A stretch of 64,000 nt of DNA from a virus. Numbering within the stretch: position 1 is the first letter of the stretch; every line of letters begins with the position of its first letter. The notes under the pieces were generated by a model. It was given only the letters and a program-made list of their open reading frames with translations, ran no database searches and was not told the DNA's origin. Position numbers and translations under genes: made by a program. Positions 1 through 64,000 of this stretch are shown piece by piece. The DNA is taken from positions 1 through 64,000 of IMG/VR virus record IMGVR_UViG_3300047095_000535. One strand, given 5' to 3'.

Positions 1-556
1 TATCAGCGGATAACCCGTTTACTTTCACGTTTAACCCACTGGATATTGTGACTGTGTTTGTGGAGACAGTTGAAAAAGGAATTTTGGCAGATAATGTTAT
101 CTGATTTGTACTTCCATCAAGAATTATCGGAGCTTTAACTATACTTGAGTGTAGAATACCCGCAGATAACGCATTGAGAGATAGGTTTCCAGTCGTGGTT
201 GTGTTATTTACGTTGATATAATCACTGCCCACATATGTTAGACTTGGGAGTGCTTGCCAGTTTAATATGGAGGTCGATAACCCTCCTTTATATACGTATA
301 ATCCCTTTCTATCCGTGTCATACGCCATATCTCCACTAATAGGAGAGGTGAAAGTGGTTTCTACGTTAGGAGCGATCCCCAAAAACTTGTTACCAACGAC
401 AGTACCCCCGCTTAACCCGTCAATAGTCCCGACAAACAGTCGGGATATGTCATTTGCGAACGCTAGCTCGCCGGAAGCAGGGACAATTTGTTGTCTTTCG
501 ACGTTTGTACCCTGTCTAGTTATCAATTTAAGAATGGTGTTTTGGAGAATTTCCAT
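1..556 (-). CDS. Tail fibre/virion protein with Mtd-N/hyaluronidase-like N-terminus (partial, runs off left edge)
   Basis: Not in the ORF track. ATG at 556 reads MEILQNTILKLITRQGTNVERQQIVPASGELAFANDISRLFVG, paralogous to the N-terminus of 560..1606. Confidence 0.65.
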   Translation of the reverse strand, partial: MEILQNTILKLITRQGTNVERQQIVPASGELAFANDISRLFVGTIDGLSGGTVVGNKFLGIAPNVETTFTSPISGDMAYDTDRKGLYVYKGGLSTSILNWQALPSLTYVGSDYINVNNTTTTGNLSLNALSAGILHSSIVKAPIILDGSTNQITLSAKIPFSTVSTNTVTISSGLNVKVNGLSAD

Positions 557-559
557 ATA

Positions 560-1606
560 TTAGTAGTTGTAAATTGGTATAGCGAATCTTGCTATCGGTT
601 GTCCGGTTTTAGATGAGAATCCTCCTTCAAACGTTATGAACCCTGCGGCTGATAAGGTTACTACTAGGAGATCGCCTTCATTCTCCGGAGTTTCATTTAC
701 CGCAAAAGCGGTTAAGGTGGAAACGGCCACTGTGACCGTGTATGGGTCAAAGGCAGTGGGTTTGTAGGAGAAGGACGACAAAGCGCTTAATGTCTGGTTC
801 GGGAATCCGTTTACTGTCACATCAGTATCATTGATGTCGGATATACTCATAAGAGTACTATAAATCGCTGGTTCTAAACTTTGAACTCTTCCGTACCTAT
901 CAGAGGATATCTTTGGTAGTAGTATCGTGCTTGATAGACCCCCGTTATCAGTGGTACTTTTTAACAAACGACCGTCTAACCACATGGAAGTATCTCCTAT
1001 TCCTGCTACAGTAGTATAGAGGTCATTCGGGTATGATGATACATCGAACCCGGTTTTGAAAAACGTGGATGCTACTCCAAATAGCGTACTATTGACTCGA
1101 CCAATAGTAGCGTTAAATGTTGAAGCGTCGTTTATCTCTGCTTGGGTGATCCCTGCTGGCTTGATTATAAGGTTATCATTACTAAGAGCGAATTGGGAGG
1201 TATTATAATTAAGTCGGACCGTGCTTGACGTGGATGATAGCCCGTTTGAGAATGAGTTTGGAGATATATGACTCGCGGAAATAGAGTTTGCCGCAATCGT
1301 AAGGGAAATTTCCAACGATTCCCAGTTGGCTATGTTGGTGTAGTCCGGGTCCACCAATTGATATAAGATAGTTCCAAATCGAGCCATGTCTCCGACCTCC
1401 GCGTTTAGATTACTCAAGGAAGCATAAGACGTAATCTTATGTATCTTGTTTCCCGCTGTTATTCCTCCGCTAAGAGTCCCGGTTCCTACGAATAGCCTTC
1501 CCGTGTCTACGGTATGAACCAACTCGCCTTGGTCAAACACGGTTTGTCTACGTTGAGCATCGGTACCTCTACGTACTTTTATTTTTGAGAGTTTAATAGT
1601 GGGCAT
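560..1606 (-). CDS. Tail fibre/virion protein with Mtd-N-like N-terminus
   Basis: N-terminal IKVRRGT...GELVHTVDTGRLFVG pattern typical of phage fibre anchoring domains; S/T/N-rich body. Confidence 0.65.
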   Translation of the reverse strand: MPTIKLSKIKVRRGTDAQRRQTVFDQGELVHTVDTGRLFVGTGTLSGGITAGNKIHKITSYASLSNLNAEVGDMARFGTILYQLVDPDYTNIANWESLEISLTIAANSISASHISPNSFSNGLSSTSSTVRLNYNTSQFALSNDNLIIKPAGITQAEINDASTFNATIGRVNSTLFGVASTFFKTGFDVSSYPNDLYTTVAGIGDTSMWLDGRLLKSTTDNGGLSSTILLPKISSDRYGRVQSLEPAIYSTLMSISDINDTDVTVNGFPNQTLSALSSFSYKPTAFDPYTVTVAVSTLTAFAVNETPENEGDLLVVTLSAAGFITFEGGFSSKTGQPIARFAIPIYNY

Positions 1607-1618
1607 AATATGTATGAT

Positions 1619-2602
1619 TTACCATTCGAATACGACTACTCCGGAACCAGCAGAAGTATTATAGTTTTGCGAACCGCTTGTTTGTCCGTGGCGGCTTTGT
1701 CCACCCCCATAAGCTGGTCCGGTTCCCCATATGGAAGATGCTCCAACGGATTCTTCACCACCGGAGATCGTATTTCCGCTGGTGTCGATGTTGGATAGTC
1801 CACCGGGAACAAGAATATAACTGTCGCCTGTATAAGACAACCCGTCTGCGGTTATAGATCCAGACGCGGCGGATGGGTATGATACTTGAGTTGCGGCGGA
1901 TGCGGCGATACCAGAACCACCGTTTGCGACGATCAATGCGGTATCAATACCATTGATTACCGCTTGTACTTGGGTTGCTCCACCCCCTACACTGGCGATT
2001 GAACCTGAAGCTACTCCTGCTGTACCGACTTTAACTCTATAGAAAGTAGTGGTCGCTCCTAGAGGAACAGTTAGATATGCGATTACGGTTGCTCCTGCGT
2101 TTCCGGCGTAATGGGGACCGCTTGCTCCACCACCAGTTGCCGTAACCTTGACTGAAGTGACTCCAGTGGGAATTGTGAAGGTTCCATCGGAAGTAAAGGT
2201 CTTTATTCCCTTTGAACCTGCTCCGCTTCCAAGATTTCGGATAATACCCGCTTCAACAGTTACAGTGGGGTTATAATAAACCCCGTCTGTAAGTAGATAT
2301 CCCTCTGCGTCCATAATATCCGCCAAACTCTTAAGAGATAGCGTTTTATTTCCATCAGAGGATATGATGGTGTTGGGATTGCCATCGGAAATTGGGTATT
2401 TTAGAGAAGATGCGGTCAGTAACCCGCTAACATCAAAGGGACCAGTTATGGCTCCTCCCGAGTTTAGGAGTCCTAGGGATAACGCTGATGTGTTTCCATT
2501 TCCATCGTAGACTGTCTTGATGGTGGATATTAAAGTTCCATCCAAATGTAGGACTCCAACGTAGGTATCCGCGATATAGGTATTGGTAAGGGCTGTACTC
2601 AT
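1619..2602 (-). CDS. Glycine-rich tail fibre-like protein
   Basis: FTSDGTFTIPTGVTSVKVTATGGG...GSGVVVFEW Gly-rich domain common in phage fibres; TAAATA box 6 nt upstream. Confidence 0.6.
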   Translation of the reverse strand: MSTALTNTYIADTYVGVLHLDGTLISTIKTVYDGNGNTSALSLGLLNSGGAITGPFDVSGLLTASSLKYPISDGNPNTIISSDGNKTLSLKSLADIMDAEGYLLTDGVYYNPTVTVEAGIIRNLGSGAGSKGIKTFTSDGTFTIPTGVTSVKVTATGGGASGPHYAGNAGATVIAYLTVPLGATTTFYRVKVGTAGVASGSIASVGGGATQVQAVINGIDTALIVANGGSGIAASAATQVSYPSAASGSITADGLSYTGDSYILVPGGLSNIDTSGNTISGGEESVGASSIWGTGPAYGGGQSRHGQTSGSQNYNTSAGSGVVVFEW

Positions 2603-2631
2603 TATGATTATTTACTAAGCTGTTTGAAAAA

Positions 2632-4404
2632 TCAACTTGTTTGGGGTAATATTTTTTGCTGGATGTCGATAATCGCCAACATTATTCTTTGAAGGGCGAT
2701 AACGTTCAAGGTTTCGTTGCCGTTTATATACAAGTTCTCGGTTTCCAGCGTCAAATCCGCGATTTGTTGTAAAATAACCGCCCTTTCTTCGATTTTACAT
2801 GAAAATTCCGACTTATTGAACAGGTTCAAAGTGTCTTTCAGTATAGTGGATATCATTACATTGAAATATACTCCCACTGAGGTCTCCGCACAGGTGGTAC
2901 CGTCAAAATATCTGACTGTATCCAAGGGAAGGGCGTTTAAGAACCTGTCGTTCATGTTTTGGTTGAGAGTATATATTCTTCCAATGTTGTGGAGGATCAT
3001 ATACATCTTCCCATTGATGGTTTGGTTGGTTGATACCAGATTATTATAGAAATTCGTATCCTCGTTTATGGAGTTCCAGTTGACTTTTAGGTAATTATAA
3101 TACTCGGTGGTTGTGTTCCATATATAACTGTCCGAATACGCGATATTATTGTTCTCCAAGCGTCCTGCGGGGTATTCCGGGTTGGATATGAACCGGGATT
3201 GGTACTCGGTGGCGTTGTAGGTGTAGAAAACGTCGGAATCATTGTCGGAGAACCGGATTTTCTGTCCTCCTAGGGCGGTATTGATGCTGGAAATCTTGGT
3301 ATTGGTTACAGTTCCTTCAACATCCTTGGGATCGAGAAACGCCACGTAGAAGCCGTCTTCTTTTTGGTTTAGTATTGTGATATAGTCGTCAATCGCCCGA
3401 ATATCCAAGTCTAGCAGATCCCCGATGTCGTATAGGGTAAGATCTATCATCTGATAGATGTCGGAAGAGTATTTGTTGACTATATAGAGAACGTTGTTGC
3501 CCGCTCCGGTTCTTATATTTTTTCCAAACTTTATAAACTCCGGATTATTGGCGAAGATGATGCTATACTTTATATTCCACACGATGTCGTTGGAATCCCA
3601 TGGTTCTATGGTAGTATTCCATAGATACTCATTGGTGGTGGTTTCTTTGAGCTTTATACTGTCAACCAGAATCAGGTTATTACACTCATCATAGTTTGAG
3701 GAGTCATATACGTCGATGGTATTGTTCCGAACAAATAGGATTCGGGAATTATCGATATCATTGTATATATGATAAGTGTTGTTGTTATTCGGGGTGTTTA
3801 ACTTGCTGTATATCTTGGTCAGCGGGGAGTTATTGACGAAGTTTCCTGACAGGATATAGTCCGATGTCAAGTCCGAGCATATATACTTGAAGTTCTCATG
3901 GGTATCGACTGTAAACGTACCTACTTTCATGTTGTCTAAAAACTCCCAGTCCATGTTGTCCGAGAAAGGTATGGCGTTTATGGATTCTTGGTGGGCGGGA
4001 ACTCCGGTATCGGTCGTTTCACTGCCGCTTGACAGTGCGTAGTAATGTCCAAATGTTTGAGCATACTTATAAATCGTTGGATTAGCCAGTATTAAGGACT
4101 TAAAGCATATGAGATTGTTGTTATGGAGAGTATATAATAGAGTATCCAGACCAGTCTTATTCAGAAGGTCGAAAACGTTGGTAAAGACGGTTGTTAGTGG
4201 TACGGTTGTCTTATACGTGGTGTCGAACTCGTATTCATTTGTGAACACATCCGCTATCATGGTTGATTTTGGGGTTAGTTCAACGCTGGTGGAGGTGTCT
4301 TCCTTACCAGTATACGCTATTCCATCAGTTATGTGGAAAAACCCAATGTAATCCACTCCGTCCAGAGTGAACGCTTCTCCGCTAGTATGTTTAAAGTAGG
4401 TCAT
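2632..4404 (-). CDS. Putative virion structural protein
   Basis: 590-aa N/D/T/Y-rich ORF, overlapping its neighbour in the structural cluster. Confidence 0.5.
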   Translation of the reverse strand: MTYFKHTSGEAFTLDGVDYIGFFHITDGIAYTGKEDTSTSVELTPKSTMIADVFTNEYEFDTTYKTTVPLTTVFTNVFDLLNKTGLDTLLYTLHNNNLICFKSLILANPTIYKYAQTFGHYYALSSGSETTDTGVPAHQESINAIPFSDNMDWEFLDNMKVGTFTVDTHENFKYICSDLTSDYILSGNFVNNSPLTKIYSKLNTPNNNNTYHIYNDIDNSRILFVRNNTIDVYDSSNYDECNNLILVDSIKLKETTTNEYLWNTTIEPWDSNDIVWNIKYSIIFANNPEFIKFGKNIRTGAGNNVLYIVNKYSSDIYQMIDLTLYDIGDLLDLDIRAIDDYITILNQKEDGFYVAFLDPKDVEGTVTNTKISSINTALGGQKIRFSDNDSDVFYTYNATEYQSRFISNPEYPAGRLENNNIAYSDSYIWNTTTEYYNYLKVNWNSINEDTNFYNNLVSTNQTINGKMYMILHNIGRIYTLNQNMNDRFLNALPLDTVRYFDGTTCAETSVGVYFNVMISTILKDTLNLFNKSEFSCKIEERAVILQQIADLTLETENLYINGNETLNVIALQRIMLAIIDIQQKILPQTS

Positions 4405-6701
4405 TTGAAGTTTTCGAAGGTTATGGTATTTATCCTCGTGTTGGAAGGCATCTTGGGACTGATGTTATTGGCGATGGAGGCGCTTAGACCAGAGGTAATG
4501 GTCGGGTCTGTCAGGTTAAGATTCTTAACCCGGATATTGATATCATTCGACTTGAACAACGACGAGCTACAAACGCTTTGGAGGTATTGAAGATTATCCA
4601 AGCTGTTTCTCATTCCACATGGCAGGGTGACATATATATCATCGATTTTAAGAGTTCCATTTGTCAGGGGGATGATAAAGGTTAGGTTTGGATCGATGTA
4701 ATAGTCGTTGATGAAGGTATTTGATATGTATGGACATTCCGGGTCCAGTATATCGAACTTCGACAGGTCTTTGATAAGAACAAAGTCTCCGTATAGCAGT
4801 TGCTTCACGTAGAACTGATAGTTGGGTAGATTGAATGTATCGATTATGACGTCGTTTAGAAAGATGTACCCGGCTCCTTGCTTGCTATCCACGCTTATGT
4901 ATATGAAGTTCTTCTTCAGAGCTTTAATAGCTATGGTTTTTGTGTAGAAAAACCATGATGAGGGGGACGCGTTGTAGTTCCTGCTTGTAGCGTCATAGAC
5001 AGTGTACCGTATCGTGACATTGGGTCCGGTTTTGGTGATTGTTAGCCCGGAATCTATGATATTTCGGTCACTTACAACCTCCCAACTGGAGTCATCGCCT
5101 TCGAAGTTGAAGCCTACGGTAAACTCCCCGGCGTCGTTGATCTGGTTGAAGTAGTTTATAGGGTATACCTCAGAATATGAGTTACAATAGGTGAAAGTGG
5201 ATTCGAACAGGGGCAATTTGACATCGTTGATACGATCATACCTGTAATACTCGTTTGGTAAAAATACCAAATCGCTTTTTTTATCAAAAAAACTATGGTC
5301 TAGTATGGACGCTTCTAGATCGGTGTTGTTTTGTATTAGTTGTTCGATAGCGTCCTCGTATGTTGTTTGGCTCGTCGGATTGGCGGTATATGCCGCCTCC
5401 TTTGAGATAAGATCGGGGTAGTAATACCGATCCACCCATACTTTATTATCGGAAAGAGGAGACCCAGACAACCAAGTGCATAGCAAGTACTGGCCGTTAT
5501 CGTAGTTTTGGGCGTCTTTGGATAGGTGATACACCTTATCAGCGTATTCAGGAGTGGAATATGAAAACGCTCCCGAGGTTATGAACTTGGTATCGTTGAT
5601 ATTGAGCTGTTGGTATGGATACATGCTGGACGGACTGGTAAATCGGTTCGTCCCGGGAGATATTTTATACGTCTTGTTATAAAAAACGTAGTTTAACGCC
5701 AACTCATCGGAAGATTCAGTGTTTATATCGGAAGCTATGGTGGAATACTCTCGGAGGTCGTTCACGAATATGGAGGTTTCCGCTCCACTTAACAGGTTAT
5801 TGGCGGATGAAAACACATCTTCTTGTAAAAGCTGGTTTTTAAGACAAATGATGTCTGTTTTGTAGTCGGAAATCGACTTGTCGTTATGTAATAGGAAGTT
5901 GTTGGTTAAATCGAAATTACTTTTGGCCGGATCTATGGTATTATCTTCCTTATAGGTGATAAACGAGGTGTTTAGAGATATATTCGGGTATGAAAAGACG
6001 TTTTTAGCGATTTTAAACGGGGTGGTGGACGATGTTACGTTGTTTTCCACTATAGTAACCGCTTTTAACGCGGTCCCCACCTTGGATATGTTGAAAGCGG
6101 AGGTCGCGGTTTTCTTGAAGAAGATTATATTGTTTCCTGACTCGGAAAACAGGTAGGTGAAGTCTTGGGGAGCTATTACGGCGTCATTAAAGGTTAGTAA
6201 CTTGTCTCGTATGAATAAAAGATTGTTGAAAGTGTCCAAGCATAGGTAATATTTGTTGTACCTACGTGTAAAGTAGATATTACACCGATTATTATCGTAA
6301 AAAACTACCGTAAAATTGGTAGTGGATGAGGCAGTAGTTGAAAACGCTGGTCTCCATACATCGAAATGCGCTTCATAATTCCCTGCTATTACATAAGGAG
6401 CGGGGTCAACGCCCACGTATGAGAGGTACTCACCTCCATATATCAGCGATCCGAAAATTGAGGTGGCTTGTAGGGTCGAGGTGTTTATCTCGAAGATGTC
6501 GGAAAACCCATAGTTATTGGTTAGGTAAAAACTGGTATGAGTCTTGGTTTGGAGATCGTTTATCCCTGATAAGCACTGGTGGAAAGTGATGGAATAGTTG
6601 CCCGGGTATGTTCGCTTAAACTTTTTAAACGATAATTCACTCATATTCGAACTCAAAACATGAGAATGTAAAGTAGATAAGCTGGATATGGTTGAAATCA
6701 C
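4401..6701 (-). CDS. Putative virion structural (baseplate/fibre-associated) protein
   Basis: 766-aa ORF with beta-rich composition; TAAATA box 5 nt upstream of the GTG. Confidence 0.5.
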   Translation of the reverse strand: MISTISSLSTLHSHVLSSNMSELSFKKFKRTYPGNYSITFHQCLSGINDLQTKTHTSFYLTNNYGFSDIFEINTSTLQATSIFGSLIYGGEYLSYVGVDPAPYVIAGNYEAHFDVWRPAFSTTASSTTNFTVVFYDNNRCNIYFTRRYNKYYLCLDTFNNLLFIRDKLLTFNDAVIAPQDFTYLFSESGNNIIFFKKTATSAFNISKVGTALKAVTIVENNVTSSTTPFKIAKNVFSYPNISLNTSFITYKEDNTIDPAKSNFDLTNNFLLHNDKSISDYKTDIICLKNQLLQEDVFSSANNLLSGAETSIFVNDLREYSTIASDINTESSDELALNYVFYNKTYKISPGTNRFTSPSSMYPYQQLNINDTKFITSGAFSYSTPEYADKVYHLSKDAQNYDNGQYLLCTWLSGSPLSDNKVWVDRYYYPDLISKEAAYTANPTSQTTYEDAIEQLIQNNTDLEASILDHSFFDKKSDLVFLPNEYYRYDRINDVKLPLFESTFTYCNSYSEVYPINYFNQINDAGEFTVGFNFEGDDSSWEVVSDRNIIDSGLTITKTGPNVTIRYTVYDATSRNYNASPSSWFFYTKTIAIKALKKNFIYISVDSKQGAGYIFLNDVIIDTFNLPNYQFYVKQLLYGDFVLIKDLSKFDILDPECPYISNTFINDYYIDPNLTFIIPLTNGTLKIDDIYVTLPCGMRNSLDNLQYLQSVCSSSLFKSNDINIRVKNLNLTDPTITSGLSASIANNISPKMPSNTRINTITFENFK

Positions 6702-6709
6702 AGTATTAT

Positions 6710-7207
6710 TTAACTGCCACTCATTTCTATGGCGACCCTCCCCATTTTAGTTATAAATTGATGGGTCTTTGAATTGGGTTCGATAGGTAATATACTCGTA
6801 TGATCCAGTTTCAGGTCATAAATAGACTCAAAATAGTCGTATGTCCTGATTTTTATGGGGATAAGGTGCCAATTGTTGTCCCCATTGGCGTAGTTTACGA
6901 ACACTTGGGCGGTCAGGCACTTAAATAGGCAGGTTTCAGATGGATAATACTCCTTGGTCTTGTATTCTGCGAATATGGGGTTGAACACCAGCGCGTTTTG
7001 CTCTAAACGGGCGGTATTGTATATGTTGTTGTTATGGGTTTCCGAGGTTCCATCCCCCCAGTCGATTTTCAAGTACACTGGAACCACTTTTTCAGTAAGA
7101 CCTTCCAAGTTTAGGGTCAATTTGGTGTGGTCGTCCATCACAAGCGTAGGAAGCACTCGTATATAATTGGTTGAGCTTGATGTCAGGGCTACGGTAACGG
7201 TATTCAT
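6710..7207 (-). CDS. PKD/Ig-like virion protein
   Basis: IDWGDGTSE PKD-type motif. Confidence 0.5.
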   Translation of the reverse strand: MNTVTVALTSSSTNYIRVLPTLVMDDHTKLTLNLEGLTEKVVPVYLKIDWGDGTSETHNNNIYNTARLEQNALVFNPIFAEYKTKEYYPSETCLFKCLTAQVFVNYANGDNNWHLIPIKIRTYDYFESIYDLKLDHTSILPIEPNSKTHQFITKMGRVAIEMSGS

Positions 7208-9909
7208 ACTACTAATTCCTCTCCTACGCTGGTTGTTCCGCCCGAGGATAGGAAGATTGTCAGGGTTGACAGGCTTGTTAGCACGTTTGATACCTGAGAA
7301 GGGGCGGCATTGAATATATTATGAGACAAGAACTCCACATTCGGGTGTAGATGGTAGTCAAACTCATGTAAACATGGCATATTGTTCTGGTCTTTCAACA
7401 GACAGGAGATGTTATATAGGTTGTTTCGGCTATTATAGGTTATGGTAGGCGCGTCCGCACTCACATAACGAACATTTCCACTGGACGCGGAGAAGAATGA
7501 AGTATTATCAGTGATATCCTCTAGACGGGAAGGGAATATCTTCGAGGATTTAAAGTTTAATGTGTCAAACTTGTAGATCTCCGGGTATATTACAGTGATA
7601 TCTGATGACAACGCGGCCATCTTACAGTAGTATATGTTATATTTGACCTTGAATCGGTTGGATACCTTGTCGAAGTCGGAGGTATTCTGTGTTACATATA
7701 CCGGGGTAGTCCTTGGATCGTTAAAAGCTCCGTCCGCGTAGTCTATTTTATGGATTGAGAGGTATGAGGGGGTCTCTATAATCAAGATATCGTTGGTAAC
7801 TTCAAACTTTATGATGTTTGTATCCAATTCTGCCGCTACTTCAACGGGAAACTGGATGGATATATAAGGTAATGTTTGTAACAAGGGTAAAACCGTCCGG
7901 GTATAGGCGTTTCGTATCATTAAAGTGCCGTTTGTCTCGTAATCGTCTATGTAAAAAGAAGATGTTGTAATGGTTTGAGTTGAGTTTATAACAGTGTCGT
8001 CATAGTAATACTCCGGGCGTTGAAATTGTACGTCCCAATCAATGGAATTGTTTAAATATCCACCGTCCACCACGTTTAACGCGGAACCTTGTAGGTATTC
8101 GGTGATGTTTGCGGATAAAGCAGAGAGTACGGGGTATTCCGGGTGGGAACTCAGCGACCATAATGCCCGTTGTACCGGGCTAGAGTCATGTAACCCTCCT
8201 TCTATAAGGTCTGTGTAGTAATACGCCCCGGTATCAGTCTCGTAAGAAGACAGGTCCGAGGACTTGGAGTCTGCGTAAGGGGTATTATTGGGGTCTACTA
8301 TATACGCCCCTTCTAGAATCTCATAAGTCATCACTAAATTGTCGTCGGAGGGAGCGATCAACTCGTTATATGGGGTGAAATACCCAAAATACAGGGTTAA
8401 ATCCGGGTCATTACCAGTCAAGCTACCTGTATTCGTCGATAATCCTGATCGTTTTGTCTCGTTGAAGGTGGTAAAGTCAGATAACGTGTACACAGTGTTG
8501 CTATATCCCAACCCGTAGAGGTTGTCATAGAACTCATACCCATTGAAAATCATGTTTACGATTGGAGTAGGGTTAAGTGACTTGATGGTTTGTCTAAAAC
8601 GGTGGTCGTTTTTAAACAATCCGAATAAATTATTGTTTATATCGTACTTGATGTCTTCGATAAATCCGGAATCAAAGATATTATCCAGGTATTTTGATAC
8701 GGTTGGCTCCAATTTCGATACATACCCGTAATATTTCGTGTCATGCGGGGTGGAGTTGGGTTGATTGGTTGCTGCTCCCGAGGAATAGTTCCGCGACAGG
8801 AAGGAATCGTCTACTATAAAGGTGATAACGCTTCCATTCGCTCCTATTTTGGTAGGATCTGGAAAGAAATACAAGGAGTTGGGCTGTAACTTATCGGTAT
8901 TAAAGGTATAAGTGCTGGTCGCCCCGTCTATTAGTATGATAGACACGTTGGACGGCCTGAAAAACCCCTTGTCTCTGGGTGTTTGAAGGTATTCCGTCTG
9001 TTGAGTGGAAGCGGTGGTCGGATAGTTACGATTTAGAAAGTTCTCAATCGGATTATCGGAATGAAACAGCAAACCAGACACGGTATCGGATATGGTAGCT
9101 CCAGTGGACAGATAATAGAAGTCAGTGTAGGTGTATTTTCGAGTAAGGTTTCTCTTATTCTCGAAAAGTTGGTCAACTTCTTTAATAGCCTTTACACTTT
9201 CGTCAACCGCCGCGAATATTTCCGCGATTAGGTCTTCGTCACTGCGTAAGAAGATGTTATACCCGTAGTCAAGGTCTTTCTTATCATATACCAGAGGGTC
9301 GGGGGTCTGATTTAGATAATCCGGGTAGGTATCGTATAATTCTTCAATTTCGACTTCGATCTTGGATTTGATCGTATCGTAGTCGAATAACATTTTACCA
9401 TCTTCAAGGTTTCTTAGATGGGAAAGGGTCAATTCTAGAATGTTTTTTTCCAGACCGAAGTTAGTTCCGATCAACTTGTTTCGGGTTAAGCTGAACTTGG
9501 CGTCGTTTCTCTTATTATTGTAAAACTGGGCCAGTTCTCTTAGCTTTTTTCCATAAAACCCAAGAGCTACATCCAAGTCTAGGGGGTCATTGAAATCGAT
9601 CTTTGATAAGAACTGCTTTTCTTCGGGGGTTGTATGGTTCAGGGTTATATCCTTTAGGAAGTCCCGGTACCTGTCCCGTATAATGGCAGAGTCGTCTTCT
9701 TCTTTGGCGTTGGTCTTATTATTCCATGTTTTGATGTAATAAGAATAGTAGTCCTGTAAGACATCAGGTTCGTATGACACTCTAATCAGCTTTATAAACG
9801 TTAAGAACGCCATGGGCGAGCTAACGTCAATGGCGTCCGTCCTACTTACGTTTGGATTCGTTATGGAGTTCGGGATGTCGGCAAAGCCTAATTGTAGAGA
9901 TAGTGCCAT
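7204..9909 (-). CDS. Large putative baseplate/virion structural protein
   Basis: 901-aa ORF in the structural cluster; TAAATA box 6 nt upstream. Confidence 0.5.
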   Translation of the reverse strand: MALSLQLGFADIPNSITNPNVSRTDAIDVSSPMAFLTFIKLIRVSYEPDVLQDYYSYYIKTWNNKTNAKEEDDSAIIRDRYRDFLKDITLNHTTPEEKQFLSKIDFNDPLDLDVALGFYGKKLRELAQFYNNKRNDAKFSLTRNKLIGTNFGLEKNILELTLSHLRNLEDGKMLFDYDTIKSKIEVEIEELYDTYPDYLNQTPDPLVYDKKDLDYGYNIFLRSDEDLIAEIFAAVDESVKAIKEVDQLFENKRNLTRKYTYTDFYYLSTGATISDTVSGLLFHSDNPIENFLNRNYPTTASTQQTEYLQTPRDKGFFRPSNVSIILIDGATSTYTFNTDKLQPNSLYFFPDPTKIGANGSVITFIVDDSFLSRNYSSGAATNQPNSTPHDTKYYGYVSKLEPTVSKYLDNIFDSGFIEDIKYDINNNLFGLFKNDHRFRQTIKSLNPTPIVNMIFNGYEFYDNLYGLGYSNTVYTLSDFTTFNETKRSGLSTNTGSLTGNDPDLTLYFGYFTPYNELIAPSDDNLVMTYEILEGAYIVDPNNTPYADSKSSDLSSYETDTGAYYYTDLIEGGLHDSSPVQRALWSLSSHPEYPVLSALSANITEYLQGSALNVVDGGYLNNSIDWDVQFQRPEYYYDDTVINSTQTITTSSFYIDDYETNGTLMIRNAYTRTVLPLLQTLPYISIQFPVEVAAELDTNIIKFEVTNDILIIETPSYLSIHKIDYADGAFNDPRTTPVYVTQNTSDFDKVSNRFKVKYNIYYCKMAALSSDITVIYPEIYKFDTLNFKSSKIFPSRLEDITDNTSFFSASSGNVRYVSADAPTITYNSRNNLYNISCLLKDQNNMPCLHEFDYHLHPNVEFLSHNIFNAAPSQVSNVLTSLSTLTIFLSSGGTTSVGEELVV

Positions 9910-9931
9910 CCCATTTATTTAGTATGCTGTA

Positions 9932-11140
9932 TTACGCAAGCAGTGGTATTGTATACATTACACCATTTATACGAACTCTAAGACCAGATAGGGAGAAAGC
10001 TAGTGCTTGCCCTGCAACCGTGCTTAGGGGAACCGTGGCGGAACCGAGTACTAATTGGTTGGATGCGGTTGCGGTAGCGGAATCTCCTAGTATAATACAC
10101 CCGCTAATGGCGGATAAGGAGGTTGAGCTTGCTCCAGTATTGGAACCAATACAAATATTTTTAATCCCTGTTACAATGTTGGTTCCCGCATTCGATCCTA
10201 AGAAGTTGGAATAGCTTGCATCGGTGGCAGCATTTCCAGCGTTGACTCCTAAAAAGTTGGAGTTGTTTGCGTTGATTGCTCCCGACCCCGCTCCATTTCC
10301 TAAAAAGTTGGACTGATGCGCGTCGGTGGCACCATTTCCAGCATCAACACCTAAAAAGTTGGATTCATACGCATTAGTGGCAGAGTAACCAGCGTCAGAC
10401 CCTAAAAAATTGGAGTTGTCGGCGTTTATAGCCCCCGCTCCCGCTTGAAATCCGAAGAAATTACAATTCGGCGCTTCAGCCGCCCCGATTCCTGCGTCTT
10501 GTCCTAAAAAGTTGGAGTTGCTCGCGTTGGTTGCTCCTGCTCCTGCTTGATACCCTATAAAATTGGAATAGGTGGCGTTGGTGGCAATTGTTCCCGCAGT
10601 ATAGCCTATAAAAACAGAGTTACTTGCCCCGGTTGCTCCGTTGCCTGCCCCGTTACCAAAAAAGTTAGAATCTGTCGCCCCGGTTGTGCCATAGCCTGCT
10701 TGATACCCTATAAAATTGGAATAGGCAGAGTTGGTAGCGCCCGATCCTGCTTGATATCCTATAAAATTGGAGTTGTCGGCGTTTGTAGCGTTTAGCCCTG
10801 CGGCGTTTCCTATAAACGTAGAATTAGAGGGAATCGTAACGGGAGTTCCGTAAGTCACCCCAATACCTCCTAGGTTGGTTGACCCATATATAACAACCCC
10901 CGTTGAAAGCTTGACGTCAACCGAGCTTAACGAGCCGTTGATCTTTTGTCCGGTTGTAAAATCGTTATTAGCGGTTTTAACTGCAAAATCTCCTGACACC
11001 GCCGCGAAGTTGGTTTCTTTGGATATGCTACTCACGGGAGCGATACATGTAGTCCCAGACTGATTTAGCACTACTTGCTCACTCCCCACTAAAGGTTGGG
11101 TTGCGGGAGTAAGGTCAGAGATTCTTATTGTTGTACTCAT
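9932..11140 (-). CDS. Tail fibre/adhesin-like protein with 17-aa repeats
   Basis: N-terminal IRISDLTPA anchor; about 12 repeats of SNF(I/L)Gxx AGxGATxAxx. Confidence 0.65.
   Translation of the reverse strand: MSTTIRISDLTPATQPLVGSEQVVLNQSGTTCIAPVSSISKETNFAAVSGDFAVKTANNDFTTGQKINGSLSSVDVKLSTGVVIYGSTNLGGIGVTYGTPVTIPSNSTFIGNAAGLNATNADNSNFIGYQAGSGATNSAYSNFIGYQAGYGTTGATDSNFFGNGAGNGATGASNSVFIGYTAGTIATNATYSNFIGYQAGAGATNASNSNFLGQDAGIGAAEAPNCNFFGFQAGAGAINADNSNFLGSDAGYSATNAYESNFLGVDAGNGATDAHQSNFLGNGAGSGAINANNSNFLGVNAGNAATDASYSNFLGSNAGTNIVTGIKNICIGSNTGASSTSLSAISGCIILGDSATATASNQLVLGSATVPLSTVAGQALAFSLSGLRVRINGVMYTIPLLA
10150..10830 (-). repeat. Imperfect 51-bp tandem repeat encoding 17-aa beta-solenoid units
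   Basis: Recurring CCTAAAAAGTTGGA/CCTATAAAATTGGA at about 51-nt period on the + strand; boundaries approximate. Confidence 0.8.
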
Positions 11141-11146
11141 ATATGG

Positions 11147-11284
11147 TTATTTAATAATAACGAGGTTATTCTCCGTAGATACTAATTTTTTCTCATCCGT
11201 TGCCAAGTGGACTGGGCTAGGGCGGGGCTTTTTTACCCAAAAAGCAAAAATCTTTGCTAAAATTGATTTTATTTTGGCAAGCAT
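11147..11284 (-). CDS. Small hypothetical protein (45 aa)
   Basis: Start moved to ATG 11284 (MLAKIKSILAKIFAFW), 5 nt after a minus-strand TAAATA (11290-11295). Confidence 0.45.
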   Translation of the reverse strand: MLAKIKSILAKIFAFWVKKPRPSPVHLATDEKKLVSTENNLVIIK

Positions 11285-11318
11285 ATTGATATTTAGGAAA
11301 AAAAAGTAAATAGCAACA
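11285..11318. promoter_or_regulatory. Back-to-back late-type TAAATA promoters
   Basis: TATTTA 11290-11295 and TAAATA 11307-11312, 5 and 6 nt from the divergent ATGs. Confidence 0.6.
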
Positions 11319-11531
11319 ATGAGCAAGAAGCTAGTAAGCAAACTGAAGGTTAAGGAAGACAAGTTGATGGACGCGATTTATGAGATACAGGAGTTGCTGG
11401 ACGCGACAGAAGACGCGGAATTGAGTTCGATGGGGAACGAATTTTGCGATGCGATGATTGACTTTATCTCCTCGAATGGTATAATGACCTTGAATGAAAT
11501 ACGAGAATTTATCGAAGAGCAACTTGAGTGA
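11319..11531 (+). CDS. Small acidic hypothetical protein
   Basis: 70-aa ORF with TAAATA 6 nt upstream. Confidence 0.6.
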   Translation: MSKKLVSKLKVKEDKLMDAIYEIQELLDATEDAELSSMGNEFCDAMIDFISSNGIMTLNEIREFIEEQLE

Positions 11532-12375
11532 GGATATCCTGATCCTAGGACAAGGGTATATAGGCACATTTTTACACCAGCAGTTATTACAGCGGGGACA
11601 TCATAATGTTTTTATTGTGGGGTCTAATAAACTAAACTATCACAACCCATCGGTTTTACGGACATTTTTATTAAATAACGGACTAGGTATAGTAATAAAC
11701 TGTTCGGGATTTACCGGGAGACCAAATGTTGACGAGGGGGAGCTGAAAAAGGAAGAATGTTGGAGACTCAACGTTCTTAGCCCTATTTCAGTAGCCAGAA
11801 CATGTAACGATTTACATGTGAAGTACTTTCATATTGGAAGTGGATGTATTTACGATGGGTATGATAAAGAGTTTACCGAAGAAGACGCTCCAAACTTCGG
11901 GCTTTTCGACCATAGCTCGTTCTATAGTAAGAGTAAACACGCTTTTGAGCTACATACCCGGGATTTAAATGTCAAGGTCATTAGAATTAGGATGCCTATT
12001 TGTAATGATCTAGGAAATCCTAGAAATTATCTACATAAGATATTAAATTATAAAAAACTCATAAATTGTATAAACTCCAAGACTTATCTTCCAGATTTGG
12101 CAGGGTTCTTGTCGAGTTATATAGAGAACAACACTGAGTGGTGGACTAGGCAGGATATATATAATGTGGTCAACCCCGACCCGCTTTCCACTAAAGACGT
12201 GTTGGAGATTGTAAATCCATCGTGGTTGGATTCGGGGGTGGAATGGGTAAACATTAAAGAACTATCTCTCGCTGCTCCTCGTAGCAATTGTGTTTTAGAC
12301 TCGTCAAAAGCTTGTAGATGGTATCCTTTACAAACGGAGAGTGAGATTCTACAGGAAGTCGTGTGGAAACAATAA
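11494..12375 (+). CDS. NDP-4-keto-6-deoxyglucose 3,5-epimerase/4-reductase (NRS/ER-type, RmlD-like SDR)
   Basis: GQGYIG Rossmann motif plus TGRPNVD, GCIY, FYSKSK, RIRMPI, NPRNY and APRSN motifs of nucleotide-rhamnose synthase/epimerase-reductases. True start may be TTG 11524. Confidence 0.85.
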   Translation: MKYENLSKSNLSEDILILGQGYIGTFLHQQLLQRGHHNVFIVGSNKLNYHNPSVLRTFLLNNGLGIVINCSGFTGRPNVDEGELKKEECWRLNVLSPISVARTCNDLHVKYFHIGSGCIYDGYDKEFTEEDAPNFGLFDHSSFYSKSKHAFELHTRDLNVKVIRIRMPICNDLGNPRNYLHKILNYKKLINCINSKTYLPDLAGFLSSYIENNTEWWTRQDIYNVVNPDPLSTKDVLEIVNPSWLDSGVEWVNIKELSLAAPRSNCVLDSSKACRWYPLQTESEILQEVVWKQ

Positions 12376-12386
12376 GAAATAAGCAT

Positions 12387-13133
12387 ATGAAAAAAAACAT
12401 GAAAGGTATTATATTGGCGGGAGGGCGGGCAACCCGCTTGGATCAATTGACCAAGGTTATATCAAAGCAACTGTTGCCAGTGTACACTCAGCCAATGATA
12501 TATTACTCTATCAAGACTTTGATTGATATGGGTATAACGGATATTCTGATCATAGTGTCGTCAGATTTACAGTTACACCTGTTCAAGACCCAGCTAGGAG
12601 ACGGTGCTAGATATGGAGTGGAGTTTACCTACATCGTTCAGGACGCTCCGAGAGGAATTGCCGACGCATTTAGGGTCGGGGAGCTGTTTATTGGCAAGTC
12701 AGACGTTACTTTAATCTTAGGAGACAACGTTTTTCTCTTGAATAAGAGTCTTTCACCTACTCCAAACACCATTTACACGTATAAAGTTCGAAATCCATCG
12801 GCGTATGGGGTGGCGACTCTCAATGATTATGGGGAGTTGGCGGATATCGTTGAGAAGCCTAAAGAGTTTGTAAGCGACAATGCAGTTGTCGGTTTATATG
12901 TTTTCACCAATCAGGTTTTGGACTTCGTAAAGCTTTTAAATCCCTCCGAGCGGGGAGAATTGGAGATTACCGACCTGATTAAGCTCATGATGATGGAGGA
13001 TTACGTAGAGGTTGAGGAGATCGACGGGGTGTGGTTTGACTGTGGAACCCATGAAGACCTTTTGGAGTGCGCGGAGTACGTTCGGGCGCTTGCAAAACGG
13101 ACAACCCGTGCTATCTTCCTCTCAGAGATATGA
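12387..13133 (+). CDS. rmlA: Glucose-1-phosphate thymidylyltransferase
   Basis: MKGIILAGGRATRL...SKQLLPVY..PMIYY, EKP, PSERGELEITD, WFDCGT. Confidence 0.92.
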   Translation: MKKNMKGIILAGGRATRLDQLTKVISKQLLPVYTQPMIYYSIKTLIDMGITDILIIVSSDLQLHLFKTQLGDGARYGVEFTYIVQDAPRGIADAFRVGELFIGKSDVTLILGDNVFLLNKSLSPTPNTIYTYKVRNPSAYGVATLNDYGELADIVEKPKEFVSDNAVVGLYVFTNQVLDFVKLLNPSERGELEITDLIKLMMMEDYVEVEEIDGVWFDCGTHEDLLECAEYVRALAKRTTRAIFLSEI

Positions 13134-14053
13134 ACGACCGACTAAACTCAATCTGGGTAGAAAAATACCGTCCACAAACTCTTGAAGACTTATGTATTTC
13201 CGATGAAAATCGAAGTATTATAGAGTCTTTCAAGACAGAAATACCACATTTACTGCTAGTGGGGGGACCGGGAACCGGAAAAACCACTGTGGCGAGGATT
13301 TTAGTCCATGATGTGCTAAAATGTGACTATTTATACATCAACTCGTCTGACGAGAACGGCATCGACACAATCAGAAACAAGATTACGGGGTTTGTTCAGA
13401 CCAAAAGCTTCGATGGTAACATAAAAGTGGTCATATTGGATGAAGCGGACAATCTTACCAAGAATTTCCAAGACGGATTGAGAAATCTGATGGAGTCCTA
13501 TGCCCCATATGCTAGATTTATCCTAACAGGTAATTATAAGCATAAGATAAGCACTCCTTTACAGTCCAGATGTCAGTTTTTGGATATAAAACCTTCCCTT
13601 CAACAAGCGTTCAAAAGATGTGTACGTATTCTCACAGAAGAAGGCATAGTCACTACTGTCGATCAGAAAAGACAGTTGGCAGCGTTGATTAAATCGTATT
13701 ATCCCGATCTTCGGAAGTGTATAAACGAGATGCAGAAGTTTTGTATCGAGGGGGAGTTGGTTATTACCCAATCCATCAATAACAACGAGTTATGCGTCAA
13801 GATTTATGATGAAATAGCGTCTCATAATACTCTAGACCTTCGAAAGTATCTAATACAGAACGAAGAGGCGTTTAATTCCGATTGGGAGCAGTTGTTGGTC
13901 GATTTTCTGAATTATATATACGATCTACCTCTAAACGAGCTAAAGAAAAAGGCTATGATACTCACCATAGCCGATCATCTTGAAAAATGCTCCCGAGTCA
14001 ACGACAAGGAGATCAATTTCTTTGCGTGTGTCTTAAATCTGGAGAATATTTAA
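13130..14053 (+). CDS. Sliding-clamp loader large subunit (T4 gp44/RFC-like AAA+)
   Basis: WVEKYRPQ, Walker A GPGTGKTT, Walker B ILDEAD, LQSRC sensor; ATG 13130 overlaps the rmlA stop (ATGA). Confidence 0.92.
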   Translation: MNDRLNSIWVEKYRPQTLEDLCISDENRSIIESFKTEIPHLLLVGGPGTGKTTVARILVHDVLKCDYLYINSSDENGIDTIRNKITGFVQTKSFDGNIKVVILDEADNLTKNFQDGLRNLMESYAPYARFILTGNYKHKISTPLQSRCQFLDIKPSLQQAFKRCVRILTEEGIVTTVDQKRQLAALIKSYYPDLRKCINEMQKFCIEGELVITQSINNNELCVKIYDEIASHNTLDLRKYLIQNEEAFNSDWEQLLVDFLNYIYDLPLNELKKKAMILTIADHLEKCSRVNDKEINFFACVLNLENI

Positions 14054-14604
14054 GCGTCTTCTAGGGTTTCGTATAATAGTGCGATGTTCGCACTGTCACG
14101 GGTAGCCCGAACGGACTCCCCTGCTAGCCTAATGTTGGTAGGGGTGTTTTTACCGTCTCCTTTATCAGTTACACGGGTGATATTCTGCATATCCGCTTTC
14201 CATTCTTCTGCTTTGAAGTTGGTTTTGGGGTTCCAAACGATCCAATCGTCAGGTATTTTGACGTTTGGATCGTTGGTGTCTAGAATGTCGATCATTTCGG
14301 GTTTGACCGTGATCGGAGTGACCCCTCCATGACACGCTTTGACCGTAATAACAGCGTTGTCAGCGGTTTTATGTTGGTTTCCTGCGGAAGCACCTGATAA
14401 TCGGTCTCCCACTTGAACCACTCGGAGAGGAATGTTCCTATCATATAGGTCATCCAGTTCTTGCTGCATCATAGTAGGCATCGCATTGTAACAGTCACAG
14501 GACTTATAATTTTTGCGTAGTTTTACAATGTCTCCTTGCAAATACCCTCCAATTACGTACCTTGATAATACCGTTTCATAAATCTTGTCGAATTTCGCTC
14601 CCAT
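14050..14604 (-). CDS. Hypothetical late protein
   Basis: Start moved to ATG 14604 (MGAKFDKIYE), 5 nt after a minus-strand TAAATA (14610-14615). Confidence 0.6.
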   Translation of the reverse strand: MGAKFDKIYETVLSRYVIGGYLQGDIVKLRKNYKSCDCYNAMPTMMQQELDDLYDRNIPLRVVQVGDRLSGASAGNQHKTADNAVITVKACHGGVTPITVKPEMIDILDTNDPNVKIPDDWIVWNPKTNFKAEEWKADMQNITRVTDKGDGKNTPTNIRLAGESVRATRDSANIALLYETLEDA

Positions 14605-14637
14605 GATTATATTTATCGTTTTAGGGTAAATATATCT
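14605..14637. promoter_or_regulatory. Back-to-back late-type TAAATA promoters
   Basis: TATTTA 14610-14615 and TAAATA 14627-14632, each 5 nt from a divergent ATG. Confidence 0.65.
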
Positions 14638-16278
14638 ATGAAGTTTTCCAGATTGGTTAAAATCGTGACTGAGGCTAAGGACGAAAAGCCCGGACAACGG
14701 TACTTTAGCGCACAAAATAGACAAGGACCAGCGGGGATGGTTTCCGGCCCTATCGGTAAGGTGGACAATTTTGAACTCCGCAAGAAGCTTAATAGATGGG
14801 AGTTCAACCCGGAAGTTGATATGGACAACAAGTCCAAATCAGGATTTCAGGAAGCATCCGCCATTTGGAACGCTATGACCAATGCGTTTGGTATTCTAGC
14901 CAATGATGACACTTTTCAAGCGGAAGCTTCCAAGATAGCGGACGAGTTTGATAAGAACCGGGATGCGTTTCGTCAGACTTTAGGTATAGGTGAGGATGAT
15001 ATTACTTCTTATGATGAGGAAGCCAAGTCCAATAGTCTACCAAACACGATCCAGAAGCAGGAAAGCAGGCTGGAAGGATTTGGAGATGAGATCCGAAAGG
15101 CGCAGAGAAGCATCAATCATGCCAATATGTCTCCCGGGGAGGTGTATAAACTGAAAAAGACCATCGCATCAATAAGAACGGATATAAAAAGTGATGAAGA
15201 GCAGTTAAAAAAGGAAACTAGATGGAAGCAGAAAAACCAACTGGAACAAAGCATAGACAATCAACATAAGAGACTGGCTAAGTTGGAAGGTATATATGAT
15301 GAGACGCAGTATAACGAAACTACCCTGAACTTTCTTAAGGCGCGTATCGTGGATAACCAAAAGAAGGTCTCCGACTTGACTAAAAAGGTGGAAGCGAATA
15401 AGGCCGAGTGGGAAGAACTAATCGCCAGAACTACCCAAATCGAGGAAAACAACCAGAAAAACAATGATTACGCTCTTGAGCAGTTCAAGCATCTTATAAC
15501 CTCCAGCGCGAGAAAGTTGGGGATGAAACTTCGTAACGAGTCTTCCAACAAGGAACGACTTAATGATCTTTCACAGGTGCAATGGGACACGTCATTGGCA
15601 TCCGCTGACACCAAAACAAAAATCGCCATGTTGGACTCATTGGCTAGCTCCGACCCTAACATCAATCCGGTGTTGGGGTATGTTGACAGATTTGCCAAGT
15701 CTTATTATGGAGATGAAGGCGAAGGAGGAGAAGCAATCCACGTCAAGGAACTGGATTCCCGCGAGTTTAACCCGCAACTTAATATATCAAAAACGCGAGA
15801 TTATAATAATCTTCCGTTTGTGAGACTTTTACGAATCTATAGTGCTATTCGCGAAGGAGCGAAGAACCCACAGATACCTCTTGTGGGGGTTGATATGAAT
15901 CAACACAATAAAGCATATGCGGCATTAAAAACCGCCCTTACAGAGGAAGCGAAAAGAAAACCCGTTGACCGTGAATGGGATGACCGCATCTTCAAGAGTG
16001 CGATGGTTATACATATCAAGGACTTGGCAATCCCCGATAAGGAGAAACAAGACTTATACGATTGGCTCAATAAGCCATGGTCTGTCAATAAGAGAGGGTT
16101 TACAATGCCCATGCAGTTGATGTCTCGTATAGACTCGTATTGTAAGGATGTTAAAAAGGCTCAAGAACTACAAGCGGAATCGTTTGATCGATACTACGAC
16201 AAGATTATACAGGGAATCCGGTATAATGAGGACGATTTTAAGCTGGATATGGTGGAAATCTTAACACGCTTTAAATAA
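14638..16278 (+). CDS. Coiled-coil late protein, candidate internal head protein
   Basis: 546 aa with a long K/E/Q heptad region; TAAATA 5 nt upstream. Confidence 0.55.
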   Translation: MKFSRLVKIVTEAKDEKPGQRYFSAQNRQGPAGMVSGPIGKVDNFELRKKLNRWEFNPEVDMDNKSKSGFQEASAIWNAMTNAFGILANDDTFQAEASKIADEFDKNRDAFRQTLGIGEDDITSYDEEAKSNSLPNTIQKQESRLEGFGDEIRKAQRSINHANMSPGEVYKLKKTIASIRTDIKSDEEQLKKETRWKQKNQLEQSIDNQHKRLAKLEGIYDETQYNETTLNFLKARIVDNQKKVSDLTKKVEANKAEWEELIARTTQIEENNQKNNDYALEQFKHLITSSARKLGMKLRNESSNKERLNDLSQVQWDTSLASADTKTKIAMLDSLASSDPNINPVLGYVDRFAKSYYGDEGEGGEAIHVKELDSREFNPQLNISKTRDYNNLPFVRLLRIYSAIREGAKNPQIPLVGVDMNQHNKAYAALKTALTEEAKRKPVDREWDDRIFKSAMVIHIKDLAIPDKEKQDLYDWLNKPWSVNKRGFTMPMQLMSRIDSYCKDVKKAQELQAESFDRYYDKIIQGIRYNEDDFKLDMVEILTRFK

Positions 16279-16283
16279 TATAG

Positions 16284-16769
16284 GTGAACATTAAAATAAA
16301 ATCTCTGGGGGTTGACAAACTGTCGGAAAAGTCTCTTGCCGGGGGATATCTATATAAGGATATCGCTCTCGACATGAACCCCGCTGTGTCTTTTAACAAT
16401 CAGTTGAACCGACATGAGTATTATAGGGATATTTCGGCCATATTCGACATCGAAGCGATTAAAAACAGCATCAAAAACGCTTTTTTAACGTCTCCGGGGC
16501 AGAAAATTCTGAATCCTACCTATGGGGTGGATCTACGGCAGTTTTTATTCGAACCCGTGTCGGACTTCATAGCGGATATCATAAAAGATGACATTCAGAA
16601 CAAGCTTCCGATCATGGAACCCCGGGTTGAGATTAAAAAAGTCCGAGTGGTGGAGGACGAAGATAACAACCAATACAATATATCGTTCCAGATAAATGTC
16701 CCCTCTTTGGATATAGTCGGGCTGTCTATTAAATCAGAACTCAATTCTACTGGTTATACGGTTATCTGA
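16284..16769 (+). CDS. Baseplate wedge subunit gp25-like
   Basis: AIKNSIKNAFLTSPGQKILNPTYGVDLRQFLFEP...EPRV signature. Confidence 0.9.
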   Translation: MNIKIKSLGVDKLSEKSLAGGYLYKDIALDMNPAVSFNNQLNRHEYYRDISAIFDIEAIKNSIKNAFLTSPGQKILNPTYGVDLRQFLFEPVSDFIADIIKDDIQNKLPIMEPRVEIKKVRVVEDEDNNQYNISFQINVPSLDIVGLSIKSELNSTGYTVI

Positions 16770-16784
16770 TTAAATAATTCGAGA

Positions 16785-18596
16785 ATGAGTAATGTTCCCG
16801 AATATAATCTGCCCCAAGATGCGTATGTGAATTTCGATGCCTTGTCGCTCAAGGCGTTCATGATCGATCAGTTAAACGCTTCGGGTAAGTTCACCGACCA
16901 GAACTATGAAGGTAGCAATATGTCGTCCGTGTTGGACATTTTGGCGTATTATACCCACGTTCTGATGTTCTATCTCAACCAAACATCTTCCGAGTCGATG
17001 TTTACTCAAGCGTCTATTTACGAGAACATGAATAAAATCGTGAAGTTGATGGGGTATAAGCCCACTGGGAAGCAAACTTCCCTTTCCCCGGTCAGCTGTA
17101 CGGCTTCAGATAAATTGGACCCTGCCAATTATGTTGTTCGTAAGTATAGCTACTTTTTAATAGATAACATTCAGTACACTTTTATAGACGACCAATCGTT
17201 TGATAAAACTCTGACAGGTTCCGAAGACATAGAGTCCATATCCAAGAACGCGATTCTCTATCAGGGTACAGTGGGCGAATACCCCATTTACACGGCGGAA
17301 GGTGTGGAGTATGAGACACTCCCGGTAGTGGTTGATAATCTGGTATCAGACAAGGATACGCGGTTCATTTCACATGGAACGATTACCGTGTATGTTAAGG
17401 AAATTGAAAGTGGACGCTGGTATGAATATGAAGAAGCGGATAGCTTGTTCTTACTGGAGTCTACCAGTCGTGCGTATGATATACGACTAAATGAGAATGG
17501 CCATTACGAGATAAAGTTCGGTAATGGTATTTTCGGACGCCAGTTGAACACGGGTGATGAAGTGGCCGTTTGTTACATCTATAGTGATGGACAAAAAGGA
17601 CAGATTAGTAAAAACGCGATAGATGGTAACAAGCTGTACATCTATAATAGCTCACAGTTTAATGAAATATACGCGGACATCAACTCCGACTCTACCGCTA
17701 CTCCGATATCAGATAGCAATAAGAGCTTCCTATATTTTAACAACCCTTCAAATTCTACGGTTATCAAAGACGCGGAGACGGTGGACCAAATACGTGAGAA
17801 TAGTCCCACCTTCCTATCCTCCCAGTTGAGACTGGTCACGGAGGCGGATTATGAAAGATTTTTAAAGAAAAGCATCCCGAATATATTGAATGACGTAAAA
17901 GTTGTAAATAATTCCACGTATATCAATGGATATATTGACTATTTTTATCAAATATGTGTTGACCCTAACAAGGTGAACCGTGTCATTTTAAATCAGGTAA
18001 ACTTCGCGGATTCATGTGACTTCAATAACGTGAATGTATTCTGTGTTCCGTCATTCTCGTTAGCTGCCGATGAAATGTACCCCGATTACATGAGTAATAG
18101 CTATATTACCCTGATAAAAACCCTTACGGATGATAAGAAAATGGTGAGTAACGAGGTAGTTCCAAGAGACCCTGTTTATATGGCGTTGGATTTCGGATTT
18201 ACTAATAAGACCGTCTCGAAAGAGATTTACAGCGACACCAAGTTAGTGGTAACTAGAGAGAAAAACGATAAAACGAACAAAGAGACCATAAAGACCAAGA
18301 TATTAGACATACTTCTAGGTGCGTTCGACTCTTCAGTGGTCAAGCTTGGACACACTATCAATACATCTACTCTGGCGTCTGAGATACTAAGCGTGGCTGG
18401 AATCAAAAGCATACGGACGGTAAACGAGGCGGAAGGCATCTTCTTTGAAGGTCTATCATTCGTTTGTTGGAACCCCATGTTTGAAGGAGTGGACGAAACC
18501 CTGATAAACCAGACAACTACGCTTCCATACTTCAAATACCCATACTTGTATAGACCAAACTCCTTAACCAAACGAATAGAAGTAATAGATGAGTAA
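16785..18596 (+). CDS. Baseplate wedge subunit gp6-like
   Basis: FTDQNYEGSNMSSVLDILAY, YEIKFGNGIFGR, ETVDQIR...RLVTEADY motifs. Confidence 0.9.
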   Translation: MSNVPEYNLPQDAYVNFDALSLKAFMIDQLNASGKFTDQNYEGSNMSSVLDILAYYTHVLMFYLNQTSSESMFTQASIYENMNKIVKLMGYKPTGKQTSLSPVSCTASDKLDPANYVVRKYSYFLIDNIQYTFIDDQSFDKTLTGSEDIESISKNAILYQGTVGEYPIYTAEGVEYETLPVVVDNLVSDKDTRFISHGTITVYVKEIESGRWYEYEEADSLFLLESTSRAYDIRLNENGHYEIKFGNGIFGRQLNTGDEVAVCYIYSDGQKGQISKNAIDGNKLYIYNSSQFNEIYADINSDSTATPISDSNKSFLYFNNPSNSTVIKDAETVDQIRENSPTFLSSQLRLVTEADYERFLKKSIPNILNDVKVVNNSTYINGYIDYFYQICVDPNKVNRVILNQVNFADSCDFNNVNVFCVPSFSLAADEMYPDYMSNSYITLIKTLTDDKKMVSNEVVPRDPVYMALDFGFTNKTVSKEIYSDTKLVVTREKNDKTNKETIKTKILDILLGAFDSSVVKLGHTINTSTLASEILSVAGIKSIRTVNEAEGIFFEGLSFVCWNPMFEGVDETLINQTTTLPYFKYPYLYRPNSLTKRIEVIDE

Positions 18597-20706
18597 CAGC
18601 ACGGCATATATCAATTTTAGCTCCCTTGATTACACTGGAGCTAACTCGTTGTCCACATATGCGTTGGATCTGACCCCGCTTACGTTTGTTCCCAACTTAT
18701 CCAGCACACAGCATTTAAAAGTGGTCTGGGACTTTGGGGATGGAACCATATCAAACTCTTTCTCAGCTTCTAAGATATATCAGTTTCCGGGTAAGTATTA
18801 TGTCAACTTGGTGGTGTATGATTGCAACAACAACGCCAAGATTTCAACCTTCGAGAAGGAGGTATACATACACGACTATACACCTTTTACATTTGAGGTA
18901 TTAAATCTTTCTGGAGCATATCCTACCGGGAGTATATTAGGCCCAATGGAGGTTAAGGCGTATTACCCCCCATACCAGACGGTCTCTCCAATATTTTTCT
19001 CGGTTTCCGGTAGCAAGGGGTATAATTACTGGAACCTTGATTCAAAGTTCCAGCACTTGGAAAACTTTTACTGTTTCTATGATTTAAATTATAACTATGC
19101 CATATCATCTTATCAATATAGGGAGATACCATCCATAGTGCCAAGTGTTGTCAACCTATACGCCAAGATCTCAAACAACAGCATAGTGAGGTGTTTGTCC
19201 ACAGACGCGAGTGCTAGTTTTATCGGATGTTCTGGGTATAAAGAGGTATACTTTAAAAACGATTTAACATCTTCCGATTTAAGATTCGATTTTTGGATGG
19301 ATAAGACGAAGAATCAGATATCATTATACGATAACCCGAATATCGATTATCTAAACAACCTCAAAGTTTCTTTATCTTCTGTTGGAATAGGTGCGACGAT
19401 ATCCAAGTTGTCAATTACTTCAAACGGTCTGGATGGGGAAGGGTATCCTATATCTGCTTTCAACATCCATCCAATTAAGTTCTTCAACACCAAGATTCCA
19501 TTTGTAGTCAAGCTTAAAGACCTTAATAATTTTTCAATCAAGCAGACGGGTCTTTCATGTAACCCATTGGAGTTATCGGCATTGAATATATCTTTATCTG
19601 TTATTGGGGATTTACAGTTAGTCGCGGAGGGGGGTCAGTATCTATTGACGGAAGCGGGAGAGTATATATATGCTTCGGGGTATACCATTCCTATGCTTAC
19701 CAGTCAATATAATATAGAGTCCCTGAACTATACTTTATCCGCTCAAAATCATGGCGGGGCGTTTAGGGGGTATGTTGAGTTTCCGTATGACGGAACAACC
19801 GATTTACTTCAGAACGTCATTATCGGCGTATCGTATACCGATGCTGTAGGTCCAAACATAGTTTATGGCCAGTCGAACCCTTTTAATGTATACTCGAAGA
19901 ACTACTACGATATATATAAGAAGAACGAGTCTTTCAACGCTTCTCAAACTCTCATGGACTTAAGGTTTCAAGAGACTTTACTAGATAAGACTATATTGTT
20001 TGAAGATTTTTTTGGAGCAGTTTTAGGGGATAGCGGGTACGACCATGAAACAGTAGGTACCAAGCTATATGAGAAAATATCCAACTTTGTTGCAAATACC
20101 CAAGACATCGACGATTGTGAGTATGAGTTTATTGATTCATTAGCACACTTCCTAGGCTATAACGAGGTTGGTGAAGAATCTTATAATTACCCGGAAAAGG
20201 TTAAGCGTATTATAAGTCTTGCGTCTGTCAATAAAAACAAGCTGCTAGGCGAGTATAACCGATTCAAGGAGAACCTAGATATCAGGGGACATACTTCTAA
20301 GGATCAATACGGGACCAACATCGGCAACCAGATCAACCCGTTCACCTACATAGTAGATAGGGACGTTCCCATTGTCGCGCTGGAGAAGTTTAGCAACACG
20401 TATACCCTTATAAACACTTATAAGTCTGACATGTCATTGTATCCATTGACAGATTACTCCATAGACTGGGGTTGGCCTCTGGTATTGCCCGATAATTTTA
20501 ACTTTTCGGACATTGAGAAGTATTATCTATTCTTTGAATACGTTCCGGGTTATGATAATACCGTGATTGGGGGCGTAGTGGATTTTGATAACACCAAGAC
20601 TACTATATCTAGAGGGTTGAACAACTCGGAGCTATTTGGGGCTGATGCGGTGTTTGAGAACATGTTCCTAGACACCTTATACCAGTCGTTGTCGCTTACC
20701 TCTTAA
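18589..20706 (+). CDS. PKD-domain baseplate protein (gp7 position)
   Basis: WDFGDGT...YQFPGKYYVNLVVYD PKD motif; follows gp6. Confidence 0.6.
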   Translation: MSNSTAYINFSSLDYTGANSLSTYALDLTPLTFVPNLSSTQHLKVVWDFGDGTISNSFSASKIYQFPGKYYVNLVVYDCNNNAKISTFEKEVYIHDYTPFTFEVLNLSGAYPTGSILGPMEVKAYYPPYQTVSPIFFSVSGSKGYNYWNLDSKFQHLENFYCFYDLNYNYAISSYQYREIPSIVPSVVNLYAKISNNSIVRCLSTDASASFIGCSGYKEVYFKNDLTSSDLRFDFWMDKTKNQISLYDNPNIDYLNNLKVSLSSVGIGATISKLSITSNGLDGEGYPISAFNIHPIKFFNTKIPFVVKLKDLNNFSIKQTGLSCNPLELSALNISLSVIGDLQLVAEGGQYLLTEAGEYIYASGYTIPMLTSQYNIESLNYTLSAQNHGGAFRGYVEFPYDGTTDLLQNVIIGVSYTDAVGPNIVYGQSNPFNVYSKNYYDIYKKNESFNASQTLMDLRFQETLLDKTILFEDFFGAVLGDSGYDHETVGTKLYEKISNFVANTQDIDDCEYEFIDSLAHFLGYNEVGEESYNYPEKVKRIISLASVNKNKLLGEYNRFKENLDIRGHTSKDQYGTNIGNQINPFTYIVDRDVPIVALEKFSNTYTLINTYKSDMSLYPLTDYSIDWGWPLVLPDNFNFSDIEKYYLFFEYVPGYDNTVIGGVVDFDNTKTTISRGLNNSELFGADAVFENMFLDTLYQSLSLTS

Positions 20707-21545
20707 TAGTAGGTTCCGTATACGTCCGTGTCGTTCTTCGACATGTCATACACTTCATCATGGCTTATAGTGTCCACGTCGTAGTCGTATACTTTCTCCG
20801 GACTGGAAAGCGATGGGAACTCCACAGAAGATAGCTTACCAGAGAACAGGTTATCATATACTTGGTCGTTACCAAGTTCTTGTGGCGCGTTGGTCTCAGA
20901 GGAAGTTTCGTAGCGCTTGGCGGTTATTTTCCATACATAATGCCCCATGAGAGGATTGATTCCCCCACTAACCTGTTGGTCGAGTACTTCAGTGATGCGG
21001 AATATCTTAGATCCACGTGTTCCGGGTCTGTCACAACCCAATGCGGTGATTTCCACTAGATCATCCGCTTTCGGTTCGATTCTTTGTCCATGGGAGGTAT
21101 GAAAGTTGTCCTCCGCTCCCACATAGTTACCATCCTCGGTGAGTATTACCAACTCAAGCTCGGTTACAAGATACTTTACAAATGCTTCTGTAAATGAGTC
21201 TATGGCTATATACATAACCAACTCGTCATCGGATTCCATGCCATATCGGGTCAAAGAGACGGATTCTTCCAGTTCTAACATCGCTCGTACTACGAACGGG
21301 GGCGAATACTCCTGTGTAGGGTGTTCCCCGTATAGGATGTTACACTGGTTGAGGTTAAATCCATGTACATAAAAGTTTACATCAACTCCGTAGTTATTGA
21401 TTTGTTCAATGAAAACGTGTTTAAAGACCAGTCGTTCAGCGGAGTATTTAGACGGGTCTGCGAACCCCCCGCAATTGGAATTGTATATCCCCGCGAATAG
21501 AACAGAGGGATTTAGACAGGATAGAGGTGTTACTGGACAGCCCAT
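20703..21545 (-). CDS. Neck protein gp14-like
   Basis: EQINNYGVDVNFY, LYGE, RYGMESDDELVMYI, PKADDLV, FRITEV, YVWKITAKRYE pattern. Confidence 0.8.
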   Translation of the reverse strand: MGCPVTPLSCLNPSVLFAGIYNSNCGGFADPSKYSAERLVFKHVFIEQINNYGVDVNFYVHGFNLNQCNILYGEHPTQEYSPPFVVRAMLELEESVSLTRYGMESDDELVMYIAIDSFTEAFVKYLVTELELVILTEDGNYVGAEDNFHTSHGQRIEPKADDLVEITALGCDRPGTRGSKIFRITEVLDQQVSGGINPLMGHYVWKITAKRYETSSETNAPQELGNDQVYDNLFSGKLSSVEFPSLSSPEKVYDYDVDTISHDEVYDMSKNDTDVYGTYY

Positions 21546-21546
21546 A

Positions 21547-21876
21547 TTATTGTAGAGATAATCCTTTCTTGATTTTAACCATCGGACCCGACAGACCCAT
21601 TGTCATGTAACAATCGTTTCCAGAGTTCTTATAATTCTTGTAAACCTTACCAGCTTGGAATTTCAAGCCTAGTTTCGGCAATATCCTATCTAGCTGTACT
21701 CCTTGGTACATTCCCGGTAGAATATTCTCTTCCCGGTCTCCTTTGGTATATAGTTGTTTCTTATCAGGACCGACTATATTAGGATTTCGACCATTGTCCG
21801 CGTAGATGGACGGAGTTGGGGTACCATCCGCAAGATTATGTCTATATTCAAGGAAGAACTGTAAGAAAGGTTTCAC
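21547..21876 (-). CDS. Small late protein, candidate internal head protein
   Basis: N-terminus MKPFLQFFLE; TAAATA 7 nt upstream. Confidence 0.55.
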   Translation of the reverse strand: MKPFLQFFLEYRHNLADGTPTPSIYADNGRNPNIVGPDKKQLYTKGDREENILPGMYQGVQLDRILPKLGLKFQAGKVYKNYKNSGNDCYMTMGLSGPMVKIKKGLSLQ

Positions 21877-21891
21877 TAATAACTATTTAAC

Positions 21892-21922
21892 GAAAAAGCC
21901 CATCGGGACACGACGGGCTTTT
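21892..21922 (-). terminator. Rho-independent terminator
   Basis: Minus strand AAAAGCCCGTCG-TGTCC-CGATGGGC-TTTTT, downstream of 21947..22909. Confidence 0.75.
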
Positions 21923-21946
21923 CTAAATTAGTTGTTATCGGATGAA

Positions 21947-22909
21947 TTACCGAATGAATTCTTGTCCTTTACCTTTAATGGTTGATTTAACCTTGTTATC
22001 GGTTCCCATGTCGGGTTTCTTGCCGCTTGTAATGGCATGACCGTAGTCACCGTCATCACCAACATCATCAGTTACGGCTGAAGAGGCTTTTTTCTTATGG
22101 GGGACCACTTTTCCGCCGACTTTGTTGCTTTTCGCTTGAAAAACCTTTTTCTTGTCGGGGGCAACGGCAGTACCTTGAACTTCTTCGTCTTCGTCAAAGT
22201 TGAATTCGTCGCCGCCTTCTTCTCCACCAAGGTCGCCTTCGTCGTCGAAGGACAGATCGTCACCTTCTTCACCAAAACCTTCTTCGTCTCCTCCTAATGC
22301 GCCTTGGAGAACATCTACAAGGGCTTGGGCGGTGGCGCGATCAAGCGTGAACGTTACGGAATCTTCTTCTCCACCAAATTCATCGTCTCCGAGACCTTCG
22401 TCTAGATCAGAATCCGGGGTAGCGTCATCCAAACCAAGGGCGTCGAGATCTTCTCCTTCATTTTCCTGACCGAAGTTTTCTCTGAGAACCTTACTATATA
22501 GCTTATCAAAACTTGATTTACTCATGAAGTTATTTAGTATTTTTTTAGAAACTTTTTTACTTTCTTTCAATTCTTCGTCTTCTTCCGCTTCTTCTCCAGA
22601 CCTGAGATCACATTCTCTTTTCAGTTTTTTACGGGTTTCTGTGGATACGGTTGGGTCTTTGGACTTTTTATCCATCTCGGCGGTTTTCTTATTCCTCTTA
22701 CTTACTGGGAGATACTTGGAAACGTCCTCCGCATCTTCCTCGTCCACGATCTTATTATACCCGTCCGTTTTTTCAGCGCCAGTCCCATTGGTTCCTTTTG
22801 CCTTTGGTTCCTCGAAGGGTTTTTGTGTGGATTCATTGATATTTCGTTTTACATCATTCAACATGGTACCGTAAATATCGCCAATTGAAACTCTGTCTGT
22901 TTGCTTCAT
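21947..22909 (-). CDS. Highly acidic late protein, candidate prohead core/scaffold-associated protein
   Basis: Long D/E/G tracts flanked by K-rich segments; start moved to ATG 22909, 5 nt after TAAATA. Confidence 0.5.
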   Translation of the reverse strand: MKQTDRVSIGDIYGTMLNDVKRNINESTQKPFEEPKAKGTNGTGAEKTDGYNKIVDEEDAEDVSKYLPVSKRNKKTAEMDKKSKDPTVSTETRKKLKRECDLRSGEEAEEDEELKESKKVSKKILNNFMSKSSFDKLYSKVLRENFGQENEGEDLDALGLDDATPDSDLDEGLGDDEFGGEEDSVTFTLDRATAQALVDVLQGALGGDEEGFGEEGDDLSFDDEGDLGGEEGGDEFNFDEDEEVQGTAVAPDKKKVFQAKSNKVGGKVVPHKKKASSAVTDDVGDDGDYGHAITSGKKPDMGTDNKVKSTIKGKGQEFIR

Positions 22910-22940
22910 GTTTATATTTAGCATTAAATAGCATTATATT
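22910..22940. promoter_or_regulatory. Back-to-back late-type TAAATA promoters
   Basis: TATTTA 22915-22920 and TAAATA 22925-22930. Confidence 0.6.
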
Positions 22941-24761
22941 ATGGCAGGAAGAGGTAGACCCAAGAAAACAGTTGACGATATAAAGCTCAGTCGGAAGGAA
23001 ATGTACTTAGGAAATCCTGATTTACCTTCAATTGAAGCTAAGTTCGCGTTTACTCCTGAAATGGAGGAGGAAATTATCAAATGTAAAAATGACATATTAT
23101 ATTTTGCGGAAACGTACTTCTACATCATTACAGACGAGGGAAAAGAGGTAATTCCCCTATTTGATTACCAGAAGAGGCTAATAGAAGCTTTCAAGAACAA
23201 TCGGTTTAATATAATACTAAGTTCGCGCCAATCAGGTAAAACAACCATGTTATCCATTCTAGCCTTACATGAGGCGTGTTTCAATGAGTATAAAAACATA
23301 GTTATCGTTGCAAATAAGGAAGACACCGCCAAAATGATATTCAAACGGGTAAAGTTGGCGTATGAAGCTTTGCCGGTATGGTTAAAGCCTGCGGTTAAAA
23401 CATGGGGGCAAACCAGCTTGGAACTTGCGAATGGTAGTTATATAGGTATTTCCACCACAACCGGGTCTGCTGCCCGGGGGCATACCATCCACGCACTTTT
23501 GCTTGATGAGCTAGCCCACATCGAACCAGACTCCATTGTTGAAGACTTCATGAGGTCTGTTCTACCAACCATTTCCAGATCGAAAAAATCAAAAATCCTT
23601 ATAACCTCTACTCCCAAAGGTAAGAATAATGTGTTTTATCGGATGTATACCGCCGCTACCAAGGAAGGAACCAAAGAATGGAATGGAATACACCCGGAGG
23701 TCGTTCATTGGTCGGAAATACCGGATCGTGATGAGGCATGGAGACAGGTGGAAATCGCTAGAATGGGGTCAACAGAGGCATTCGAGCAAGAGTTTGGATG
23801 CGTTTTCATGGACGATGGTTCTTCTGCCATTGATACAGAGTTATTTGAAGAACTTAAGAAGTTTTGTTGTGAGCCTAAACATAGTTTTGAAGACGGCCAT
23901 TATAAGATATGGGAAGAACCCGATCCATCCAGAGTGTATGTAGCGGGGGTTGATGTGTCCGAAGGGGTGAACCAAGATGCGTCCGTTATACAAATCTTGG
24001 ATATAACCGATCTGCGAGAGATTACACAAGTGGCCGAGTATCATAATAATACGATTGCTCCTGCGGAGTTCGCCAATAAGCTTTACGAAATATTATGTAA
24101 TTGGGGGAAACCGCTGGTTCTAATCGAGCGTAATAATCAAGGGGGACAGGTCTGTGATAGGCTTGTACTAGACCTTGGATACGAGAAGGTGGTATCGTGG
24201 GGAGCTAAAAAGTCCCATCGGATGAATATCATGTATGGTATCATATCCCACACTAATACGAAATACACGGCGGTATTGAACGAGAGATACTTCATCAACG
24301 AAATCCGTGCGGTTAAGTTTAGAAGCTTACAGACGTTGAATGAGTTTAAAACCTTTATCAGATATCCAAATGGTACTTGGAAAGCGAAAGGCGGGGACCA
24401 TGATGACAGGGTTATGGCGTTTTTATGGGCGTTGATGATACTATACACTGAAATTACCCAATTATACTTCGAAATTGTTAAAGTGGATGACTTTGGAAAA
24501 CCATTGATCTTGGAGGTTATGGACTGGGGGACTAAGATGTTCGAAAACCCCACTTCCATATATACAAACGAGCAAGTAGATAGTATCGAAAACTCCATGT
24601 TGAACCCAATGAGCTTCGGCGCGTTCGAGGAAGGGGAAGATGAAGTATCGGGATTACTGGCGGAAGGATGGGTGTTTGTGAATGGGAGTATGCCTTATAT
24701 ACATCCAGATCGAAACATGACTAGGGAATCGTACGATATTATGAATAAGTGGTTTAAATGA
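22941..24761 (+). CDS. terL: Terminase large subunit (T4 gp17-like)
   Basis: LFDYQ, SRQSGKTT, LLLDELAHI, ITSTPKG, FEQEFGC, GVDVSEG and HDDRVMA motifs. Confidence 0.95.
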   Translation: MAGRGRPKKTVDDIKLSRKEMYLGNPDLPSIEAKFAFTPEMEEEIIKCKNDILYFAETYFYIITDEGKEVIPLFDYQKRLIEAFKNNRFNIILSSRQSGKTTMLSILALHEACFNEYKNIVIVANKEDTAKMIFKRVKLAYEALPVWLKPAVKTWGQTSLELANGSYIGISTTTGSAARGHTIHALLLDELAHIEPDSIVEDFMRSVLPTISRSKKSKILITSTPKGKNNVFYRMYTAATKEGTKEWNGIHPEVVHWSEIPDRDEAWRQVEIARMGSTEAFEQEFGCVFMDDGSSAIDTELFEELKKFCCEPKHSFEDGHYKIWEEPDPSRVYVAGVDVSEGVNQDASVIQILDITDLREITQVAEYHNNTIAPAEFANKLYEILCNWGKPLVLIERNNQGGQVCDRLVLDLGYEKVVSWGAKKSHRMNIMYGIISHTNTKYTAVLNERYFINEIRAVKFRSLQTLNEFKTFIRYPNGTWKAKGGDHDDRVMAFLWALMILYTEITQLYFEIVKVDDFGKPLILEVMDWGTKMFENPTSIYTNEQVDSIENSMLNPMSFGAFEEGEDEVSGLLAEGWVFVNGSMPYIHPDRNMTRESYDIMNKWFK

Positions 24762-24810
24762 ACACCCATTATAATAGGATAATATATTTTTTTGAAGTAA
24801 CCACATGTTA

Positions 24811-25014
24811 TCAGACATTGTTTTCTGGAATCAGCTTCTGCCCTTCTTCTGAAGAGAGAAAATCAATAATCGCCCTATCTAGGTTATCTCCAGTACAGTT
24901 AGCCGTATTATAGGTTATACTTCTTCTTCCTACCGAAACAGTCACCTCGTCATCGGGATTTAGTGTTTTTTCATAGTCTGTTAAGATTTCTGATATTGTT
25001 CGGTTATCGTTCAT
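24811..25014 (-). CDS. Hypothetical protein
   Basis: 67-aa ORF overlapping its upstream neighbour by ATGA. Confidence 0.5.
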   Translation of the reverse strand: MNDNRTISEILTDYEKTLNPDDEVTVSVGRRSITYNTANCTGDNLDRAIIDFLSSEEGQKLIPENNV

Positions 25015-25256
25015 AATGGTGGAGTTACGTTCACTTTCATCCCTCTAGTCTTGTTGAAGGAGTCATAGATAGCATCTTCTACTTTAATTTTATCACTATC
25101 TGGTACCTTAGATATCATTCCGCCTACTATGACATTCAATATACCTACTACCTTTGTAAGAGACATGTCAGCATTATTGACGATTCTAAAGGTTATATAT
25201 CCATTCGGGGTCTCCCCAATCTCGATAATTGGAGTTATGTCTTGTTGTGTTATCAT
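25011..25256 (-). CDS. Hypothetical protein
   Basis: 81-aa ORF with TAAATA boxes at 25266-25278. Confidence 0.5.
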   Translation of the reverse strand: MITQQDITPIIEIGETPNGYITFRIVNNADMSLTKVVGILNVIVGGMISKVPDSDKIKVEDAIYDSFNKTRGMKVNVTPPL

Positions 25257-25340
25257 AATTACTTTTATTTAATATTTAAGTCTTCTGGGCCAGCCCATCA
25301 GATGGAACTCTATGAAGGCTTTGAAGTTGCTCATACGGAT

Positions 25341-25368
25341 ATGATAGGGCATGGATTGGAAATGTCAA
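25341..25368 (-). promoter_or_regulatory. Sigma70-type promoter TTGACA-N16-TATCAT
   Basis: ATG 6 nt after the -10 element opens a 21-codon ORF (25334-25269). Confidence 0.6.
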
Positions 25369-25392
25369 GAGGGGGATTTAAAAAATAGTGGA

Positions 25393-25405
25393 GGGGGGGG
25401 GGGGG
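25393..25405 (+). repeat. G13 homopolymer tract
   Basis: 13 consecutive G in a divergent intergenic region. Confidence 0.8.
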
Positions 25406-25457
25406 TATTTGAAAATGGGGCCGGTTGAAAATTACCAACATATTAAATAGTCATATA

Positions 25458-26039
25458 GTGAACACCACAGTCCAAAGTTATTTAAACAAGGCCCGCGAAG
25501 ACAAGTTCTTACTTGTTTTCGACGTTCCACCTATTCTAAAGTCCACTATTAGTGAGTACATTCGGGATAATGAGCATATCAACCCGAATAGCGTCCAATT
25601 CAGCATATTTGGCAGCATCGTTCCTCAGATTACGGTAAAAGGAGTGGAAGCTAGATACGCGGGGTCCACTTTATACGTCTCGTCCCACTCCAAAGACAGC
25701 TACCCTCCGGTAAACGTGAAGTTTGTAATAGACTCCATGTACGACAACTGGTGGGTCATATATCAGTGGTTGAACCTCCTACATGACCAGAAAACCGGGA
25801 CTTATAACGCCAATAACATCCCGGTTGATAAGAATTTCAATGATTATATGACAAATATGACCATTTATGGGCTGGATGAGTATGGGAAGAAGCGTATGAA
25901 GTTCACATATATAAAAGCGTTCCCTACTTCTCTGGATGAGATAGTTTTCAACCAAAAAGCCGACGCGGGGAAGGAAATTGAAAGCGGATTTACGTTTCTC
26001 TACAGCCAGCTTCATACTGAAAGACTATTGGAAGTATAA
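25458..26039 (+). CDS. Tail completion/tube terminator gp3-like
   Basis: VKFVIDSMYDNWWVIYQWL and FTYIKAFPTSLDEIVF tube-fold motifs; start GTG 25458 after TAAATA 25444-25449. Confidence 0.7.
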   Translation: MNTTVQSYLNKAREDKFLLVFDVPPILKSTISEYIRDNEHINPNSVQFSIFGSIVPQITVKGVEARYAGSTLYVSSHSKDSYPPVNVKFVIDSMYDNWWVIYQWLNLLHDQKTGTYNANNIPVDKNFNDYMTNMTIYGLDEYGKKRMKFTYIKAFPTSLDEIVFNQKADAGKEIESGFTFLYSQLHTERLLEV

Positions 26040-26098
26040 TATTTCTCTTTTCTCTCTCCATACTTTATTTTTTTGGATGGAAAAGATTAAATAGAAGT

Positions 26099-28480
26099 AT
26101 GGCAATTAGAACAATCCAATCCCCGAACGTCGAGATACGCGAACGTGATTTATCCCTTATCGCACCACAAAACGTCGGTACCAACGTGTTTATTACGGGG
26201 TATACCTCTCAAGGTCCGATGGACGAGGTGTTACAAATCTCCTCTAAAGACGAGCTGGAAGGCATTTATGGCATTCCAACTAATAGTGCGGAGAGATACT
26301 TTTATCACGGAGTTAAGGAACTTTTAACTTCACCAGCAACCATCTATACATATAGACTGCCCTACGGCCCAGGAACCGGAGATGGATTCGGAAGTAATTA
26401 CTCCGCTTTGGTGTATCCGGTCAATTTTGTGACTACCACAGTCGCAAACTCCTTATCGCTGGTCTCTTCAACACTATCAAGTACCGCTATCAACGATTTA
26501 TCTGCGGCGGTTACTACAGACCTTGACCAACTGTCCGGAACATATGTTCTAGGAAATCCGGTACACCTTACACTGACGGAGAGTCAGTATAACCAAGCTC
26601 AACAAGGAATCAATTGGCAGTCCACCGCTCTAAATGCGGCCAACCTATCTTCCATAAACCAGATGGGTTATTCCGGGGTGATCATACTGAACAAGGCCCA
26701 GACCATTATCAACAGCCAGTTCGAAGGATTTTATGTTGGTATCATGGATAACTCCAATATCAACCCTGCTACCAACTTTACCACTATTTTAGGAGCGAAA
26801 ACCGTTAGCGTATCTGCGACTACGGCGGCTACCACTTATACCACGATTCCTAATGGAACCTTGGAATTCGGTCTATCTTCCAACTACCTGACTGGACCTA
26901 AGAACAGTATTTCCCAAGTTATGGAAAACCTTACCGACTATAACATCGACGGTAGGGAAGATGACGATCTGTTAAACGTTGGAGTATTTAAACTTCGTAA
27001 GAGTCTGTTCGCTACTGAAGCGTATAAACTGGATTACGTGGTGGACGGTGCGATTGTGGGATCTATCGACTCCTACCGCAAGCGTCTGAATCCTACCGGA
27101 GGACCGCAAGTATCCTTCTTCTTGGAGAGTGAGGACACTAATGACCGTAACGTGGAGATTTTAGTCAACCCATACATTTCCAACATCTACGGCAGAACCG
27201 CAGTTGACGCCAACGGTATTCCTCAAAAGAAAGTCCGGGTGCTGACCAATGCGCTATATTCTAGTGTAAGCGCACTTAGTACTATAGCATCCCTTTCCGC
27301 CACCAACAAATACGGTGTTCTTTATCCTCAACTGTCATATCTAGTGGCGAACTTGGGATACGCTGATAACCTGTATCCTCTTGGAGCGTTTAGTGACGCG
27401 CAAGTTAAGCAAAAGGATCTTGGGTCTATCCCAAGCAAAGTTGAACGTGCCTTGGACACCATCCGCAATGATGAGATTTATGACATAGATGTGGTTGTGG
27501 AAGCAGGGTTAGGAACCATTTATGCTTCAACTAAAGGCAGCAACCTATCATACTACGACGATACGGAAGCGTTTAACGCGCTTAGTTCACTTAGAACTTC
27601 CAACCCGCTAGACGAAACTGGTCTGGGCGTGCGGGCCAATTATAGCACGATTTTCAACCTGTTTGAAAACTTCTGTAACCTTCCTAGTAATACCGGGGGA
27701 CGTGGAGACTGTATGTTCATAGCCGACCCGATCCGTCATATTATGATCTCTGGAAAAAACACCCGCTATCTGTCTGACAGAAGCAAGAACTTCCAAACCG
27801 ATATCTTCTGGGCGATGAGACACCAGTTCGAACTTGAGAATACTTCATACGCGGCCATGTATGCAAACTGGGCGCAAACATATGATGAATACTTGGGTGA
27901 TAAGATCTGGGTACCGTTCTCATCCGTGGCGGCAGCGTCCTTCGCAAGAAATGATGCGGCAGAATTCCCATGGTCCGCTCCTGCTGGATATACCAGAGGA
28001 TTGGTAAGTGGTAACGTGATTGACATCGCGGTAACTCCTAATCAGAAACAACGGGACGAGTTGTATAAGACCAACTTCAACCCTGTGTTGTTCTCCCCCT
28101 CACAAGGTATAGCGATCTTCGGTCAAAAAACCCTTAGCAGAAAACCAAGCGCATTCGACAGGATCAACGTCCGTAGATTGTTCTTGGCTCTGGAAAGACC
28201 GACCAAAAAGGCAGCCATCTTCTACGTATTCGAACCTAACAACGAATACACTAGAACACGGTTTGTCAACACTCTTACGCCTTTGTTTGAGTATGCGAAA
28301 CAAAACGGTGGTCTGTATGATTACCTGATTGTCTGTGACGAGCGCAATAACACTCCTCAAGTTATAGATTCTAACGAACTTGTGGCTGATATATATATCA
28401 AACCAACCAGAACAGCAGAGTTCATAATTTGTCAGTTCACAGCAACACGCACGGACGCTAACTTTTTGGAGCTAGTCTAA
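26099..28480 (+). CDS. Tail sheath protein (gp18-like)
   Basis: SPNVEIRERDLS, PWSAPAGYTRG, QRDELY, GQKTL...AFDRINVRRLF, FEPNN, IYIKPTRTAEFI. Confidence 0.95.
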   Translation: MAIRTIQSPNVEIRERDLSLIAPQNVGTNVFITGYTSQGPMDEVLQISSKDELEGIYGIPTNSAERYFYHGVKELLTSPATIYTYRLPYGPGTGDGFGSNYSALVYPVNFVTTTVANSLSLVSSTLSSTAINDLSAAVTTDLDQLSGTYVLGNPVHLTLTESQYNQAQQGINWQSTALNAANLSSINQMGYSGVIILNKAQTIINSQFEGFYVGIMDNSNINPATNFTTILGAKTVSVSATTAATTYTTIPNGTLEFGLSSNYLTGPKNSISQVMENLTDYNIDGREDDDLLNVGVFKLRKSLFATEAYKLDYVVDGAIVGSIDSYRKRLNPTGGPQVSFFLESEDTNDRNVEILVNPYISNIYGRTAVDANGIPQKKVRVLTNALYSSVSALSTIASLSATNKYGVLYPQLSYLVANLGYADNLYPLGAFSDAQVKQKDLGSIPSKVERALDTIRNDEIYDIDVVVEAGLGTIYASTKGSNLSYYDDTEAFNALSSLRTSNPLDETGLGVRANYSTIFNLFENFCNLPSNTGGRGDCMFIADPIRHIMISGKNTRYLSDRSKNFQTDIFWAMRHQFELENTSYAAMYANWAQTYDEYLGDKIWVPFSSVAAASFARNDAAEFPWSAPAGYTRGLVSGNVIDIAVTPNQKQRDELYKTNFNPVLFSPSQGIAIFGQKTLSRKPSAFDRINVRRLFLALERPTKKAAIFYVFEPNNEYTRTRFVNTLTPLFEYAKQNGGLYDYLIVCDERNNTPQVIDSNELVADIYIKPTRTAEFIICQFTATRTDANFLELV

Positions 28481-28494
28481 GCGGTTCATAAGTC

Positions 28495-28526
28495 AAAAAA
28501 AGGGGAGCATTTCTGCTCCCCTTTTT
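28495..28526. terminator. Bidirectional Rho-independent terminator
   Basis: A-tract, GGGGAGCA-TTTC-TGCTCCCC hairpin, T-tract, lying between convergent genes. Confidence 0.88.
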
Positions 28527-28535
28527 CGTTGTAAA

Positions 28536-29870
28536 TTATCTAGGTCTGGACAGGATCGAACACGGCCCTTGTAGGAAAGACAACAGGATGTCTCCTAAAT
28601 CTTGGGCGGTTCCGAGGTTCCCATCAGGAGTCGAGAACACTATCTTTATAATACCTAGACGGGCGTTTATAGAGACCCCTTGAAAAAACTCATTGTTCCA
28701 TACCAGATGGTCGTAGAATCCATGTTGTTTGGCGATTTTAGCGAACTCTGGATCTTTCCACATTTGAGGATTGTTTTTCGGGTTAAACGACCTAACCGGA
28801 CTCTTTATGGCATGTTTTATACTACTGTCTGTGATGAGCCAGTACACTCCTCCATACAACTGGAACGTATTATCCTCTTTGTCCACATCATAGCTATAGT
28901 ATATATGGACGTTGTTTCTGTTGGCGCGGGACACCGCCTGCAATGCCTCGTTTTTAAGGTTGTCCATTGCGTACACTTCTTCCCGTATCTTATCTTCTAC
29001 ATCAGTGACTTTCTGCAACCCTTCGGCATTATGTGGATCAGGGTAGACGTTATTGGCTAGCTTAAACCCACTTCTGTTCTTGACTTTACTATTGAAGTTC
29101 TTCACCGCCCATTTTTTACAGAAGTTGGTAAACTCCATCATTGCCGCCCCGTACGGCTTTGCCACCCCGTACCCAAGTTCCCCCTCCATGTTGCGTAACG
29201 GTTTCAGGGTTATTCTAGATACAGGTTTTCGTAAATCCACTTTACCGTTCGGTCTTACTTCAGAAGAAGGTATTAGGTATGCCACCAATGTCCCCTCGTT
29301 GACTTCAGCAGGTAGGGTACAGGAGTTGTTGCCTTCCTTACGGTATTTCAGGTCAACACAGGATGTCCATGACCGTCCGGTTGACATGCCATATATATCA
29401 TACGGGTGTCGGGATATTACAATGCTGGTTTTATTGTCTTGTACATGGCGTATGGGGTCGGTTTTAAATAAATGGGTGTACTTTGGGCGATCCTTGGACT
29501 CCTCGTTTCTTCCCATAATAGATACCATGGGCTGTTTCAATTTTTCAAGGATTCGACCAATTTTATATATATTCTTATCTCCGGGTTTTTTACATATCCC
29601 GTCAATATAAGCTTTTACGTTAGGAATATCATACCCGTGTTGCTCTATGAAATTGGAAATCTGGTTGTATGAGCTGGTCATGTCCGATACCACATTGGAG
29701 AACGCGGCTTCAAAATCAAAGTTGAAATCGTATACTAGACGGTCCTTGTTTCCAAACACTTCGTTTATTTCCGGTATTTTATAAGCATTACTCTTGGTAC
29801 GGGTCATTTGTTTCTCTTTGGCCAAGTTTAGATCTATCGCTTCTTGGAAAAAATTTGTGAACGGCTCCAT
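28536..29870 (-). CDS. Hypothetical late protein, candidate internal/ejected protein
   Basis: N-terminus MEPFTNFFQE; ISRHPYDIYGMSTGRSWTSC block; TAAATA 6 nt upstream; sits between sheath and tube genes. Confidence 0.55.
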   Translation of the reverse strand: MEPFTNFFQEAIDLNLAKEKQMTRTKSNAYKIPEINEVFGNKDRLVYDFNFDFEAAFSNVVSDMTSSYNQISNFIEQHGYDIPNVKAYIDGICKKPGDKNIYKIGRILEKLKQPMVSIMGRNEESKDRPKYTHLFKTDPIRHVQDNKTSIVISRHPYDIYGMSTGRSWTSCVDLKYRKEGNNSCTLPAEVNEGTLVAYLIPSSEVRPNGKVDLRKPVSRITLKPLRNMEGELGYGVAKPYGAAMMEFTNFCKKWAVKNFNSKVKNRSGFKLANNVYPDPHNAEGLQKVTDVEDKIREEVYAMDNLKNEALQAVSRANRNNVHIYYSYDVDKEDNTFQLYGGVYWLITDSSIKHAIKSPVRSFNPKNNPQMWKDPEFAKIAKQHGFYDHLVWNNEFFQGVSINARLGIIKIVFSTPDGNLGTAQDLGDILLSFLQGPCSILSRPR

Positions 29871-29935
29871 GGATACTATTTAACGGTTTTTGATACCTAT
29901 TGAGCTAAAACATACATTAAATGGTAAATACTAAC

Positions 29936-30499
29936 ATGCCAGTCGATATCAACAACTTTTTCAATGTAGCATCCCAGAAGCAATTTTCAAGAGACTTCTT
30001 CATGCGTATCAAACAAATCACCGTTCCGGGGATGTCTCTTAACGGAGAAACAGACCTAGTGTTCGCCAAAACTGCTAAACTACCCGGGCGGGATATTGAG
30101 GACAAGACCGTAAATTACTCTGGTCAAGTCTTCCATGTGAATGGTAGAGCAGTGTACCCCGGATCAGAGTCATATAGCATCGAGTTTTATATGGATCAGG
30201 AGTTGGATTTACGCACCAAGCTTGAAAAAGCTTCTAGGTTGACCTTTAATAACGAAACCACGACAGGTAACATGTGTATGCCCGGACCAGAAAGCGTAAT
30301 GGTAGTCGATGTTTTAGCACTTCCATGTGGAATTGGCAACCAAGCAGGTACAGGATTCCAAGTGGTCAAAGAGATCAAGTTCGTAGGGGTTTCCATTAGA
30401 TCCATCGGAGAAGTGGAGTACGCTATTGCCGATGGTACAGGTGAAATCAAGACTCTAAACGCGACGTTCTCCTACCACTGGTACGAAGATTTCAGCTAA
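29936..30499 (+). CDS. Tail tube protein (gp19-like)
   Basis: KTAKLPGR, YSIEFYMD, IKFVGVSIRSIGEVEY, ATFSYHWY; start ATG 29936, 5 nt after TAAATA. Confidence 0.8.
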   Translation: MPVDINNFFNVASQKQFSRDFFMRIKQITVPGMSLNGETDLVFAKTAKLPGRDIEDKTVNYSGQVFHVNGRAVYPGSESYSIEFYMDQELDLRTKLEKASRLTFNNETTTGNMCMPGPESVMVVDVLALPCGIGNQAGTGFQVVKEIKFVGVSIRSIGEVEYAIADGTGEIKTLNATFSYHWYEDFS

Positions 30500-30517
30500 T
30501 TGTATCCCCTCTTTCTC

Positions 30518-30548
30518 AATCCGGTTGTCGAAAGATGACCGGATTTTT
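30518..30548 (+). terminator. Rho-independent terminator
   Basis: AATCCGGTTGTC-GAAA-GATGACCGGATT followed by T-tract. Confidence 0.85.
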
Positions 30549-30579
30549 GTATTATATAACAGAGGCTCTAAATATTTGT

Positions 30580-31179
30580 GTGTCAGTGAGTATCGATGAG
30601 TTCTTTTCAGCGTTTTCCCAAGATAATAGGTTTTTCCTACATCTGCCTGTTTTATGGGGAGTGACCATTGACGGGGTGACGAAAGACGCCATCAACTCCG
30701 TTCTACAAGACGCGGATGAAAAATGGGTCGCTAAATCAGACCCTTCCAATTACACGAAAAGTGGTAATATCCTAGTCGCGCAAGAAGTCTCGCTGCCTAA
30801 TGAAACTTCCGAGTTTACTACACTGGAGTCAGGATCAGGTATGGGTGGGTATTTTCCGGGGTATGGACTAAATGCTCGTTCTAACTTTCTAAATCGGAGT
30901 ACGTCGGTCAACTTCCTACAGACGGAAGATGATATTGTCCATAACTTCTTCCGACCATGGATGATCGCAGTTGGTATAAAGGGATTGGTGGAGTACGGCC
31001 CCACCCTGAAATCTACGATGATAGTCAGGCAGTATAAGAACGATGGGGAGTTTATAAGAGGATTCCGGTTTCGTAAAGCCTTTCCAACCGCAGTTGAACC
31101 GTTTACTCTGAATTATGACAACACGGACTTTAAGATACAGTCAGTTACGTTTGCGTGTACCAACTACGAACAGTTATGA
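30580..31179 (+). CDS. Baseplate tube initiator gp54-like (tube-fold paralogue)
   Basis: AQEVSLPNE, VNFLQTE..FFRPWM, FRFRKAFPT, VTFAC; GTG 30580 is 5 nt after TAAATA. Confidence 0.6.
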   Translation: MSVSIDEFFSAFSQDNRFFLHLPVLWGVTIDGVTKDAINSVLQDADEKWVAKSDPSNYTKSGNILVAQEVSLPNETSEFTTLESGSGMGGYFPGYGLNARSNFLNRSTSVNFLQTEDDIVHNFFRPWMIAVGIKGLVEYGPTLKSTMIVRQYKNDGEFIRGFRFRKAFPTAVEPFTLNYDNTDFKIQSVTFACTNYEQL

Positions 31180-31883
31180 ATACCATTACATTTGGTAAGT
31201 TGCGGGAACTTACAATCGCTGATAATAAAAAGCAATCGCAGGTATTGGTGGACTATTTCAACACTTTTGAAGGAGATAACACTTTTGAAAAGTTTAAGTC
31301 TATTTTAACTGCTTGGGAGAATGATGTATCATATACGATAACACTCAACATCAATAATATTCCTACTAAAATATCTTTATCTTATATATTATCAGAATTA
31401 CCATCAACACTTAATAATGAGATTGTAATACAGAACACAGACATGAAATTAGTACTTGACATTCCCCAAAGGTATGTTAGTACTAATGATATAATTCCTA
31501 TTTACGATATTATAAAATACATAAATCTATATGGTGTTTCTATAAATCTGATAAATCTATCTTTATACGAAAAAAGTACTATTATCAACAATCTACCCGC
31601 CTATTCATACAATCTTATAATGAATAGTATATTAAACGACACCACGAAGGTCGTTTCATTCAATAATCCCCTTCTAGAGTCGTGTAAGTTCAACTTTTTA
31701 ACGAACAACCCATATTTGTTTTTAAAGGGGATATTTTCCAGATACACGGAAGACTATTTCAGAGATACTATCTATTTATTATCCAAGAAGATCGACGGGC
31801 AGCTATTACTGGATAGCACTTTACAGGACATTGAGTATTATATAAATAGGTTCACGGAAGAAATGAACGCCGGGACCAATTGA
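31176..31883 (+). CDS. Baseplate hub assembly-associated protein (gp26/gp51-like position)
   Basis: AT-rich ORF between the gp54-like and gp26-like genes; ATGA overlap. Confidence 0.45.
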   Translation: MNTITFGKLRELTIADNKKQSQVLVDYFNTFEGDNTFEKFKSILTAWENDVSYTITLNINNIPTKISLSYILSELPSTLNNEIVIQNTDMKLVLDIPQRYVSTNDIIPIYDIIKYINLYGVSINLINLSLYEKSTIINNLPAYSYNLIMNSILNDTTKVVSFNNPLLESCKFNFLTNNPYLFLKGIFSRYTEDYFRDTIYLLSKKIDGQLLLDSTLQDIEYYINRFTEEMNAGTN

Positions 31884-31914
31884 CAAATGGCAATCGTGTG
31901 CTTAAATAGTGGGC

Positions 31915-32649
31915 ATGGACGACAACGTTAAGACTCTGCTGGATAAAATCCAAGAACTAAAAGCCCCTCTGGTATCGGTATATGTGAATTCTGCCAAACC
32001 TGCGGTTGATTGTACCCCTCTATCGTTTAAACAACAGAAGGATCTTATTTCCACAGTGGCGGATGGGGTTGTTGGGTCTTTAAAGTTCCAAAAGATTCTG
32101 AACGGAGTTGTCATGGAAAATACCGCGTTGGATGATTTAAAAACCACGGACAGGCTGCCCATTATACTACAACTAAGGGCCAATGCGATTGGTGATCAAA
32201 TCAGGGTTGGTGGGGAGAAAGGAAAGCTGTCACCTATTTTGAAAAAGATTAAGAAGTTCAAGGTGGTCCAATCCAAGACGATTACCGGAGACTTGACAGT
32301 GGAAGTGGAAGTTCCTACTCTCGCATCGGAGAATCGGATTATACAGGTTACGATTGATCTACTTAAAAAAGACGGAGAAGCGGAGGTTGGAAAAAATATC
32401 GGTAATGTATATACCCATGAGATTGTAAAATACATCAAATCCATTAAGTTTGGAGAACAGGAATTGGTTTTCTTGGATATCCCCGTGAGTGATAGAGCCA
32501 AAATCGTGGATAATTTGCCAATATCCATCAATAAACAGATCATCGAGTTTATTCAGGACATTAAAAAGGCTGAGACTGAGTTGCTTACAATTGAGCTTAA
32601 TGGGGAAACCAAAATTCTGGAAATTGATGTAGGTTTCTTCGATTCTTAA
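31915..32649 (+). CDS. Baseplate hub assembly protein gp26-like
   Basis: PLSFKQQKDL...DRLPIILQLRANAIGD...EVPTL pattern; ATG 6 nt after TAAATA. Confidence 0.7.
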   Translation: MDDNVKTLLDKIQELKAPLVSVYVNSAKPAVDCTPLSFKQQKDLISTVADGVVGSLKFQKILNGVVMENTALDDLKTTDRLPIILQLRANAIGDQIRVGGEKGKLSPILKKIKKFKVVQSKTITGDLTVEVEVPTLASENRIIQVTIDLLKKDGEAEVGKNIGNVYTHEIVKYIKSIKFGEQELVFLDIPVSDRAKIVDNLPISINKQIIEFIQDIKKAETELLTIELNGETKILEIDVGFFDS

Positions 32650-32669
32650 TGATCGGTTAAATATTATTT

Positions 32670-34604
32670 GTGGATGATAAACTCATACAAATAGTAGGCG
32701 AGCTTTTAGGGCTATTAGACCAGCTTGTAGAAGAAAAGGGCGTTCCCAAGGATAAAGCCCTTGCTGATAAGAACATTGTTGGTACCTCTATTGGGAGTAA
32801 GAAGCTTCCCACCAAGTTACCTCCGAATGCCAAGCGTCTTCTTGAAGAAACATTTACGTTGTTTAACAAGATGTTCTTCGATTATCAGAAGAAAATGGCT
32901 CCCGACACCAAGGATAAAACACTAGCCAAAACTACCATTCCGCCTTCCTTATCATCCAAGAACAAGGAAGGAAAAGAACAATCAGGGGGATTTTGGAGTG
33001 GAATAGGAAAAATCTTTATGGGAGTTGGTACAGCAGCGTTGGCAGCATTGATAGGTGGACTAATGGAGAATGGTCCGTTTAAAGGAGTGGCTAAAATATT
33101 TGCCAAAGTCGGGGTTGGGTTATTCGCTAAAATGTCGGTGAAGCTTCTTAGGCACTTCGGTATTGCGGCGAAACGAATTCCGTTTTTAGGGTCAATTGTA
33201 TCTCTTTGGTTTGCGTGGGACCGATATCAGAATGATGATAACGTAGGTGCGATAATCGATGTGCTTAGTGCGTTATGTAATTTGATTCCACCCCCTTTTG
33301 GCACTGCTTTATCATTAGGGTTGGACGTTCTGAATGCGTATCTGGATGTAAAGTCTGGACAATCAGCAGGAAATCCACAACAGGCTAAAAAAATAGATAT
33401 TCTTAAGGATATGGCGTCTTCTATTGGAACGTTTATATGGAATAATCGAAATTATATTCCGGTATTGAGTTCTATCGACAAGTTTGCGTCGTCGTGGGAT
33501 GAGTTGAAGGCGGGTAAAGTTGTGTCAGGTGTTAAACATTTTGGGTATGCGATGTTTGAGTTGCTTACTGGAATCGATGTGGATAAATTCGCTACCGGAT
33601 TTTCGATATTGACAGGTATGACCAGCAGTACTAAAGCGGAACCTGCCGCCGTTGCCGCCAGTTCGGTCATACCGGATGGTATGATGTCCGCTATCGGGTC
33701 GTGGTTATGGAGTAAACGTCAGTATATACCGATTTTGAGTTCAGTCAATAGATTCATGATGGCGTGGGACGATATTAAAGCGGGAAACATCATGGATGGA
33801 CTAGGAAACATCGGTATAGGTCTTCTTAGTTTCTTAACCGGAGGGGATGCCAAAATGGTTCTCGACGGAATGGGAGCGTTTATGGGTATGGTCGGTGGAA
33901 CGAAAGAAACCGTACAGAAACCCGTCGCGAATTCGTCCATGTTGGAAGATATAGCGGGTTGGATGGCCAAGAAGGTTTCGGAACTCATTGGATGGATAAA
34001 AGATCTGGTATGGGATAGGTTGAAGGCTTTGACCGGAGACTTGGCGAACATGGTTAGCTCTACTTGGACCGGAGACAACGTTAAGCAAATGGTTGACACT
34101 GTTGGTAATAAGGCCAAGGAAGCGGCGAACATTACATTCTCCTATATGAGTAATATATGGGATTCCTTCTCCATGGGATCTAAATCATTGGCGGATAAGT
34201 CCGGTGAAATGATGAAGCAGGTACGCAACACGGTTGCTTCTGCGGAGGCAGGAGTTCGGGAATCCACCAAAGGGATCATGGCGGGAGCTTATATCAAGTT
34301 GGCTGAAGATAAACAATCACTGGTTTCCAAGAGTCCTCCCGTTACTCTGGTTATGCCTGAACGGGGAGAGACGGTGGACACACTAGCCAATTTATACAAA
34401 GCGTCCATAGAGCAGATACGCCTACTTGGATTATTGGTCGGAGTTGGTAATAGCTCATTGTCCGAATTACGCCGAATCGCTGGTATAAGCGGGGGTGGTG
34501 GAGGCGGGGGTATAGCACCTCCCCAAGCATCCAATAAATCACCTCTCATCCAAGTAGCTACTAATAGGGAAGGGTTTGCTGACAGTCCTTATGTCATCGC
34601 TTAA
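32670..34604 (+). CDS. Tape measure/baseplate hub protein (gp29-like)
   Basis: G/A-rich amphipathic helices, KRIPFLGSIVSLWFAWDRY block and an internal duplication (YIPVLSSIDKF / YIPILSSVNRF). Confidence 0.7.
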   Translation: MDDKLIQIVGELLGLLDQLVEEKGVPKDKALADKNIVGTSIGSKKLPTKLPPNAKRLLEETFTLFNKMFFDYQKKMAPDTKDKTLAKTTIPPSLSSKNKEGKEQSGGFWSGIGKIFMGVGTAALAALIGGLMENGPFKGVAKIFAKVGVGLFAKMSVKLLRHFGIAAKRIPFLGSIVSLWFAWDRYQNDDNVGAIIDVLSALCNLIPPPFGTALSLGLDVLNAYLDVKSGQSAGNPQQAKKIDILKDMASSIGTFIWNNRNYIPVLSSIDKFASSWDELKAGKVVSGVKHFGYAMFELLTGIDVDKFATGFSILTGMTSSTKAEPAAVAASSVIPDGMMSAIGSWLWSKRQYIPILSSVNRFMMAWDDIKAGNIMDGLGNIGIGLLSFLTGGDAKMVLDGMGAFMGMVGGTKETVQKPVANSSMLEDIAGWMAKKVSELIGWIKDLVWDRLKALTGDLANMVSSTWTGDNVKQMVDTVGNKAKEAANITFSYMSNIWDSFSMGSKSLADKSGEMMKQVRNTVASAEAGVRESTKGIMAGAYIKLAEDKQSLVSKSPPVTLVMPERGETVDTLANLYKASIEQIRLLGLLVGVGNSSLSELRRIAGISGGGGGGGIAPPQASNKSPLIQVATNREGFADSPYVIA

Positions 34605-34612
34605 ATAATGAT

Positions 34613-35479
34613 ATGGCTGATATAGATGTGGTAAACAATTATGATTGGACTTCTGCGCCAAAAAACTCGACGTTTAGAAAGAACGCGCCGAGGATATGGA
34701 TGCGTTCATATAAGTTGAAAACCAACAATCTAGTCCAGACTATTAAGAATTATCAAAATATAGTGGATAATAAGGACGGAAACGCCAAGTCGTTTTATGA
34801 GAGGATGTATGGGGATGTGGCGGAAGCGGACGAGACTTTCAGGTTCCCATATTTCAATGATTCTATTCGGGCGTTTTCAAACACTTTTGGAGATACTTTC
34901 CAAGATGGTATCGGGGGAGGAAACGGTATAGGAACAGCTTTAAACGATTGGACTAAATCTATGGTCGGCAATATCGCACAGGTGGGAGGGATTATAGGTA
35001 CGGATGCTATGGCTACTGCTACTTCCCAAATATACAATAAAGATTTTATGGGAGCTATAAAAACTGTTTCTGGGGGAGTTGCAGGGGGAGGAAATCCTGG
35101 TTCATATGTGGAAACTCCCATGTTCTATCAGTTTGAAAAAAATGATGGTCCGGTGGAGGTTACATTCGCGTTGTCTAATACTATCAACGAGGGAGCGATT
35201 AAACAAAACAAGGATTTAATCACCAAGCTCACAAAGATGAACCGTCCATTGAGACATAACAGCATTTCAGTCGATCCTCCTAGAATATACAAGATAACTA
35301 TCCCGGGCCATAGGTTCATTCAATGGGCGTGGTGTACCCAATTCAACGTCCAATTTTTAGGGACGAAGCGGATGATTGATAATGATATTGTTCCAGAAGG
35401 ATATCTTATTACCATGGTGTTCCAATCATTGACGCTGGAACACGGCGGGTTCATGGACCAAGTAAACACAGAAGACTAA
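34613..35479 (+). CDS. Baseplate tail-tube cap gp48-like
   Basis: Position after the tape measure; VEVTFALSN...PPRIYKI...CTQFNVQF...ITMVFQSL tube-like fold. Confidence 0.55.
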   Translation: MADIDVVNNYDWTSAPKNSTFRKNAPRIWMRSYKLKTNNLVQTIKNYQNIVDNKDGNAKSFYERMYGDVAEADETFRFPYFNDSIRAFSNTFGDTFQDGIGGGNGIGTALNDWTKSMVGNIAQVGGIIGTDAMATATSQIYNKDFMGAIKTVSGGVAGGGNPGSYVETPMFYQFEKNDGPVEVTFALSNTINEGAIKQNKDLITKLTKMNRPLRHNSISVDPPRIYKITIPGHRFIQWAWCTQFNVQFLGTKRMIDNDIVPEGYLITMVFQSLTLEHGGFMDQVNTED

Positions 35480-35480
35480 C

Positions 35481-35879
35481 ATGATAGATACAGGATTATA
35501 TCAAAACCAGATAGACGCTCTTGATACATTGGATATCATGAACTACGAGAGGATTTTCAAGATTTTTGAGCTATCTGTAAACAACAAGGATTTTTACACC
35601 TACAACATTTTAAAGCGTGTGGATTTTCCGGAGATAGATAATGAGTATATAGAGTTTAGAGACGTGCTTAACAACACTCCTCTAACCATACTTTCCTATA
35701 AGATTTACGGAGATATTAAAAGTTGGTGGATATTATATCTTCTTAATAAGGATAAGTTTGTGGGCGCACCATTTGTTGTAGAAGGTGGTACGCAGATAAA
35801 ATACATCAAGGATTCTTTCAGAACATCCATATATCAGGACATAAATAACGCTACAACGTATGGAGGGAGACACTACTAA
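35481..35879 (+). CDS. Baseplate wedge gp53-like (LysM-like)
   Basis: LTILSYKIYGDIKSWWILYLLN motif. Confidence 0.75.
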   Translation: MIDTGLYQNQIDALDTLDIMNYERIFKIFELSVNNKDFYTYNILKRVDFPEIDNEYIEFRDVLNNTPLTILSYKIYGDIKSWWILYLLNKDKFVGAPFVVEGGTQIKYIKDSFRTSIYQDINNATTYGGRHY

Positions 35880-37213
35880 TGGCTGAAGTTTTTCGTATCA
35901 ATGATATTGAATATGAGTGCGAGTTCACAATTACAAATGCGGACAGTCCTCCTATCAAGCTAACCAAGTCTGCCATTCGTGGTATGACTTTGGTGGATAA
36001 CGTTTTCGATCCATTCGCTTCTGGAACAGTATCCATCGCTAACCCTTACAACTTTCTGGAAAAGGACTTTTTCATTCGGGGAGACGGGCGGGACGAGATG
36101 AAAATAATGTTCAAAATCAAGGATACTTCTCCAACGCAGTATAATAAGCCGTATGAATATGTGTTTTCCATCGTTGATGAAATGGATATGGTAAATCCGG
36201 AAGTTCGTACAGAGAACATAAAAACCTTAACTCTGTTAGATAAGAACGCCTTACCATTCTCTGATAAAATCCCCTATGGTAAGAAATATAGCGGGTTTGT
36301 TGGGGAGATTATAAAAGAGATTGTCACTGAGCTATTAGGGGCCGATAAGATATATAACGAGAGGTGGTCAACTGGAGATTTCGAGCTATTTGATTATATA
36401 CCTCCCGCAACATATAGATATATCGACCTTATTCGGCATTTACTACGACTCTTCTACGCTAAGGATGGAGACTTATATGTTAAGGCTTTGATGGGGTATG
36501 ACTACGAGGCCAAACAGTTCACCTTGGAGTTACTTTCAAACATTTTCAGGAAAAACAAACTAAATCTATTGGAAGCGTTCGTTGTGGGGGATTCATCAGA
36601 CGAGATTAGAGTAAACAACCCCAACCATCCGTATGCGGAAGCACCCATCAGCAAATACTTCGGGGCGGTAAAAAACCTAGGATACTCCACTCCTCAATAC
36701 GGGTGGAGTACGGACTATTTCATCAACAGTCTGGTATTTGGATATAACAAGTTTCTAGGAGTTCAAAATATACGCAAGCTCAAGTTCGAGGATATACGTA
36801 AAAAGTGGAAAACCAAGTTTGTAGACGTTTTTCAGACCCTTCAAGACGCACCAAAACCTTTCGCCGTTAAGAACAAGACGACACCTAAGAAGTTTCGTCG
36901 ATTCCACTTCCCATACCCCATTGAAAACGGGGTGAAGATAGTGGAGGCTGAGATGTATAACGTTCTAACATTTTATAATCTACAGGCGTCGTTCTCCAAT
37001 GTGGGAGACACAACCAGACGGTCAGGCAAGTTCATCGACATCATCTCTACCAGAACCAACGATAGGGACTGGAAGGTGGACCAAAAGCTGTTAGGTAGGT
37101 GGTTCATCACGGAGTTGAGACATGTGTTTGTAGCGGACCTATATACCAATGAAATGATGTGTTCCAAGACCTACGTTGGGCCACACGCGAAGATATCGGA
37201 GGGAGTTGAATAA
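35879..37213 (+). CDS. Baseplate hub gp27-like
   Basis: MTLVDNVFDPFASGTVSI N-terminus and GDTTRRSGKFIDI...LLGRWFITELRHVF C-terminus typical of hub proteins. Confidence 0.65.
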   Translation: MAEVFRINDIEYECEFTITNADSPPIKLTKSAIRGMTLVDNVFDPFASGTVSIANPYNFLEKDFFIRGDGRDEMKIMFKIKDTSPTQYNKPYEYVFSIVDEMDMVNPEVRTENIKTLTLLDKNALPFSDKIPYGKKYSGFVGEIIKEIVTELLGADKIYNERWSTGDFELFDYIPPATYRYIDLIRHLLRLFYAKDGDLYVKALMGYDYEAKQFTLELLSNIFRKNKLNLLEAFVVGDSSDEIRVNNPNHPYAEAPISKYFGAVKNLGYSTPQYGWSTDYFINSLVFGYNKFLGVQNIRKLKFEDIRKKWKTKFVDVFQTLQDAPKPFAVKNKTTPKKFRRFHFPYPIENGVKIVEAEMYNVLTFYNLQASFSNVGDTTRRSGKFIDIISTRTNDRDWKVDQKLLGRWFITELRHVFVADLYTNEMMCSKTYVGPHAKISEGVE

Positions 37214-38139
37214 TGACTAATAAAATCGAGACCCTGCGAGCGATATGCTTCACCCAAGAAGACCTACAAAATGTTGTAGGTATTCAGGATAGTCAATTCA
37301 CGTCAGTTGATATCGACTTCATGGTGGAGTTTAAGAAGGTGTTTGAGCTGGGATTGCCGCAACTCAAAAAGTTCATAAGCAAGCTGGACGAGGAAGGCGC
37401 GGCATTGGACCCATACTCCATTCAGTACTATGTGGATAATTTGAACAATTGTGCGCTAACCGAGTATGTGAAGGAGTACTCCGCGAATAAGAAGTATTTC
37501 CGCCAGTCGCCCGATTGTATGGGATGCACGGGTAATGTGTCACGGTCATGTGCCAGCACTTCCGCCATCGGGTCGGATTATTACCCTACTGGATGCGGGT
37601 TGGACACGTTTGTAAAGCTCCCGCCAATCGTACAGAACTCCCTTACCAATGCGGTAAAGCAGGTTGAGAATGTCTTTAGAAGCAGTATCGCGGGTTGTCT
37701 AGCTTTGGACAATACCCTCCCATTGGTTGATAAAAGTCCCCAATATCGATACATGGAAGAACCAAGAGGTGGAATGGCGCTATCCCCTGCGGGCAACTAT
37801 CTGCTAAAAGACAGTCGTGCCTATGATAACGTGGCGGAATCGTTCTCTGATATAGCGGGTCAGGTACAATCGTATCTGGGATCTGAGGATTATAGAATGT
37901 ACACCTCTAAAAAGCAATATTCTCCATTTACATTGGCACAGAATGAGTCCACTTCCACTAATATGCAGGTCACAGTCAAGGTGGCGGATAAGGACGAGGC
38001 GAAGGAGCTTGCATTTGACCTAATGGGTGATATATTCGATTCCGATGAGCGGAGGAAGTCCGAGATTGTGGTTCCAGTCGAGAACTCCAATAGTAAGATA
38101 TATAAATTAAATACTAATACAGGACAGCTAGGAACATGA
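37213..38139 (+). CDS. Hypothetical baseplate-region protein
   Basis: 308-aa ORF, translationally coupled to the hub gene. Confidence 0.5.
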   Translation: MTNKIETLRAICFTQEDLQNVVGIQDSQFTSVDIDFMVEFKKVFELGLPQLKKFISKLDEEGAALDPYSIQYYVDNLNNCALTEYVKEYSANKKYFRQSPDCMGCTGNVSRSCASTSAIGSDYYPTGCGLDTFVKLPPIVQNSLTNAVKQVENVFRSSIAGCLALDNTLPLVDKSPQYRYMEEPRGGMALSPAGNYLLKDSRAYDNVAESFSDIAGQVQSYLGSEDYRMYTSKKQYSPFTLAQNESTSTNMQVTVKVADKDEAKELAFDLMGDIFDSDERRKSEIVVPVENSNSKIYKLNTNTGQLGT

Positions 38140-38144
38140 CCGTT

Positions 38145-38618
38145 TTAAACGTCTATAACCGCTTTTTCCTTTTCAGAGTCCGTAGGTAAAAGTTTTGTTC
38201 TAAGTAGTTCTTCCCTACTTAATAGGTTTTCAGTGCCAATGTTCATCAGTTTCATTACATTGTTCTTGGAGTCGATATCCATCTGCTTGATCTCTTTTTG
38301 TCCCTTCAGCTTATCCTCCGCTAACTTCAGCTTGGAAAGAGCGTCAATAGCGGAAGTTGTGGCTTTTGCTAATTCGGCAATGCTTTCTACCATTTTGGCG
38401 TCTACCGCCCCGGTACCAACGTCTTTTGACAGGGTTTGTAACATGTCAACACAATTAGAGATTACAGAGGACGCATTATCTATTACAAACTTTTCAATAT
38501 CGTCTTTTGATAAATCTGGTCGATCTTTTTCAATGGTAGAAGTTTTATGATTATGGTTTTTCAATTGGGATATAATATCCTCAACGTCCCGGTCCAAATC
38601 TTCATTATAATCATTCAT
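38145..38618 (-). CDS. Probable terminase small subunit (gp16-like)
   Basis: Helical AKMVESIAELAKATTSAIDALSKL segment and C-terminal SREELL resemble T4-type gp16; start ATG 38618, 5 nt after TAAATA. Confidence 0.55.
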   Translation of the reverse strand: MNDYNEDLDRDVEDIISQLKNHNHKTSTIEKDRPDLSKDDIEKFVIDNASSVISNCVDMLQTLSKDVGTGAVDAKMVESIAELAKATTSAIDALSKLKLAEDKLKGQKEIKQMDIDSKNNVMKLMNIGTENLLSREELLRTKLLPTDSEKEKAVIDV

Positions 38619-38632
38619 GAAAATATTTACCC

Positions 38633-38660
38633 TTGACTTAGGGAAATGATAGGGTAAACT
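38633..38660 (+). promoter_or_regulatory. Sigma70-type promoter TTGACT-N16-TAAACT
   Basis: ATG 38667 lies 6 nt after the -10 element (19-codon ORF ending in an ATGA overlap at 38723); heads the accessory region. Confidence 0.55.
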
Positions 38661-38722
38661 ACTCATATGGTTGATTTAAATAACAAGACGATCCTTGTTC
38701 ATCGTCGGGATAAATATAGTAG

Positions 38723-39100
38723 ATGAAAACCAAGAAACTTATCGAGGAGTTGATGAAAATCGACCCTGCCGGGGAATGTGAGGTCTATTCCATAGGAGAT
38801 ATAGAGTTTTTACAAAGGTTGCCTTGGTACTACGATGGAAGGCCGGGGGTTCTCATACGCGATTTAGACAATACCTTTGAAATGGATGGCAATGTGGTGG
38901 GTATCCGGCAACACACTGAAGAGGATGGAGATAAGATTTATCTACATTGCAAATGCTTGGATGATTTCGCGTGGGATGTGGTTGTAGACAAGGCAGATCC
39001 GGTTATAATCGGGGATGAACATTTCATTGAAAAATGGAAAAGGTACAAAGAAGAAGTGGCTACAACCATGGCCGGGATAAAAGGTTCGTGCGGCGGCTGA
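38723..39100 (+). CDS. Hypothetical protein
   Basis: 125 aa; TAAATA 6 nt upstream. Confidence 0.6.
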   Translation: MKTKKLIEELMKIDPAGECEVYSIGDIEFLQRLPWYYDGRPGVLIRDLDNTFEMDGNVVGIRQHTEEDGDKIYLHCKCLDDFAWDVVVDKADPVIIGDEHFIEKWKRYKEEVATTMAGIKGSCGG

Positions 39101-39113
39101 CTAAATAGATGAA

Positions 39114-39341
39114 GTGAAAGACTTCAAATCCCACATAAAATATGCGATTAGGAGACAGGAAGATGGTTCCTACGCGATTCTACAAAAATACCGGAACAGG
39201 GTTGACATTCACTCCCACTATGATACCTTGGAGGAAGCTCAAGACGCATTTGACGACTTACACACCAAACCTTCTCAAGCAGAGACATTAGATTTTTTCC
39301 ACGGATTAAAAGATGCTATGGATTTTAAACATAAGATATGA
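39114..39341 (+). CDS. Small late protein
   Basis: N-terminus MKDFKSHI; TAAATA 6 nt upstream. Confidence 0.55.
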   Translation: MKDFKSHIKYAIRRQEDGSYAILQKYRNRVDIHSHYDTLEEAQDAFDDLHTKPSQAETLDFFHGLKDAMDFKHKI

Positions 39342-40387
39342 ATATACAAACACAAGTAGTTGAAGCCCGAAACAGTGGAAAAACTTATACGGAGATATAT
39401 CAGGAATTTGGAGTAGCCAAATCCACCGCACAAGATTGGGTGAGAAAATCACAGACGTCGGGGTACCCTACGGTCACTCCTTATATCAATCATAATTTGG
39501 ACCGGGACGGTAAACAAAAATTTCGTAGAACGGAAGAAGAAGTGTTGGACTTCTTGGAACAACTGGCCCCTATAAATCTTCCCGCCCTTAAAGCTTCTGT
39601 TCCAGAAGTGGAGCTGTCGTCCTATGCGGTGGTTTGTTCCGACTTACACTTTCCTTTACAGTGTGAGAAGTCCGTGGCGATATTATTTGAGACTATCAGG
39701 CGTCTAAACCCCTCTACTATAATCATCAATGGCGATAGCTGCGATATTCTAGCTCTATCGAGATTTCCAAAAGATATTGTCAAGGGATATGACCTCTTGA
39801 CAGAGAGAGTCGCCTACCAGAACTTTTTACATGAGTTGATTTCCATTAGTAATGGTGCAACCATTTATGAAACCAACGCCAACCACTCGTCCGGTGGAGT
39901 TGAATCAAGACTTAGACGGTACTTAAATGAACGGATTCCTGAGCTAGCCAAACTGCCGGAAGTGGTGGATATGTTGAGCTATGAGAACCTGTTTCTTGGT
40001 CCCTATAGAGAGTATGTTCAGTTGGTGGACTACGTTGATCTGAACGGGCTATATGTCATGCATGGCACTACAGTAAGGAAGAACCCGGGGAGTTCGGTGA
40101 TGGGCGAAATGGAGCGATTCCGGGCGTCTATAATGATGGGACATGTTCACCGCATGGGATGCGTGAGTTTGCGTCAGCCTTCCATCGGTGCTAGAGAAGA
40201 ACATCAGCTTCGCGGGTATGAAATAGGATGCATGTGCGACCTAAACCCGATTTATGCGAGTAGTCCGAATTGGACCAATGGGTTCGCGATTGTAGCTTTA
40301 GGAGAAGACACGTTCGGAGTCGAACTGGTTTCTATTATAAACGGCGCGGCAACCATTTCAACATTAGGTGCAACAATTGTTGCGTAA
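39338..40387 (+). CDS. HTH-fused calcineurin-like metallophosphoesterase
   Basis: N-terminal HTH (YTEIYQEFGVAKSTAQDWV); SDLH, NGDSCD, ANH, MHG and GHVHR motifs. Confidence 0.8.
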   Translation: MNIQTQVVEARNSGKTYTEIYQEFGVAKSTAQDWVRKSQTSGYPTVTPYINHNLDRDGKQKFRRTEEEVLDFLEQLAPINLPALKASVPEVELSSYAVVCSDLHFPLQCEKSVAILFETIRRLNPSTIIINGDSCDILALSRFPKDIVKGYDLLTERVAYQNFLHELISISNGATIYETNANHSSGGVESRLRRYLNERIPELAKLPEVVDMLSYENLFLGPYREYVQLVDYVDLNGLYVMHGTTVRKNPGSSVMGEMERFRASIMMGHVHRMGCVSLRQPSIGAREEHQLRGYEIGCMCDLNPIYASSPNWTNGFAIVALGEDTFGVELVSIINGAATISTLGATIVA

Positions 40388-40397
40388 ACATTATCGT

Positions 40398-40415
40398 TAA
40401 ACACTAGGATAATTT
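40398..40415 (+). promoter_or_regulatory. TAAACACTAG-box promoter
   Basis: TAAACACTAG-GA-TAATTT, GTG 6 nt later (40422). Confidence 0.75.
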
Positions 40416-40421
40416 GAGGGC

Positions 40422-40724
40422 GTGAAAAAGAAGATTACCAAGATCAACCTCAGTGAAACCACGACAGCGGAATCCGCTAAGTCTGTGGAGGAATATAGAA
40501 GCTCCGATCACCTATCCCCCAATGTGGGATATTGGATTTTAGGGGAGATACAGGTCGAACCTGTGGTGGATGGTCATATGGTGGTTTATAGGACTGTTCG
40601 AAACGGTGTGGCTTGTCCCGGCGTTTTTGTATCGTCCAAGGTTGAAAAAGTAGAGGAAAAACACGGGGTTACATATGTGACCACTGCCAACAGCATTTAT
40701 TTGATAGCGGATTACGAGAAATAA
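40422..40724 (+). CDS. Hypothetical protein
   Basis: 100 aa; box promoter upstream. Confidence 0.6.
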   Translation: MKKKITKINLSETTTAESAKSVEEYRSSDHLSPNVGYWILGEIQVEPVVDGHMVVYRTVRNGVACPGVFVSSKVEKVEEKHGVTYVTTANSIYLIADYEK

Positions 40725-40729
40725 ATTGT

Positions 40730-41218
40730 ATGGAATTTTTAAGAACCAATATAACCCAAGAGTGGAAAGATCTCGTAGAAGAGTTTCCAGAAATCTTTTT
40801 AGAACCTTCCCCTGAAGTATTGGAGGACTTTAAAAGGTGTAAACGAACGTTTGAGGTTGATCAGATTTGCAACCTACGATACGGGTTTGAATGTGGCATT
40901 GGTTGGAAGGACATAATTCGGGATTTTTGTGTAAAAACCCGGGAACTTGTAAACACCGCTAAAGCGAACGGGCATGAGATTCATTTTAAAACCTTTATAC
41001 TGAAGGAAAAGTTGGGCGGGCTTAGAAACCAAGGATTTTTCTATGGACCGGACTATAGGTTGTACTATGAGCAATTCCGGAAAATAGATTCCGAGTTGGA
41101 GTCCAAATCTTACCATGTTTGTGAATGTACTGGCCTTTCAGGAAGTTTGGTCTCCCTCCCCGGTGGATGGTTACAGGTTTTAAACCCGGAGTTAGCTAAA
41201 GCGGCAAACGCTAAGTAA
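40730..41218 (+). CDS. Hypothetical phage protein
   Basis: FECGIGW...KEKLGGLR...VCECTG pattern seen in phage hypothetical proteins. Confidence 0.6.
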   Translation: MEFLRTNITQEWKDLVEEFPEIFLEPSPEVLEDFKRCKRTFEVDQICNLRYGFECGIGWKDIIRDFCVKTRELVNTAKANGHEIHFKTFILKEKLGGLRNQGFFYGPDYRLYYEQFRKIDSELESKSYHVCECTGLSGSLVSLPGGWLQVLNPELAKAANAK

Positions 41219-41226
41219 ATATTGGC

Positions 41227-42126
41227 ATGATATTTTCCACCTTATTAGAGAAGATTAGAAATCCTCTACGAAAGCAGGAGTTGGCGCGTACTGGCGGGAA
41301 CATAGATTACCGTAAAGTTAAAACGCCAACTGCGGACGACTGGAAGAATAAGGTTATTCAAGGGGAAGGTCTGAACGATGAGGAATCAATCATTAGAGCG
41401 AAATATACGGCTCTACATAAGGTGTTTCCAGATAGGGCGGAAAAATGGCTTGATAACCTAGCCTTTGATAAGGGTCTTGGAATACTAAGAACCAAGCTGG
41501 ACCCGTCTGTTCGAAAGCTTTATGAGAAGTATGGGGTTCAGGTTTTTGTGGATAAGTACGCGACTGGTAAGTACGCTCCAACCTCGTACGAGTATCGGGT
41601 ATTTATTTACGCATTTAATAACTTTCTAAGTTCAATAACTGGACTTCTCCCTAATAAAAAGCCAAAAATAATAATTACGAATAAATACCAAAATCCTTTA
41701 TTTAAGGCGTATACGAAGGATACCCCAATTGCGTTATATTATGATAGGATGATATACGTGGATGAATACGCGGCGGAAGATCCCGAATCCTATATACATG
41801 AGTACGCGCATTACCTTGCGGACCTGATTCCCAAGCAATCCGAACCTATGCTGGAGAAAGCGTACAATGATATGCTTGACTTTTACTGGAGACGTGCTAA
41901 AAAGAAGAGGTATGACGTATCGGCCAAACTAAGATCCAAGGAAGAGGAAGCGATTGCCGATAAATGGAGAAAGAGGATTTCCACTAAACTAGGAATCCCT
42001 GAGTATGGACTGACCAACAAGGACGAGTTTTTTGCGGTTCTGATTCAAAAATGGAATACGCTGCCCAACAATATGGCAACCTATCGGTATAAACAAACTG
42101 TGAAAACGTTACTTTCAAGACTCTAA
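41227..42126 (+). CDS. Zincin metallopeptidase (HEXXH, lethal-factor-like)
   Basis: IHEYAHY plus downstream YGLTNKDEFFA; TAAATA 5 nt upstream. Confidence 0.7.
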   Translation: MIFSTLLEKIRNPLRKQELARTGGNIDYRKVKTPTADDWKNKVIQGEGLNDEESIIRAKYTALHKVFPDRAEKWLDNLAFDKGLGILRTKLDPSVRKLYEKYGVQVFVDKYATGKYAPTSYEYRVFIYAFNNFLSSITGLLPNKKPKIIITNKYQNPLFKAYTKDTPIALYYDRMIYVDEYAAEDPESYIHEYAHYLADLIPKQSEPMLEKAYNDMLDFYWRRAKKKRYDVSAKLRSKEEEAIADKWRKRISTKLGIPEYGLTNKDEFFAVLIQKWNTLPNNMATYRYKQTVKTLLSRL

Positions 42127-42149
42127 TCCAGACAAAATGAAACAAAACA

Positions 42150-42344
42150 ATGAATAAGGTGCTATATGAAGGCAATATAGGAAGCTACAGCTTCATCATG
42201 ACTAGCGAAGACGTGATCGATGTATGGAACGATGTAAGTAATGAACGACCAGACTCTTTTATCTTCATAAAAGAGGGATGTATCAAGAACCAGAAGGATT
42301 TTGATATGGAGATTAGTTATTGGTTCTTGAAAAACGTAGGATAA
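42150..42344 (+). CDS. Hypothetical protein
   Basis: 64-aa ORF in the co-oriented run. Confidence 0.5.
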   Translation: MNKVLYEGNIGSYSFIMTSEDVIDVWNDVSNERPDSFIFIKEGCIKNQKDFDMEISYWFLKNVG

Positions 42345-42348
42345 AAAT

Positions 42349-42747
42349 ATGAGAGTTATAAACAAACAAGTTAGTGATACATGTAAATGTCGCCATTGTC
42401 ATGTAGGAGATTTTACATTAGACCCGGAGCTACAGGAATATTTTGATTCCATTCCGTCCTTTACGGACGAAGATCTTGTAGATTTCTTAGAGGCGATGCG
42501 AAGCATACATGAAAAAGACGTCAAGTCTGAACAAGAAACCTTAATCGAGGAAGCCAAAGAAACCATAGAGTATACGCAGGGGTTGATAGATAACTTCTAT
42601 GATAGCGTGATCGTCGATCTTAAACTTAAGGATGGGGGAGAAGATTGGGTATTTGATTACCTATTCAATAATTCCGAGGGAGAGACTTTCGAAGAATACT
42701 TGGCCCGACACGGACGCCTCGTAAACGATGTATTGGAGGATTCATGA
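42349..42747 (+). CDS. Acidic hypothetical protein
   Basis: 132-aa ORF. Confidence 0.55.
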   Translation: MRVINKQVSDTCKCRHCHVGDFTLDPELQEYFDSIPSFTDEDLVDFLEAMRSIHEKDVKSEQETLIEEAKETIEYTQGLIDNFYDSVIVDLKLKDGGEDWVFDYLFNNSEGETFEEYLARHGRLVNDVLEDS

Positions 42748-43217
42748 GTAAGGATATCACGTTACCTTCGGAATTGATTGAACATGACCTGACTCCATCG
42801 GAGATAGGATCTATTTTTATACTGTTTTCGTTAGTTGATACTAACGAGTACTCTCCGGAAGTAGTAACTGATTGGGCGTCTAATAGGGATTTTTTAGAAG
42901 CGATTCAAAGTATAAGCCGTAAGGGTATTTTAGAATACGGTGACGACGGTAAATGGACCATAGACTTGACCCGACAAGAAGTTTTTTGGGAAAAGGGTAC
43001 GGATAGTCTTACAGGCAATACCATTTATAAACATGAACGTTATATAGCGTTACCTTACTTATGGAAGGATTCTATACGCTGGATGTTGATGGATGATATT
43101 CATGTGAATAGTCCAAGCAACAGGTTATTTGAAACATTGGAGCTGGCTAGAGAGGAAATAGAACGTAATGAGCGAATGGAAAGGGAAACAAAGCTGGGTT
43201 CGTCCGAGGGATCATAG
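42744..43217 (+). CDS. Hypothetical protein
   Basis: 157-aa ORF with ATGA overlap. Confidence 0.5.
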   Translation: MSKDITLPSELIEHDLTPSEIGSIFILFSLVDTNEYSPEVVTDWASNRDFLEAIQSISRKGILEYGDDGKWTIDLTRQEVFWEKGTDSLTGNTIYKHERYIALPYLWKDSIRWMLMDDIHVNSPSNRLFETLELAREEIERNERMERETKLGSSEGS

Positions 43218-43710
43218 AAAGTATTGGGAAAGGTACGATAACATCGATTTTACAAAGGGTAAAAAACCACCAGACCTTCCAATACCCCCTAAACAAAAAT
43301 ACGAGTCAAAACCATCCTCAACAGGGGGTTTTCTGTTTTTAGACGATGTTAGGATGCCTTCAAGTGCGTACGCATATTCTCATAACCAGTATCTCCTCGC
43401 TGCGAGCGGGATTCCATACGGAAGTTGGGATATCGTACGGTCATACGAAGAGTTCGTGAAATACATCGAGGAAAAAGGTATTCCTGCCGTGGTGTCGTTC
43501 GATAACGACTTGTACCACAACGGAAATCCCTCTTGTACGGAGAGAGTGAAATCCGGTTGTGACTGTGCGCGGTACTTGGTGGAACGGTGCAAGGAGCTTC
43601 AGCGGGAAATCCCGGTGTACTATATCCATTCGGCCAATCAACAAGCCCGTCTGGTAATTGAGAGAACGATGGAAATCGGACGAAAGCAGATAAACACTAG
43701 GACATCATAG
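43168..43710 (+). CDS. Cyclic-phosphate-processing receiver-domain protein
   Basis: LFLDDVRMP...IVRSYEEF...VVSFDNDL...KSGCDCARYL...IHSAN motif series. Confidence 0.75.
   Translation: MSEWKGKQSWVRPRDHRKYWERYDNIDFTKGKKPPDLPIPPKQKYESKPSSTGGFLFLDDVRMPSSAYAYSHNQYLLAASGIPYGSWDIVRSYEEFVKYIEEKGIPAVVSFDNDLYHNGNPSCTERVKSGCDCARYLVERCKELQREIPVYYIHSANQQARLVIERTMEIGRKQINTRTS
43691..43708 (+). promoter_or_regulatory. TAAACACTAG-box promoter
   Basis: TAAACACTAG-GA-CATCAT, GTG 6 nt later (43715). Confidence 0.75.
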
Positions 43711-43714
43711 CGGC

Positions 43715-44443
43715 GTGACTTACAACTTTAGAAAAAATGAAATTATCCTGCTTGGGGATACACACTCTTTGGAGATCACGCGGGATATCTTAAAAACCCG
43801 TGAGGTAATAGAGGGCAGCGATATCTGGCATTGTGGGGATACGGCGTTGGGGTTTGGCGATATAGCTTATTCTATAAACAATGCCCTTACTTGGCTGGGA
43901 ATGTATAACCAGATATGTAAGGATTTGGATATCCGACTGTATATCAATCACGGAAATCACGACGCTACATATCCTGAGATTTGGGATTCCATATGGTGTA
44001 ATGTAACCATGGTCAAGACCGGAGACGTTGCGACATTCCCCAATGGAAAGACCGCACTTCTAGTAGGTGGTGGAATCAGCGTGGATAGGGTTACTCGAAA
44101 AAACAATTTTGATTATTGGGCGGGTGAAGCCACTCCGATTCTTGAGGACGTTCCGAAGTGTGATATTGTGTTCTCTCATGATTGTCCTGAGAAGTTCAAT
44201 CACCCCACGGCGACCTTACCCAATCATTATGGATGGTATGTGGATAGAGATCCTACCTTAATGGCGGATTGTGCTAATCAGCGCAAAACCATGACTGATA
44301 TTGTGGATAGGTCTGAAGCGAAGACTTTGTTCTACGGACATTTTCACAATTCAATGACTCAGAAGATTGACGGGGTTTATGCGCGTTGTTTGGATATCAA
44401 CGAATTGTTCTTTTTTGACGCGGAGAAGGAGTACACGGTATGA
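43715..44443 (+). CDS. Calcineurin-like metallophosphoesterase
   Basis: GDTH, CGD, GNHD, GGISVD, SHDCP and GHFH motifs. Confidence 0.88.
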   Translation: MTYNFRKNEIILLGDTHSLEITRDILKTREVIEGSDIWHCGDTALGFGDIAYSINNALTWLGMYNQICKDLDIRLYINHGNHDATYPEIWDSIWCNVTMVKTGDVATFPNGKTALLVGGGISVDRVTRKNNFDYWAGEATPILEDVPKCDIVFSHDCPEKFNHPTATLPNHYGWYVDRDPTLMADCANQRKTMTDIVDRSEAKTLFYGHFHNSMTQKIDGVYARCLDINELFFFDAEKEYTV

Positions 44444-45003
44444 GTGAAAGGTTTTTATTCTTAGATCTTGACGAGACTCTGATTTCCACTTTATATGCCA
44501 ATAACGAGTATCATGCGGATCAGTTGTTGGAGATATATACCCAACATTGGAAAGGGGAGAAATATACCCTGTCTGATGGGTGGTATGTGTCTTTCTTACG
44601 GGAATGGTCGAAGGACTTGATAGCTTATTATCAGGCGATACTAGGACACAAGAACGTTGGCATTTTATCATGGGGAACAGTGGAGTATATTACGTATGTA
44701 AATCAACTAATGGAGTTGAATGTAGCAGGATATAATATATATGGCCGGGAAGACATGGGGGCGAACGTTCCCAAGTTAAAAGGTCTTAACAAGGTTCTGG
44801 TGGATAACGAGGATTATAACCATCACCTTAAAATGGGGTATCCATACACGAAGATAAACTTTTTAGAAGAGTTGCCAGCAAACAAATTGGTTACGGTTCG
44901 GTCGTTTGACGTACGGTACTCCTATGGGGATTTGTGGGATACGGAGTTTGAAGATTTAACGGTCCAGATTGATCTTGCGTTTAGGGCGGGCCAACCAGAG
45001 TAA
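44440..45003 (+). CDS. HAD-superfamily phosphatase (FCP1/NIF-like)
   Basis: FLDLDETLI motif I; VLVDN motif IV. Confidence 0.75.
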   Translation: MSERFLFLDLDETLISTLYANNEYHADQLLEIYTQHWKGEKYTLSDGWYVSFLREWSKDLIAYYQAILGHKNVGILSWGTVEYITYVNQLMELNVAGYNIYGREDMGANVPKLKGLNKVLVDNEDYNHHLKMGYPYTKINFLEELPANKLVTVRSFDVRYSYGDLWDTEFEDLTVQIDLAFRAGQPE

Positions 45004-45019
45004 AACACTAGGAGATAAT
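45002..45019 (+). promoter_or_regulatory. TAAACACTAG-box promoter
   Basis: AAAACACTAG-GA-GATAAT, ATG 6 nt later (45026). Confidence 0.7.
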
Positions 45020-45025
45020 AAAAAC

Positions 45026-45904
45026 ATGAAAGCATATAAGGCAACTATAAATATGAAATGCTGGGAGCTTACTTATGAGGTAGGCAAGACGTATTCGATA
45101 ACCCGTATGGAAATGTGTGACCACGGGTTTCACTTCTGTCCGGTAGTGAGGGACGTTTTCAACTACTATCTATATACCAAGGATATTGTGGTGATAGAAA
45201 TTGAGATTCTTGGTAGTGTGGCCATCCTTGGAGATAAGGGGGTCACGGATAAGATGAAGGTTCTACGAGTCGTTCCAAAGGAAGAATATGGGGCGGAAGC
45301 ACCTACTCTTGTATATGATGAGAGAGGAAACGTGGTTTCTGAAAATATTCGTGTTTGCTCGAAGTTTGAAAACGGGTTGTATACGTATGAATATGACGAG
45401 CGTAACAATATGACTCGTAAAACTCTTCCCAACGGTGTTGAATGGGTGTACGAGTATGATGAGGGAAACCGCATGACCAGACAGACTTGTTCGAATCGTG
45501 GTACTGAATGTGAGTACGCGTATAATGAGCGTGGCAACATGATTTCTAAGACCTCTAGCCATGGCACATTGACGTTTGAGTATGATGAGCGCAACAATCT
45601 AATCTCTGAATCATCTTCCGGGGGAAATGCTCCAACGACACATAAATATGATGAGCGTAACAACCGGATCTCGACAGACCGGAACGGTAGCTTTACTACT
45701 TGCGAGTATGACGAACGAGATAACAAGATTTCGGAAACAGATGGAAGTGGGCATAAGAGTGTGTTTGGTTATGATGATCAAAATCGACGCGTTTCTTCTA
45801 TATACGGTCCTTACGGTGATACATACCTCAATAGGTATGACGAAGCGGGCAATTTGGTGTTTTCATCCACTCCTAGATATCATTGGGCCATAACAATCGA
45901 GTAA
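45026..45904 (+). CDS. Conserved phage N-terminal domain fused to YD/RHS-like repeats
   Basis: MKAYKA...YEVGKTY...CDHGFHFC domain, then about 9 YxYDERNN repeats; start moved to 45026. Confidence 0.75.
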   Translation: MKAYKATINMKCWELTYEVGKTYSITRMEMCDHGFHFCPVVRDVFNYYLYTKDIVVIEIEILGSVAILGDKGVTDKMKVLRVVPKEEYGAEAPTLVYDERGNVVSENIRVCSKFENGLYTYEYDERNNMTRKTLPNGVEWVYEYDEGNRMTRQTCSNRGTECEYAYNERGNMISKTSSHGTLTFEYDERNNLISESSSGGNAPTTHKYDERNNRISTDRNGSFTTCEYDERDNKISETDGSGHKSVFGYDDQNRRVSSIYGPYGDTYLNRYDEAGNLVFSSTPRYHWAITIE

Positions 45905-45920
45905 AACACTAGGATATCAT
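45903..45920 (+). promoter_or_regulatory. TAAACACTAG-box promoter (upstream of rIIB, predicted leadered)
   Basis: AAAACACTAG-GA-TATCAT; no start codon at the predicted +1. Confidence 0.6.
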
Positions 45921-45931
45921 GGCGTCGTCAC

Positions 45932-45959
45932 TTGACAAATGGGATTTTAATAGTAGAAT
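45932..45959 (+). promoter_or_regulatory. Sigma70-type promoter TTGACA-N16-TAGAAT
   Basis: ATG of rIIB lies 8 nt after the -10 element. Confidence 0.7.
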
Positions 45960-45967
45960 AAGAAGGT

Positions 45968-46969
45968 ATGAAGTACATTACAAACACAGCAGCAATCGTG
46001 CTTTTTCTTGACGGGAAAAGCGTTCGGGTGGAAAAAACGGACAGACGTTATCCACTAATTGTCAAGGTTTTCCAACTTCCGTTGGAAGATCAAGAGGCGG
46101 AAGTCAATCGTATCCTTGGGATACCGGAGGATAAACTGGAAGATGTTATCGCGGATGAGGAACATTTCGATGTGGTAGACGGCAACGTGTATTACAATGG
46201 GGAGGAACTCCCGCCCGCACTTTCAACGAAAGTGAAGTCCATTATCAAGGATGGTCTCCCACTAGGACACTTTGAAGCGTTTTGGAAGAAACTGTCTCTT
46301 AACCCTAGTTCCACTTCCGTTAAGGAGTTGGTGGACTTTTTGGAGTATAAGGAACTCCCTATTACGGAAGACGGATGCTTCCTTGCTTACAAGGGCGTTT
46401 CCCCTACTCTTTATTCCATCCATGGAAACAAGGAAACTAAGGTTGTTAGAGGTCAGGTGGATGAAACCGGGCATATTTACAACGGAGTTGGTGAGATCGT
46501 GGAAGTTCTTCGTCGGGACGTCGATGACAATCGTCACAACGAATGTTCACACGGTCTCCATGTCGGTTCACTGGATTATGCTTCGGGATGGGGCCATATG
46601 ATGGTTGTCGTCAAGGTCAATCCTGCGGATGTTGTGTCGGTTCCTGCCGGCTGTTCATTCCAGAAGTGCCGCGTTTGTAAGTATGAAGTGGTTTCCGCGT
46701 ATGGACAGGAAATCACCGCATCCGTGGTTGACGAGAAGGGCGAATCCACGTTGGTTCCCGATGTTCAAAAGGAACGTTCCGCTACGGTGGATCGTATCGA
46801 GAAGTATCTCACTGGAAAACGCGAAGACGGGTATGATGAAGTCACTGTTCGTCAGATTCAGAATATTTTCTCCCCTAATTGGGTGACTCGCATGGAAGTG
46901 TTGGACGCTTTACAAGAGTTGGATGAGTATTGGGAGTCTTATGACGGAGCGGACTACGTGGAACTGTAA
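45968..46969 (+). CDS. rIIB: rIIB-like protector from prophage-induced early lysis
   Basis: FLEYKELPITEDGCFLAYKGV, RRDVDDNRHNECSHGLHVGSLDYA, VKVNPADVVSVP, KCRVCKYEVV. Confidence 0.85.
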   Translation: MKYITNTAAIVLFLDGKSVRVEKTDRRYPLIVKVFQLPLEDQEAEVNRILGIPEDKLEDVIADEEHFDVVDGNVYYNGEELPPALSTKVKSIIKDGLPLGHFEAFWKKLSLNPSSTSVKELVDFLEYKELPITEDGCFLAYKGVSPTLYSIHGNKETKVVRGQVDETGHIYNGVGEIVEVLRRDVDDNRHNECSHGLHVGSLDYASGWGHMMVVVKVNPADVVSVPAGCSFQKCRVCKYEVVSAYGQEITASVVDEKGESTLVPDVQKERSATVDRIEKYLTGKREDGYDEVTVRQIQNIFSPNWVTRMEVLDALQELDEYWESYDGADYVEL

Positions 46970-46990
46970 GTTCTAAGCGGACAAAACAAG

Positions 46991-47027
46991 GGGATGGGAG
47001 AGCGAAACATATCTCCCATCCCATTTT
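46991..47027 (+). terminator. Rho-independent terminator
   Basis: 11-bp stem GGGATGGGAGA/TCTCCCATCCC followed by ATTTT. Confidence 0.7.
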
Positions 47028-47075
47028 AAGAAAAAAAAATACTAGCTTGGTTTATCGAGCAATAAGATTTCACAT

Positions 47076-47093
47076 TAAACACTAGAATACTAT
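47076..47093 (+). promoter_or_regulatory. TAAACACTAG-box promoter
   Basis: TAAACACTAG-AA-TACTAT, ATG 6 nt later (47100). Confidence 0.75.
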
Positions 47094-47099
47094 AAACAT

Positions 47100-47426
47100 A
47101 TGGAAAACGTATTAAAACTATATATCAGAAACGAGAAGAATCAACCAAGAGGCGTCGTGGTGGCGGTAAAAGTCGGTGATCAGATGTGTTACGGATTTTC
47201 CCTTCTAAACACTCGTCTTGACAAGTGGGATAGGGTGAAAGGTACTGCGATTGCGATGGCGAGAGCAGCGGCGGCATCTTATAAACTGCCTGTTGTTCCG
47301 GAACGCGAAAAGATGGTTGTTGATGGTTTTAACAAGCTTCAGGATCGGGCCTTGAAATACTTCAAGGACATTCCACCGGAAAACATTCGCATCGATCTTA
47401 CGGTTGATGAAGAAGAGGAGTGGTAA
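47100..47426 (+). CDS. Hypothetical protein
   Basis: 108 aa; box promoter upstream. Confidence 0.65.
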   Translation: MENVLKLYIRNEKNQPRGVVVAVKVGDQMCYGFSLLNTRLDKWDRVKGTAIAMARAAAASYKLPVVPEREKMVVDGFNKLQDRALKYFKDIPPENIRIDLTVDEEEEW

Positions 47427-47435
47427 CAGTTTTAA

Positions 47436-47504
47436 TGCTCTCTGGAGTCCTGCATGTCGCGATCAGGATAGCCTGTCATGTGAGAACCATGCGGAGGGCA
47501 ACCA
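47436..47504 (+). ncRNA. tRNA-like small RNA (acceptor stem, T-arm, ACCA; no canonical D/anticodon arms)
   Basis: TGCTCTCT/GGAGGGCA stem followed by ACCA; CATG-TGAGAAC-CATG T-arm-like hairpin; intergenic. Confidence 0.5.
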
Positions 47505-47558
47505 ATTTCGTCCATCAAAGGCGGGTTATTCCCATCCTGTCAATATAATAGGAATACC

Positions 47559-47783
47559 GTGAATAAAATAAACGGTCCCTTTAGACGATTTGATTTTATG
47601 AATAAAAGCGACTGGAATAAATACCAAGTCACCAATGTCAGTTTTGGTACGAAACTCGTATCCGAGCTGACATTGGCGCAGGCGAAAACAGAACTTTGTA
47701 TTGCCATAGACATGATCGAACAGATGGTCGAACATAATAAAAAAGCAATGCAGGTAGTTACAAAACAATACGACAATGATTGA
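47559..47783 (+). CDS. Hypothetical protein
   Basis: 74-aa ORF. Confidence 0.45.
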   Translation: MNKINGPFRRFDFMNKSDWNKYQVTNVSFGTKLVSELTLAQAKTELCIAIDMIEQMVEHNKKAMQVVTKQYDND

Positions 47784-47946
47784 CATAGAAGCAGGAGTTG
47801 ATAAGGACGGAAATCGATTTGTACAGGTGTTACAAGATAGATGGTTACAGTTTATTCGGGAGCAACCTTTAACAGCCGAAAGATATCAGCTTTGGGAAAA
47901 GTTGAAAGCGGATTATCTTGATGGACGGGAGGATTCCAATGACTAA
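47776..47946 (+). CDS. Small hypothetical protein (56 aa)
   Basis: Below the ORF-track cutoff; MIDIEAGVDKDGNRFVQV...; fills the gap between neighbours. Confidence 0.45.
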   Translation: MIDIEAGVDKDGNRFVQVLQDRWLQFIREQPLTAERYQLWEKLKADYLDGREDSND

Positions 47947-48337
47947 TAGACTACCCAAACTAACGGGGCGGGAAATGCGGAAGTTTGATTTTTTCGGATG
48001 GTTTATGTGCGCGGTTGGAGGTCTTCTACTCTATGTTTATACGAAACATGCCATGGAGTTCGACTCCCATTCGTGGTGGGGAGTGGTTCTTGTCTTATGG
48101 GTCTTTTATGACTATGTGACACGGGTAGCCTTCGGACGAGTCTACCAGTTCGTGTTTTTTGACACTATTCTGCGGAAGTTGTACAAGATACAGTCGTCTT
48201 CAGATATGTATTACGTATGTGCCGAGAATGAAGAGGAGTTGGCCTTATACATGCACCTTCATTACCCGAATGTCAAGTATACGATTGAAGAGGAATCACA
48301 CGTCGAGTCGTTTATCAGAACGGACGAACATCAATAA
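47939..48337 (+). CDS. Predicted membrane protein
   Basis: Two hydrophobic segments near the N-terminus. Confidence 0.55.
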   Translation: MTNRLPKLTGREMRKFDFFGWFMCAVGGLLLYVYTKHAMEFDSHSWWGVVLVLWVFYDYVTRVAFGRVYQFVFFDTILRKLYKIQSSSDMYYVCAENEEELALYMHLHYPNVKYTIEEESHVESFIRTDEHQ

Positions 48338-48352
48338 ACACTAGCGGATAAT
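48335..48352 (+). promoter_or_regulatory. TAAACACTAG-box promoter
   Basis: TAAACACTAG-CG-GATAAT, ATG 6 nt later (48359). Confidence 0.75.
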
Positions 48353-48358
48353 ACTCAC

Positions 48359-48859
48359 ATGTTACTGAAATACACAGACGGGGATTTGTTGGATATGCTG
48401 GATGAGGGAAGGGTAAACTATGTCCTTCATTGTTGCAATTGTCAGGCTATAATGGGGTCTGGAATTGCGGTTCAGATCAAGAATCGATATCCAGCGGTCT
48501 ATCAGGCTTATTTAAATCATCACGATCTCATGGGTCTTGAATTGGGTACGGTATCATACGGTAAAATAGGGGATATCGCAAGTATGATGAGGCGTTATAT
48601 TTTTAACTTACACGCACAACATTTATTTGGAACCGGGGATCGGTTTGTCGATTACGAGGCATTGTATAAATCGATGGAGCGGGCTAGGGATATTATCGTT
48701 AGTAATATCGGGGGAGTTGGCACTGTAGGAGTGCCGTATAATATGGCGGCGTTTAGAGCGGGGGGAGATTTTCGCATCGTCGAGACTATGTTGGAAGTAA
48801 TTTTTGAGAATACCAGTTTGGATGTAATGATAGTAAAATACAACGGAAAAAACGTATGA
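48359..48859 (+). CDS. Macro-domain protein (ADP-ribose/Appr-1''-p processing)
   Basis: GDLL, HCCNCQAIMGSGIAVQIKNRYP, FNLHAQ, and PYNMAAFRAGGDF variant of the GIxGG loop. Confidence 0.85.
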   Translation: MLLKYTDGDLLDMLDEGRVNYVLHCCNCQAIMGSGIAVQIKNRYPAVYQAYLNHHDLMGLELGTVSYGKIGDIASMMRRYIFNLHAQHLFGTGDRFVDYEALYKSMERARDIIVSNIGGVGTVGVPYNMAAFRAGGDFRIVETMLEVIFENTSLDVMIVKYNGKNV

Positions 48860-49491
48860 AAAAGACAGCAGTAAAGAAAACAGTGGCGAAAAAAACAGCG
48901 AAGAAAGTGGCGACCAAAACCTCTCCTAAAGACCCAAGAAAGGAAGCAGTGCGGGCGTTTTACAACTTCTTCAAGAAGTATGACCAAGCGGAATTATCTA
49001 CCAAGGTGATTCCAGTTGACGGGGTGGTGATCAATGCGACTTACCAAATATGTATATATGAGGACTATATGGATATCGATTGGTGTTCGTATGACGACGA
49101 AACCGTATCCCCTACGGTTAGAAAATTCATGGACGTGATGAACATGGAAAATTGGGAGTGCTGGTTCGACGATAACGTGGACTCGTCTTCTTTGGATGAG
49201 TATTCCAAGGAAGTCGATGCTATCTGTAACGAGTATAGAACCTTGATCAATGCTCTTATAAAACATGGGTTCTCCGTCGAAGGGGTGTTGGATATTTTCG
49301 AAACCGTCGATAACTTCGAGACTGCTTACAAGCAATGCTCGTCTAATAACGTGCGGACCATTTACCTGAACTCTTCGTATAGTGCGGAAGTTCGTGAAGG
49401 GTTCGGCTACGTCAAGGTCGGGTGTCAGAAAATTGACATCGACTCAGTGAGAGGCATTCTCGCCGCGTATGACGAGCTTAATCCTCAATAA
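48856..49491 (+). CDS. Hypothetical protein with histone H1-like K/A-rich N-terminal tail
   Basis: MKKTAVKKTVAKKTAKKVATK followed by an acidic domain. Confidence 0.6.
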   Translation: MKKTAVKKTVAKKTAKKVATKTSPKDPRKEAVRAFYNFFKKYDQAELSTKVIPVDGVVINATYQICIYEDYMDIDWCSYDDETVSPTVRKFMDVMNMENWECWFDDNVDSSSLDEYSKEVDAICNEYRTLINALIKHGFSVEGVLDIFETVDNFETAYKQCSSNNVRTIYLNSSYSAEVREGFGYVKVGCQKIDIDSVRGILAAYDELNPQ

Positions 49492-49506
49492 ACACTAGGA
49501 TACCAT
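49489..49506 (+). promoter_or_regulatory. TAAACACTAG-box promoter
   Basis: TAAACACTAG-GA-TACCAT, ATG 5 nt later (49512). Confidence 0.75.
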
Positions 49507-49511
49507 AAGGT

Positions 49512-50909
49512 ATGAAGTTAAGCGTATCAAAGGATGCAGACCCTAACTACCTTGCGGTTGTTGTAACTATTCCCGAAATCAAGCCTCACCCCAACGCAGA
49601 CAAGTTGAGTTGTGTGGAGATTTTCGGGAATAGCATCATCATCGCCAAGGATATGTATGCGGTTGGTGAGAAGGTCGTGTATTTCCCGGTGGAATCATGC
49701 TTGAAACCCGAGTTTTTGTCTTGGGCGAATCTGTTTGACAAACCGGAGCTGAATGCGGATGAAAAGACCAAGGGGTTTTTCCATGTCAAGGGTTGTCGTG
49801 TCAAAGCGATCAATCTGCGGCAGATGCCCTCTCAGGGATTTCTATACAAGACCGAACAACTGGCCAAGTACTATAAGATTTCCGATTCGGAGTTTAAAGT
49901 CGGGGAATCCTTTGATACGGTGGGCGACCACCAATTAGTTACCAAATACATTAGACCGGAGAGTAACAGTGGTCAACAGAACTTCAAGAAGAGTAAGATC
50001 CCAGCATGGGTGAACAACACTCTAGGATATCTTCCTAGACCCGTTCGTAGGATGGTATATCCGCCTATCAAGTGGTACTACAAGGTGGATGCCCAAGAGG
50101 GGTTCAAATCCAGAATTGTCGAAGGGCAGTTTCATTACCACTATAAAACCGAGCATCTTGGCAAGAATATCTTCGCGCTGAATCCGGATGATAATATCAC
50201 GATTACCCACAAGTGTCATGGTACATCCGCAATTTATGGAAACCTGCTTTGTAAGAGAAACCTGTCCCTTCTGGACAGATTATATAAGGCTTGTGGAAAA
50301 GCGGTAAAAGAAACTGAGTATAGATTGGTATACTCTTCTCGTTCCGTGGTCAAAAACCGGAAGGATGGAAGATACACGGACGATCTATGGGGTAAACACG
50401 CGGAAGAATTGGAAGGTAGGATTCCAGAGGGGTACACCGTGTACTCCGAGATTGTTGGATGGGCGTCTTCCGGTAAAATGATCCAGAAGGACTACGACTA
50501 TGGTATTACTAGAGGCGAGTCCGAGCTTTGGGTGTATAGAATCACTCATACCGATGCCGAAGGGGTGATCAAAGAATTGTCTTGGAACGCTATCGATGTT
50601 TTCTGCACCGAGTATGAACTGAAGATGGTCCCGGTTATTTGGGACGGATTCGACGGAGACGCCAAGGATGTTTTTCCTGATATCGTCATAGATGACAACT
50701 GGAGGGATAACTTCCTACACAGGCTCAAGGAAACTTACCTAGACAAACCATGCGCGTTCTGCTCTACTGGCGTAGTCGGGGAGGGTATCGTGGTTAAAAT
50801 CAATTCCAAGGAAGCTAAACCAGCGTTGAAGTTCAAATCTCCTTTATTCACAATTAAAGAATCGTCTGCTAGAGACGCAGGAGAAGTTGACATGGAGGAG
50901 GAAAGCTAA
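49512..50909 (+). CDS. RNA ligase with N-terminal OB/tRNA-binding domain (DRB0094/Rnl2-like family)
   Basis: IKPHPNADKL OB fold; motif I THKCHGTS; YSEIVG; EGIVVK; LKFKS. Confidence 0.85.
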   Translation: MKLSVSKDADPNYLAVVVTIPEIKPHPNADKLSCVEIFGNSIIIAKDMYAVGEKVVYFPVESCLKPEFLSWANLFDKPELNADEKTKGFFHVKGCRVKAINLRQMPSQGFLYKTEQLAKYYKISDSEFKVGESFDTVGDHQLVTKYIRPESNSGQQNFKKSKIPAWVNNTLGYLPRPVRRMVYPPIKWYYKVDAQEGFKSRIVEGQFHYHYKTEHLGKNIFALNPDDNITITHKCHGTSAIYGNLLCKRNLSLLDRLYKACGKAVKETEYRLVYSSRSVVKNRKDGRYTDDLWGKHAEELEGRIPEGYTVYSEIVGWASSGKMIQKDYDYGITRGESELWVYRITHTDAEGVIKELSWNAIDVFCTEYELKMVPVIWDGFDGDAKDVFPDIVIDDNWRDNFLHRLKETYLDKPCAFCSTGVVGEGIVVKINSKEAKPALKFKSPLFTIKESSARDAGEVDMEEES

Positions 50910-51148
50910 TGAGTACTCTAAAGCTAGTAAAAATTAAAACAATCTGCGGATGCGAAGGATGGGCGGGCTTTTTCGGCTATAATGAAAACGGTGATCAACC
51001 GGAATGTAACGCGGACGTTGTATTGGAGGTAGAGGAAGATTGTCTTTATGAAGAAGATGGAAGACTCTACTTGGCTTATGATGAGACTTGTCCGGTATGT
51101 GGGGGCAACTTGGTATGGCCCCAAGAGTGGGAGATAGTGAAGGAGTAA
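50909..51148 (+). CDS. Small Cys-containing (zinc-ribbon-like) protein
   Basis: CGC...C...CPVCG. Confidence 0.55.
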   Translation: MSTLKLVKIKTICGCEGWAGFFGYNENGDQPECNADVVLEVEEDCLYEEDGRLYLAYDETCPVCGGNLVWPQEWEIVKE

Positions 51149-51163
51149 TAACAAGGAAGTACT

Positions 51164-51454
51164 ATGGATAGAATATACTGTGGCCATACAAAGTTGATTT
51201 TTTATAGAAACCCCAACGGAAGGGTAGTTTGTTATTCTGATTCCGGAGACTCTCTCTCTTTATTGATGGACACTGGTCATGACGTTCCATATATAGTGAA
51301 TAAACGGGCAAAAGTCCCAAGAGTGAAGTATAAATGTTGTTCGGTTTCACCGGAACCTTTATATGATCATTATTGGTGGATGGAAACGCTTCGAAATAAT
51401 CCCGTTCCCGAGTATAAACATCAGCCAAAATCATTTAGGTGGGATCTCGACTGA
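51164..51454 (+). CDS. Hypothetical protein
   Basis: 96-aa ORF. Confidence 0.45.
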   Translation: MDRIYCGHTKLIFYRNPNGRVVCYSDSGDSLSLLMDTGHDVPYIVNKRAKVPRVKYKCCSVSPEPLYDHYWWMETLRNNPVPEYKHQPKSFRWDLD

Positions 51455-51461
51455 AGAGAGA

Positions 51462-51479
51462 TAAACACTAGGATATCAT
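51462..51479 (+). promoter_or_regulatory. TAAACACTAG-box promoter
   Basis: TAAACACTAG-GA-TATCAT, in-frame ATG 6 nt later (51486). Confidence 0.75.
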
Positions 51480-51485
51480 ATGACC

Positions 51486-51965
51486 ATGACGACAACAAAA
51501 ACTTGCTCACACCCCTTTCAGATAGACGGGGAACCGTGTGGAATGTGTGAGTTATTAAACACCGCGCCTTCGGGCTTGAGAATGTATTTTTTTGTAATGG
51601 GGAATATATCTGGTCGGCAACAGGGTATTCAAGCGGGTCATGCCGCACTGGAATATGCTCGTAAGTATGGCCACCAAAAACAGTATCAGGAATTTGTAGA
51701 CCTTGACAAGACTTTTATCCTGTTGGATGGGGGCGGTTCCCGGGATATGGTGACTAGGGTTCAGGAGTTGTTTGTACACGGCATACAACATGTCACCTTC
51801 AGTGAACCCGATCTAAGCAATTCTATAAGCGCAATCGCGTTCATCGTTCCCGAGGTTATATACAACTTCGACGTTCAGGCGTATTGTGATGGCGATCCAC
51901 GCTACCCCGAGGAAAATTACACCATCTTTCAATACTTAAGATCATTTAAACTGGCGAGCAACTAA
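51486..51965 (+). CDS. Peptidyl-tRNA hydrolase 2 (PTH2)-like protein
   Basis: MYFFV..NISGRQQGIQAGHAALEY...FILLDGG...FSEPDL..SISAIAF pattern. Confidence 0.7.
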   Translation: MTTTKTCSHPFQIDGEPCGMCELLNTAPSGLRMYFFVMGNISGRQQGIQAGHAALEYARKYGHQKQYQEFVDLDKTFILLDGGGSRDMVTRVQELFVHGIQHVTFSEPDLSNSISAIAFIVPEVIYNFDVQAYCDGDPRYPEENYTIFQYLRSFKLASN

Positions 51966-51966
51966 T

Positions 51967-52194
51967 ATGTCCAGATTCAACCTCAACAACGGCGTTACCC
52001 ATGAGAAGCATGGGGATGGGCATGTCATCGCGACTGGCGATAGAGTATATGTTCGTTTCTTGTCCGGTGTGGTTGAGGTATGTTCGGAAGACGAGCTGAT
52101 ATCCAATCCCAAGATTGGTCTTACTAGGAGTTTTAACAGGGGAAAGCGTCAATACGGAGTTTTTTCCAAGAAAGGGAGTAGAAAATATGAGTGA
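51967..52194 (+). CDS. Small SH3-like hypothetical protein
   Basis: VTHEKHGDGHVI...VYVRF pattern. Confidence 0.5.
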   Translation: MSRFNLNNGVTHEKHGDGHVIATGDRVYVRFLSGVVEVCSEDELISNPKIGLTRSFNRGKRQYGVFSKKGSRKYE

Positions 52195-52360
52195 GGGTTC
52201 TTGTAAAACAATGAGGGTGATGGCTAAGGAAGCGATTGATAATACTGATTGGGATTCTTATTGGAAAAAGGTGGACGTGGAAGTTGCCAAAGATGCGGAG
52301 GCGTATAGAGAGTCTAGACGAAGGTCTGTAAAGGATATGAACAATATAGTACTAGACTAA
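52187..52360 (+). CDS. Small hypothetical protein
   Basis: In-frame ATG 52187 overlapping the upstream gene end. Confidence 0.45.
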   Translation: MSEGSCKTMRVMAKEAIDNTDWDSYWKKVDVEVAKDAEAYRESRRRSVKDMNNIVLD

Positions 52361-53220
52361 TATCTATTTGGATGTTTTTCATAATAATTAATAATATATG
52401 TTTCCATTTCTTGAAGCTTCTCCAATTTTCTTGTTAGGTAACAATCTTCCATATCGGTGTATAGAAAGTTTTTAATTTTTAGTATATCCTTCCTATCGTT
52501 AATCGTATATTTAAAAATCGATTTCTTAGTTAAAATCTTAGTGTTGGAACGTAGTTGTAACGTGTCTTGTAAATAATTTTTAATAAATGAACATATGCTA
52601 TATGTTCCCAAAAAGGAAATAGACGTCGAGGTTTGACTTTTATATGTTTTAATAAACGCACAACCATCTCCATCAAAATATCCTCTAATAAAATGTTTTA
52701 TATAATATGGTTCTAGGCTTGGTGGTTTAAGGGTGAAGGTTTTATTATCATGCAATCCTTGCTTACGGGCGTTTTCATAAAATCCTTTACTATATATTTG
52801 TAACAGCTTTTGGTTTTGGTGATTTTTTGATGCCCCTTTTCGAAAAAGAATTGGTCCGTTAAACTCACAATAAAACGATAGTCGTTCTAAAATATATGAG
52901 TCCCTCTCTTGTAATCCTATTTTAACTCTATAACCATCTTTTGTTTTGGATATATTTCCATCGGCGTATAATAACCCTAGAAAGTAAGCTTTGTCTATAC
53001 TATTAATATCATTAAAATATTCTTCATTTAAGGTATATCGCCTACGAGGTGGTCTCAGTGCTACTCGGTATCTTTTTAAATTGCTGATAACGGTTGGAAC
53101 GGGTATGTCCAACTGAGTAGATATCTCTTTAGTAGTTCGTCCTTCTTCATATAAAGAGATTATACTCTTTACAGACTCAATTCCCAACTTTTTACATGAT
53201 CGTTTTCTCCTAATGTTCAT
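52357..53220 (-). mobile_element. Free-standing double-motif LAGLIDADG homing endonuclease with N-terminal HTH
   Basis: AYFLGLLYADGNI and HFIRGYFDGDGC motifs; AT-rich; the only long antisense gene in the accessory run; own TAAATA box 5 nt upstream. Confidence 0.9.
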
Positions 53221-53251
53221 TTATATATTTAACCAAACCGAATAGATTTTT

Positions 53252-53953
53252 ATGGAAACATACCAAATTATTACCGACGAGAAGGCTTTGAGAGAGTACA
53301 TTGACTGGCTTCCTGATTGTCAAGAACATGAACAATTTTATCTGACTTTATTCGCTAGAAAAAAGTATTGCCCGTCAGTTAAATGGATTAAAAGCGATAA
53401 AGGACAGCTTTGTAGAAAAACGTCTAAAAAAGAGTTTATTTTTGATAAGATCGCACAGATGGAATGTAAGCTCGGTGCTTATAAGATGGACGGAAATCCA
53501 GTTCCTCAAGAAGCGTTAGCGTGTTATATCAGCGTATCTCCAAGAGATTTATGGAAGGCTACAGTGCGTAGCATTGGGCAATTGGCGAAGGTATTGGAGT
53601 GTAATGGAAAGAACTCCAATCCCCATCAGGAGGTAATGAGTGAAATCCAGCGGGTTCCCGGTACCCGGAAGTTTGTAATGTTCGATATCGACGAGAAGAA
53701 CGATGATGTTTTAAGAGAGGTTGTCTCTACCGTGGATGGATATTGTGATGTGGTGGAAACCCGTGGAGGGTACCATGTCTTCGTTCGCAAGGACTCTATC
53801 GACAAGATCACTGATAAGATGTGGTATAAGAAGATCGCGAACCATTCCGACGTTACAGGCGATGCCATGTCCGTCCCATGTGGGACTTTTCAAGGGGGCC
53901 ACACTCCCAAGTTTGTATACAAGTATAGAGAGGCACCATATGATACCGATTGA
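53252..53953 (+). CDS. Hypothetical protein with AEP/prim-pol-like motifs
   Basis: MFDIDEK (DxD) and ETRGGYH (sxH) motifs. Confidence 0.5.
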   Translation: METYQIITDEKALREYIDWLPDCQEHEQFYLTLFARKKYCPSVKWIKSDKGQLCRKTSKKEFIFDKIAQMECKLGAYKMDGNPVPQEALACYISVSPRDLWKATVRSIGQLAKVLECNGKNSNPHQEVMSEIQRVPGTRKFVMFDIDEKNDDVLREVVSTVDGYCDVVETRGGYHVFVRKDSIDKITDKMWYKKIANHSDVTGDAMSVPCGTFQGGHTPKFVYKYREAPYDTD

Positions 53954-54122
53954 TATTGACACTAATACGTTTAGACGTAGATCAAAGATTTCTATTATGT
54001 ATGTTTGCCTTTGGGTTTACTTACCATTTGCAATGGTTGCTGCATGGAACACCCTTAGAGGTCCATCAGGAGCGGAATATGATGTTTGTGGTATGAGGAA
54101 CGATCTAATGAAATACTGGTAA
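53940..54122 (+). CDS. Small membrane protein
   Basis: MIPIDIDT... with one hydrophobic helix (3' part of track ORF 53721). Confidence 0.4.
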   Translation: MIPIDIDTNTFRRRSKISIMYVCLWVYLPFAMVAAWNTLRGPSGAEYDVCGMRNDLMKYW

Positions 54123-54394
54123 TGAAAGATGTAGTATATACTAGTTTTTACGAGTTACAACAGGTCTTAGAATCTGTTTCATCGGGGCATTATGAATATA
54201 ATGATAGGTATGCCGAATACGCTTGTGCTTATTGTGGGGGCAACCAGCATTGGCGAGACGCCACGGAAGAGGCTCAAGATGGTTCTATGCATAGGCCGGA
54301 TTGTATTAGGTTGGTTGCACAGAGGTTATTAGAAGAAACTGTTTTAATCGAGCCAGAGGAACCTATAGAAAATGAAAGCCAACATGACAGTTGA
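54122..54394 (+). CDS. Hypothetical Zn-binding protein
   Basis: CAYC...HRPDC. Confidence 0.55.
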   Translation: MKDVVYTSFYELQQVLESVSSGHYEYNDRYAEYACAYCGGNQHWRDATEEAQDGSMHRPDCIRLVAQRLLEETVLIEPEEPIENESQHDS

Positions 54395-54791
54395 AAAGAC
54401 ATTAAAGCTGATACACCGTCTTACTGACAAGCTCAACGAGTTAAAGGGTAGTATAGACGATCAGGTGTGTAAGGCCGCGTTTAAATACGCCATGGCCGAT
54501 CCTAGTAAGCATGGGAATCCTAGTCATGCCGCTGATTTTGGCAATAGGTGGGACGTGGAGAATCCACAGACAGTTTCATGTAAATGGGATGATAGTTGGT
54601 CCTATGAAGGGTATGATAGCGGAGAGATTTATGTTCCTATTGCCTTTATATATGACGAGCAGGCTTTAGACCAGTATGTGCAGAAGTGTACAGAGGATCG
54701 ACTTTCAAAGGAAGAACAGCAACGCGAACTTGAGCTACGCAACAAAAAGAAGCTGCTCGAAAAGCTTAAGAAAGAACTTGGAGAATCATGA
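54372..54791 (+). CDS. Hypothetical protein
   Basis: C-terminal KKLLEKLKKELGES. Confidence 0.6.
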   Translation: MKANMTVEKTLKLIHRLTDKLNELKGSIDDQVCKAAFKYAMADPSKHGNPSHAADFGNRWDVENPQTVSCKWDDSWSYEGYDSGEIYVPIAFIYDEQALDQYVQKCTEDRLSKEEQQRELELRNKKKLLEKLKKELGES

Positions 54792-55219
54792 AAGTTAAAC
54801 TAATTATAGCAGATGTGGTAACTACTGCCACATACAACCCTGACGACTATGACGATTACAGTGAGGTCTCTAAGATTTTTGCGGACGAATATAGTCAGTG
54901 GGAGGAAGTGGATGTGTATACACAGCTTGGCGACTTGAGGGGGTTCGTCTGTGATTTCAATACACAAGCTAGACAAACTAAGAGTCATAAGTTCGCTTTT
55001 ATAGTGGAGGAGTCTACGCAGATCCCTATCAAATCCGCCCTCGCGGAAATGGTGGAGAAACGGAGAAAAGAACTAGAGGCGGCGAAAGCAGCGAGAGAAG
55101 AATATGAGAAGAGGGAAGCGGATAAAAAGAAGGCGAAGGCAATGAAAAAAGCCGCGAAGACTGAAGCAGAGCGAAAGAAGCTTTTAGAGGAACTGAAGAA
55201 GGAATTCGGGGAAGCTTGA
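54788..55219 (+). CDS. Hypothetical protein
   Basis: C-terminal KKLLEELKKEFGEA. Confidence 0.6.
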   Translation: MKVKLIIADVVTTATYNPDDYDDYSEVSKIFADEYSQWEEVDVYTQLGDLRGFVCDFNTQARQTKSHKFAFIVEESTQIPIKSALAEMVEKRRKELEAAKAAREEYEKREADKKKAKAMKKAAKTEAERKKLLEELKKEFGEA

Positions 55220-55223
55220 GAGT

Positions 55224-55241
55224 TAAACACTAGGGTATAAT
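55224..55241 (+). promoter_or_regulatory. TAAACACTAG-box promoter
   Basis: TAAACACTAG-GG-TATAAT (consensus -10), ATG 6 nt later (55248). Confidence 0.8.
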
Positions 55242-55247
55242 CACAGT

Positions 55248-55448
55248 ATGAAACTACCTAAAGGCAAACCTACATTGGATCATTTAAACGACTACGCCAG
55301 TTTGTTTAGCTTTATTGGTAACGGGTTGGATTCGGCTAGAAATATACAAGGGTTGTCAAAAGGCGATAAGGAAGAACTTTGGGACATGGTGCTAACTTGC
55401 GCGAGATGCTCTGCCGTGTTAGACAGAATAGAGATGCTTAACAGGTAA
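55248..55448 (+). CDS. Hypothetical protein
   Basis: 66 aa; box promoter upstream. Confidence 0.6.
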   Translation: MKLPKGKPTLDHLNDYASLFSFIGNGLDSARNIQGLSKGDKEELWDMVLTCARCSAVLDRIEMLNR

Positions 55449-55453
55449 CAATT

Positions 55454-55858
55454 ATGATCAATATAAACGCATTTAATAACGTAATCACCGGGACGTTCGA
55501 CGAATGTCATACTGCTTTCGATAAGGTTGTGGGAAAACTCGAAAAGAGGAGTTGGCCGCTTAATGGTGGTGGATGCGCGGAGGAATGGGTGTATTTTTCA
55601 ATGTATGACTATGTTGACAACGACAGCGTTGATGCGGGTGTTATATATCCTGATTTCGAGGCGAATCCGTTGATTACCGAAGGTACCTTGAAAGTGGTTA
55701 TCGATGATTGGCTTAATACGTCTGTGTTTTTAACCAATCCGAGAATAAACGATGTTTTCCGGTTTTTCGCGAACAACCACGACGGCCATCACGGGTTTCT
55801 TGAAGGAGTGTATTATAGTTACAATGATGGTGCGCTACACTTGATATCGGGATCATGA
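55454..55858 (+). CDS. Hypothetical protein
   Basis: 134 aa with DGHHGFLEG block. Confidence 0.55.
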   Translation: MININAFNNVITGTFDECHTAFDKVVGKLEKRSWPLNGGGCAEEWVYFSMYDYVDNDSVDAGVIYPDFEANPLITEGTLKVVIDDWLNTSVFLTNPRINDVFRFFANNHDGHHGFLEGVYYSYNDGALHLISGS

Positions 55859-56010
55859 ACATAATCGTTAAAACTTTTGAATGGATTAAAGGTATCGTCC
55901 TACCTACTCCCAAACCGCCTATTAGATACGGTGGATGGCATTTTTGTTATGAGTGTGGGCAGATAGTGATGAACGGAACTCCACATACTTGTACTAAACG
56001 TAAACCATAA
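55855..56010 (+). CDS. Small zinc-finger-like protein (51 aa)
   Basis: Below the track cutoff; CYECG...HTC; ATGA overlap. Confidence 0.5.
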   Translation: MNIIVKTFEWIKGIVLPTPKPPIRYGGWHFCYECGQIVMNGTPHTCTKRKP

Positions 56011-56022
56011 AAACATAAACAT

Positions 56023-56217
56023 ATGATAATAACTATCTATTTTTTAATAAGTGCGGTGTTCGGGCTAGGGACATGGGTTTACATGGGAATGAACCCAATA
56101 GAAAGGTCGGCAGGTGGACTGGTTGTGATATCTATAGCTTGGCCGATTGTCCTTATTCTTGGGTTGGTTATAGGTTTTGACTACCTTATAAAAAAGAGCT
56201 TTACAATTTTTGACTAA
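56023..56217 (+). CDS. Small membrane protein
   Basis: Two hydrophobic helices. Confidence 0.55.
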   Translation: MIITIYFLISAVFGLGTWVYMGMNPIERSAGGLVVISIAWPIVLILGLVIGFDYLIKKSFTIFD

Positions 56218-56497
56218 TCATATGAAAGAAACTTTGAAACTAACAGGAGAACGAGGACAGGATATTGTATACGGATACGATGATGAGTATGTACTCGTAG
56301 AAGAGAAGATCGTAGGTACTTCGCGATGGTGTACTATCCATGAGATAGTAGTTAAAAGGGTTGAGGATGGGAAATTTTTCAAATCCGGGTATCGACAGGG
56401 GGCCACGGAAATACAGGACGAGCGGCCATATGAGTATGGTGATGCGTTATTTGAAGAGGTTTCTGCGGTGGAGAAAACGGTAATAGTTTACGAATAA
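56210..56497 (+). CDS. Hypothetical phage protein
   Basis: SRWCTIHEIVV...YRQGATEIQDERP pattern. Confidence 0.6.
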   Translation: MTNHMKETLKLTGERGQDIVYGYDDEYVLVEEKIVGTSRWCTIHEIVVKRVEDGKFFKSGYRQGATEIQDERPYEYGDALFEEVSAVEKTVIVYE

Positions 56498-56516
56498 TAG
56501 AACACGAACTAAAAAT

Positions 56517-57464
56517 ATGGGATGCTGGAACGGTACATGCGCGATTACGAATCTTCCGATTTATGCGGGGGAAAAGGTATATGTTTTCTTCTTGAGGGAA
56601 GGGGCGTTTTATGATAAATATATAGGCAATCATTGTGACCCTGATAACTACTATTCCCTAGACCCTCTATATTTTGAGGGGGAGTACAATGACTATGGAT
56701 CGGTTGAAAACATCACCGGAGACCTTGTGGATGTCATATTAGATAGACTCAAAGACGAATTGGTGGAAATGGAACAGGGAGAGAATCAGTACCATGACGT
56801 CGAAGTTAAGAAAGAAGGGCTGACGTTGGAGAAGGTTCTTGACATAGACCATGAAAGTCGTCTGTTCGTGGTTGCTGATGGTTTTGATCAACAACACGGA
56901 GCGGATAAACAGCGGTTGACCCATATTACCATTCGCAAGGGGGTGTTGGATAGGATTCTTGAAACTTATAAATGGGAGAGTTACGTCGAAGTCTCAGACG
57001 GCAAATACGAGGACGTGGTTATGTCTTTTTCCAGTCTTTATGACGAAGATATAATCGAGTCAATTAGACTGGACCTGCAAAAAGCTTGGGAAAGTAAGAC
57101 CAAGTTTAGAGAAATGTACGTGGCATTTCCTGAGCTTATATTCTCGTCGGTAGAGTCGGCAGTTTGGAGAGGTATTATTGCAGGTCGTTCTAATGGTAAT
57201 GGAATAGATCGGCTGGCGTGTCGGCTGGCGAGTCAAATGTGTAATGATCCGATAAAGTTTAAAGCCCTAATGCGGCAGGTTTTAACCCGGGTATGGTTGA
57301 ACCGGTTCTATAATGATAGTCGTAGAATGTGGTTCAAGCCATCAGGGTGCGGTAGTCAAAACTCTAACACCGAAGCACAACGAATTATCGCACAAGTTAC
57401 TATGGACGGTATTCAGGACATGAAGCAGTATGGTATTGATAACGGGTGGGAGGAAGATGAATAA
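56517..57464 (+). CDS. Hypothetical phage protein
   Basis: MGCWNGTCAITNLPI...GEYNDYG N-terminus; 315 aa. Confidence 0.65.
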   Translation: MGCWNGTCAITNLPIYAGEKVYVFFLREGAFYDKYIGNHCDPDNYYSLDPLYFEGEYNDYGSVENITGDLVDVILDRLKDELVEMEQGENQYHDVEVKKEGLTLEKVLDIDHESRLFVVADGFDQQHGADKQRLTHITIRKGVLDRILETYKWESYVEVSDGKYEDVVMSFSSLYDEDIIESIRLDLQKAWESKTKFREMYVAFPELIFSSVESAVWRGIIAGRSNGNGIDRLACRLASQMCNDPIKFKALMRQVLTRVWLNRFYNDSRRMWFKPSGCGSQNSNTEAQRIIAQVTMDGIQDMKQYGIDNGWEEDE

Positions 57465-57691
57465 TGACAATAGAAGTACCAACAGAACTGGAAGAGGACT
57501 TTATCAACTTTCTTATCGTATCCCTCAATATGTTCGCTGAAGACGAATTGACGATGATGACGGAATCGGAACGAGAGGTTATAGACTTTTTGGAGAACCT
57601 AGTCGGCAAGGGAAATATCGGTCGGTTTACTTCATTGGAGGATAAAAGCAAGGCCATGCGAATGATAACGTCTATAATGAATAGGGTATGA
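57464..57691 (+). CDS. Hypothetical protein
   Basis: 75 aa, translationally coupled. Confidence 0.5.
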   Translation: MTIEVPTELEEDFINFLIVSLNMFAEDELTMMTESEREVIDFLENLVGKGNIGRFTSLEDKSKAMRMITSIMNRV

Positions 57692-58062
57692 AGAAGAAAA
57701 CCGTAAAAAATAAAGAGGGCGACATGAAAGACCGGGAATATTTCGCGGCCTATATTGGACCTATTGATCGGGTGGAGTTGGATAAAACAAATCCTATGGG
57801 GGAGGGCAAGCTTCGATCCTATTTACAACAGGCGTTTCATGAGGTTGCGGGACATTGGGCGGATACGTGTTCTAGTGGATGGGGAGTTAAACCTGATATG
57901 ATCCATCATCTTAGTTTTGCCCATTGGGACGAAGATACTAAAAAAGGAGTAGTGGATTCTTACATTTGGGAAAGTAAAAAGATGCCTAGATGTGTTAAGG
58001 CATGGTACCTGTTACTGGAATCCGAAGGGGTGTATAAGAAAGGGGATAATAAGGGATTATGA
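57688..58062 (+). CDS. Hypothetical protein
   Basis: 124 aa, translationally coupled. Confidence 0.55.
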   Translation: MKKKTVKNKEGDMKDREYFAAYIGPIDRVELDKTNPMGEGKLRSYLQQAFHEVAGHWADTCSSGWGVKPDMIHHLSFAHWDEDTKKGVVDSYIWESKKMPRCVKAWYLLLESEGVYKKGDNKGL

Positions 58063-58679
58063 GACTGTTTTTAATTAGGCACGGCCAGTCCGAAGGCAAC
58101 GTTGATAAAACCAAGTACTTTGAGAAGTTGGATTGTGAAATCGAACTTACGGAGTTGGGGGGTACCCAAGCGGTGACAGCGGCGTTGGATATAGCTGATT
58201 ATTGTGACGAGTCCCGATTTGCAGGCAACATATTCTACAGTCCATATATACGGGCGGAACAAACGGCCCATATCATATGTGATAAGCTGGAGAGCTATGG
58301 CAGCTATGTTATATGTTATGAATGCGACCCGAGACTTCGTGAGAGGGAATGGGGAGGACTCAGGGACATTGTAATGTCTGGGCAGAAAACGGAAAGTCAC
58401 TTCAATTTCTTCTATAGACCGGATGGAGGCGAGTCGTTCGCTGATTGTTATGATCGGGTGGCGTCTTTCCACCAATGGTTGCTTACTTATCACCCACAGG
58501 ACGACAATATCATTGTGGCGCATGGCGAGTTCAACAAGCTTTATGCGATGTATCTGATGCGGTGGACTTTGAAGGAATTTGATAAATGGAGGACTCCTAG
58601 AAACGGAGAAGTCATGTATTTCAATGACAGTGATTTAAGTGCGGAAACTCCACTCGCTCTAAAGGTCGATAAACACTAG
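58059..58679 (+). CDS. Histidine phosphatase (phosphoglycerate mutase family)
   Basis: LIRHGQSEGN, SPYIRAEQT, LREREWG, GGES and VAHG motifs. Confidence 0.92.
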   Translation: MRLFLIRHGQSEGNVDKTKYFEKLDCEIELTELGGTQAVTAALDIADYCDESRFAGNIFYSPYIRAEQTAHIICDKLESYGSYVICYECDPRLREREWGGLRDIVMSGQKTESHFNFFYRPDGGESFADCYDRVASFHQWLLTYHPQDDNIIVAHGEFNKLYAMYLMRWTLKEFDKWRTPRNGEVMYFNDSDLSAETPLALKVDKH

Positions 58680-58687
58680 GATATTAT
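58670..58687 (+). promoter_or_regulatory. TAAACACTAG-box promoter
   Basis: TAAACACTAG-GA-TATTAT, in-frame GTG 6 nt later (58694). Confidence 0.75.
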
Positions 58688-58693
58688 CAACAT

Positions 58694-59056
58694 GTGTCAA
58701 CTGAACTTTACGCTATTACATTTAAGGAAACTGGAGAGGTTTTAAACGCCAAGTTGTTTTCACAGTATTGGAAGACCTATGGCGGCAGCCAGTTATACGG
58801 ATGGAGAATGCCGAAGAAGATATACACTACCTTGGGAAAAGCCAAGAGTGGATTCGCACATGTTCCATATGACTTGAAACCCCACTTGGAGATATCAATT
58901 TTCACTCGCTCGTCTGCTGTGATGGACGGAGAAACTCTGAGAGACGACCAAGAGGAACGACGGGCTAAGAAGGATCAAGCTAGAAAAGAACGTTTAGCTA
59001 AGTATAGACTTAAACAGGCGCAAGAGGAACTGAATAAAGCACAAGCGGCGTTTTGA
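58694..59056 (+). CDS. Hypothetical protein
   Basis: 120 aa; box promoter upstream. Confidence 0.6.
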   Translation: MSTELYAITFKETGEVLNAKLFSQYWKTYGGSQLYGWRMPKKIYTTLGKAKSGFAHVPYDLKPHLEISIFTRSSAVMDGETLRDDQEERRAKKDQARKERLAKYRLKQAQEELNKAQAAF

Positions 59057-59071
59057 AACAGAAGGGTACTA

Positions 59072-59605
59072 ATGTCTAAGAAGTTTTACGCGGGGATCGG
59101 GAGTCGTGAGACACCTACATATGTTCGGCGCGACTTGACCGAAATAGCGAGAATCTTGGAGGGAAGGGGATATACTTTAAGATCTGGAAACGCCATAGGC
59201 GCGGATCAGGCGTTTGCTATGGGCGCGAAAAACGCTCAAATATGGTTGCCATGGGCGGGATTTGAAAACGATTTCAAACTATGTTATCCTAATCATGATT
59301 ATAGACTGGTTGATATATCCACGGATATGGAAGCGGTTGAATCGGTCCATAAGTTCCACAAGTCACCATATAGGTTGACCCCAAACGGGGTGTTTTTCAT
59401 GCAACGGAATTATAGACAAGTGGTAGGGTTGAATGAACCCGATTCATTGTTTATCGTATGTTGGACTCCCGAGGGGGAAGAGACCGGAGGAACTGGTCAA
59501 GCTATTAGAATCGCGAAAAGCCTATATATACCTGTTTTTAATGTTTTTAATTCAACTGCCAAACAACTTTTTTCAGAAATCGATAAATTGGAGATGTTAT
59601 CATGA
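59072..59605 (+). CDS. SLOG/DprA-like Rossmann-fold protein
   Basis: YAGIGSRETP, LRSGNAIGAD, RNYRQV and GGTGQAIRIA motifs. Confidence 0.8.
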   Translation: MSKKFYAGIGSRETPTYVRRDLTEIARILEGRGYTLRSGNAIGADQAFAMGAKNAQIWLPWAGFENDFKLCYPNHDYRLVDISTDMEAVESVHKFHKSPYRLTPNGVFFMQRNYRQVVGLNEPDSLFIVCWTPEGEETGGTGQAIRIAKSLYIPVFNVFNSTAKQLFSEIDKLEMLS

Positions 59606-60120
59606 ATATATTCACAAGCCCTTACTATAGGCACGATTCATGGAGACGAGTTAAGGCGTGGTTCAACCCTCGTCAAAAATGGCTGACCAAGGCGATTGGA
59701 AACACATGGATGGATCTGGATGGGGTGATCGAGACTACTCTATTTGAATGTATCAAGAGATATGTTGAAGCGGAAGAAGGATTGATAAGGGATTGGACTG
59801 GAAAAGAACTAGTAAAAGCTGAATTGGAAAGAGCGTATAAATATGCCAAACACGATAGACCTTTATTGCAAAAGGAGTTGGATGAGTCGTATCCTAAGTG
59901 TGTCGGGAACGGTGATATGTTTGCTCGCGTTGCTGTACCTATCGATAAAGGTGATGGCAAAACTAGCTGCTACTACCAAATGAAATCCTGCGAGGAGTTA
60001 TATGGGATGCCCTATGAAGAAGCTTATCGGGAAGTCAACAGACTGGAGCAGTTGATCAAAGAGACCGATGATGATATATTGGGTACCATCGTGAAGTATA
60101 GGGAATATATGTGGACGTGA
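59602..60120 (+). CDS. Hypothetical protein
   Basis: 172 aa. Confidence 0.6.
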   Translation: MNIFTSPYYRHDSWRRVKAWFNPRQKWLTKAIGNTWMDLDGVIETTLFECIKRYVEAEEGLIRDWTGKELVKAELERAYKYAKHDRPLLQKELDESYPKCVGNGDMFARVAVPIDKGDGKTSCYYQMKSCEELYGMPYEEAYREVNRLEQLIKETDDDILGTIVKYREYMWT

Positions 60121-60138
60121 TAAACACTAGGCCATACT
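60121..60138 (+). promoter_or_regulatory. TAAACACTAG-box promoter
   Basis: TAAACACTAG-GC-CATACT, in-frame ATG 5 nt later (60144). Confidence 0.75.
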
Positions 60139-60143
60139 TCGGC

Positions 60144-60590
60144 ATGTTGAAAGCGGAAGGTAAAGTATTCGTAGATATACGAAAGAAGCGAGTGGTCGTT
60201 ACCACTACGTATGACTTCGTGCGGTACTACCAATGGTTCATACATAGGGCTTATTGGGTGTGGGTGGACCTTCCCTTCCATGGCAGTCATATTACCATAG
60301 CCAATGACAAGTTACACAAGAATGTGAATTGGGCATGGGCGTATAAGAAGTACCATGGAAAGACCATTGAATGGGAGTATGACGAGGATATGATTATCGG
60401 AGGTTTCCGTAAAGGGTTTTATATGTTCTATATGAAGGTCTTTTCCAAAGACATGGAGGATATCAAAAAGGATATCGGAGTTCGTGAGAACGATGAATAT
60501 CGCGGACTTCATGTGACCCTTGGAAGTATTATGAAAGCTGGTGCTGTAGTAAGGTATTGGTGGCCCCCTATGATTGAGGTTAAACACTAG
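60144..60590 (+). CDS. 2H phosphoesterase-like protein
   Basis: Two HxT motifs (GSHITI, GLHVTLG) about 75 aa apart; start moved to 60144. Confidence 0.7.
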   Translation: MLKAEGKVFVDIRKKRVVVTTTYDFVRYYQWFIHRAYWVWVDLPFHGSHITIANDKLHKNVNWAWAYKKYHGKTIEWEYDEDMIIGGFRKGFYMFYMKVFSKDMEDIKKDIGVRENDEYRGLHVTLGSIMKAGAVVRYWWPPMIEVKH

Positions 60591-60598
60591 GATACGCT
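60581..60598 (+). promoter_or_regulatory. TAAACACTAG-box promoter
   Basis: TAAACACTAG-GA-TACGCT, ATG 6 nt later (60605). Confidence 0.75.
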
Positions 60599-60604
60599 GA
60601 GGGC

Positions 60605-61009
60605 ATGAAACGACGATGTATCATTTTGAGAGGAACTGCGGGAGTGGGGAAGTCCACTTTCTGCGATCTTATCGCGGAACCAAAGGTTGTATGTTGCGCG
60701 GATTTTTTCTTTGAAAAAGATGGTGAATATAATTGGGACGGGGCGAAGTTGAGAGAAGCGCATGAACAGTCCGTCAACGCTTTTAAACAGGCGTTACTAG
60801 ACCCTCATGTGGATAATATCATTGTTGCTAATACCAATTGTAAGGAGCGTGACCTTTCAGTGTATATTGAAGAAGCCGAAAAGTTGAACATACCAGTTAC
60901 GGTAGTGGTGTTGGAGAAAAGACATGACGGTGATAATCTTCATGGGGTACCTGATGAAGTGATTGCCCGACAAGAACAAAATCTAAGAAACAGTTTAAAG
61001 CTAAAATAA
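60605..61009 (+). CDS. P-loop polynucleotide kinase-like protein (AAA_33/N4BP2-like)
   Basis: ILRGTAGVGKST, CADFFF, IIVANTN and HGVP motifs. Confidence 0.85.
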   Translation: MKRRCIILRGTAGVGKSTFCDLIAEPKVVCCADFFFEKDGEYNWDGAKLREAHEQSVNAFKQALLDPHVDNIIVANTNCKERDLSVYIEEAEKLNIPVTVVVLEKRHDGDNLHGVPDEVIARQEQNLRNSLKLK

Positions 61010-61010
61010 T

Positions 61011-61418
61011 ATGAAAGACATAGACACGGCTCAACTAGCCAAGGATATATATAAGGCTAGAAAATATTTGGGCAAACCAATGAAATGGAGGTTTTCCAGT
61101 CCTTATGAAATGGATTTTACCGGACACACTATTTTAGTGGCGGTTGATCATACTACTGCTTCATCGTCGTCCGCGTTGGTAAGCAACGAGTTTAATAAAC
61201 AAGGATATTGTGTGGCTCTGATTGGAGATATTGGTAGGGTGATCCCTGTCAATAACTTGGTCGAGGAATCCCCGTACGAAGATGTATATTTAAATGAGAA
61301 CTATAAAGCCCGAGTCTTTGCCGATAAGATTATGGTGGACGGTAACGAGTTTCCTATAACCATCTTACAAGAATTACGGCTTGCCCATAGTGATGTGTTA
61401 GAAGCACTCTCCGACTAA
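61011..61418 (+). CDS. Hypothetical protein
   Basis: 135 aa. Confidence 0.55.
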   Translation: MKDIDTAQLAKDIYKARKYLGKPMKWRFSSPYEMDFTGHTILVAVDHTTASSSSALVSNEFNKQGYCVALIGDIGRVIPVNNLVEESPYEDVYLNENYKARVFADKIMVDGNEFPITILQELRLAHSDVLEALSD

Positions 61419-61428
61419 GAATAACTAT

Positions 61429-61701
61429 ATGACTACACATACTGAAGATTTTTTACAAACCCTAAAAACTCGCGAACTTTTATCAACACTGAATGATGTT
61501 AGAGCGTATAAGCAGAAACATGCGGATTCGATAGATAATTGGGTGGTTGAGTATAGGGAACGCCTACAAAACCAGTTATCGGACTATGACCATAGCATCG
61601 CCTTACTTAAGAAGGTTCTAGCCACTAGGGAACACGTTCCTAATAAGGTTGAACGCGCAAAGACCCGTAAAGAAAAACAACTAGCCAAACAGAATCGATA
61701 A
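61429..61701 (+). CDS. Hypothetical protein
   Basis: LKKVLATREHVPNKVE block. Confidence 0.6.
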   Translation: MTTHTEDFLQTLKTRELLSTLNDVRAYKQKHADSIDNWVVEYRERLQNQLSDYDHSIALLKKVLATREHVPNKVERAKTRKEKQLAKQNR

Positions 61702-61703
61702 TT

Positions 61704-62120
61704 ATGGCAAAACCTAAACAGATAGTTTTTCCTCCGGGGTTTGACCCGAACCGTAAACCACAGTTTCTTACAAGAAAACCTGTGGAGTTTATCGACGACA
61801 ACACGGAGAAAGCGCGTGTGGAGATATATGATGAGGATTGGGTGGATCTCGATCCCGGGTTGAAATGGCGGTTTACAGCAGAGCGTTACCCATACGATGA
61901 TTATTACACGTATTACATGGTTGGATACGTTAGAAATCGGGAGAAAAATCCTAATTATGAACGGGATCTGACCAATTACGAGTACCAGAAGGTCAAGCAT
62001 GAGGAAGCTATTAAGTTTTGGGAAGACTGGAAATCGATTTGGGATAAAGAACAACAAAAGAAAGCAGAAGAGAAAGAACGAGAAATACTTAAACAACTAA
62101 AAGAAAAATACGAAAAATGA
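61704..62120 (+). CDS. Hypothetical protein
   Basis: C-terminal REILKQLKEKYEK. Confidence 0.6.
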   Translation: MAKPKQIVFPPGFDPNRKPQFLTRKPVEFIDDNTEKARVEIYDEDWVDLDPGLKWRFTAERYPYDDYYTYYMVGYVRNREKNPNYERDLTNYEYQKVKHEEAIKFWEDWKSIWDKEQQKKAEEKEREILKQLKEKYEK

Positions 62121-62464
62121 ATGCTATTATGATGCTAACACCTTATAAGGACCGGGGAGTATGGATGTTTGATGACCCTTCGGTTGGACTATTACGCGAA
62201 CCCTTCGTGTTGGGTATCGGGGAAATCTTGGATAAGATGACCGAGGATATTGCCGATGCCGTTAAGGGGTTTAACCTGTTTTTCTCCTCTACTGAGTTTC
62301 CCGCATGTCAAGGGTTTCTTAATCGGTGGAAAGCGGACTCCGGAGGTACTTGGTATGTTTGGGTGACGGAAGAAATGGCAGGATGGTTATGCCCCGCATT
62401 GTTCAAATATTTTCAAATCGCTCCTGATGAATTGTACTTCCGAGCGGAAGCGATTAAACACTAA
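62117..62464 (+). CDS. Conserved hypothetical protein
   Basis: WMFDDPSVGLLREPFV...GWLCPALFKYF..APDELY pattern. Confidence 0.65.
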   Translation: MNAIMMLTPYKDRGVWMFDDPSVGLLREPFVLGIGEILDKMTEDIADAVKGFNLFFSSTEFPACQGFLNRWKADSGGTWYVWVTEEMAGWLCPALFKYFQIAPDELYFRAEAIKH

Positions 62465-62472
62465 GGTATGAT
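62455..62472 (+). promoter_or_regulatory. TAAACACTAG-box promoter
   Basis: TAAACACTAA-GG-TATGAT, ATG 6 nt later (62479), but that ORF has only 5 codons. Confidence 0.7.
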
Positions 62473-62595
62473 TGGCACATGATTCTCCCTGTATAGGGAA
62501 TCTATATGCTTCATGTTTACGTCAAGCATTGTTGGTGACATTTCCAACTTGCCACATTATTCATATAGTATATTTAACACCGAAGTCCATTCATA

Positions 62596-63708
62596 ATGAA
62601 AATATCTGAACAAATACTCCATTTTTTAAAAGCTCCTTCTGACGAGTTTAAGCTTAAGTATGGTCAGGTGTTTGGTAGAGACTGTGTGTTGATTACGCCT
62701 TCCGATATGGGAACACATTGGAACGCGGAAAACTCAATTTTTCGTAGTTGTTTATGTGATTGTAACAGCGGGCAGATTTATAATATCGGGTTTCGAAAGT
62801 TTGTAAACTTCTCCGAACGTCCGGAATATGAACCTTGGGATAACGAGTGGAAGGTAGAGGCTCGCCACAAAATAGATGGTTCACTGCTATGTATTTCAAA
62901 AATAGATAAAAATGTATTGGCTAGAACCAGAGGGGTGTTTGATGCTACAGTTCATGAGACTGGAGACGAGATAGAAACGTTTAAAAATAAGTATCCCTTG
63001 GTTTTTGATAATGAATATATAAACTCAGAAAGATACACGATATTATGCGAACATACTACACCAAATCGTGTCATAGTTATTAGAGAGCATTCAATACCTA
63101 CTCTAACCCTATTGGGTATTATATCCCACGACACTTGTAAATATGTGTCACAAGACGAGTTGGACGAGTGCGCTATTCGATGGGGAGTGAACCGTCCTGA
63201 AAAATATGAATATGCTTCCGTTTCGGAATGTCTCGCGGATGTGGCGGCTTGGAAAGGTAAGGAAGGGGTGGTACTATGTTCTCCTGATGGACAAACCCTG
63301 AAGAAAATCAAGGCGGATTTGTATCTGGAACTCCACAAGGTTTCTACGGGGTACACCAACATCAATCAGGTTTTGGACCTGTTCATGACCACTCCTCGAT
63401 TTCCTGATTGGAAGGACTTCTACACATATGTCGAAACCACTTTGGATTACGAGGTTGCGGAGAAGCTGTGTGGTCATATTGGCAAGATCAGCGACTCTTA
63501 TAAACTGGTTCTGGAGCATATCGACAAGATTCACAAGGCGGTGGACATGGTTCGTGGACCTTCGTTCACCCGTAAGGATCAAGCTTTGTTTATTACAGGG
63601 CGTTGGGACGATTGGAGAAAGGTAGCGGCGTTCCAGATACTTGACAACCGGGAATTGGATGATAAGGTTATCCGGAAGGGAATTGAGACTTACCTACTTT
63701 ACGATTAA
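62596..63708 (+). CDS. RNA ligase 1 (T4 Rnl1-like)
   Basis: FRKFVNFSE, motif I KIDGSL, RTRG, CEHTTPN, EGVVL, KKIKADLY. Confidence 0.88.
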   Translation: MKISEQILHFLKAPSDEFKLKYGQVFGRDCVLITPSDMGTHWNAENSIFRSCLCDCNSGQIYNIGFRKFVNFSERPEYEPWDNEWKVEARHKIDGSLLCISKIDKNVLARTRGVFDATVHETGDEIETFKNKYPLVFDNEYINSERYTILCEHTTPNRVIVIREHSIPTLTLLGIISHDTCKYVSQDELDECAIRWGVNRPEKYEYASVSECLADVAAWKGKEGVVLCSPDGQTLKKIKADLYLELHKVSTGYTNINQVLDLFMTTPRFPDWKDFYTYVETTLDYEVAEKLCGHIGKISDSYKLVLEHIDKIHKAVDMVRGPSFTRKDQALFITGRWDDWRKVAAFQILDNRELDDKVIRKGIETYLLYD

Positions 63709-63723
63709 ACACTACAATACAAT
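63706..63723 (+). promoter_or_regulatory. TAAACACTAG-box promoter
   Basis: TAAACACTAC-AA-TACAAT, ATG 6 nt later (63730). Confidence 0.75.
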
Positions 63724-63729
63724 AACAAC

Positions 63730-64000
63730 ATGAAAGCATATAAAGCAACTTACAACATGAAGTGTGAGACCCTTACCTATGAGGTAGGGAAGACGTATTC
63801 AATAACCAGTATGGAAATGTGTGACCACGGGTTTCACTTCTGTCCTGTCATGAGCGACGTTCTTGAGTTTTATCCTTATCATAAGGACTTCATTCTAATG
63901 GAAGTGGAGATTCTTGGGAAGAGGGTGATTAAAAGGGAGAAAGGTCTTACTGATAAGATGAGGGTGGTTCGCATCGTTCCCCCGGAAGAGTATGAGTTTG
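63730..64000 (+). CDS. Paralogue of 45026..45904 (partial, runs off right edge)
   Basis: MKAYKATYNMKCETLTYEVGKTYSITSMEMCDHGFHFCP...; shares a 37-nt exact DNA match with the paralogue. Confidence 0.8.
   Translation, partial: MKAYKATYNMKCETLTYEVGKTYSITSMEMCDHGFHFCPVMSDVLEFYPYHKDFILMEVEILGKRVIKREKGLTDKMRVVRIVPPEEYEF

Follow-up and report, generated by a model that had tools for sequence, protein, structure and literature searches.

Among the described systems, the MotA/AsiA-dependent middle promoters of phage T4 share with the sites analysed here a phage-private box in place of the -35 element and a host-type -10, and they are likewise found in dozens of copies before pre-replicative genes of a phage without an RNA polymerase of its own, as presented in PMC2988021. 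The TAAATA promoters of this phage lineage resemble the T4 late type, in which TATAAATA is recognised by gp55, gp33 and gp45. In the late promoters of phage P1, a -10 is combined with an activator box around -22. As proposed for the present sites, these Lpa- and host SspA-dependent promoters combine a sigma70 -10 and no -35 with an activator site directly upstream, and Lpa is described as a sequence-specific DNA-binding activator acting through the RNA-polymerase-associated SspA (PMC1891329). A -10 located a few bases before the start codon, with leaderless messages, has been described phage-wide for middle and late promoters of the Thermus phage phiYS40 (PMC3594737) and for -10-adjacent ORFs of Deinococcus-Thermus (PMC12340547). 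Finally, in the PeSL cassettes of T4-type phages a repeated promoter is located where small and variable early genes adjoin (PMC4122927), as the box is here.

The window analysed, 64,000 nt in length, covers positions 1 to 64,000 of IMG/VR record IMGVR_UViG_3300047095_000535. The virus is an uncultured T4-like myovirus from freshwater, and its box sites probably constitute a promoter class specific to the phage, with a box factor replacing the -35 and with leaderless mRNAs. In this mechanism, the box would stand in the usual -35 place, and host RNA polymerase with its primary sigma would melt the -10. A sequence-specific factor, for which the phage would be the most likely source, would read the box and thus replace -35 recognition. 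Transcription would start on the A or G of ATG or GTG, producing leaderless mRNAs for which a Shine-Dalgarno would not be needed. The class would drive about 60 pre-replicative or accessory genes as well as tRNA and non-coding RNA units.

Architecture and copy number of the box sites

The 14 sites of the original prediction are all present on the plus strand, ten of them as exact copies of TAAACACTAG and four with one mismatch (Table 1). The hexamers it listed are correct in every case, and each is -10-like and located 2 nt downstream of the box. An ATG or GTG preceded by C or T follows 5-6 nt past the hexamer in 13 of the 14, the exception being the site at 45903. This box is placed in tandem with a canonical promoter, which is of a different class, and both precede an rIIB-like gene that lies 56 nt behind the box and has its own -35/-10.

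Table 1. Box promoters predicted in the window, and the canonical promoter next to one of them
Feature	Position	Strand	Box	Hexamer	Codon at +1	Downstream
Box promoter	40398..40424	+	TAAACACTAG (40398-40407)	TAATTT	GTG 40422	100-aa ORF
Box promoter	43691..43717	+	TAAACACTAG	CATCAT	GTG 43715	242 aa, metallo-phosphoesterase-like
Box promoter	45002..45028	+	AAAACACTAG	GATAAT	ATG 45026	292 aa
Box promoter	45903..45929	+	AAAACACTAG	TATCAT	GTC, no start codon	
Canonical promoter, TTGACA-N16-TAGAAT	45932..45970	+		TAGAAT		rIIB-like gene, ATG 45968 (8 nt away)
Box promoter	47076..47102	+	TAAACACTAG	TACTAT	ATG 47100	108 aa
Box promoter	48335..48361	+	TAAACACTAG	GATAAT	ATG 48359	166 aa
Box promoter	49489..49514	+	TAAACACTAG	TACCAT	ATG 49512 (13 nt past box)	465 aa, RNA ligase
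Box promoter	51462..51488	+	TAAACACTAG	TATCAT	In-frame ATGs 51480, 51486; second is predicted +1	
Box promoter	55224..55250	+	TAAACACTAG	TATAAT	ATG 55248	66 aa
Box promoter	58670..58696	+	TAAACACTAG	TATTAT	GTG 58694	120 aa
Box promoter	60121..60146	+	TAAACACTAG	CATACT	ATG 60144 (13 nt past box)	148 aa
Box promoter	60581..60607	+	TAAACACTAG	TACGCT	ATG 60605	134 aa
Box promoter	62455..62481	+	TAAACACTAA (..CTAA)	TATGAT	ATG 62479	5 codons only; next long gene at 62596, RNA-ligase-like, 370 aa
Box promoter	63706..63732	+	TAAACACTAC (..CTAC)	TACAAT	ATG 63730	275 aa

By chance, 0.13 exact copies would be expected in the window, and 0 of 100 shuffles reach ten. When one mismatch is allowed, 17 matches are obtained versus 4.19 expected; those at 32916 (+), 47206 (+) and 54141 (-) were taken as chance because none has a start codon at the fixed distance, the first two also being devoid of a hexamer and the third having TATACT. 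The whole 83.7-kb record contains 21 exact boxes on the plus strand and none on the minus. A second IMG/VR record of 60 kb (G001) overlaps the end of this record over 147 nt at 99.3% and contributes 43 further matches with up to one mismatch. The resulting 143.6-kb join holds 75 matches, 66 on the plus and 9 on the minus strand, with the full architecture in 64, so that the class is far larger than the 14 sites first claimed. Six exact minus-strand boxes are located at 122.5-131.8 kb of the join, where the tRNA genes and most ORFs called (by crude longest-ORF calls) are also on the minus strand. In a genome with 94% ORF coverage, 53 of the 64 architecture-positive sites are intergenic, overlap a gene end or fall within the final 30 nt of the preceding ORF.

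The predicted promoter consists of an 8-bp core, AAACACTA, at -23 to -16 within the 10-mer at -24 to -15, with R-W ahead of the 10-mer, a hexamer (TAyaAT) 2 bp past it and the first base of the start codon 7 nt after the last T of the hexamer. The full pattern, AAACACTA-N3-[T/C/G]ANNNT-N6-RTG, appears 11 times on the plus strand of the window and never on the minus (mean of 0.0 over 10 mononucleotide shuffles), and in the join 42 times on the plus and 3 on the minus strand versus 0.0 in shuffles. A start codon opening at least 40 codons lies exactly 14 nt past the box in 41 of the 75 join matches; other distances are 13 nt (n=3), 16 nt (n=3) and 17 nt (n=2), and 14 matches have none. These data uphold both the conserved box coupled to a sigma70-type -10 and the start codon at the predicted +1. 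In an alignment of 30 sites, A2 and T6 of the hexamer are each kept in 29, and a pyrimidine at -1 and a purine at +1 in 27 each. Every one of the ten box positions carries 1.2-2.4 bits, far above the hexamer, to a total of 17 bits. Upstream of the RW dinucleotide, each of 18 positions has 0.23 bits or less, in agreement with the claimed lack of a -35, and a generic -35/-10 scan of 44-64 kb found 53 sites versus 45.6 +/- 6.5 expected.

From the spacing, the 5' ends are likely to coincide with the start codon. The box opens with a TAA that is 24 nt ahead of the ATG and in its reading frame, which prevents the ORFs from extending further upstream. The Shine-Dalgarno is missing as claimed, the sole similar letters being an AGGA (from ..TAGGA..) present in some copies 12 nt ahead of the start and not conserved. 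SD-like motifs are rare genome-wide, and this absence is weak evidence for leaderlessness because the host-phage pair translates without them anyway. Nineteen of the 64 sites with the full architecture lack a start codon at +1; of these, 12 still show Y at -1 and 14 R at +1, and several have leaders of 2-31 nt devoid of Shine-Dalgarno. GTG accounts for 4 of the 45 starts at +1; in E. coli, leaderless messages are initiated poorly at GUG.

Downstream units and conservation in relatives

Boxes also precede genes that are not translated. In G001, those at 12604 and 15640 lie ahead of a tRNA-Glu at 12632 and a tRNA at 15673, respectively, and the box at record position 72581 heads a 276-nt ORF-less unit with three similar hairpins (fold z = -3.58) that ends in a stem plus a T10 run directly before the next box. 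With tRNA genes and a non-coding RNA unit closed by a terminator behind it, the box is a transcription rather than a translation signal. The motif is very probably a promoter. A tandem array of four boxes (G001 38358-38431; 20/24/20-bp spacing), confined to this phage, has three copies without a usable -10, which suggests a binding site separable from the -10. Box-driven genes are pre-replicative in type (rIIA, RNA ligases, NAMPT, tRNAs). As to the middle timing of the original prediction, the chances that the class acts after a host-type early class are about even; canonical TTGACA/-10 promoters could be the true early class.

Other phage records, at least four and with 34-38% GC, keep the core at the same -23 to -16 offset. 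It occurs in G008 (a complete genome of 202 kb with terminal repeats, 33.8% GC), in G009, in G011, in a 196.7-kb record (35.7% GC) and in G010 (37.6% GC). For eleven genes of the join, the box is present on both the gene and its G008 orthologue, with different hexamer and spacer letters, and in 10 of these pairs the two proteins align from residue 6 or earlier. The lineage has two further promoter classes in leaderless position, the canonical one and the T4-late type TAAATA. The latter precedes virion genes at 5-7 nt from the start codon, and therefore the leaderless layout would be lineage-wide. A late sigma of the gp55 type is present in the relatives (phrog_234, E = 4.5e-25), as would be expected of T4-like phages relying on the host enzyme.

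Candidate readers of the box and rival explanations

The search for a box-binding protein in the phage genes found none. MotA and AsiA had no credible match in any of seven related records, the complete genome included (noise only for AsiA), and the scan of large ORFs revealed no RNA polymerase of the phage. A second sigma was not found either, the best region 4 matches being the HTH of a homing endonuclease (E = 0.0012) and a 188-aa open frame of G001 (E = 0.014). The original prediction took the geometry to imply an unrecognised activator or sigma appropriation; the unusual geometry stood, and the implication proved too strong, as no reader protein was found and a host factor or the host RNA polymerase alone could suffice. 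A phage-encoded reader is slightly favoured.

The host alone, through an alternative sigma, a transcription factor or a holoenzyme touching the spacer, could read the box as a strong early promoter without any phage protein. The failed search speaks for this. So does the core, which stays unchanged in phages that range from 33.8 to 42.7% in GC and share just 55-62% identity between their rIIB proteins; a conserved factor of the host would explain such invariance over 34-43% GC no less than one of the phage. The driven genes (rIIA, small accessory ORFs, tRNAs) are also of T4-early kind, and T4 expresses these early. However, the same genomes contain canonical TTGACA/TTGACT-N16-18-hexamer promoters, showing that the host primary sigma uses a normal -35, and therefore a second private signal would be redundant. 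No bacterial sigma consensus is known to resemble the box. The excess of information in the box over the hexamer and the array copies without a usable -10 further make the host-only explanation unlikely.

The boxes could instead be operators of a phage repressor, overlapping -10-only promoters and shutting the class off rather than on. The tandem array, with three of its four copies devoid of a usable -10, would agree with this. The sites are asymmetric, numerous, co-oriented with transcription and placed at gene boundaries, which recalls the asymmetric, co-oriented stoperators of mycobacteriophage L5, and -10-only promoters suffice in some bacteria, as described for Deinococcus-Thermus (PMC12340547). 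Yet many hexamers are weak (CATCAT, TACGCT, TGACAT, CAGAAT) and have no extended -10 TG, and minus the box the sites barely differ from about 540 chance hexamer+N6+RTG sites in the genome. Since a box-hexamer distance fixed to the base pair is required of a promoter element and not of an operator, repression appears highly improbable. Still less credit is given to a motif acting in RNA, as a translation enhancer, processing site or substitute ribosome-binding signal within longer transcripts. Its constant distance to the start codon, the occasional AGGA and the lack of any other ribosome-binding site would agree with such a role, but it also heads tRNA genes and the ORF-less unit, and one box directly follows the terminator-like stem of that unit with its T10 run. 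Moreover, many copies (TAGaat, TAGcgg, TACaat) and the majority of those in G008 (..CTAA..) have no AGGA, and the invariant A2/T6 together with Y-1/R+1 is characteristic of promoter melting and of the choice of a start site.

Comparison with known systems

The preferred reading, a phage-specific promoter class, differs in several aspects from its counterparts. The phiYS40 primary paper reportedly gives the -10 as the sole common promoter element; here, a 17-bit box is added, in a T4-like phage from lakes. The P1 late element is a short inverted repeat, whereas the box is asymmetric. Both the messages of T4 and the late ones of P1 have leaders, unlike the predicted box mRNAs with the start codon at +1. 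The T4 MotA box, (a/t)(a/t)(a/t)TGCTTtA, is unrelated in sequence to AAACACTA and lies 12 +/- 1 bp from the -10 (PMC2988021), around -30, whereas the box is 2-3 bp from the -10 and centred around -20, confirming the geometry first noted. T4-type late promoters form a separate class, with TAAATA instead of TAyaAT plus an upstream box. Unlike PeSL, the box has no regular stem-loop or terminator partner (18 terminator-like sites in 44-64 kb versus 14.7 +/- 3.8 expected), although, by analogy with the description of those cassettes (PMC4122927), a promoter repeated at gene seams could serve as a recombination point. A phage-private box in place of the -35 would be an arrangement of an already known kind.

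Extent and anatomy of the box class

The conserved 10-mer TAAACACTAG occurs in ten exact copies in the window, all of them on the plus strand, where 0.13 would be expected, and 17 matches are obtained when up to one mismatch is allowed (4.19 expected). The 14 plus-strand sites listed in the original prediction are all borne out as these ten exact copies plus the one-mismatch sites at 45002, 45903, 62455 and 63706, and every letter of the 14 hexamers reported for them is correct. In 13 of the 14 an ATG or GTG follows 5-6 nt past the hexamer with C or T before the start, the exception being 45903; at 62455 the ATG opens five codons only. The other one-mismatch matches in the window, at 32916, 47206 and 54141 (minus strand), are counted as chance; none has a start codon at the fixed distance, and the hexamer is absent at 32916 and 47206 and present at 54141 (TATACT).

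The full 83,707-nt record, whose bases 1-64000 are the window, carries 21 exact boxes on the plus strand and none on the minus strand. The end of this record overlaps a second IMG/VR record, G001 (59,990 nt), over 147 nt at 99.3% identity, so that the same phage continues there with 43 further box matches with no more than one mismatch. Together both records form a join of 143,551 nt with 75 box matches, of which 66 are on the plus and 9 on the minus strand. The six exact minus-strand copies are located at 122.5-131.8 kb of the join, a region in which the minus strand carries the tRNA genes and the majority of called ORFs as well. A hexamer of the form [T/C/G]ANNNT stands two bases past the box in 64 of the 75 matches. 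The class is much bigger than the 14 sites, and the earlier observation is thus both confirmed and extended.

The spacing within the promoter was determined for all 75 matches of the join. A start codon that opens at least 40 codons follows the box at exactly 14 nt in 41 cases, at 13 nt in three, at 16 nt in three and at 17 nt in two, and 14 boxes have no such start within 80 nt; the gap between hexamer and start is 6 nt in 41 of the 75 sites and 5 nt in three. The full pattern core-N3-hexamer-N6-RTG, where the core is the 8-bp inner part of the box, is found 42 times on the plus and three times on the minus strand, versus a mean of 0.0 in mononucleotide shuffles. Alignment of 30 sites from the record (29 with one mismatch at most and one with two; 32916 and 47206 excluded) produces the consensus R-W-TAAACACTAG-(g/a)(a)-TAyaAT-a-N4-Y-ATG, with 1.2-2.4 bits of information per box position. 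The hexamer keeps A2 in 29 of the 30 sites and T6 likewise in 29, a pyrimidine precedes the start codon in 27 and a purine is the first base of that codon in 27. Ahead of the R-W dinucleotide, none of the 18 positions aligned exceeds 0.23 bits in these 30 sites, so the promoters lack a -35 element, as had been claimed.

With the hexamer set at -12 to -7, the A or G of the start codon becomes the predicted +1 and the box occupies -24 to -15. The first three bases of the box, TAA, are a stop codon in the frame of the ATG that follows 24 nt later, and this rules out an earlier start for these ORFs. Nineteen architecture-positive sites, that is, sites with box and hexamer, have no start codon at +1; a pyrimidine is retained at -1 in 12 of them and a purine at +1 in 14, which fits selection of a start site and not of a codon. 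The class is not detected by a generic -35/-10 scan (53 sites vs 45.6 +/- 6.5 expected), which misses all 14 box promoters in the window and picks up only the separate promoter at 45932.

Genes and RNAs behind the boxes, and the relatives that share them

The box is a transcription signal. It also precedes genes that encode no protein: the predicted +1 of the box at G001 12604 falls four bases ahead of a tRNA-Glu gene at 12632, and that of the box at G001 15640 falls nine bases ahead of a tRNA gene at 15673. Behind the box at record position 72581 there is no ORF but a 276-nt unit (MFE -63.9 kcal/mol, z = -3.58) in which three two-tier hairpins resemble one another; every hairpin contains an AGCTACC motif and a GATATT...AAACAA loop, and the unit has no match in Rfam. 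It ends in a stem and a ten-T run directly ahead of the next box at 72877, and the predicted layout is that of promoter, RNA, terminator and next promoter. The 64 architecture-positive sites comprise 23 that are intergenic, 19 that overlap a gene end and 11 within the last 30 nt of the upstream ORF, in a genome whose ORF coverage is 94% by crude gene calls; the other 11 are inside antisense or N-terminally over-extended ORFs. ARAGORN predicts 16 genes in the G001 tRNA cluster (12632-19855 of its stretch L137 and 1132-1218 of its stretch L138), Rfam confirms 12 of these, and a tRNA nucleotidyltransferase gene lies nearby. One clustered tRNA has the anticodon CTA (amber-suppressor type, labelled Pyl by ARAGORN) and lies directly behind a box promoter.

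The protein genes behind the boxes are of the pre-replicative type. They include rIIA, two RNA ligases, a phosphoesterase and NAMPT, and the same region contains PRPP synthase and a rIIB-like gene; the latter begins 56 nt behind the box at 45903 and has its own -35/-10 promoter. At the level of the whole phage, PHROG scans identified tail sheath, tail tube, baseplate wedge, clamp loader, major head protein and ribonucleotide reductase, and the large terminase is ~35% identical to those of T4-like cyanophages. DNA of this phage is present in freshwater and lake metagenomes (17 rows from 14 studies, four rows with at least half of the words), and no RNA run is among those listed. A megablast of 12 kb against cultured phages gave no match, and by terminase or rIIB the nearest cultured phages are about 33-39% identical. 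The Rhodothermus phage RM378 was discarded as a close relative, with tblastn matches for only 2 of 121 ORFs and 0 boxes.

Relatives with the box architecture were found by a specific pattern scan of IMG/VR. A 14-mer scan returned mostly single chance matches among the matches listed, and rIIA as a single-sequence query recovered no relative, while a rIIB alignment did. The complete relative G008 (202,205 nt, terminal repeats, rated 100% complete, 33.8% GC) is syntenic with the join, except that its 38.6-104.6 kb portion, with replication and head genes, has almost no counterpart there, from which it follows that ~60 kb of this phage are missing from the join. An identical terminase is also recorded on a contig of 141 kb. 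The core AACACTA stands at the same offset before leaderless-type starts 41 times in the join, 37 in G008, 36 in the related record G009 and 30 in G011; it also occurs in a 196.7-kb record (35.7% GC) and in G010 (37.6% GC). Positions 1 (T/G/A) and 10 (G/A/C) of the 10-mer vary between phages and AAACACTA is invariant. In 11 orthologous gene pairs of the join and G008 both members have a box, with different hexamer and spacer letters, and for 10 of the 11 the protein alignment begins no later than residue six; these alignments and the shared box support the assignment of the start codons as well as selection on geometry. The record G012 has no core at that offset and no box class, and a distant 364-kb phage has only three TAACACA motifs 11-12 nt from hexamers. 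Records G003 and G004 (terminase ~50% identical) have TAAATA-N5/6-ATG and no box, on contigs that may lack the early region. The first 100 kb (of 147 kb) of the Pelagibacter phage HTVC008M likewise hold no box class, with TAAATA-N5-start at 11 of 24 TAAATA sites.

A LAGLIDADG homing endonuclease gene with an N-terminal HTH lies at 52357-53220 (minus strand) of the window, within an island of low GC (37%). It runs antisense to the box-driven genes around it and has a TAAATA box before its ATG. The ribonucleotide reductase ORF at 5899-9186 (minus strand) of L137 encodes 1095 aa with an extra central segment, the G008 terminase at 6997-11482 (minus strand) is either split or extended (947 + 565 aa), and LAGLIDADG-type inserts (PF14528) occur in relatives of the terminase; inteins or homing elements seem common in the lineage. 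Shortly before a tail-tube-like gene (25425-26039) the window has a run of ~13 G at ~25395-25410, which may be prone to slippage or may have arisen during assembly.

Other promoter classes and the search for a reader of the box

Two further promoter classes accompany the box class. TAAATA is found 5-7 nt before the starts of virion genes (31 ORFs in the 143.6-kb join), a gene set separate from the box-driven genes. At offset -12/-11 it precedes 21 of 221 ORFs in the join, 29 of 90 in G003, 6 of 70 in G004 and 1 of 147 in RM378, and the class is common to the relatives G003 and G004. It is T4-late-like, again with a leaderless type of layout. The relatives encode a gp55-type late sigma (phrog_234, E = 4.5e-25), at most one copy per record and in four of seven records, and the gene is located in the segment missing from this phage. 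The third class combines TTGACA or TTGACT, 16-18 bp, a hexamer and 5-8 nt to the start codon; the presence of this class argues that the host primary sigma uses a normal -35. In G001 it stands before minus-strand genes of 164 and 221 aa, one such promoter is kept in G008 ahead of a pair of genes for 75 and 87 aa, and G008 has about twenty matches to the pattern, some with TTGACA and TAAATA combined. Bacteroidetes-type promoters (TTTG...TAnnTTTG) are not enriched: -7 motifs number 48 + 53 vs a shuffle mean of 60.65 per strand, and the full pattern occurs six times on both strands vs 2.15 per strand in shuffles. SD-like motifs are rare. The leaderless type of layout belongs to the whole lineage and not to the box class alone.

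Coordinates of the tandem array, the hairpin unit and the two further promoter classes
Feature	Location	Strand	Detail
Four tandem boxes	G001 38358-38431	minus	20/24/20-bp spacing, locally GC-rich stretch
ORF-less hairpin unit	record 72605-72880 (stretch L141 8605-8880)		between two box promoters, upstream of a 689-aa protein
TAAATA class, examples	window 1619-41227		upstream of 2602(-), 6701(-), 9909(-), 14638, 16785
TAAATA class, further examples	window		upstream of 22941, 26099, 32670, 34613, 41227
TTGACA/TTGACT class	join 11458-11496, 45932-45970, 71284, 133087(-), 132561(-)		

The phage activator that had been suggested was sought in these genomes together with sigma genes, and the searches described here identified no reader of the box. 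No credible MotA-like gene is present in seven records including the complete 202-kb relative (PF09114, 0 matches at E <= 1), with ~60 kb of this phage outside the search, and AsiA (PF09010) gave a single sub-threshold match (E = 0.019, 12.4 bits) in an 894-aa frame of one relative. As for sigma genes, the gp55 type was found in relatives, and neither a second sigma nor a second gp55 was. PF04542 finds none in the record of the window or G001, and in relatives it matches the gp55-like ORF only; phrog_1740 gives weak matches in the HTH of the LAGLIDADG endonuclease (E = 0.0068) and in a 295-aa open frame of G008 (E = 0.0027); and the RM378 sigma, compared by phmmer with all six-frame ORFs, has nothing below E = 1. 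Sigma region 4 returns only the HTH of the LAGLIDADG endonuclease at 52357-53220 (minus strand) and a noise-level match in G001 (E = 0.014). No phage-encoded RNA polymerase appears among 50 PHROG-scanned proteins, which include nine of the phage's own in one scan and the 153-aa gp55-like sigma, or among further scans, and WhiB, a marker of an actinobacterial host, is absent from five records.

Candidates under host-type promoters (75, 87, 149, 138, 114, 216 and 234 aa, and others) matched no DNA-binding family in the scans. One of them, a conserved basic 87-aa protein (record 71555-71818), is 55% identical to its G008 counterpart, and an Atlas search with it gave no usable match. A PaaX match, weak (E = 0.038) and probably spurious, falls in an ORF that lies antisense to box-driven ones. 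The four-box tandem array (region G001 38258-38431), three of whose boxes have no usable -10, was seen only in this phage among the phages compared, and after it comes a GC-rich stretch containing a CGCGTACGCGTACGCG repeat and two additional box promoters. This array argues that the box may be a protein-binding site in its own right, and the region could be a binding array or a control region.

Interpretation and comparison with known promoter systems

The best reading of these patterns is a phage-specific promoter class in which a private box next to the -10 would replace the -35 and the messages would start on the start codon. A more far-reaching proposal, which we put forward only tentatively and are inclined to doubt, is a new form of sigma appropriation, in which an unrecognised phage protein on the host holoenzyme reads the 8-bp box and to which a phage-wide leaderless switch is coupled. 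With its centre at -20, the box would then be nearer to the -10 than that of MotA by one helical turn, and leaderless translation across all three promoter classes would separate phage from host messages at the ribosome. T4-like phages outside the enterobacterial group are usually described as having no middle promoters, on the grounds that no MotA boxes can be located in them, as in the case of Melnitz (PMC9004378). In a common freshwater lineage a third promoter class stands out very clearly here, with a box of its own that is present in ~60 copies per genome and conserved across species. If a phage protein reads this box, it would represent a new route to redirecting the host RNA polymerase, and if the messages are truly leaderless, almost the whole programme of the lineage would proceed without ribosome-binding sites. 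Gene callers do not assume such a programme, so the start codons and small genes of these phages are likely mis-annotated. A promoter so short and information-rich is also usable as a marker of early genes in metagenomic contigs.

In T4 middle promoters a MotA box, (a/t)(a/t)(a/t)TGCTTtA, centred at -30 and 12 +/- 1 bp from the -10, is read by MotA on AsiA-remodelled sigma70 (PMC2988021). Both systems share a private box and a host sigma70-type -10 at -12 to -7 (TAtaaT in T4, TAyaAT here), whereas TAAACACTAG lies 2-3 bp from the hexamer (2 bp in the predicted geometry) and is centred near -20, which upholds the different geometry originally proposed; the proteins differ as well. Unlike a canonical sigma70 promoter, the class has no TTGACA-like hexamer 16-18 bp upstream of the -10, and in contrast to the T4-type late promoter (gp55; TATAAATA/TAAATA with no upstream element) it combines TAyaAT with a box. 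The closest known geometry would be that of P1 late promoters, where the box lies near -22. By analogy the two arrangements appear similar, but the box described here is asymmetric and the P1 box palindromic. The P1 activator Lpa acts through SspA (PMC1891329).

The main texts covered by our literature search do not describe the box or a leaderless T4-like programme (supplementary files may hold promoter tables), and among the matches listed those to the 10-mer itself concern unrelated topics. The available portions of the Far-T4 papers PMC4360716 and PMC7198788 contain no promoter analysis ('promoter' occurs 0 times in that of PMC4360716). For repeated promoters at early-gene seams the nearest parallel is provided by the PeSL cassettes of T4-type phages, which combine a promoter with a terminator (PMC4122927). 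Of these two parts the promoter is present here; terminator-like sites are not enriched (18 vs 14.7 +/- 3.8 expected), with one clear stem and T10 before 72877. With respect to the leaderless layout, leaderless middle and late messages are described for the Thermus phage phiYS40 in a review (PMC3594737), and ORF-adjacent -10 elements are common in Deinococcus-Thermus (PMC12340547); both there and in the box class the -10 lies 5-7 nt before the start codon.
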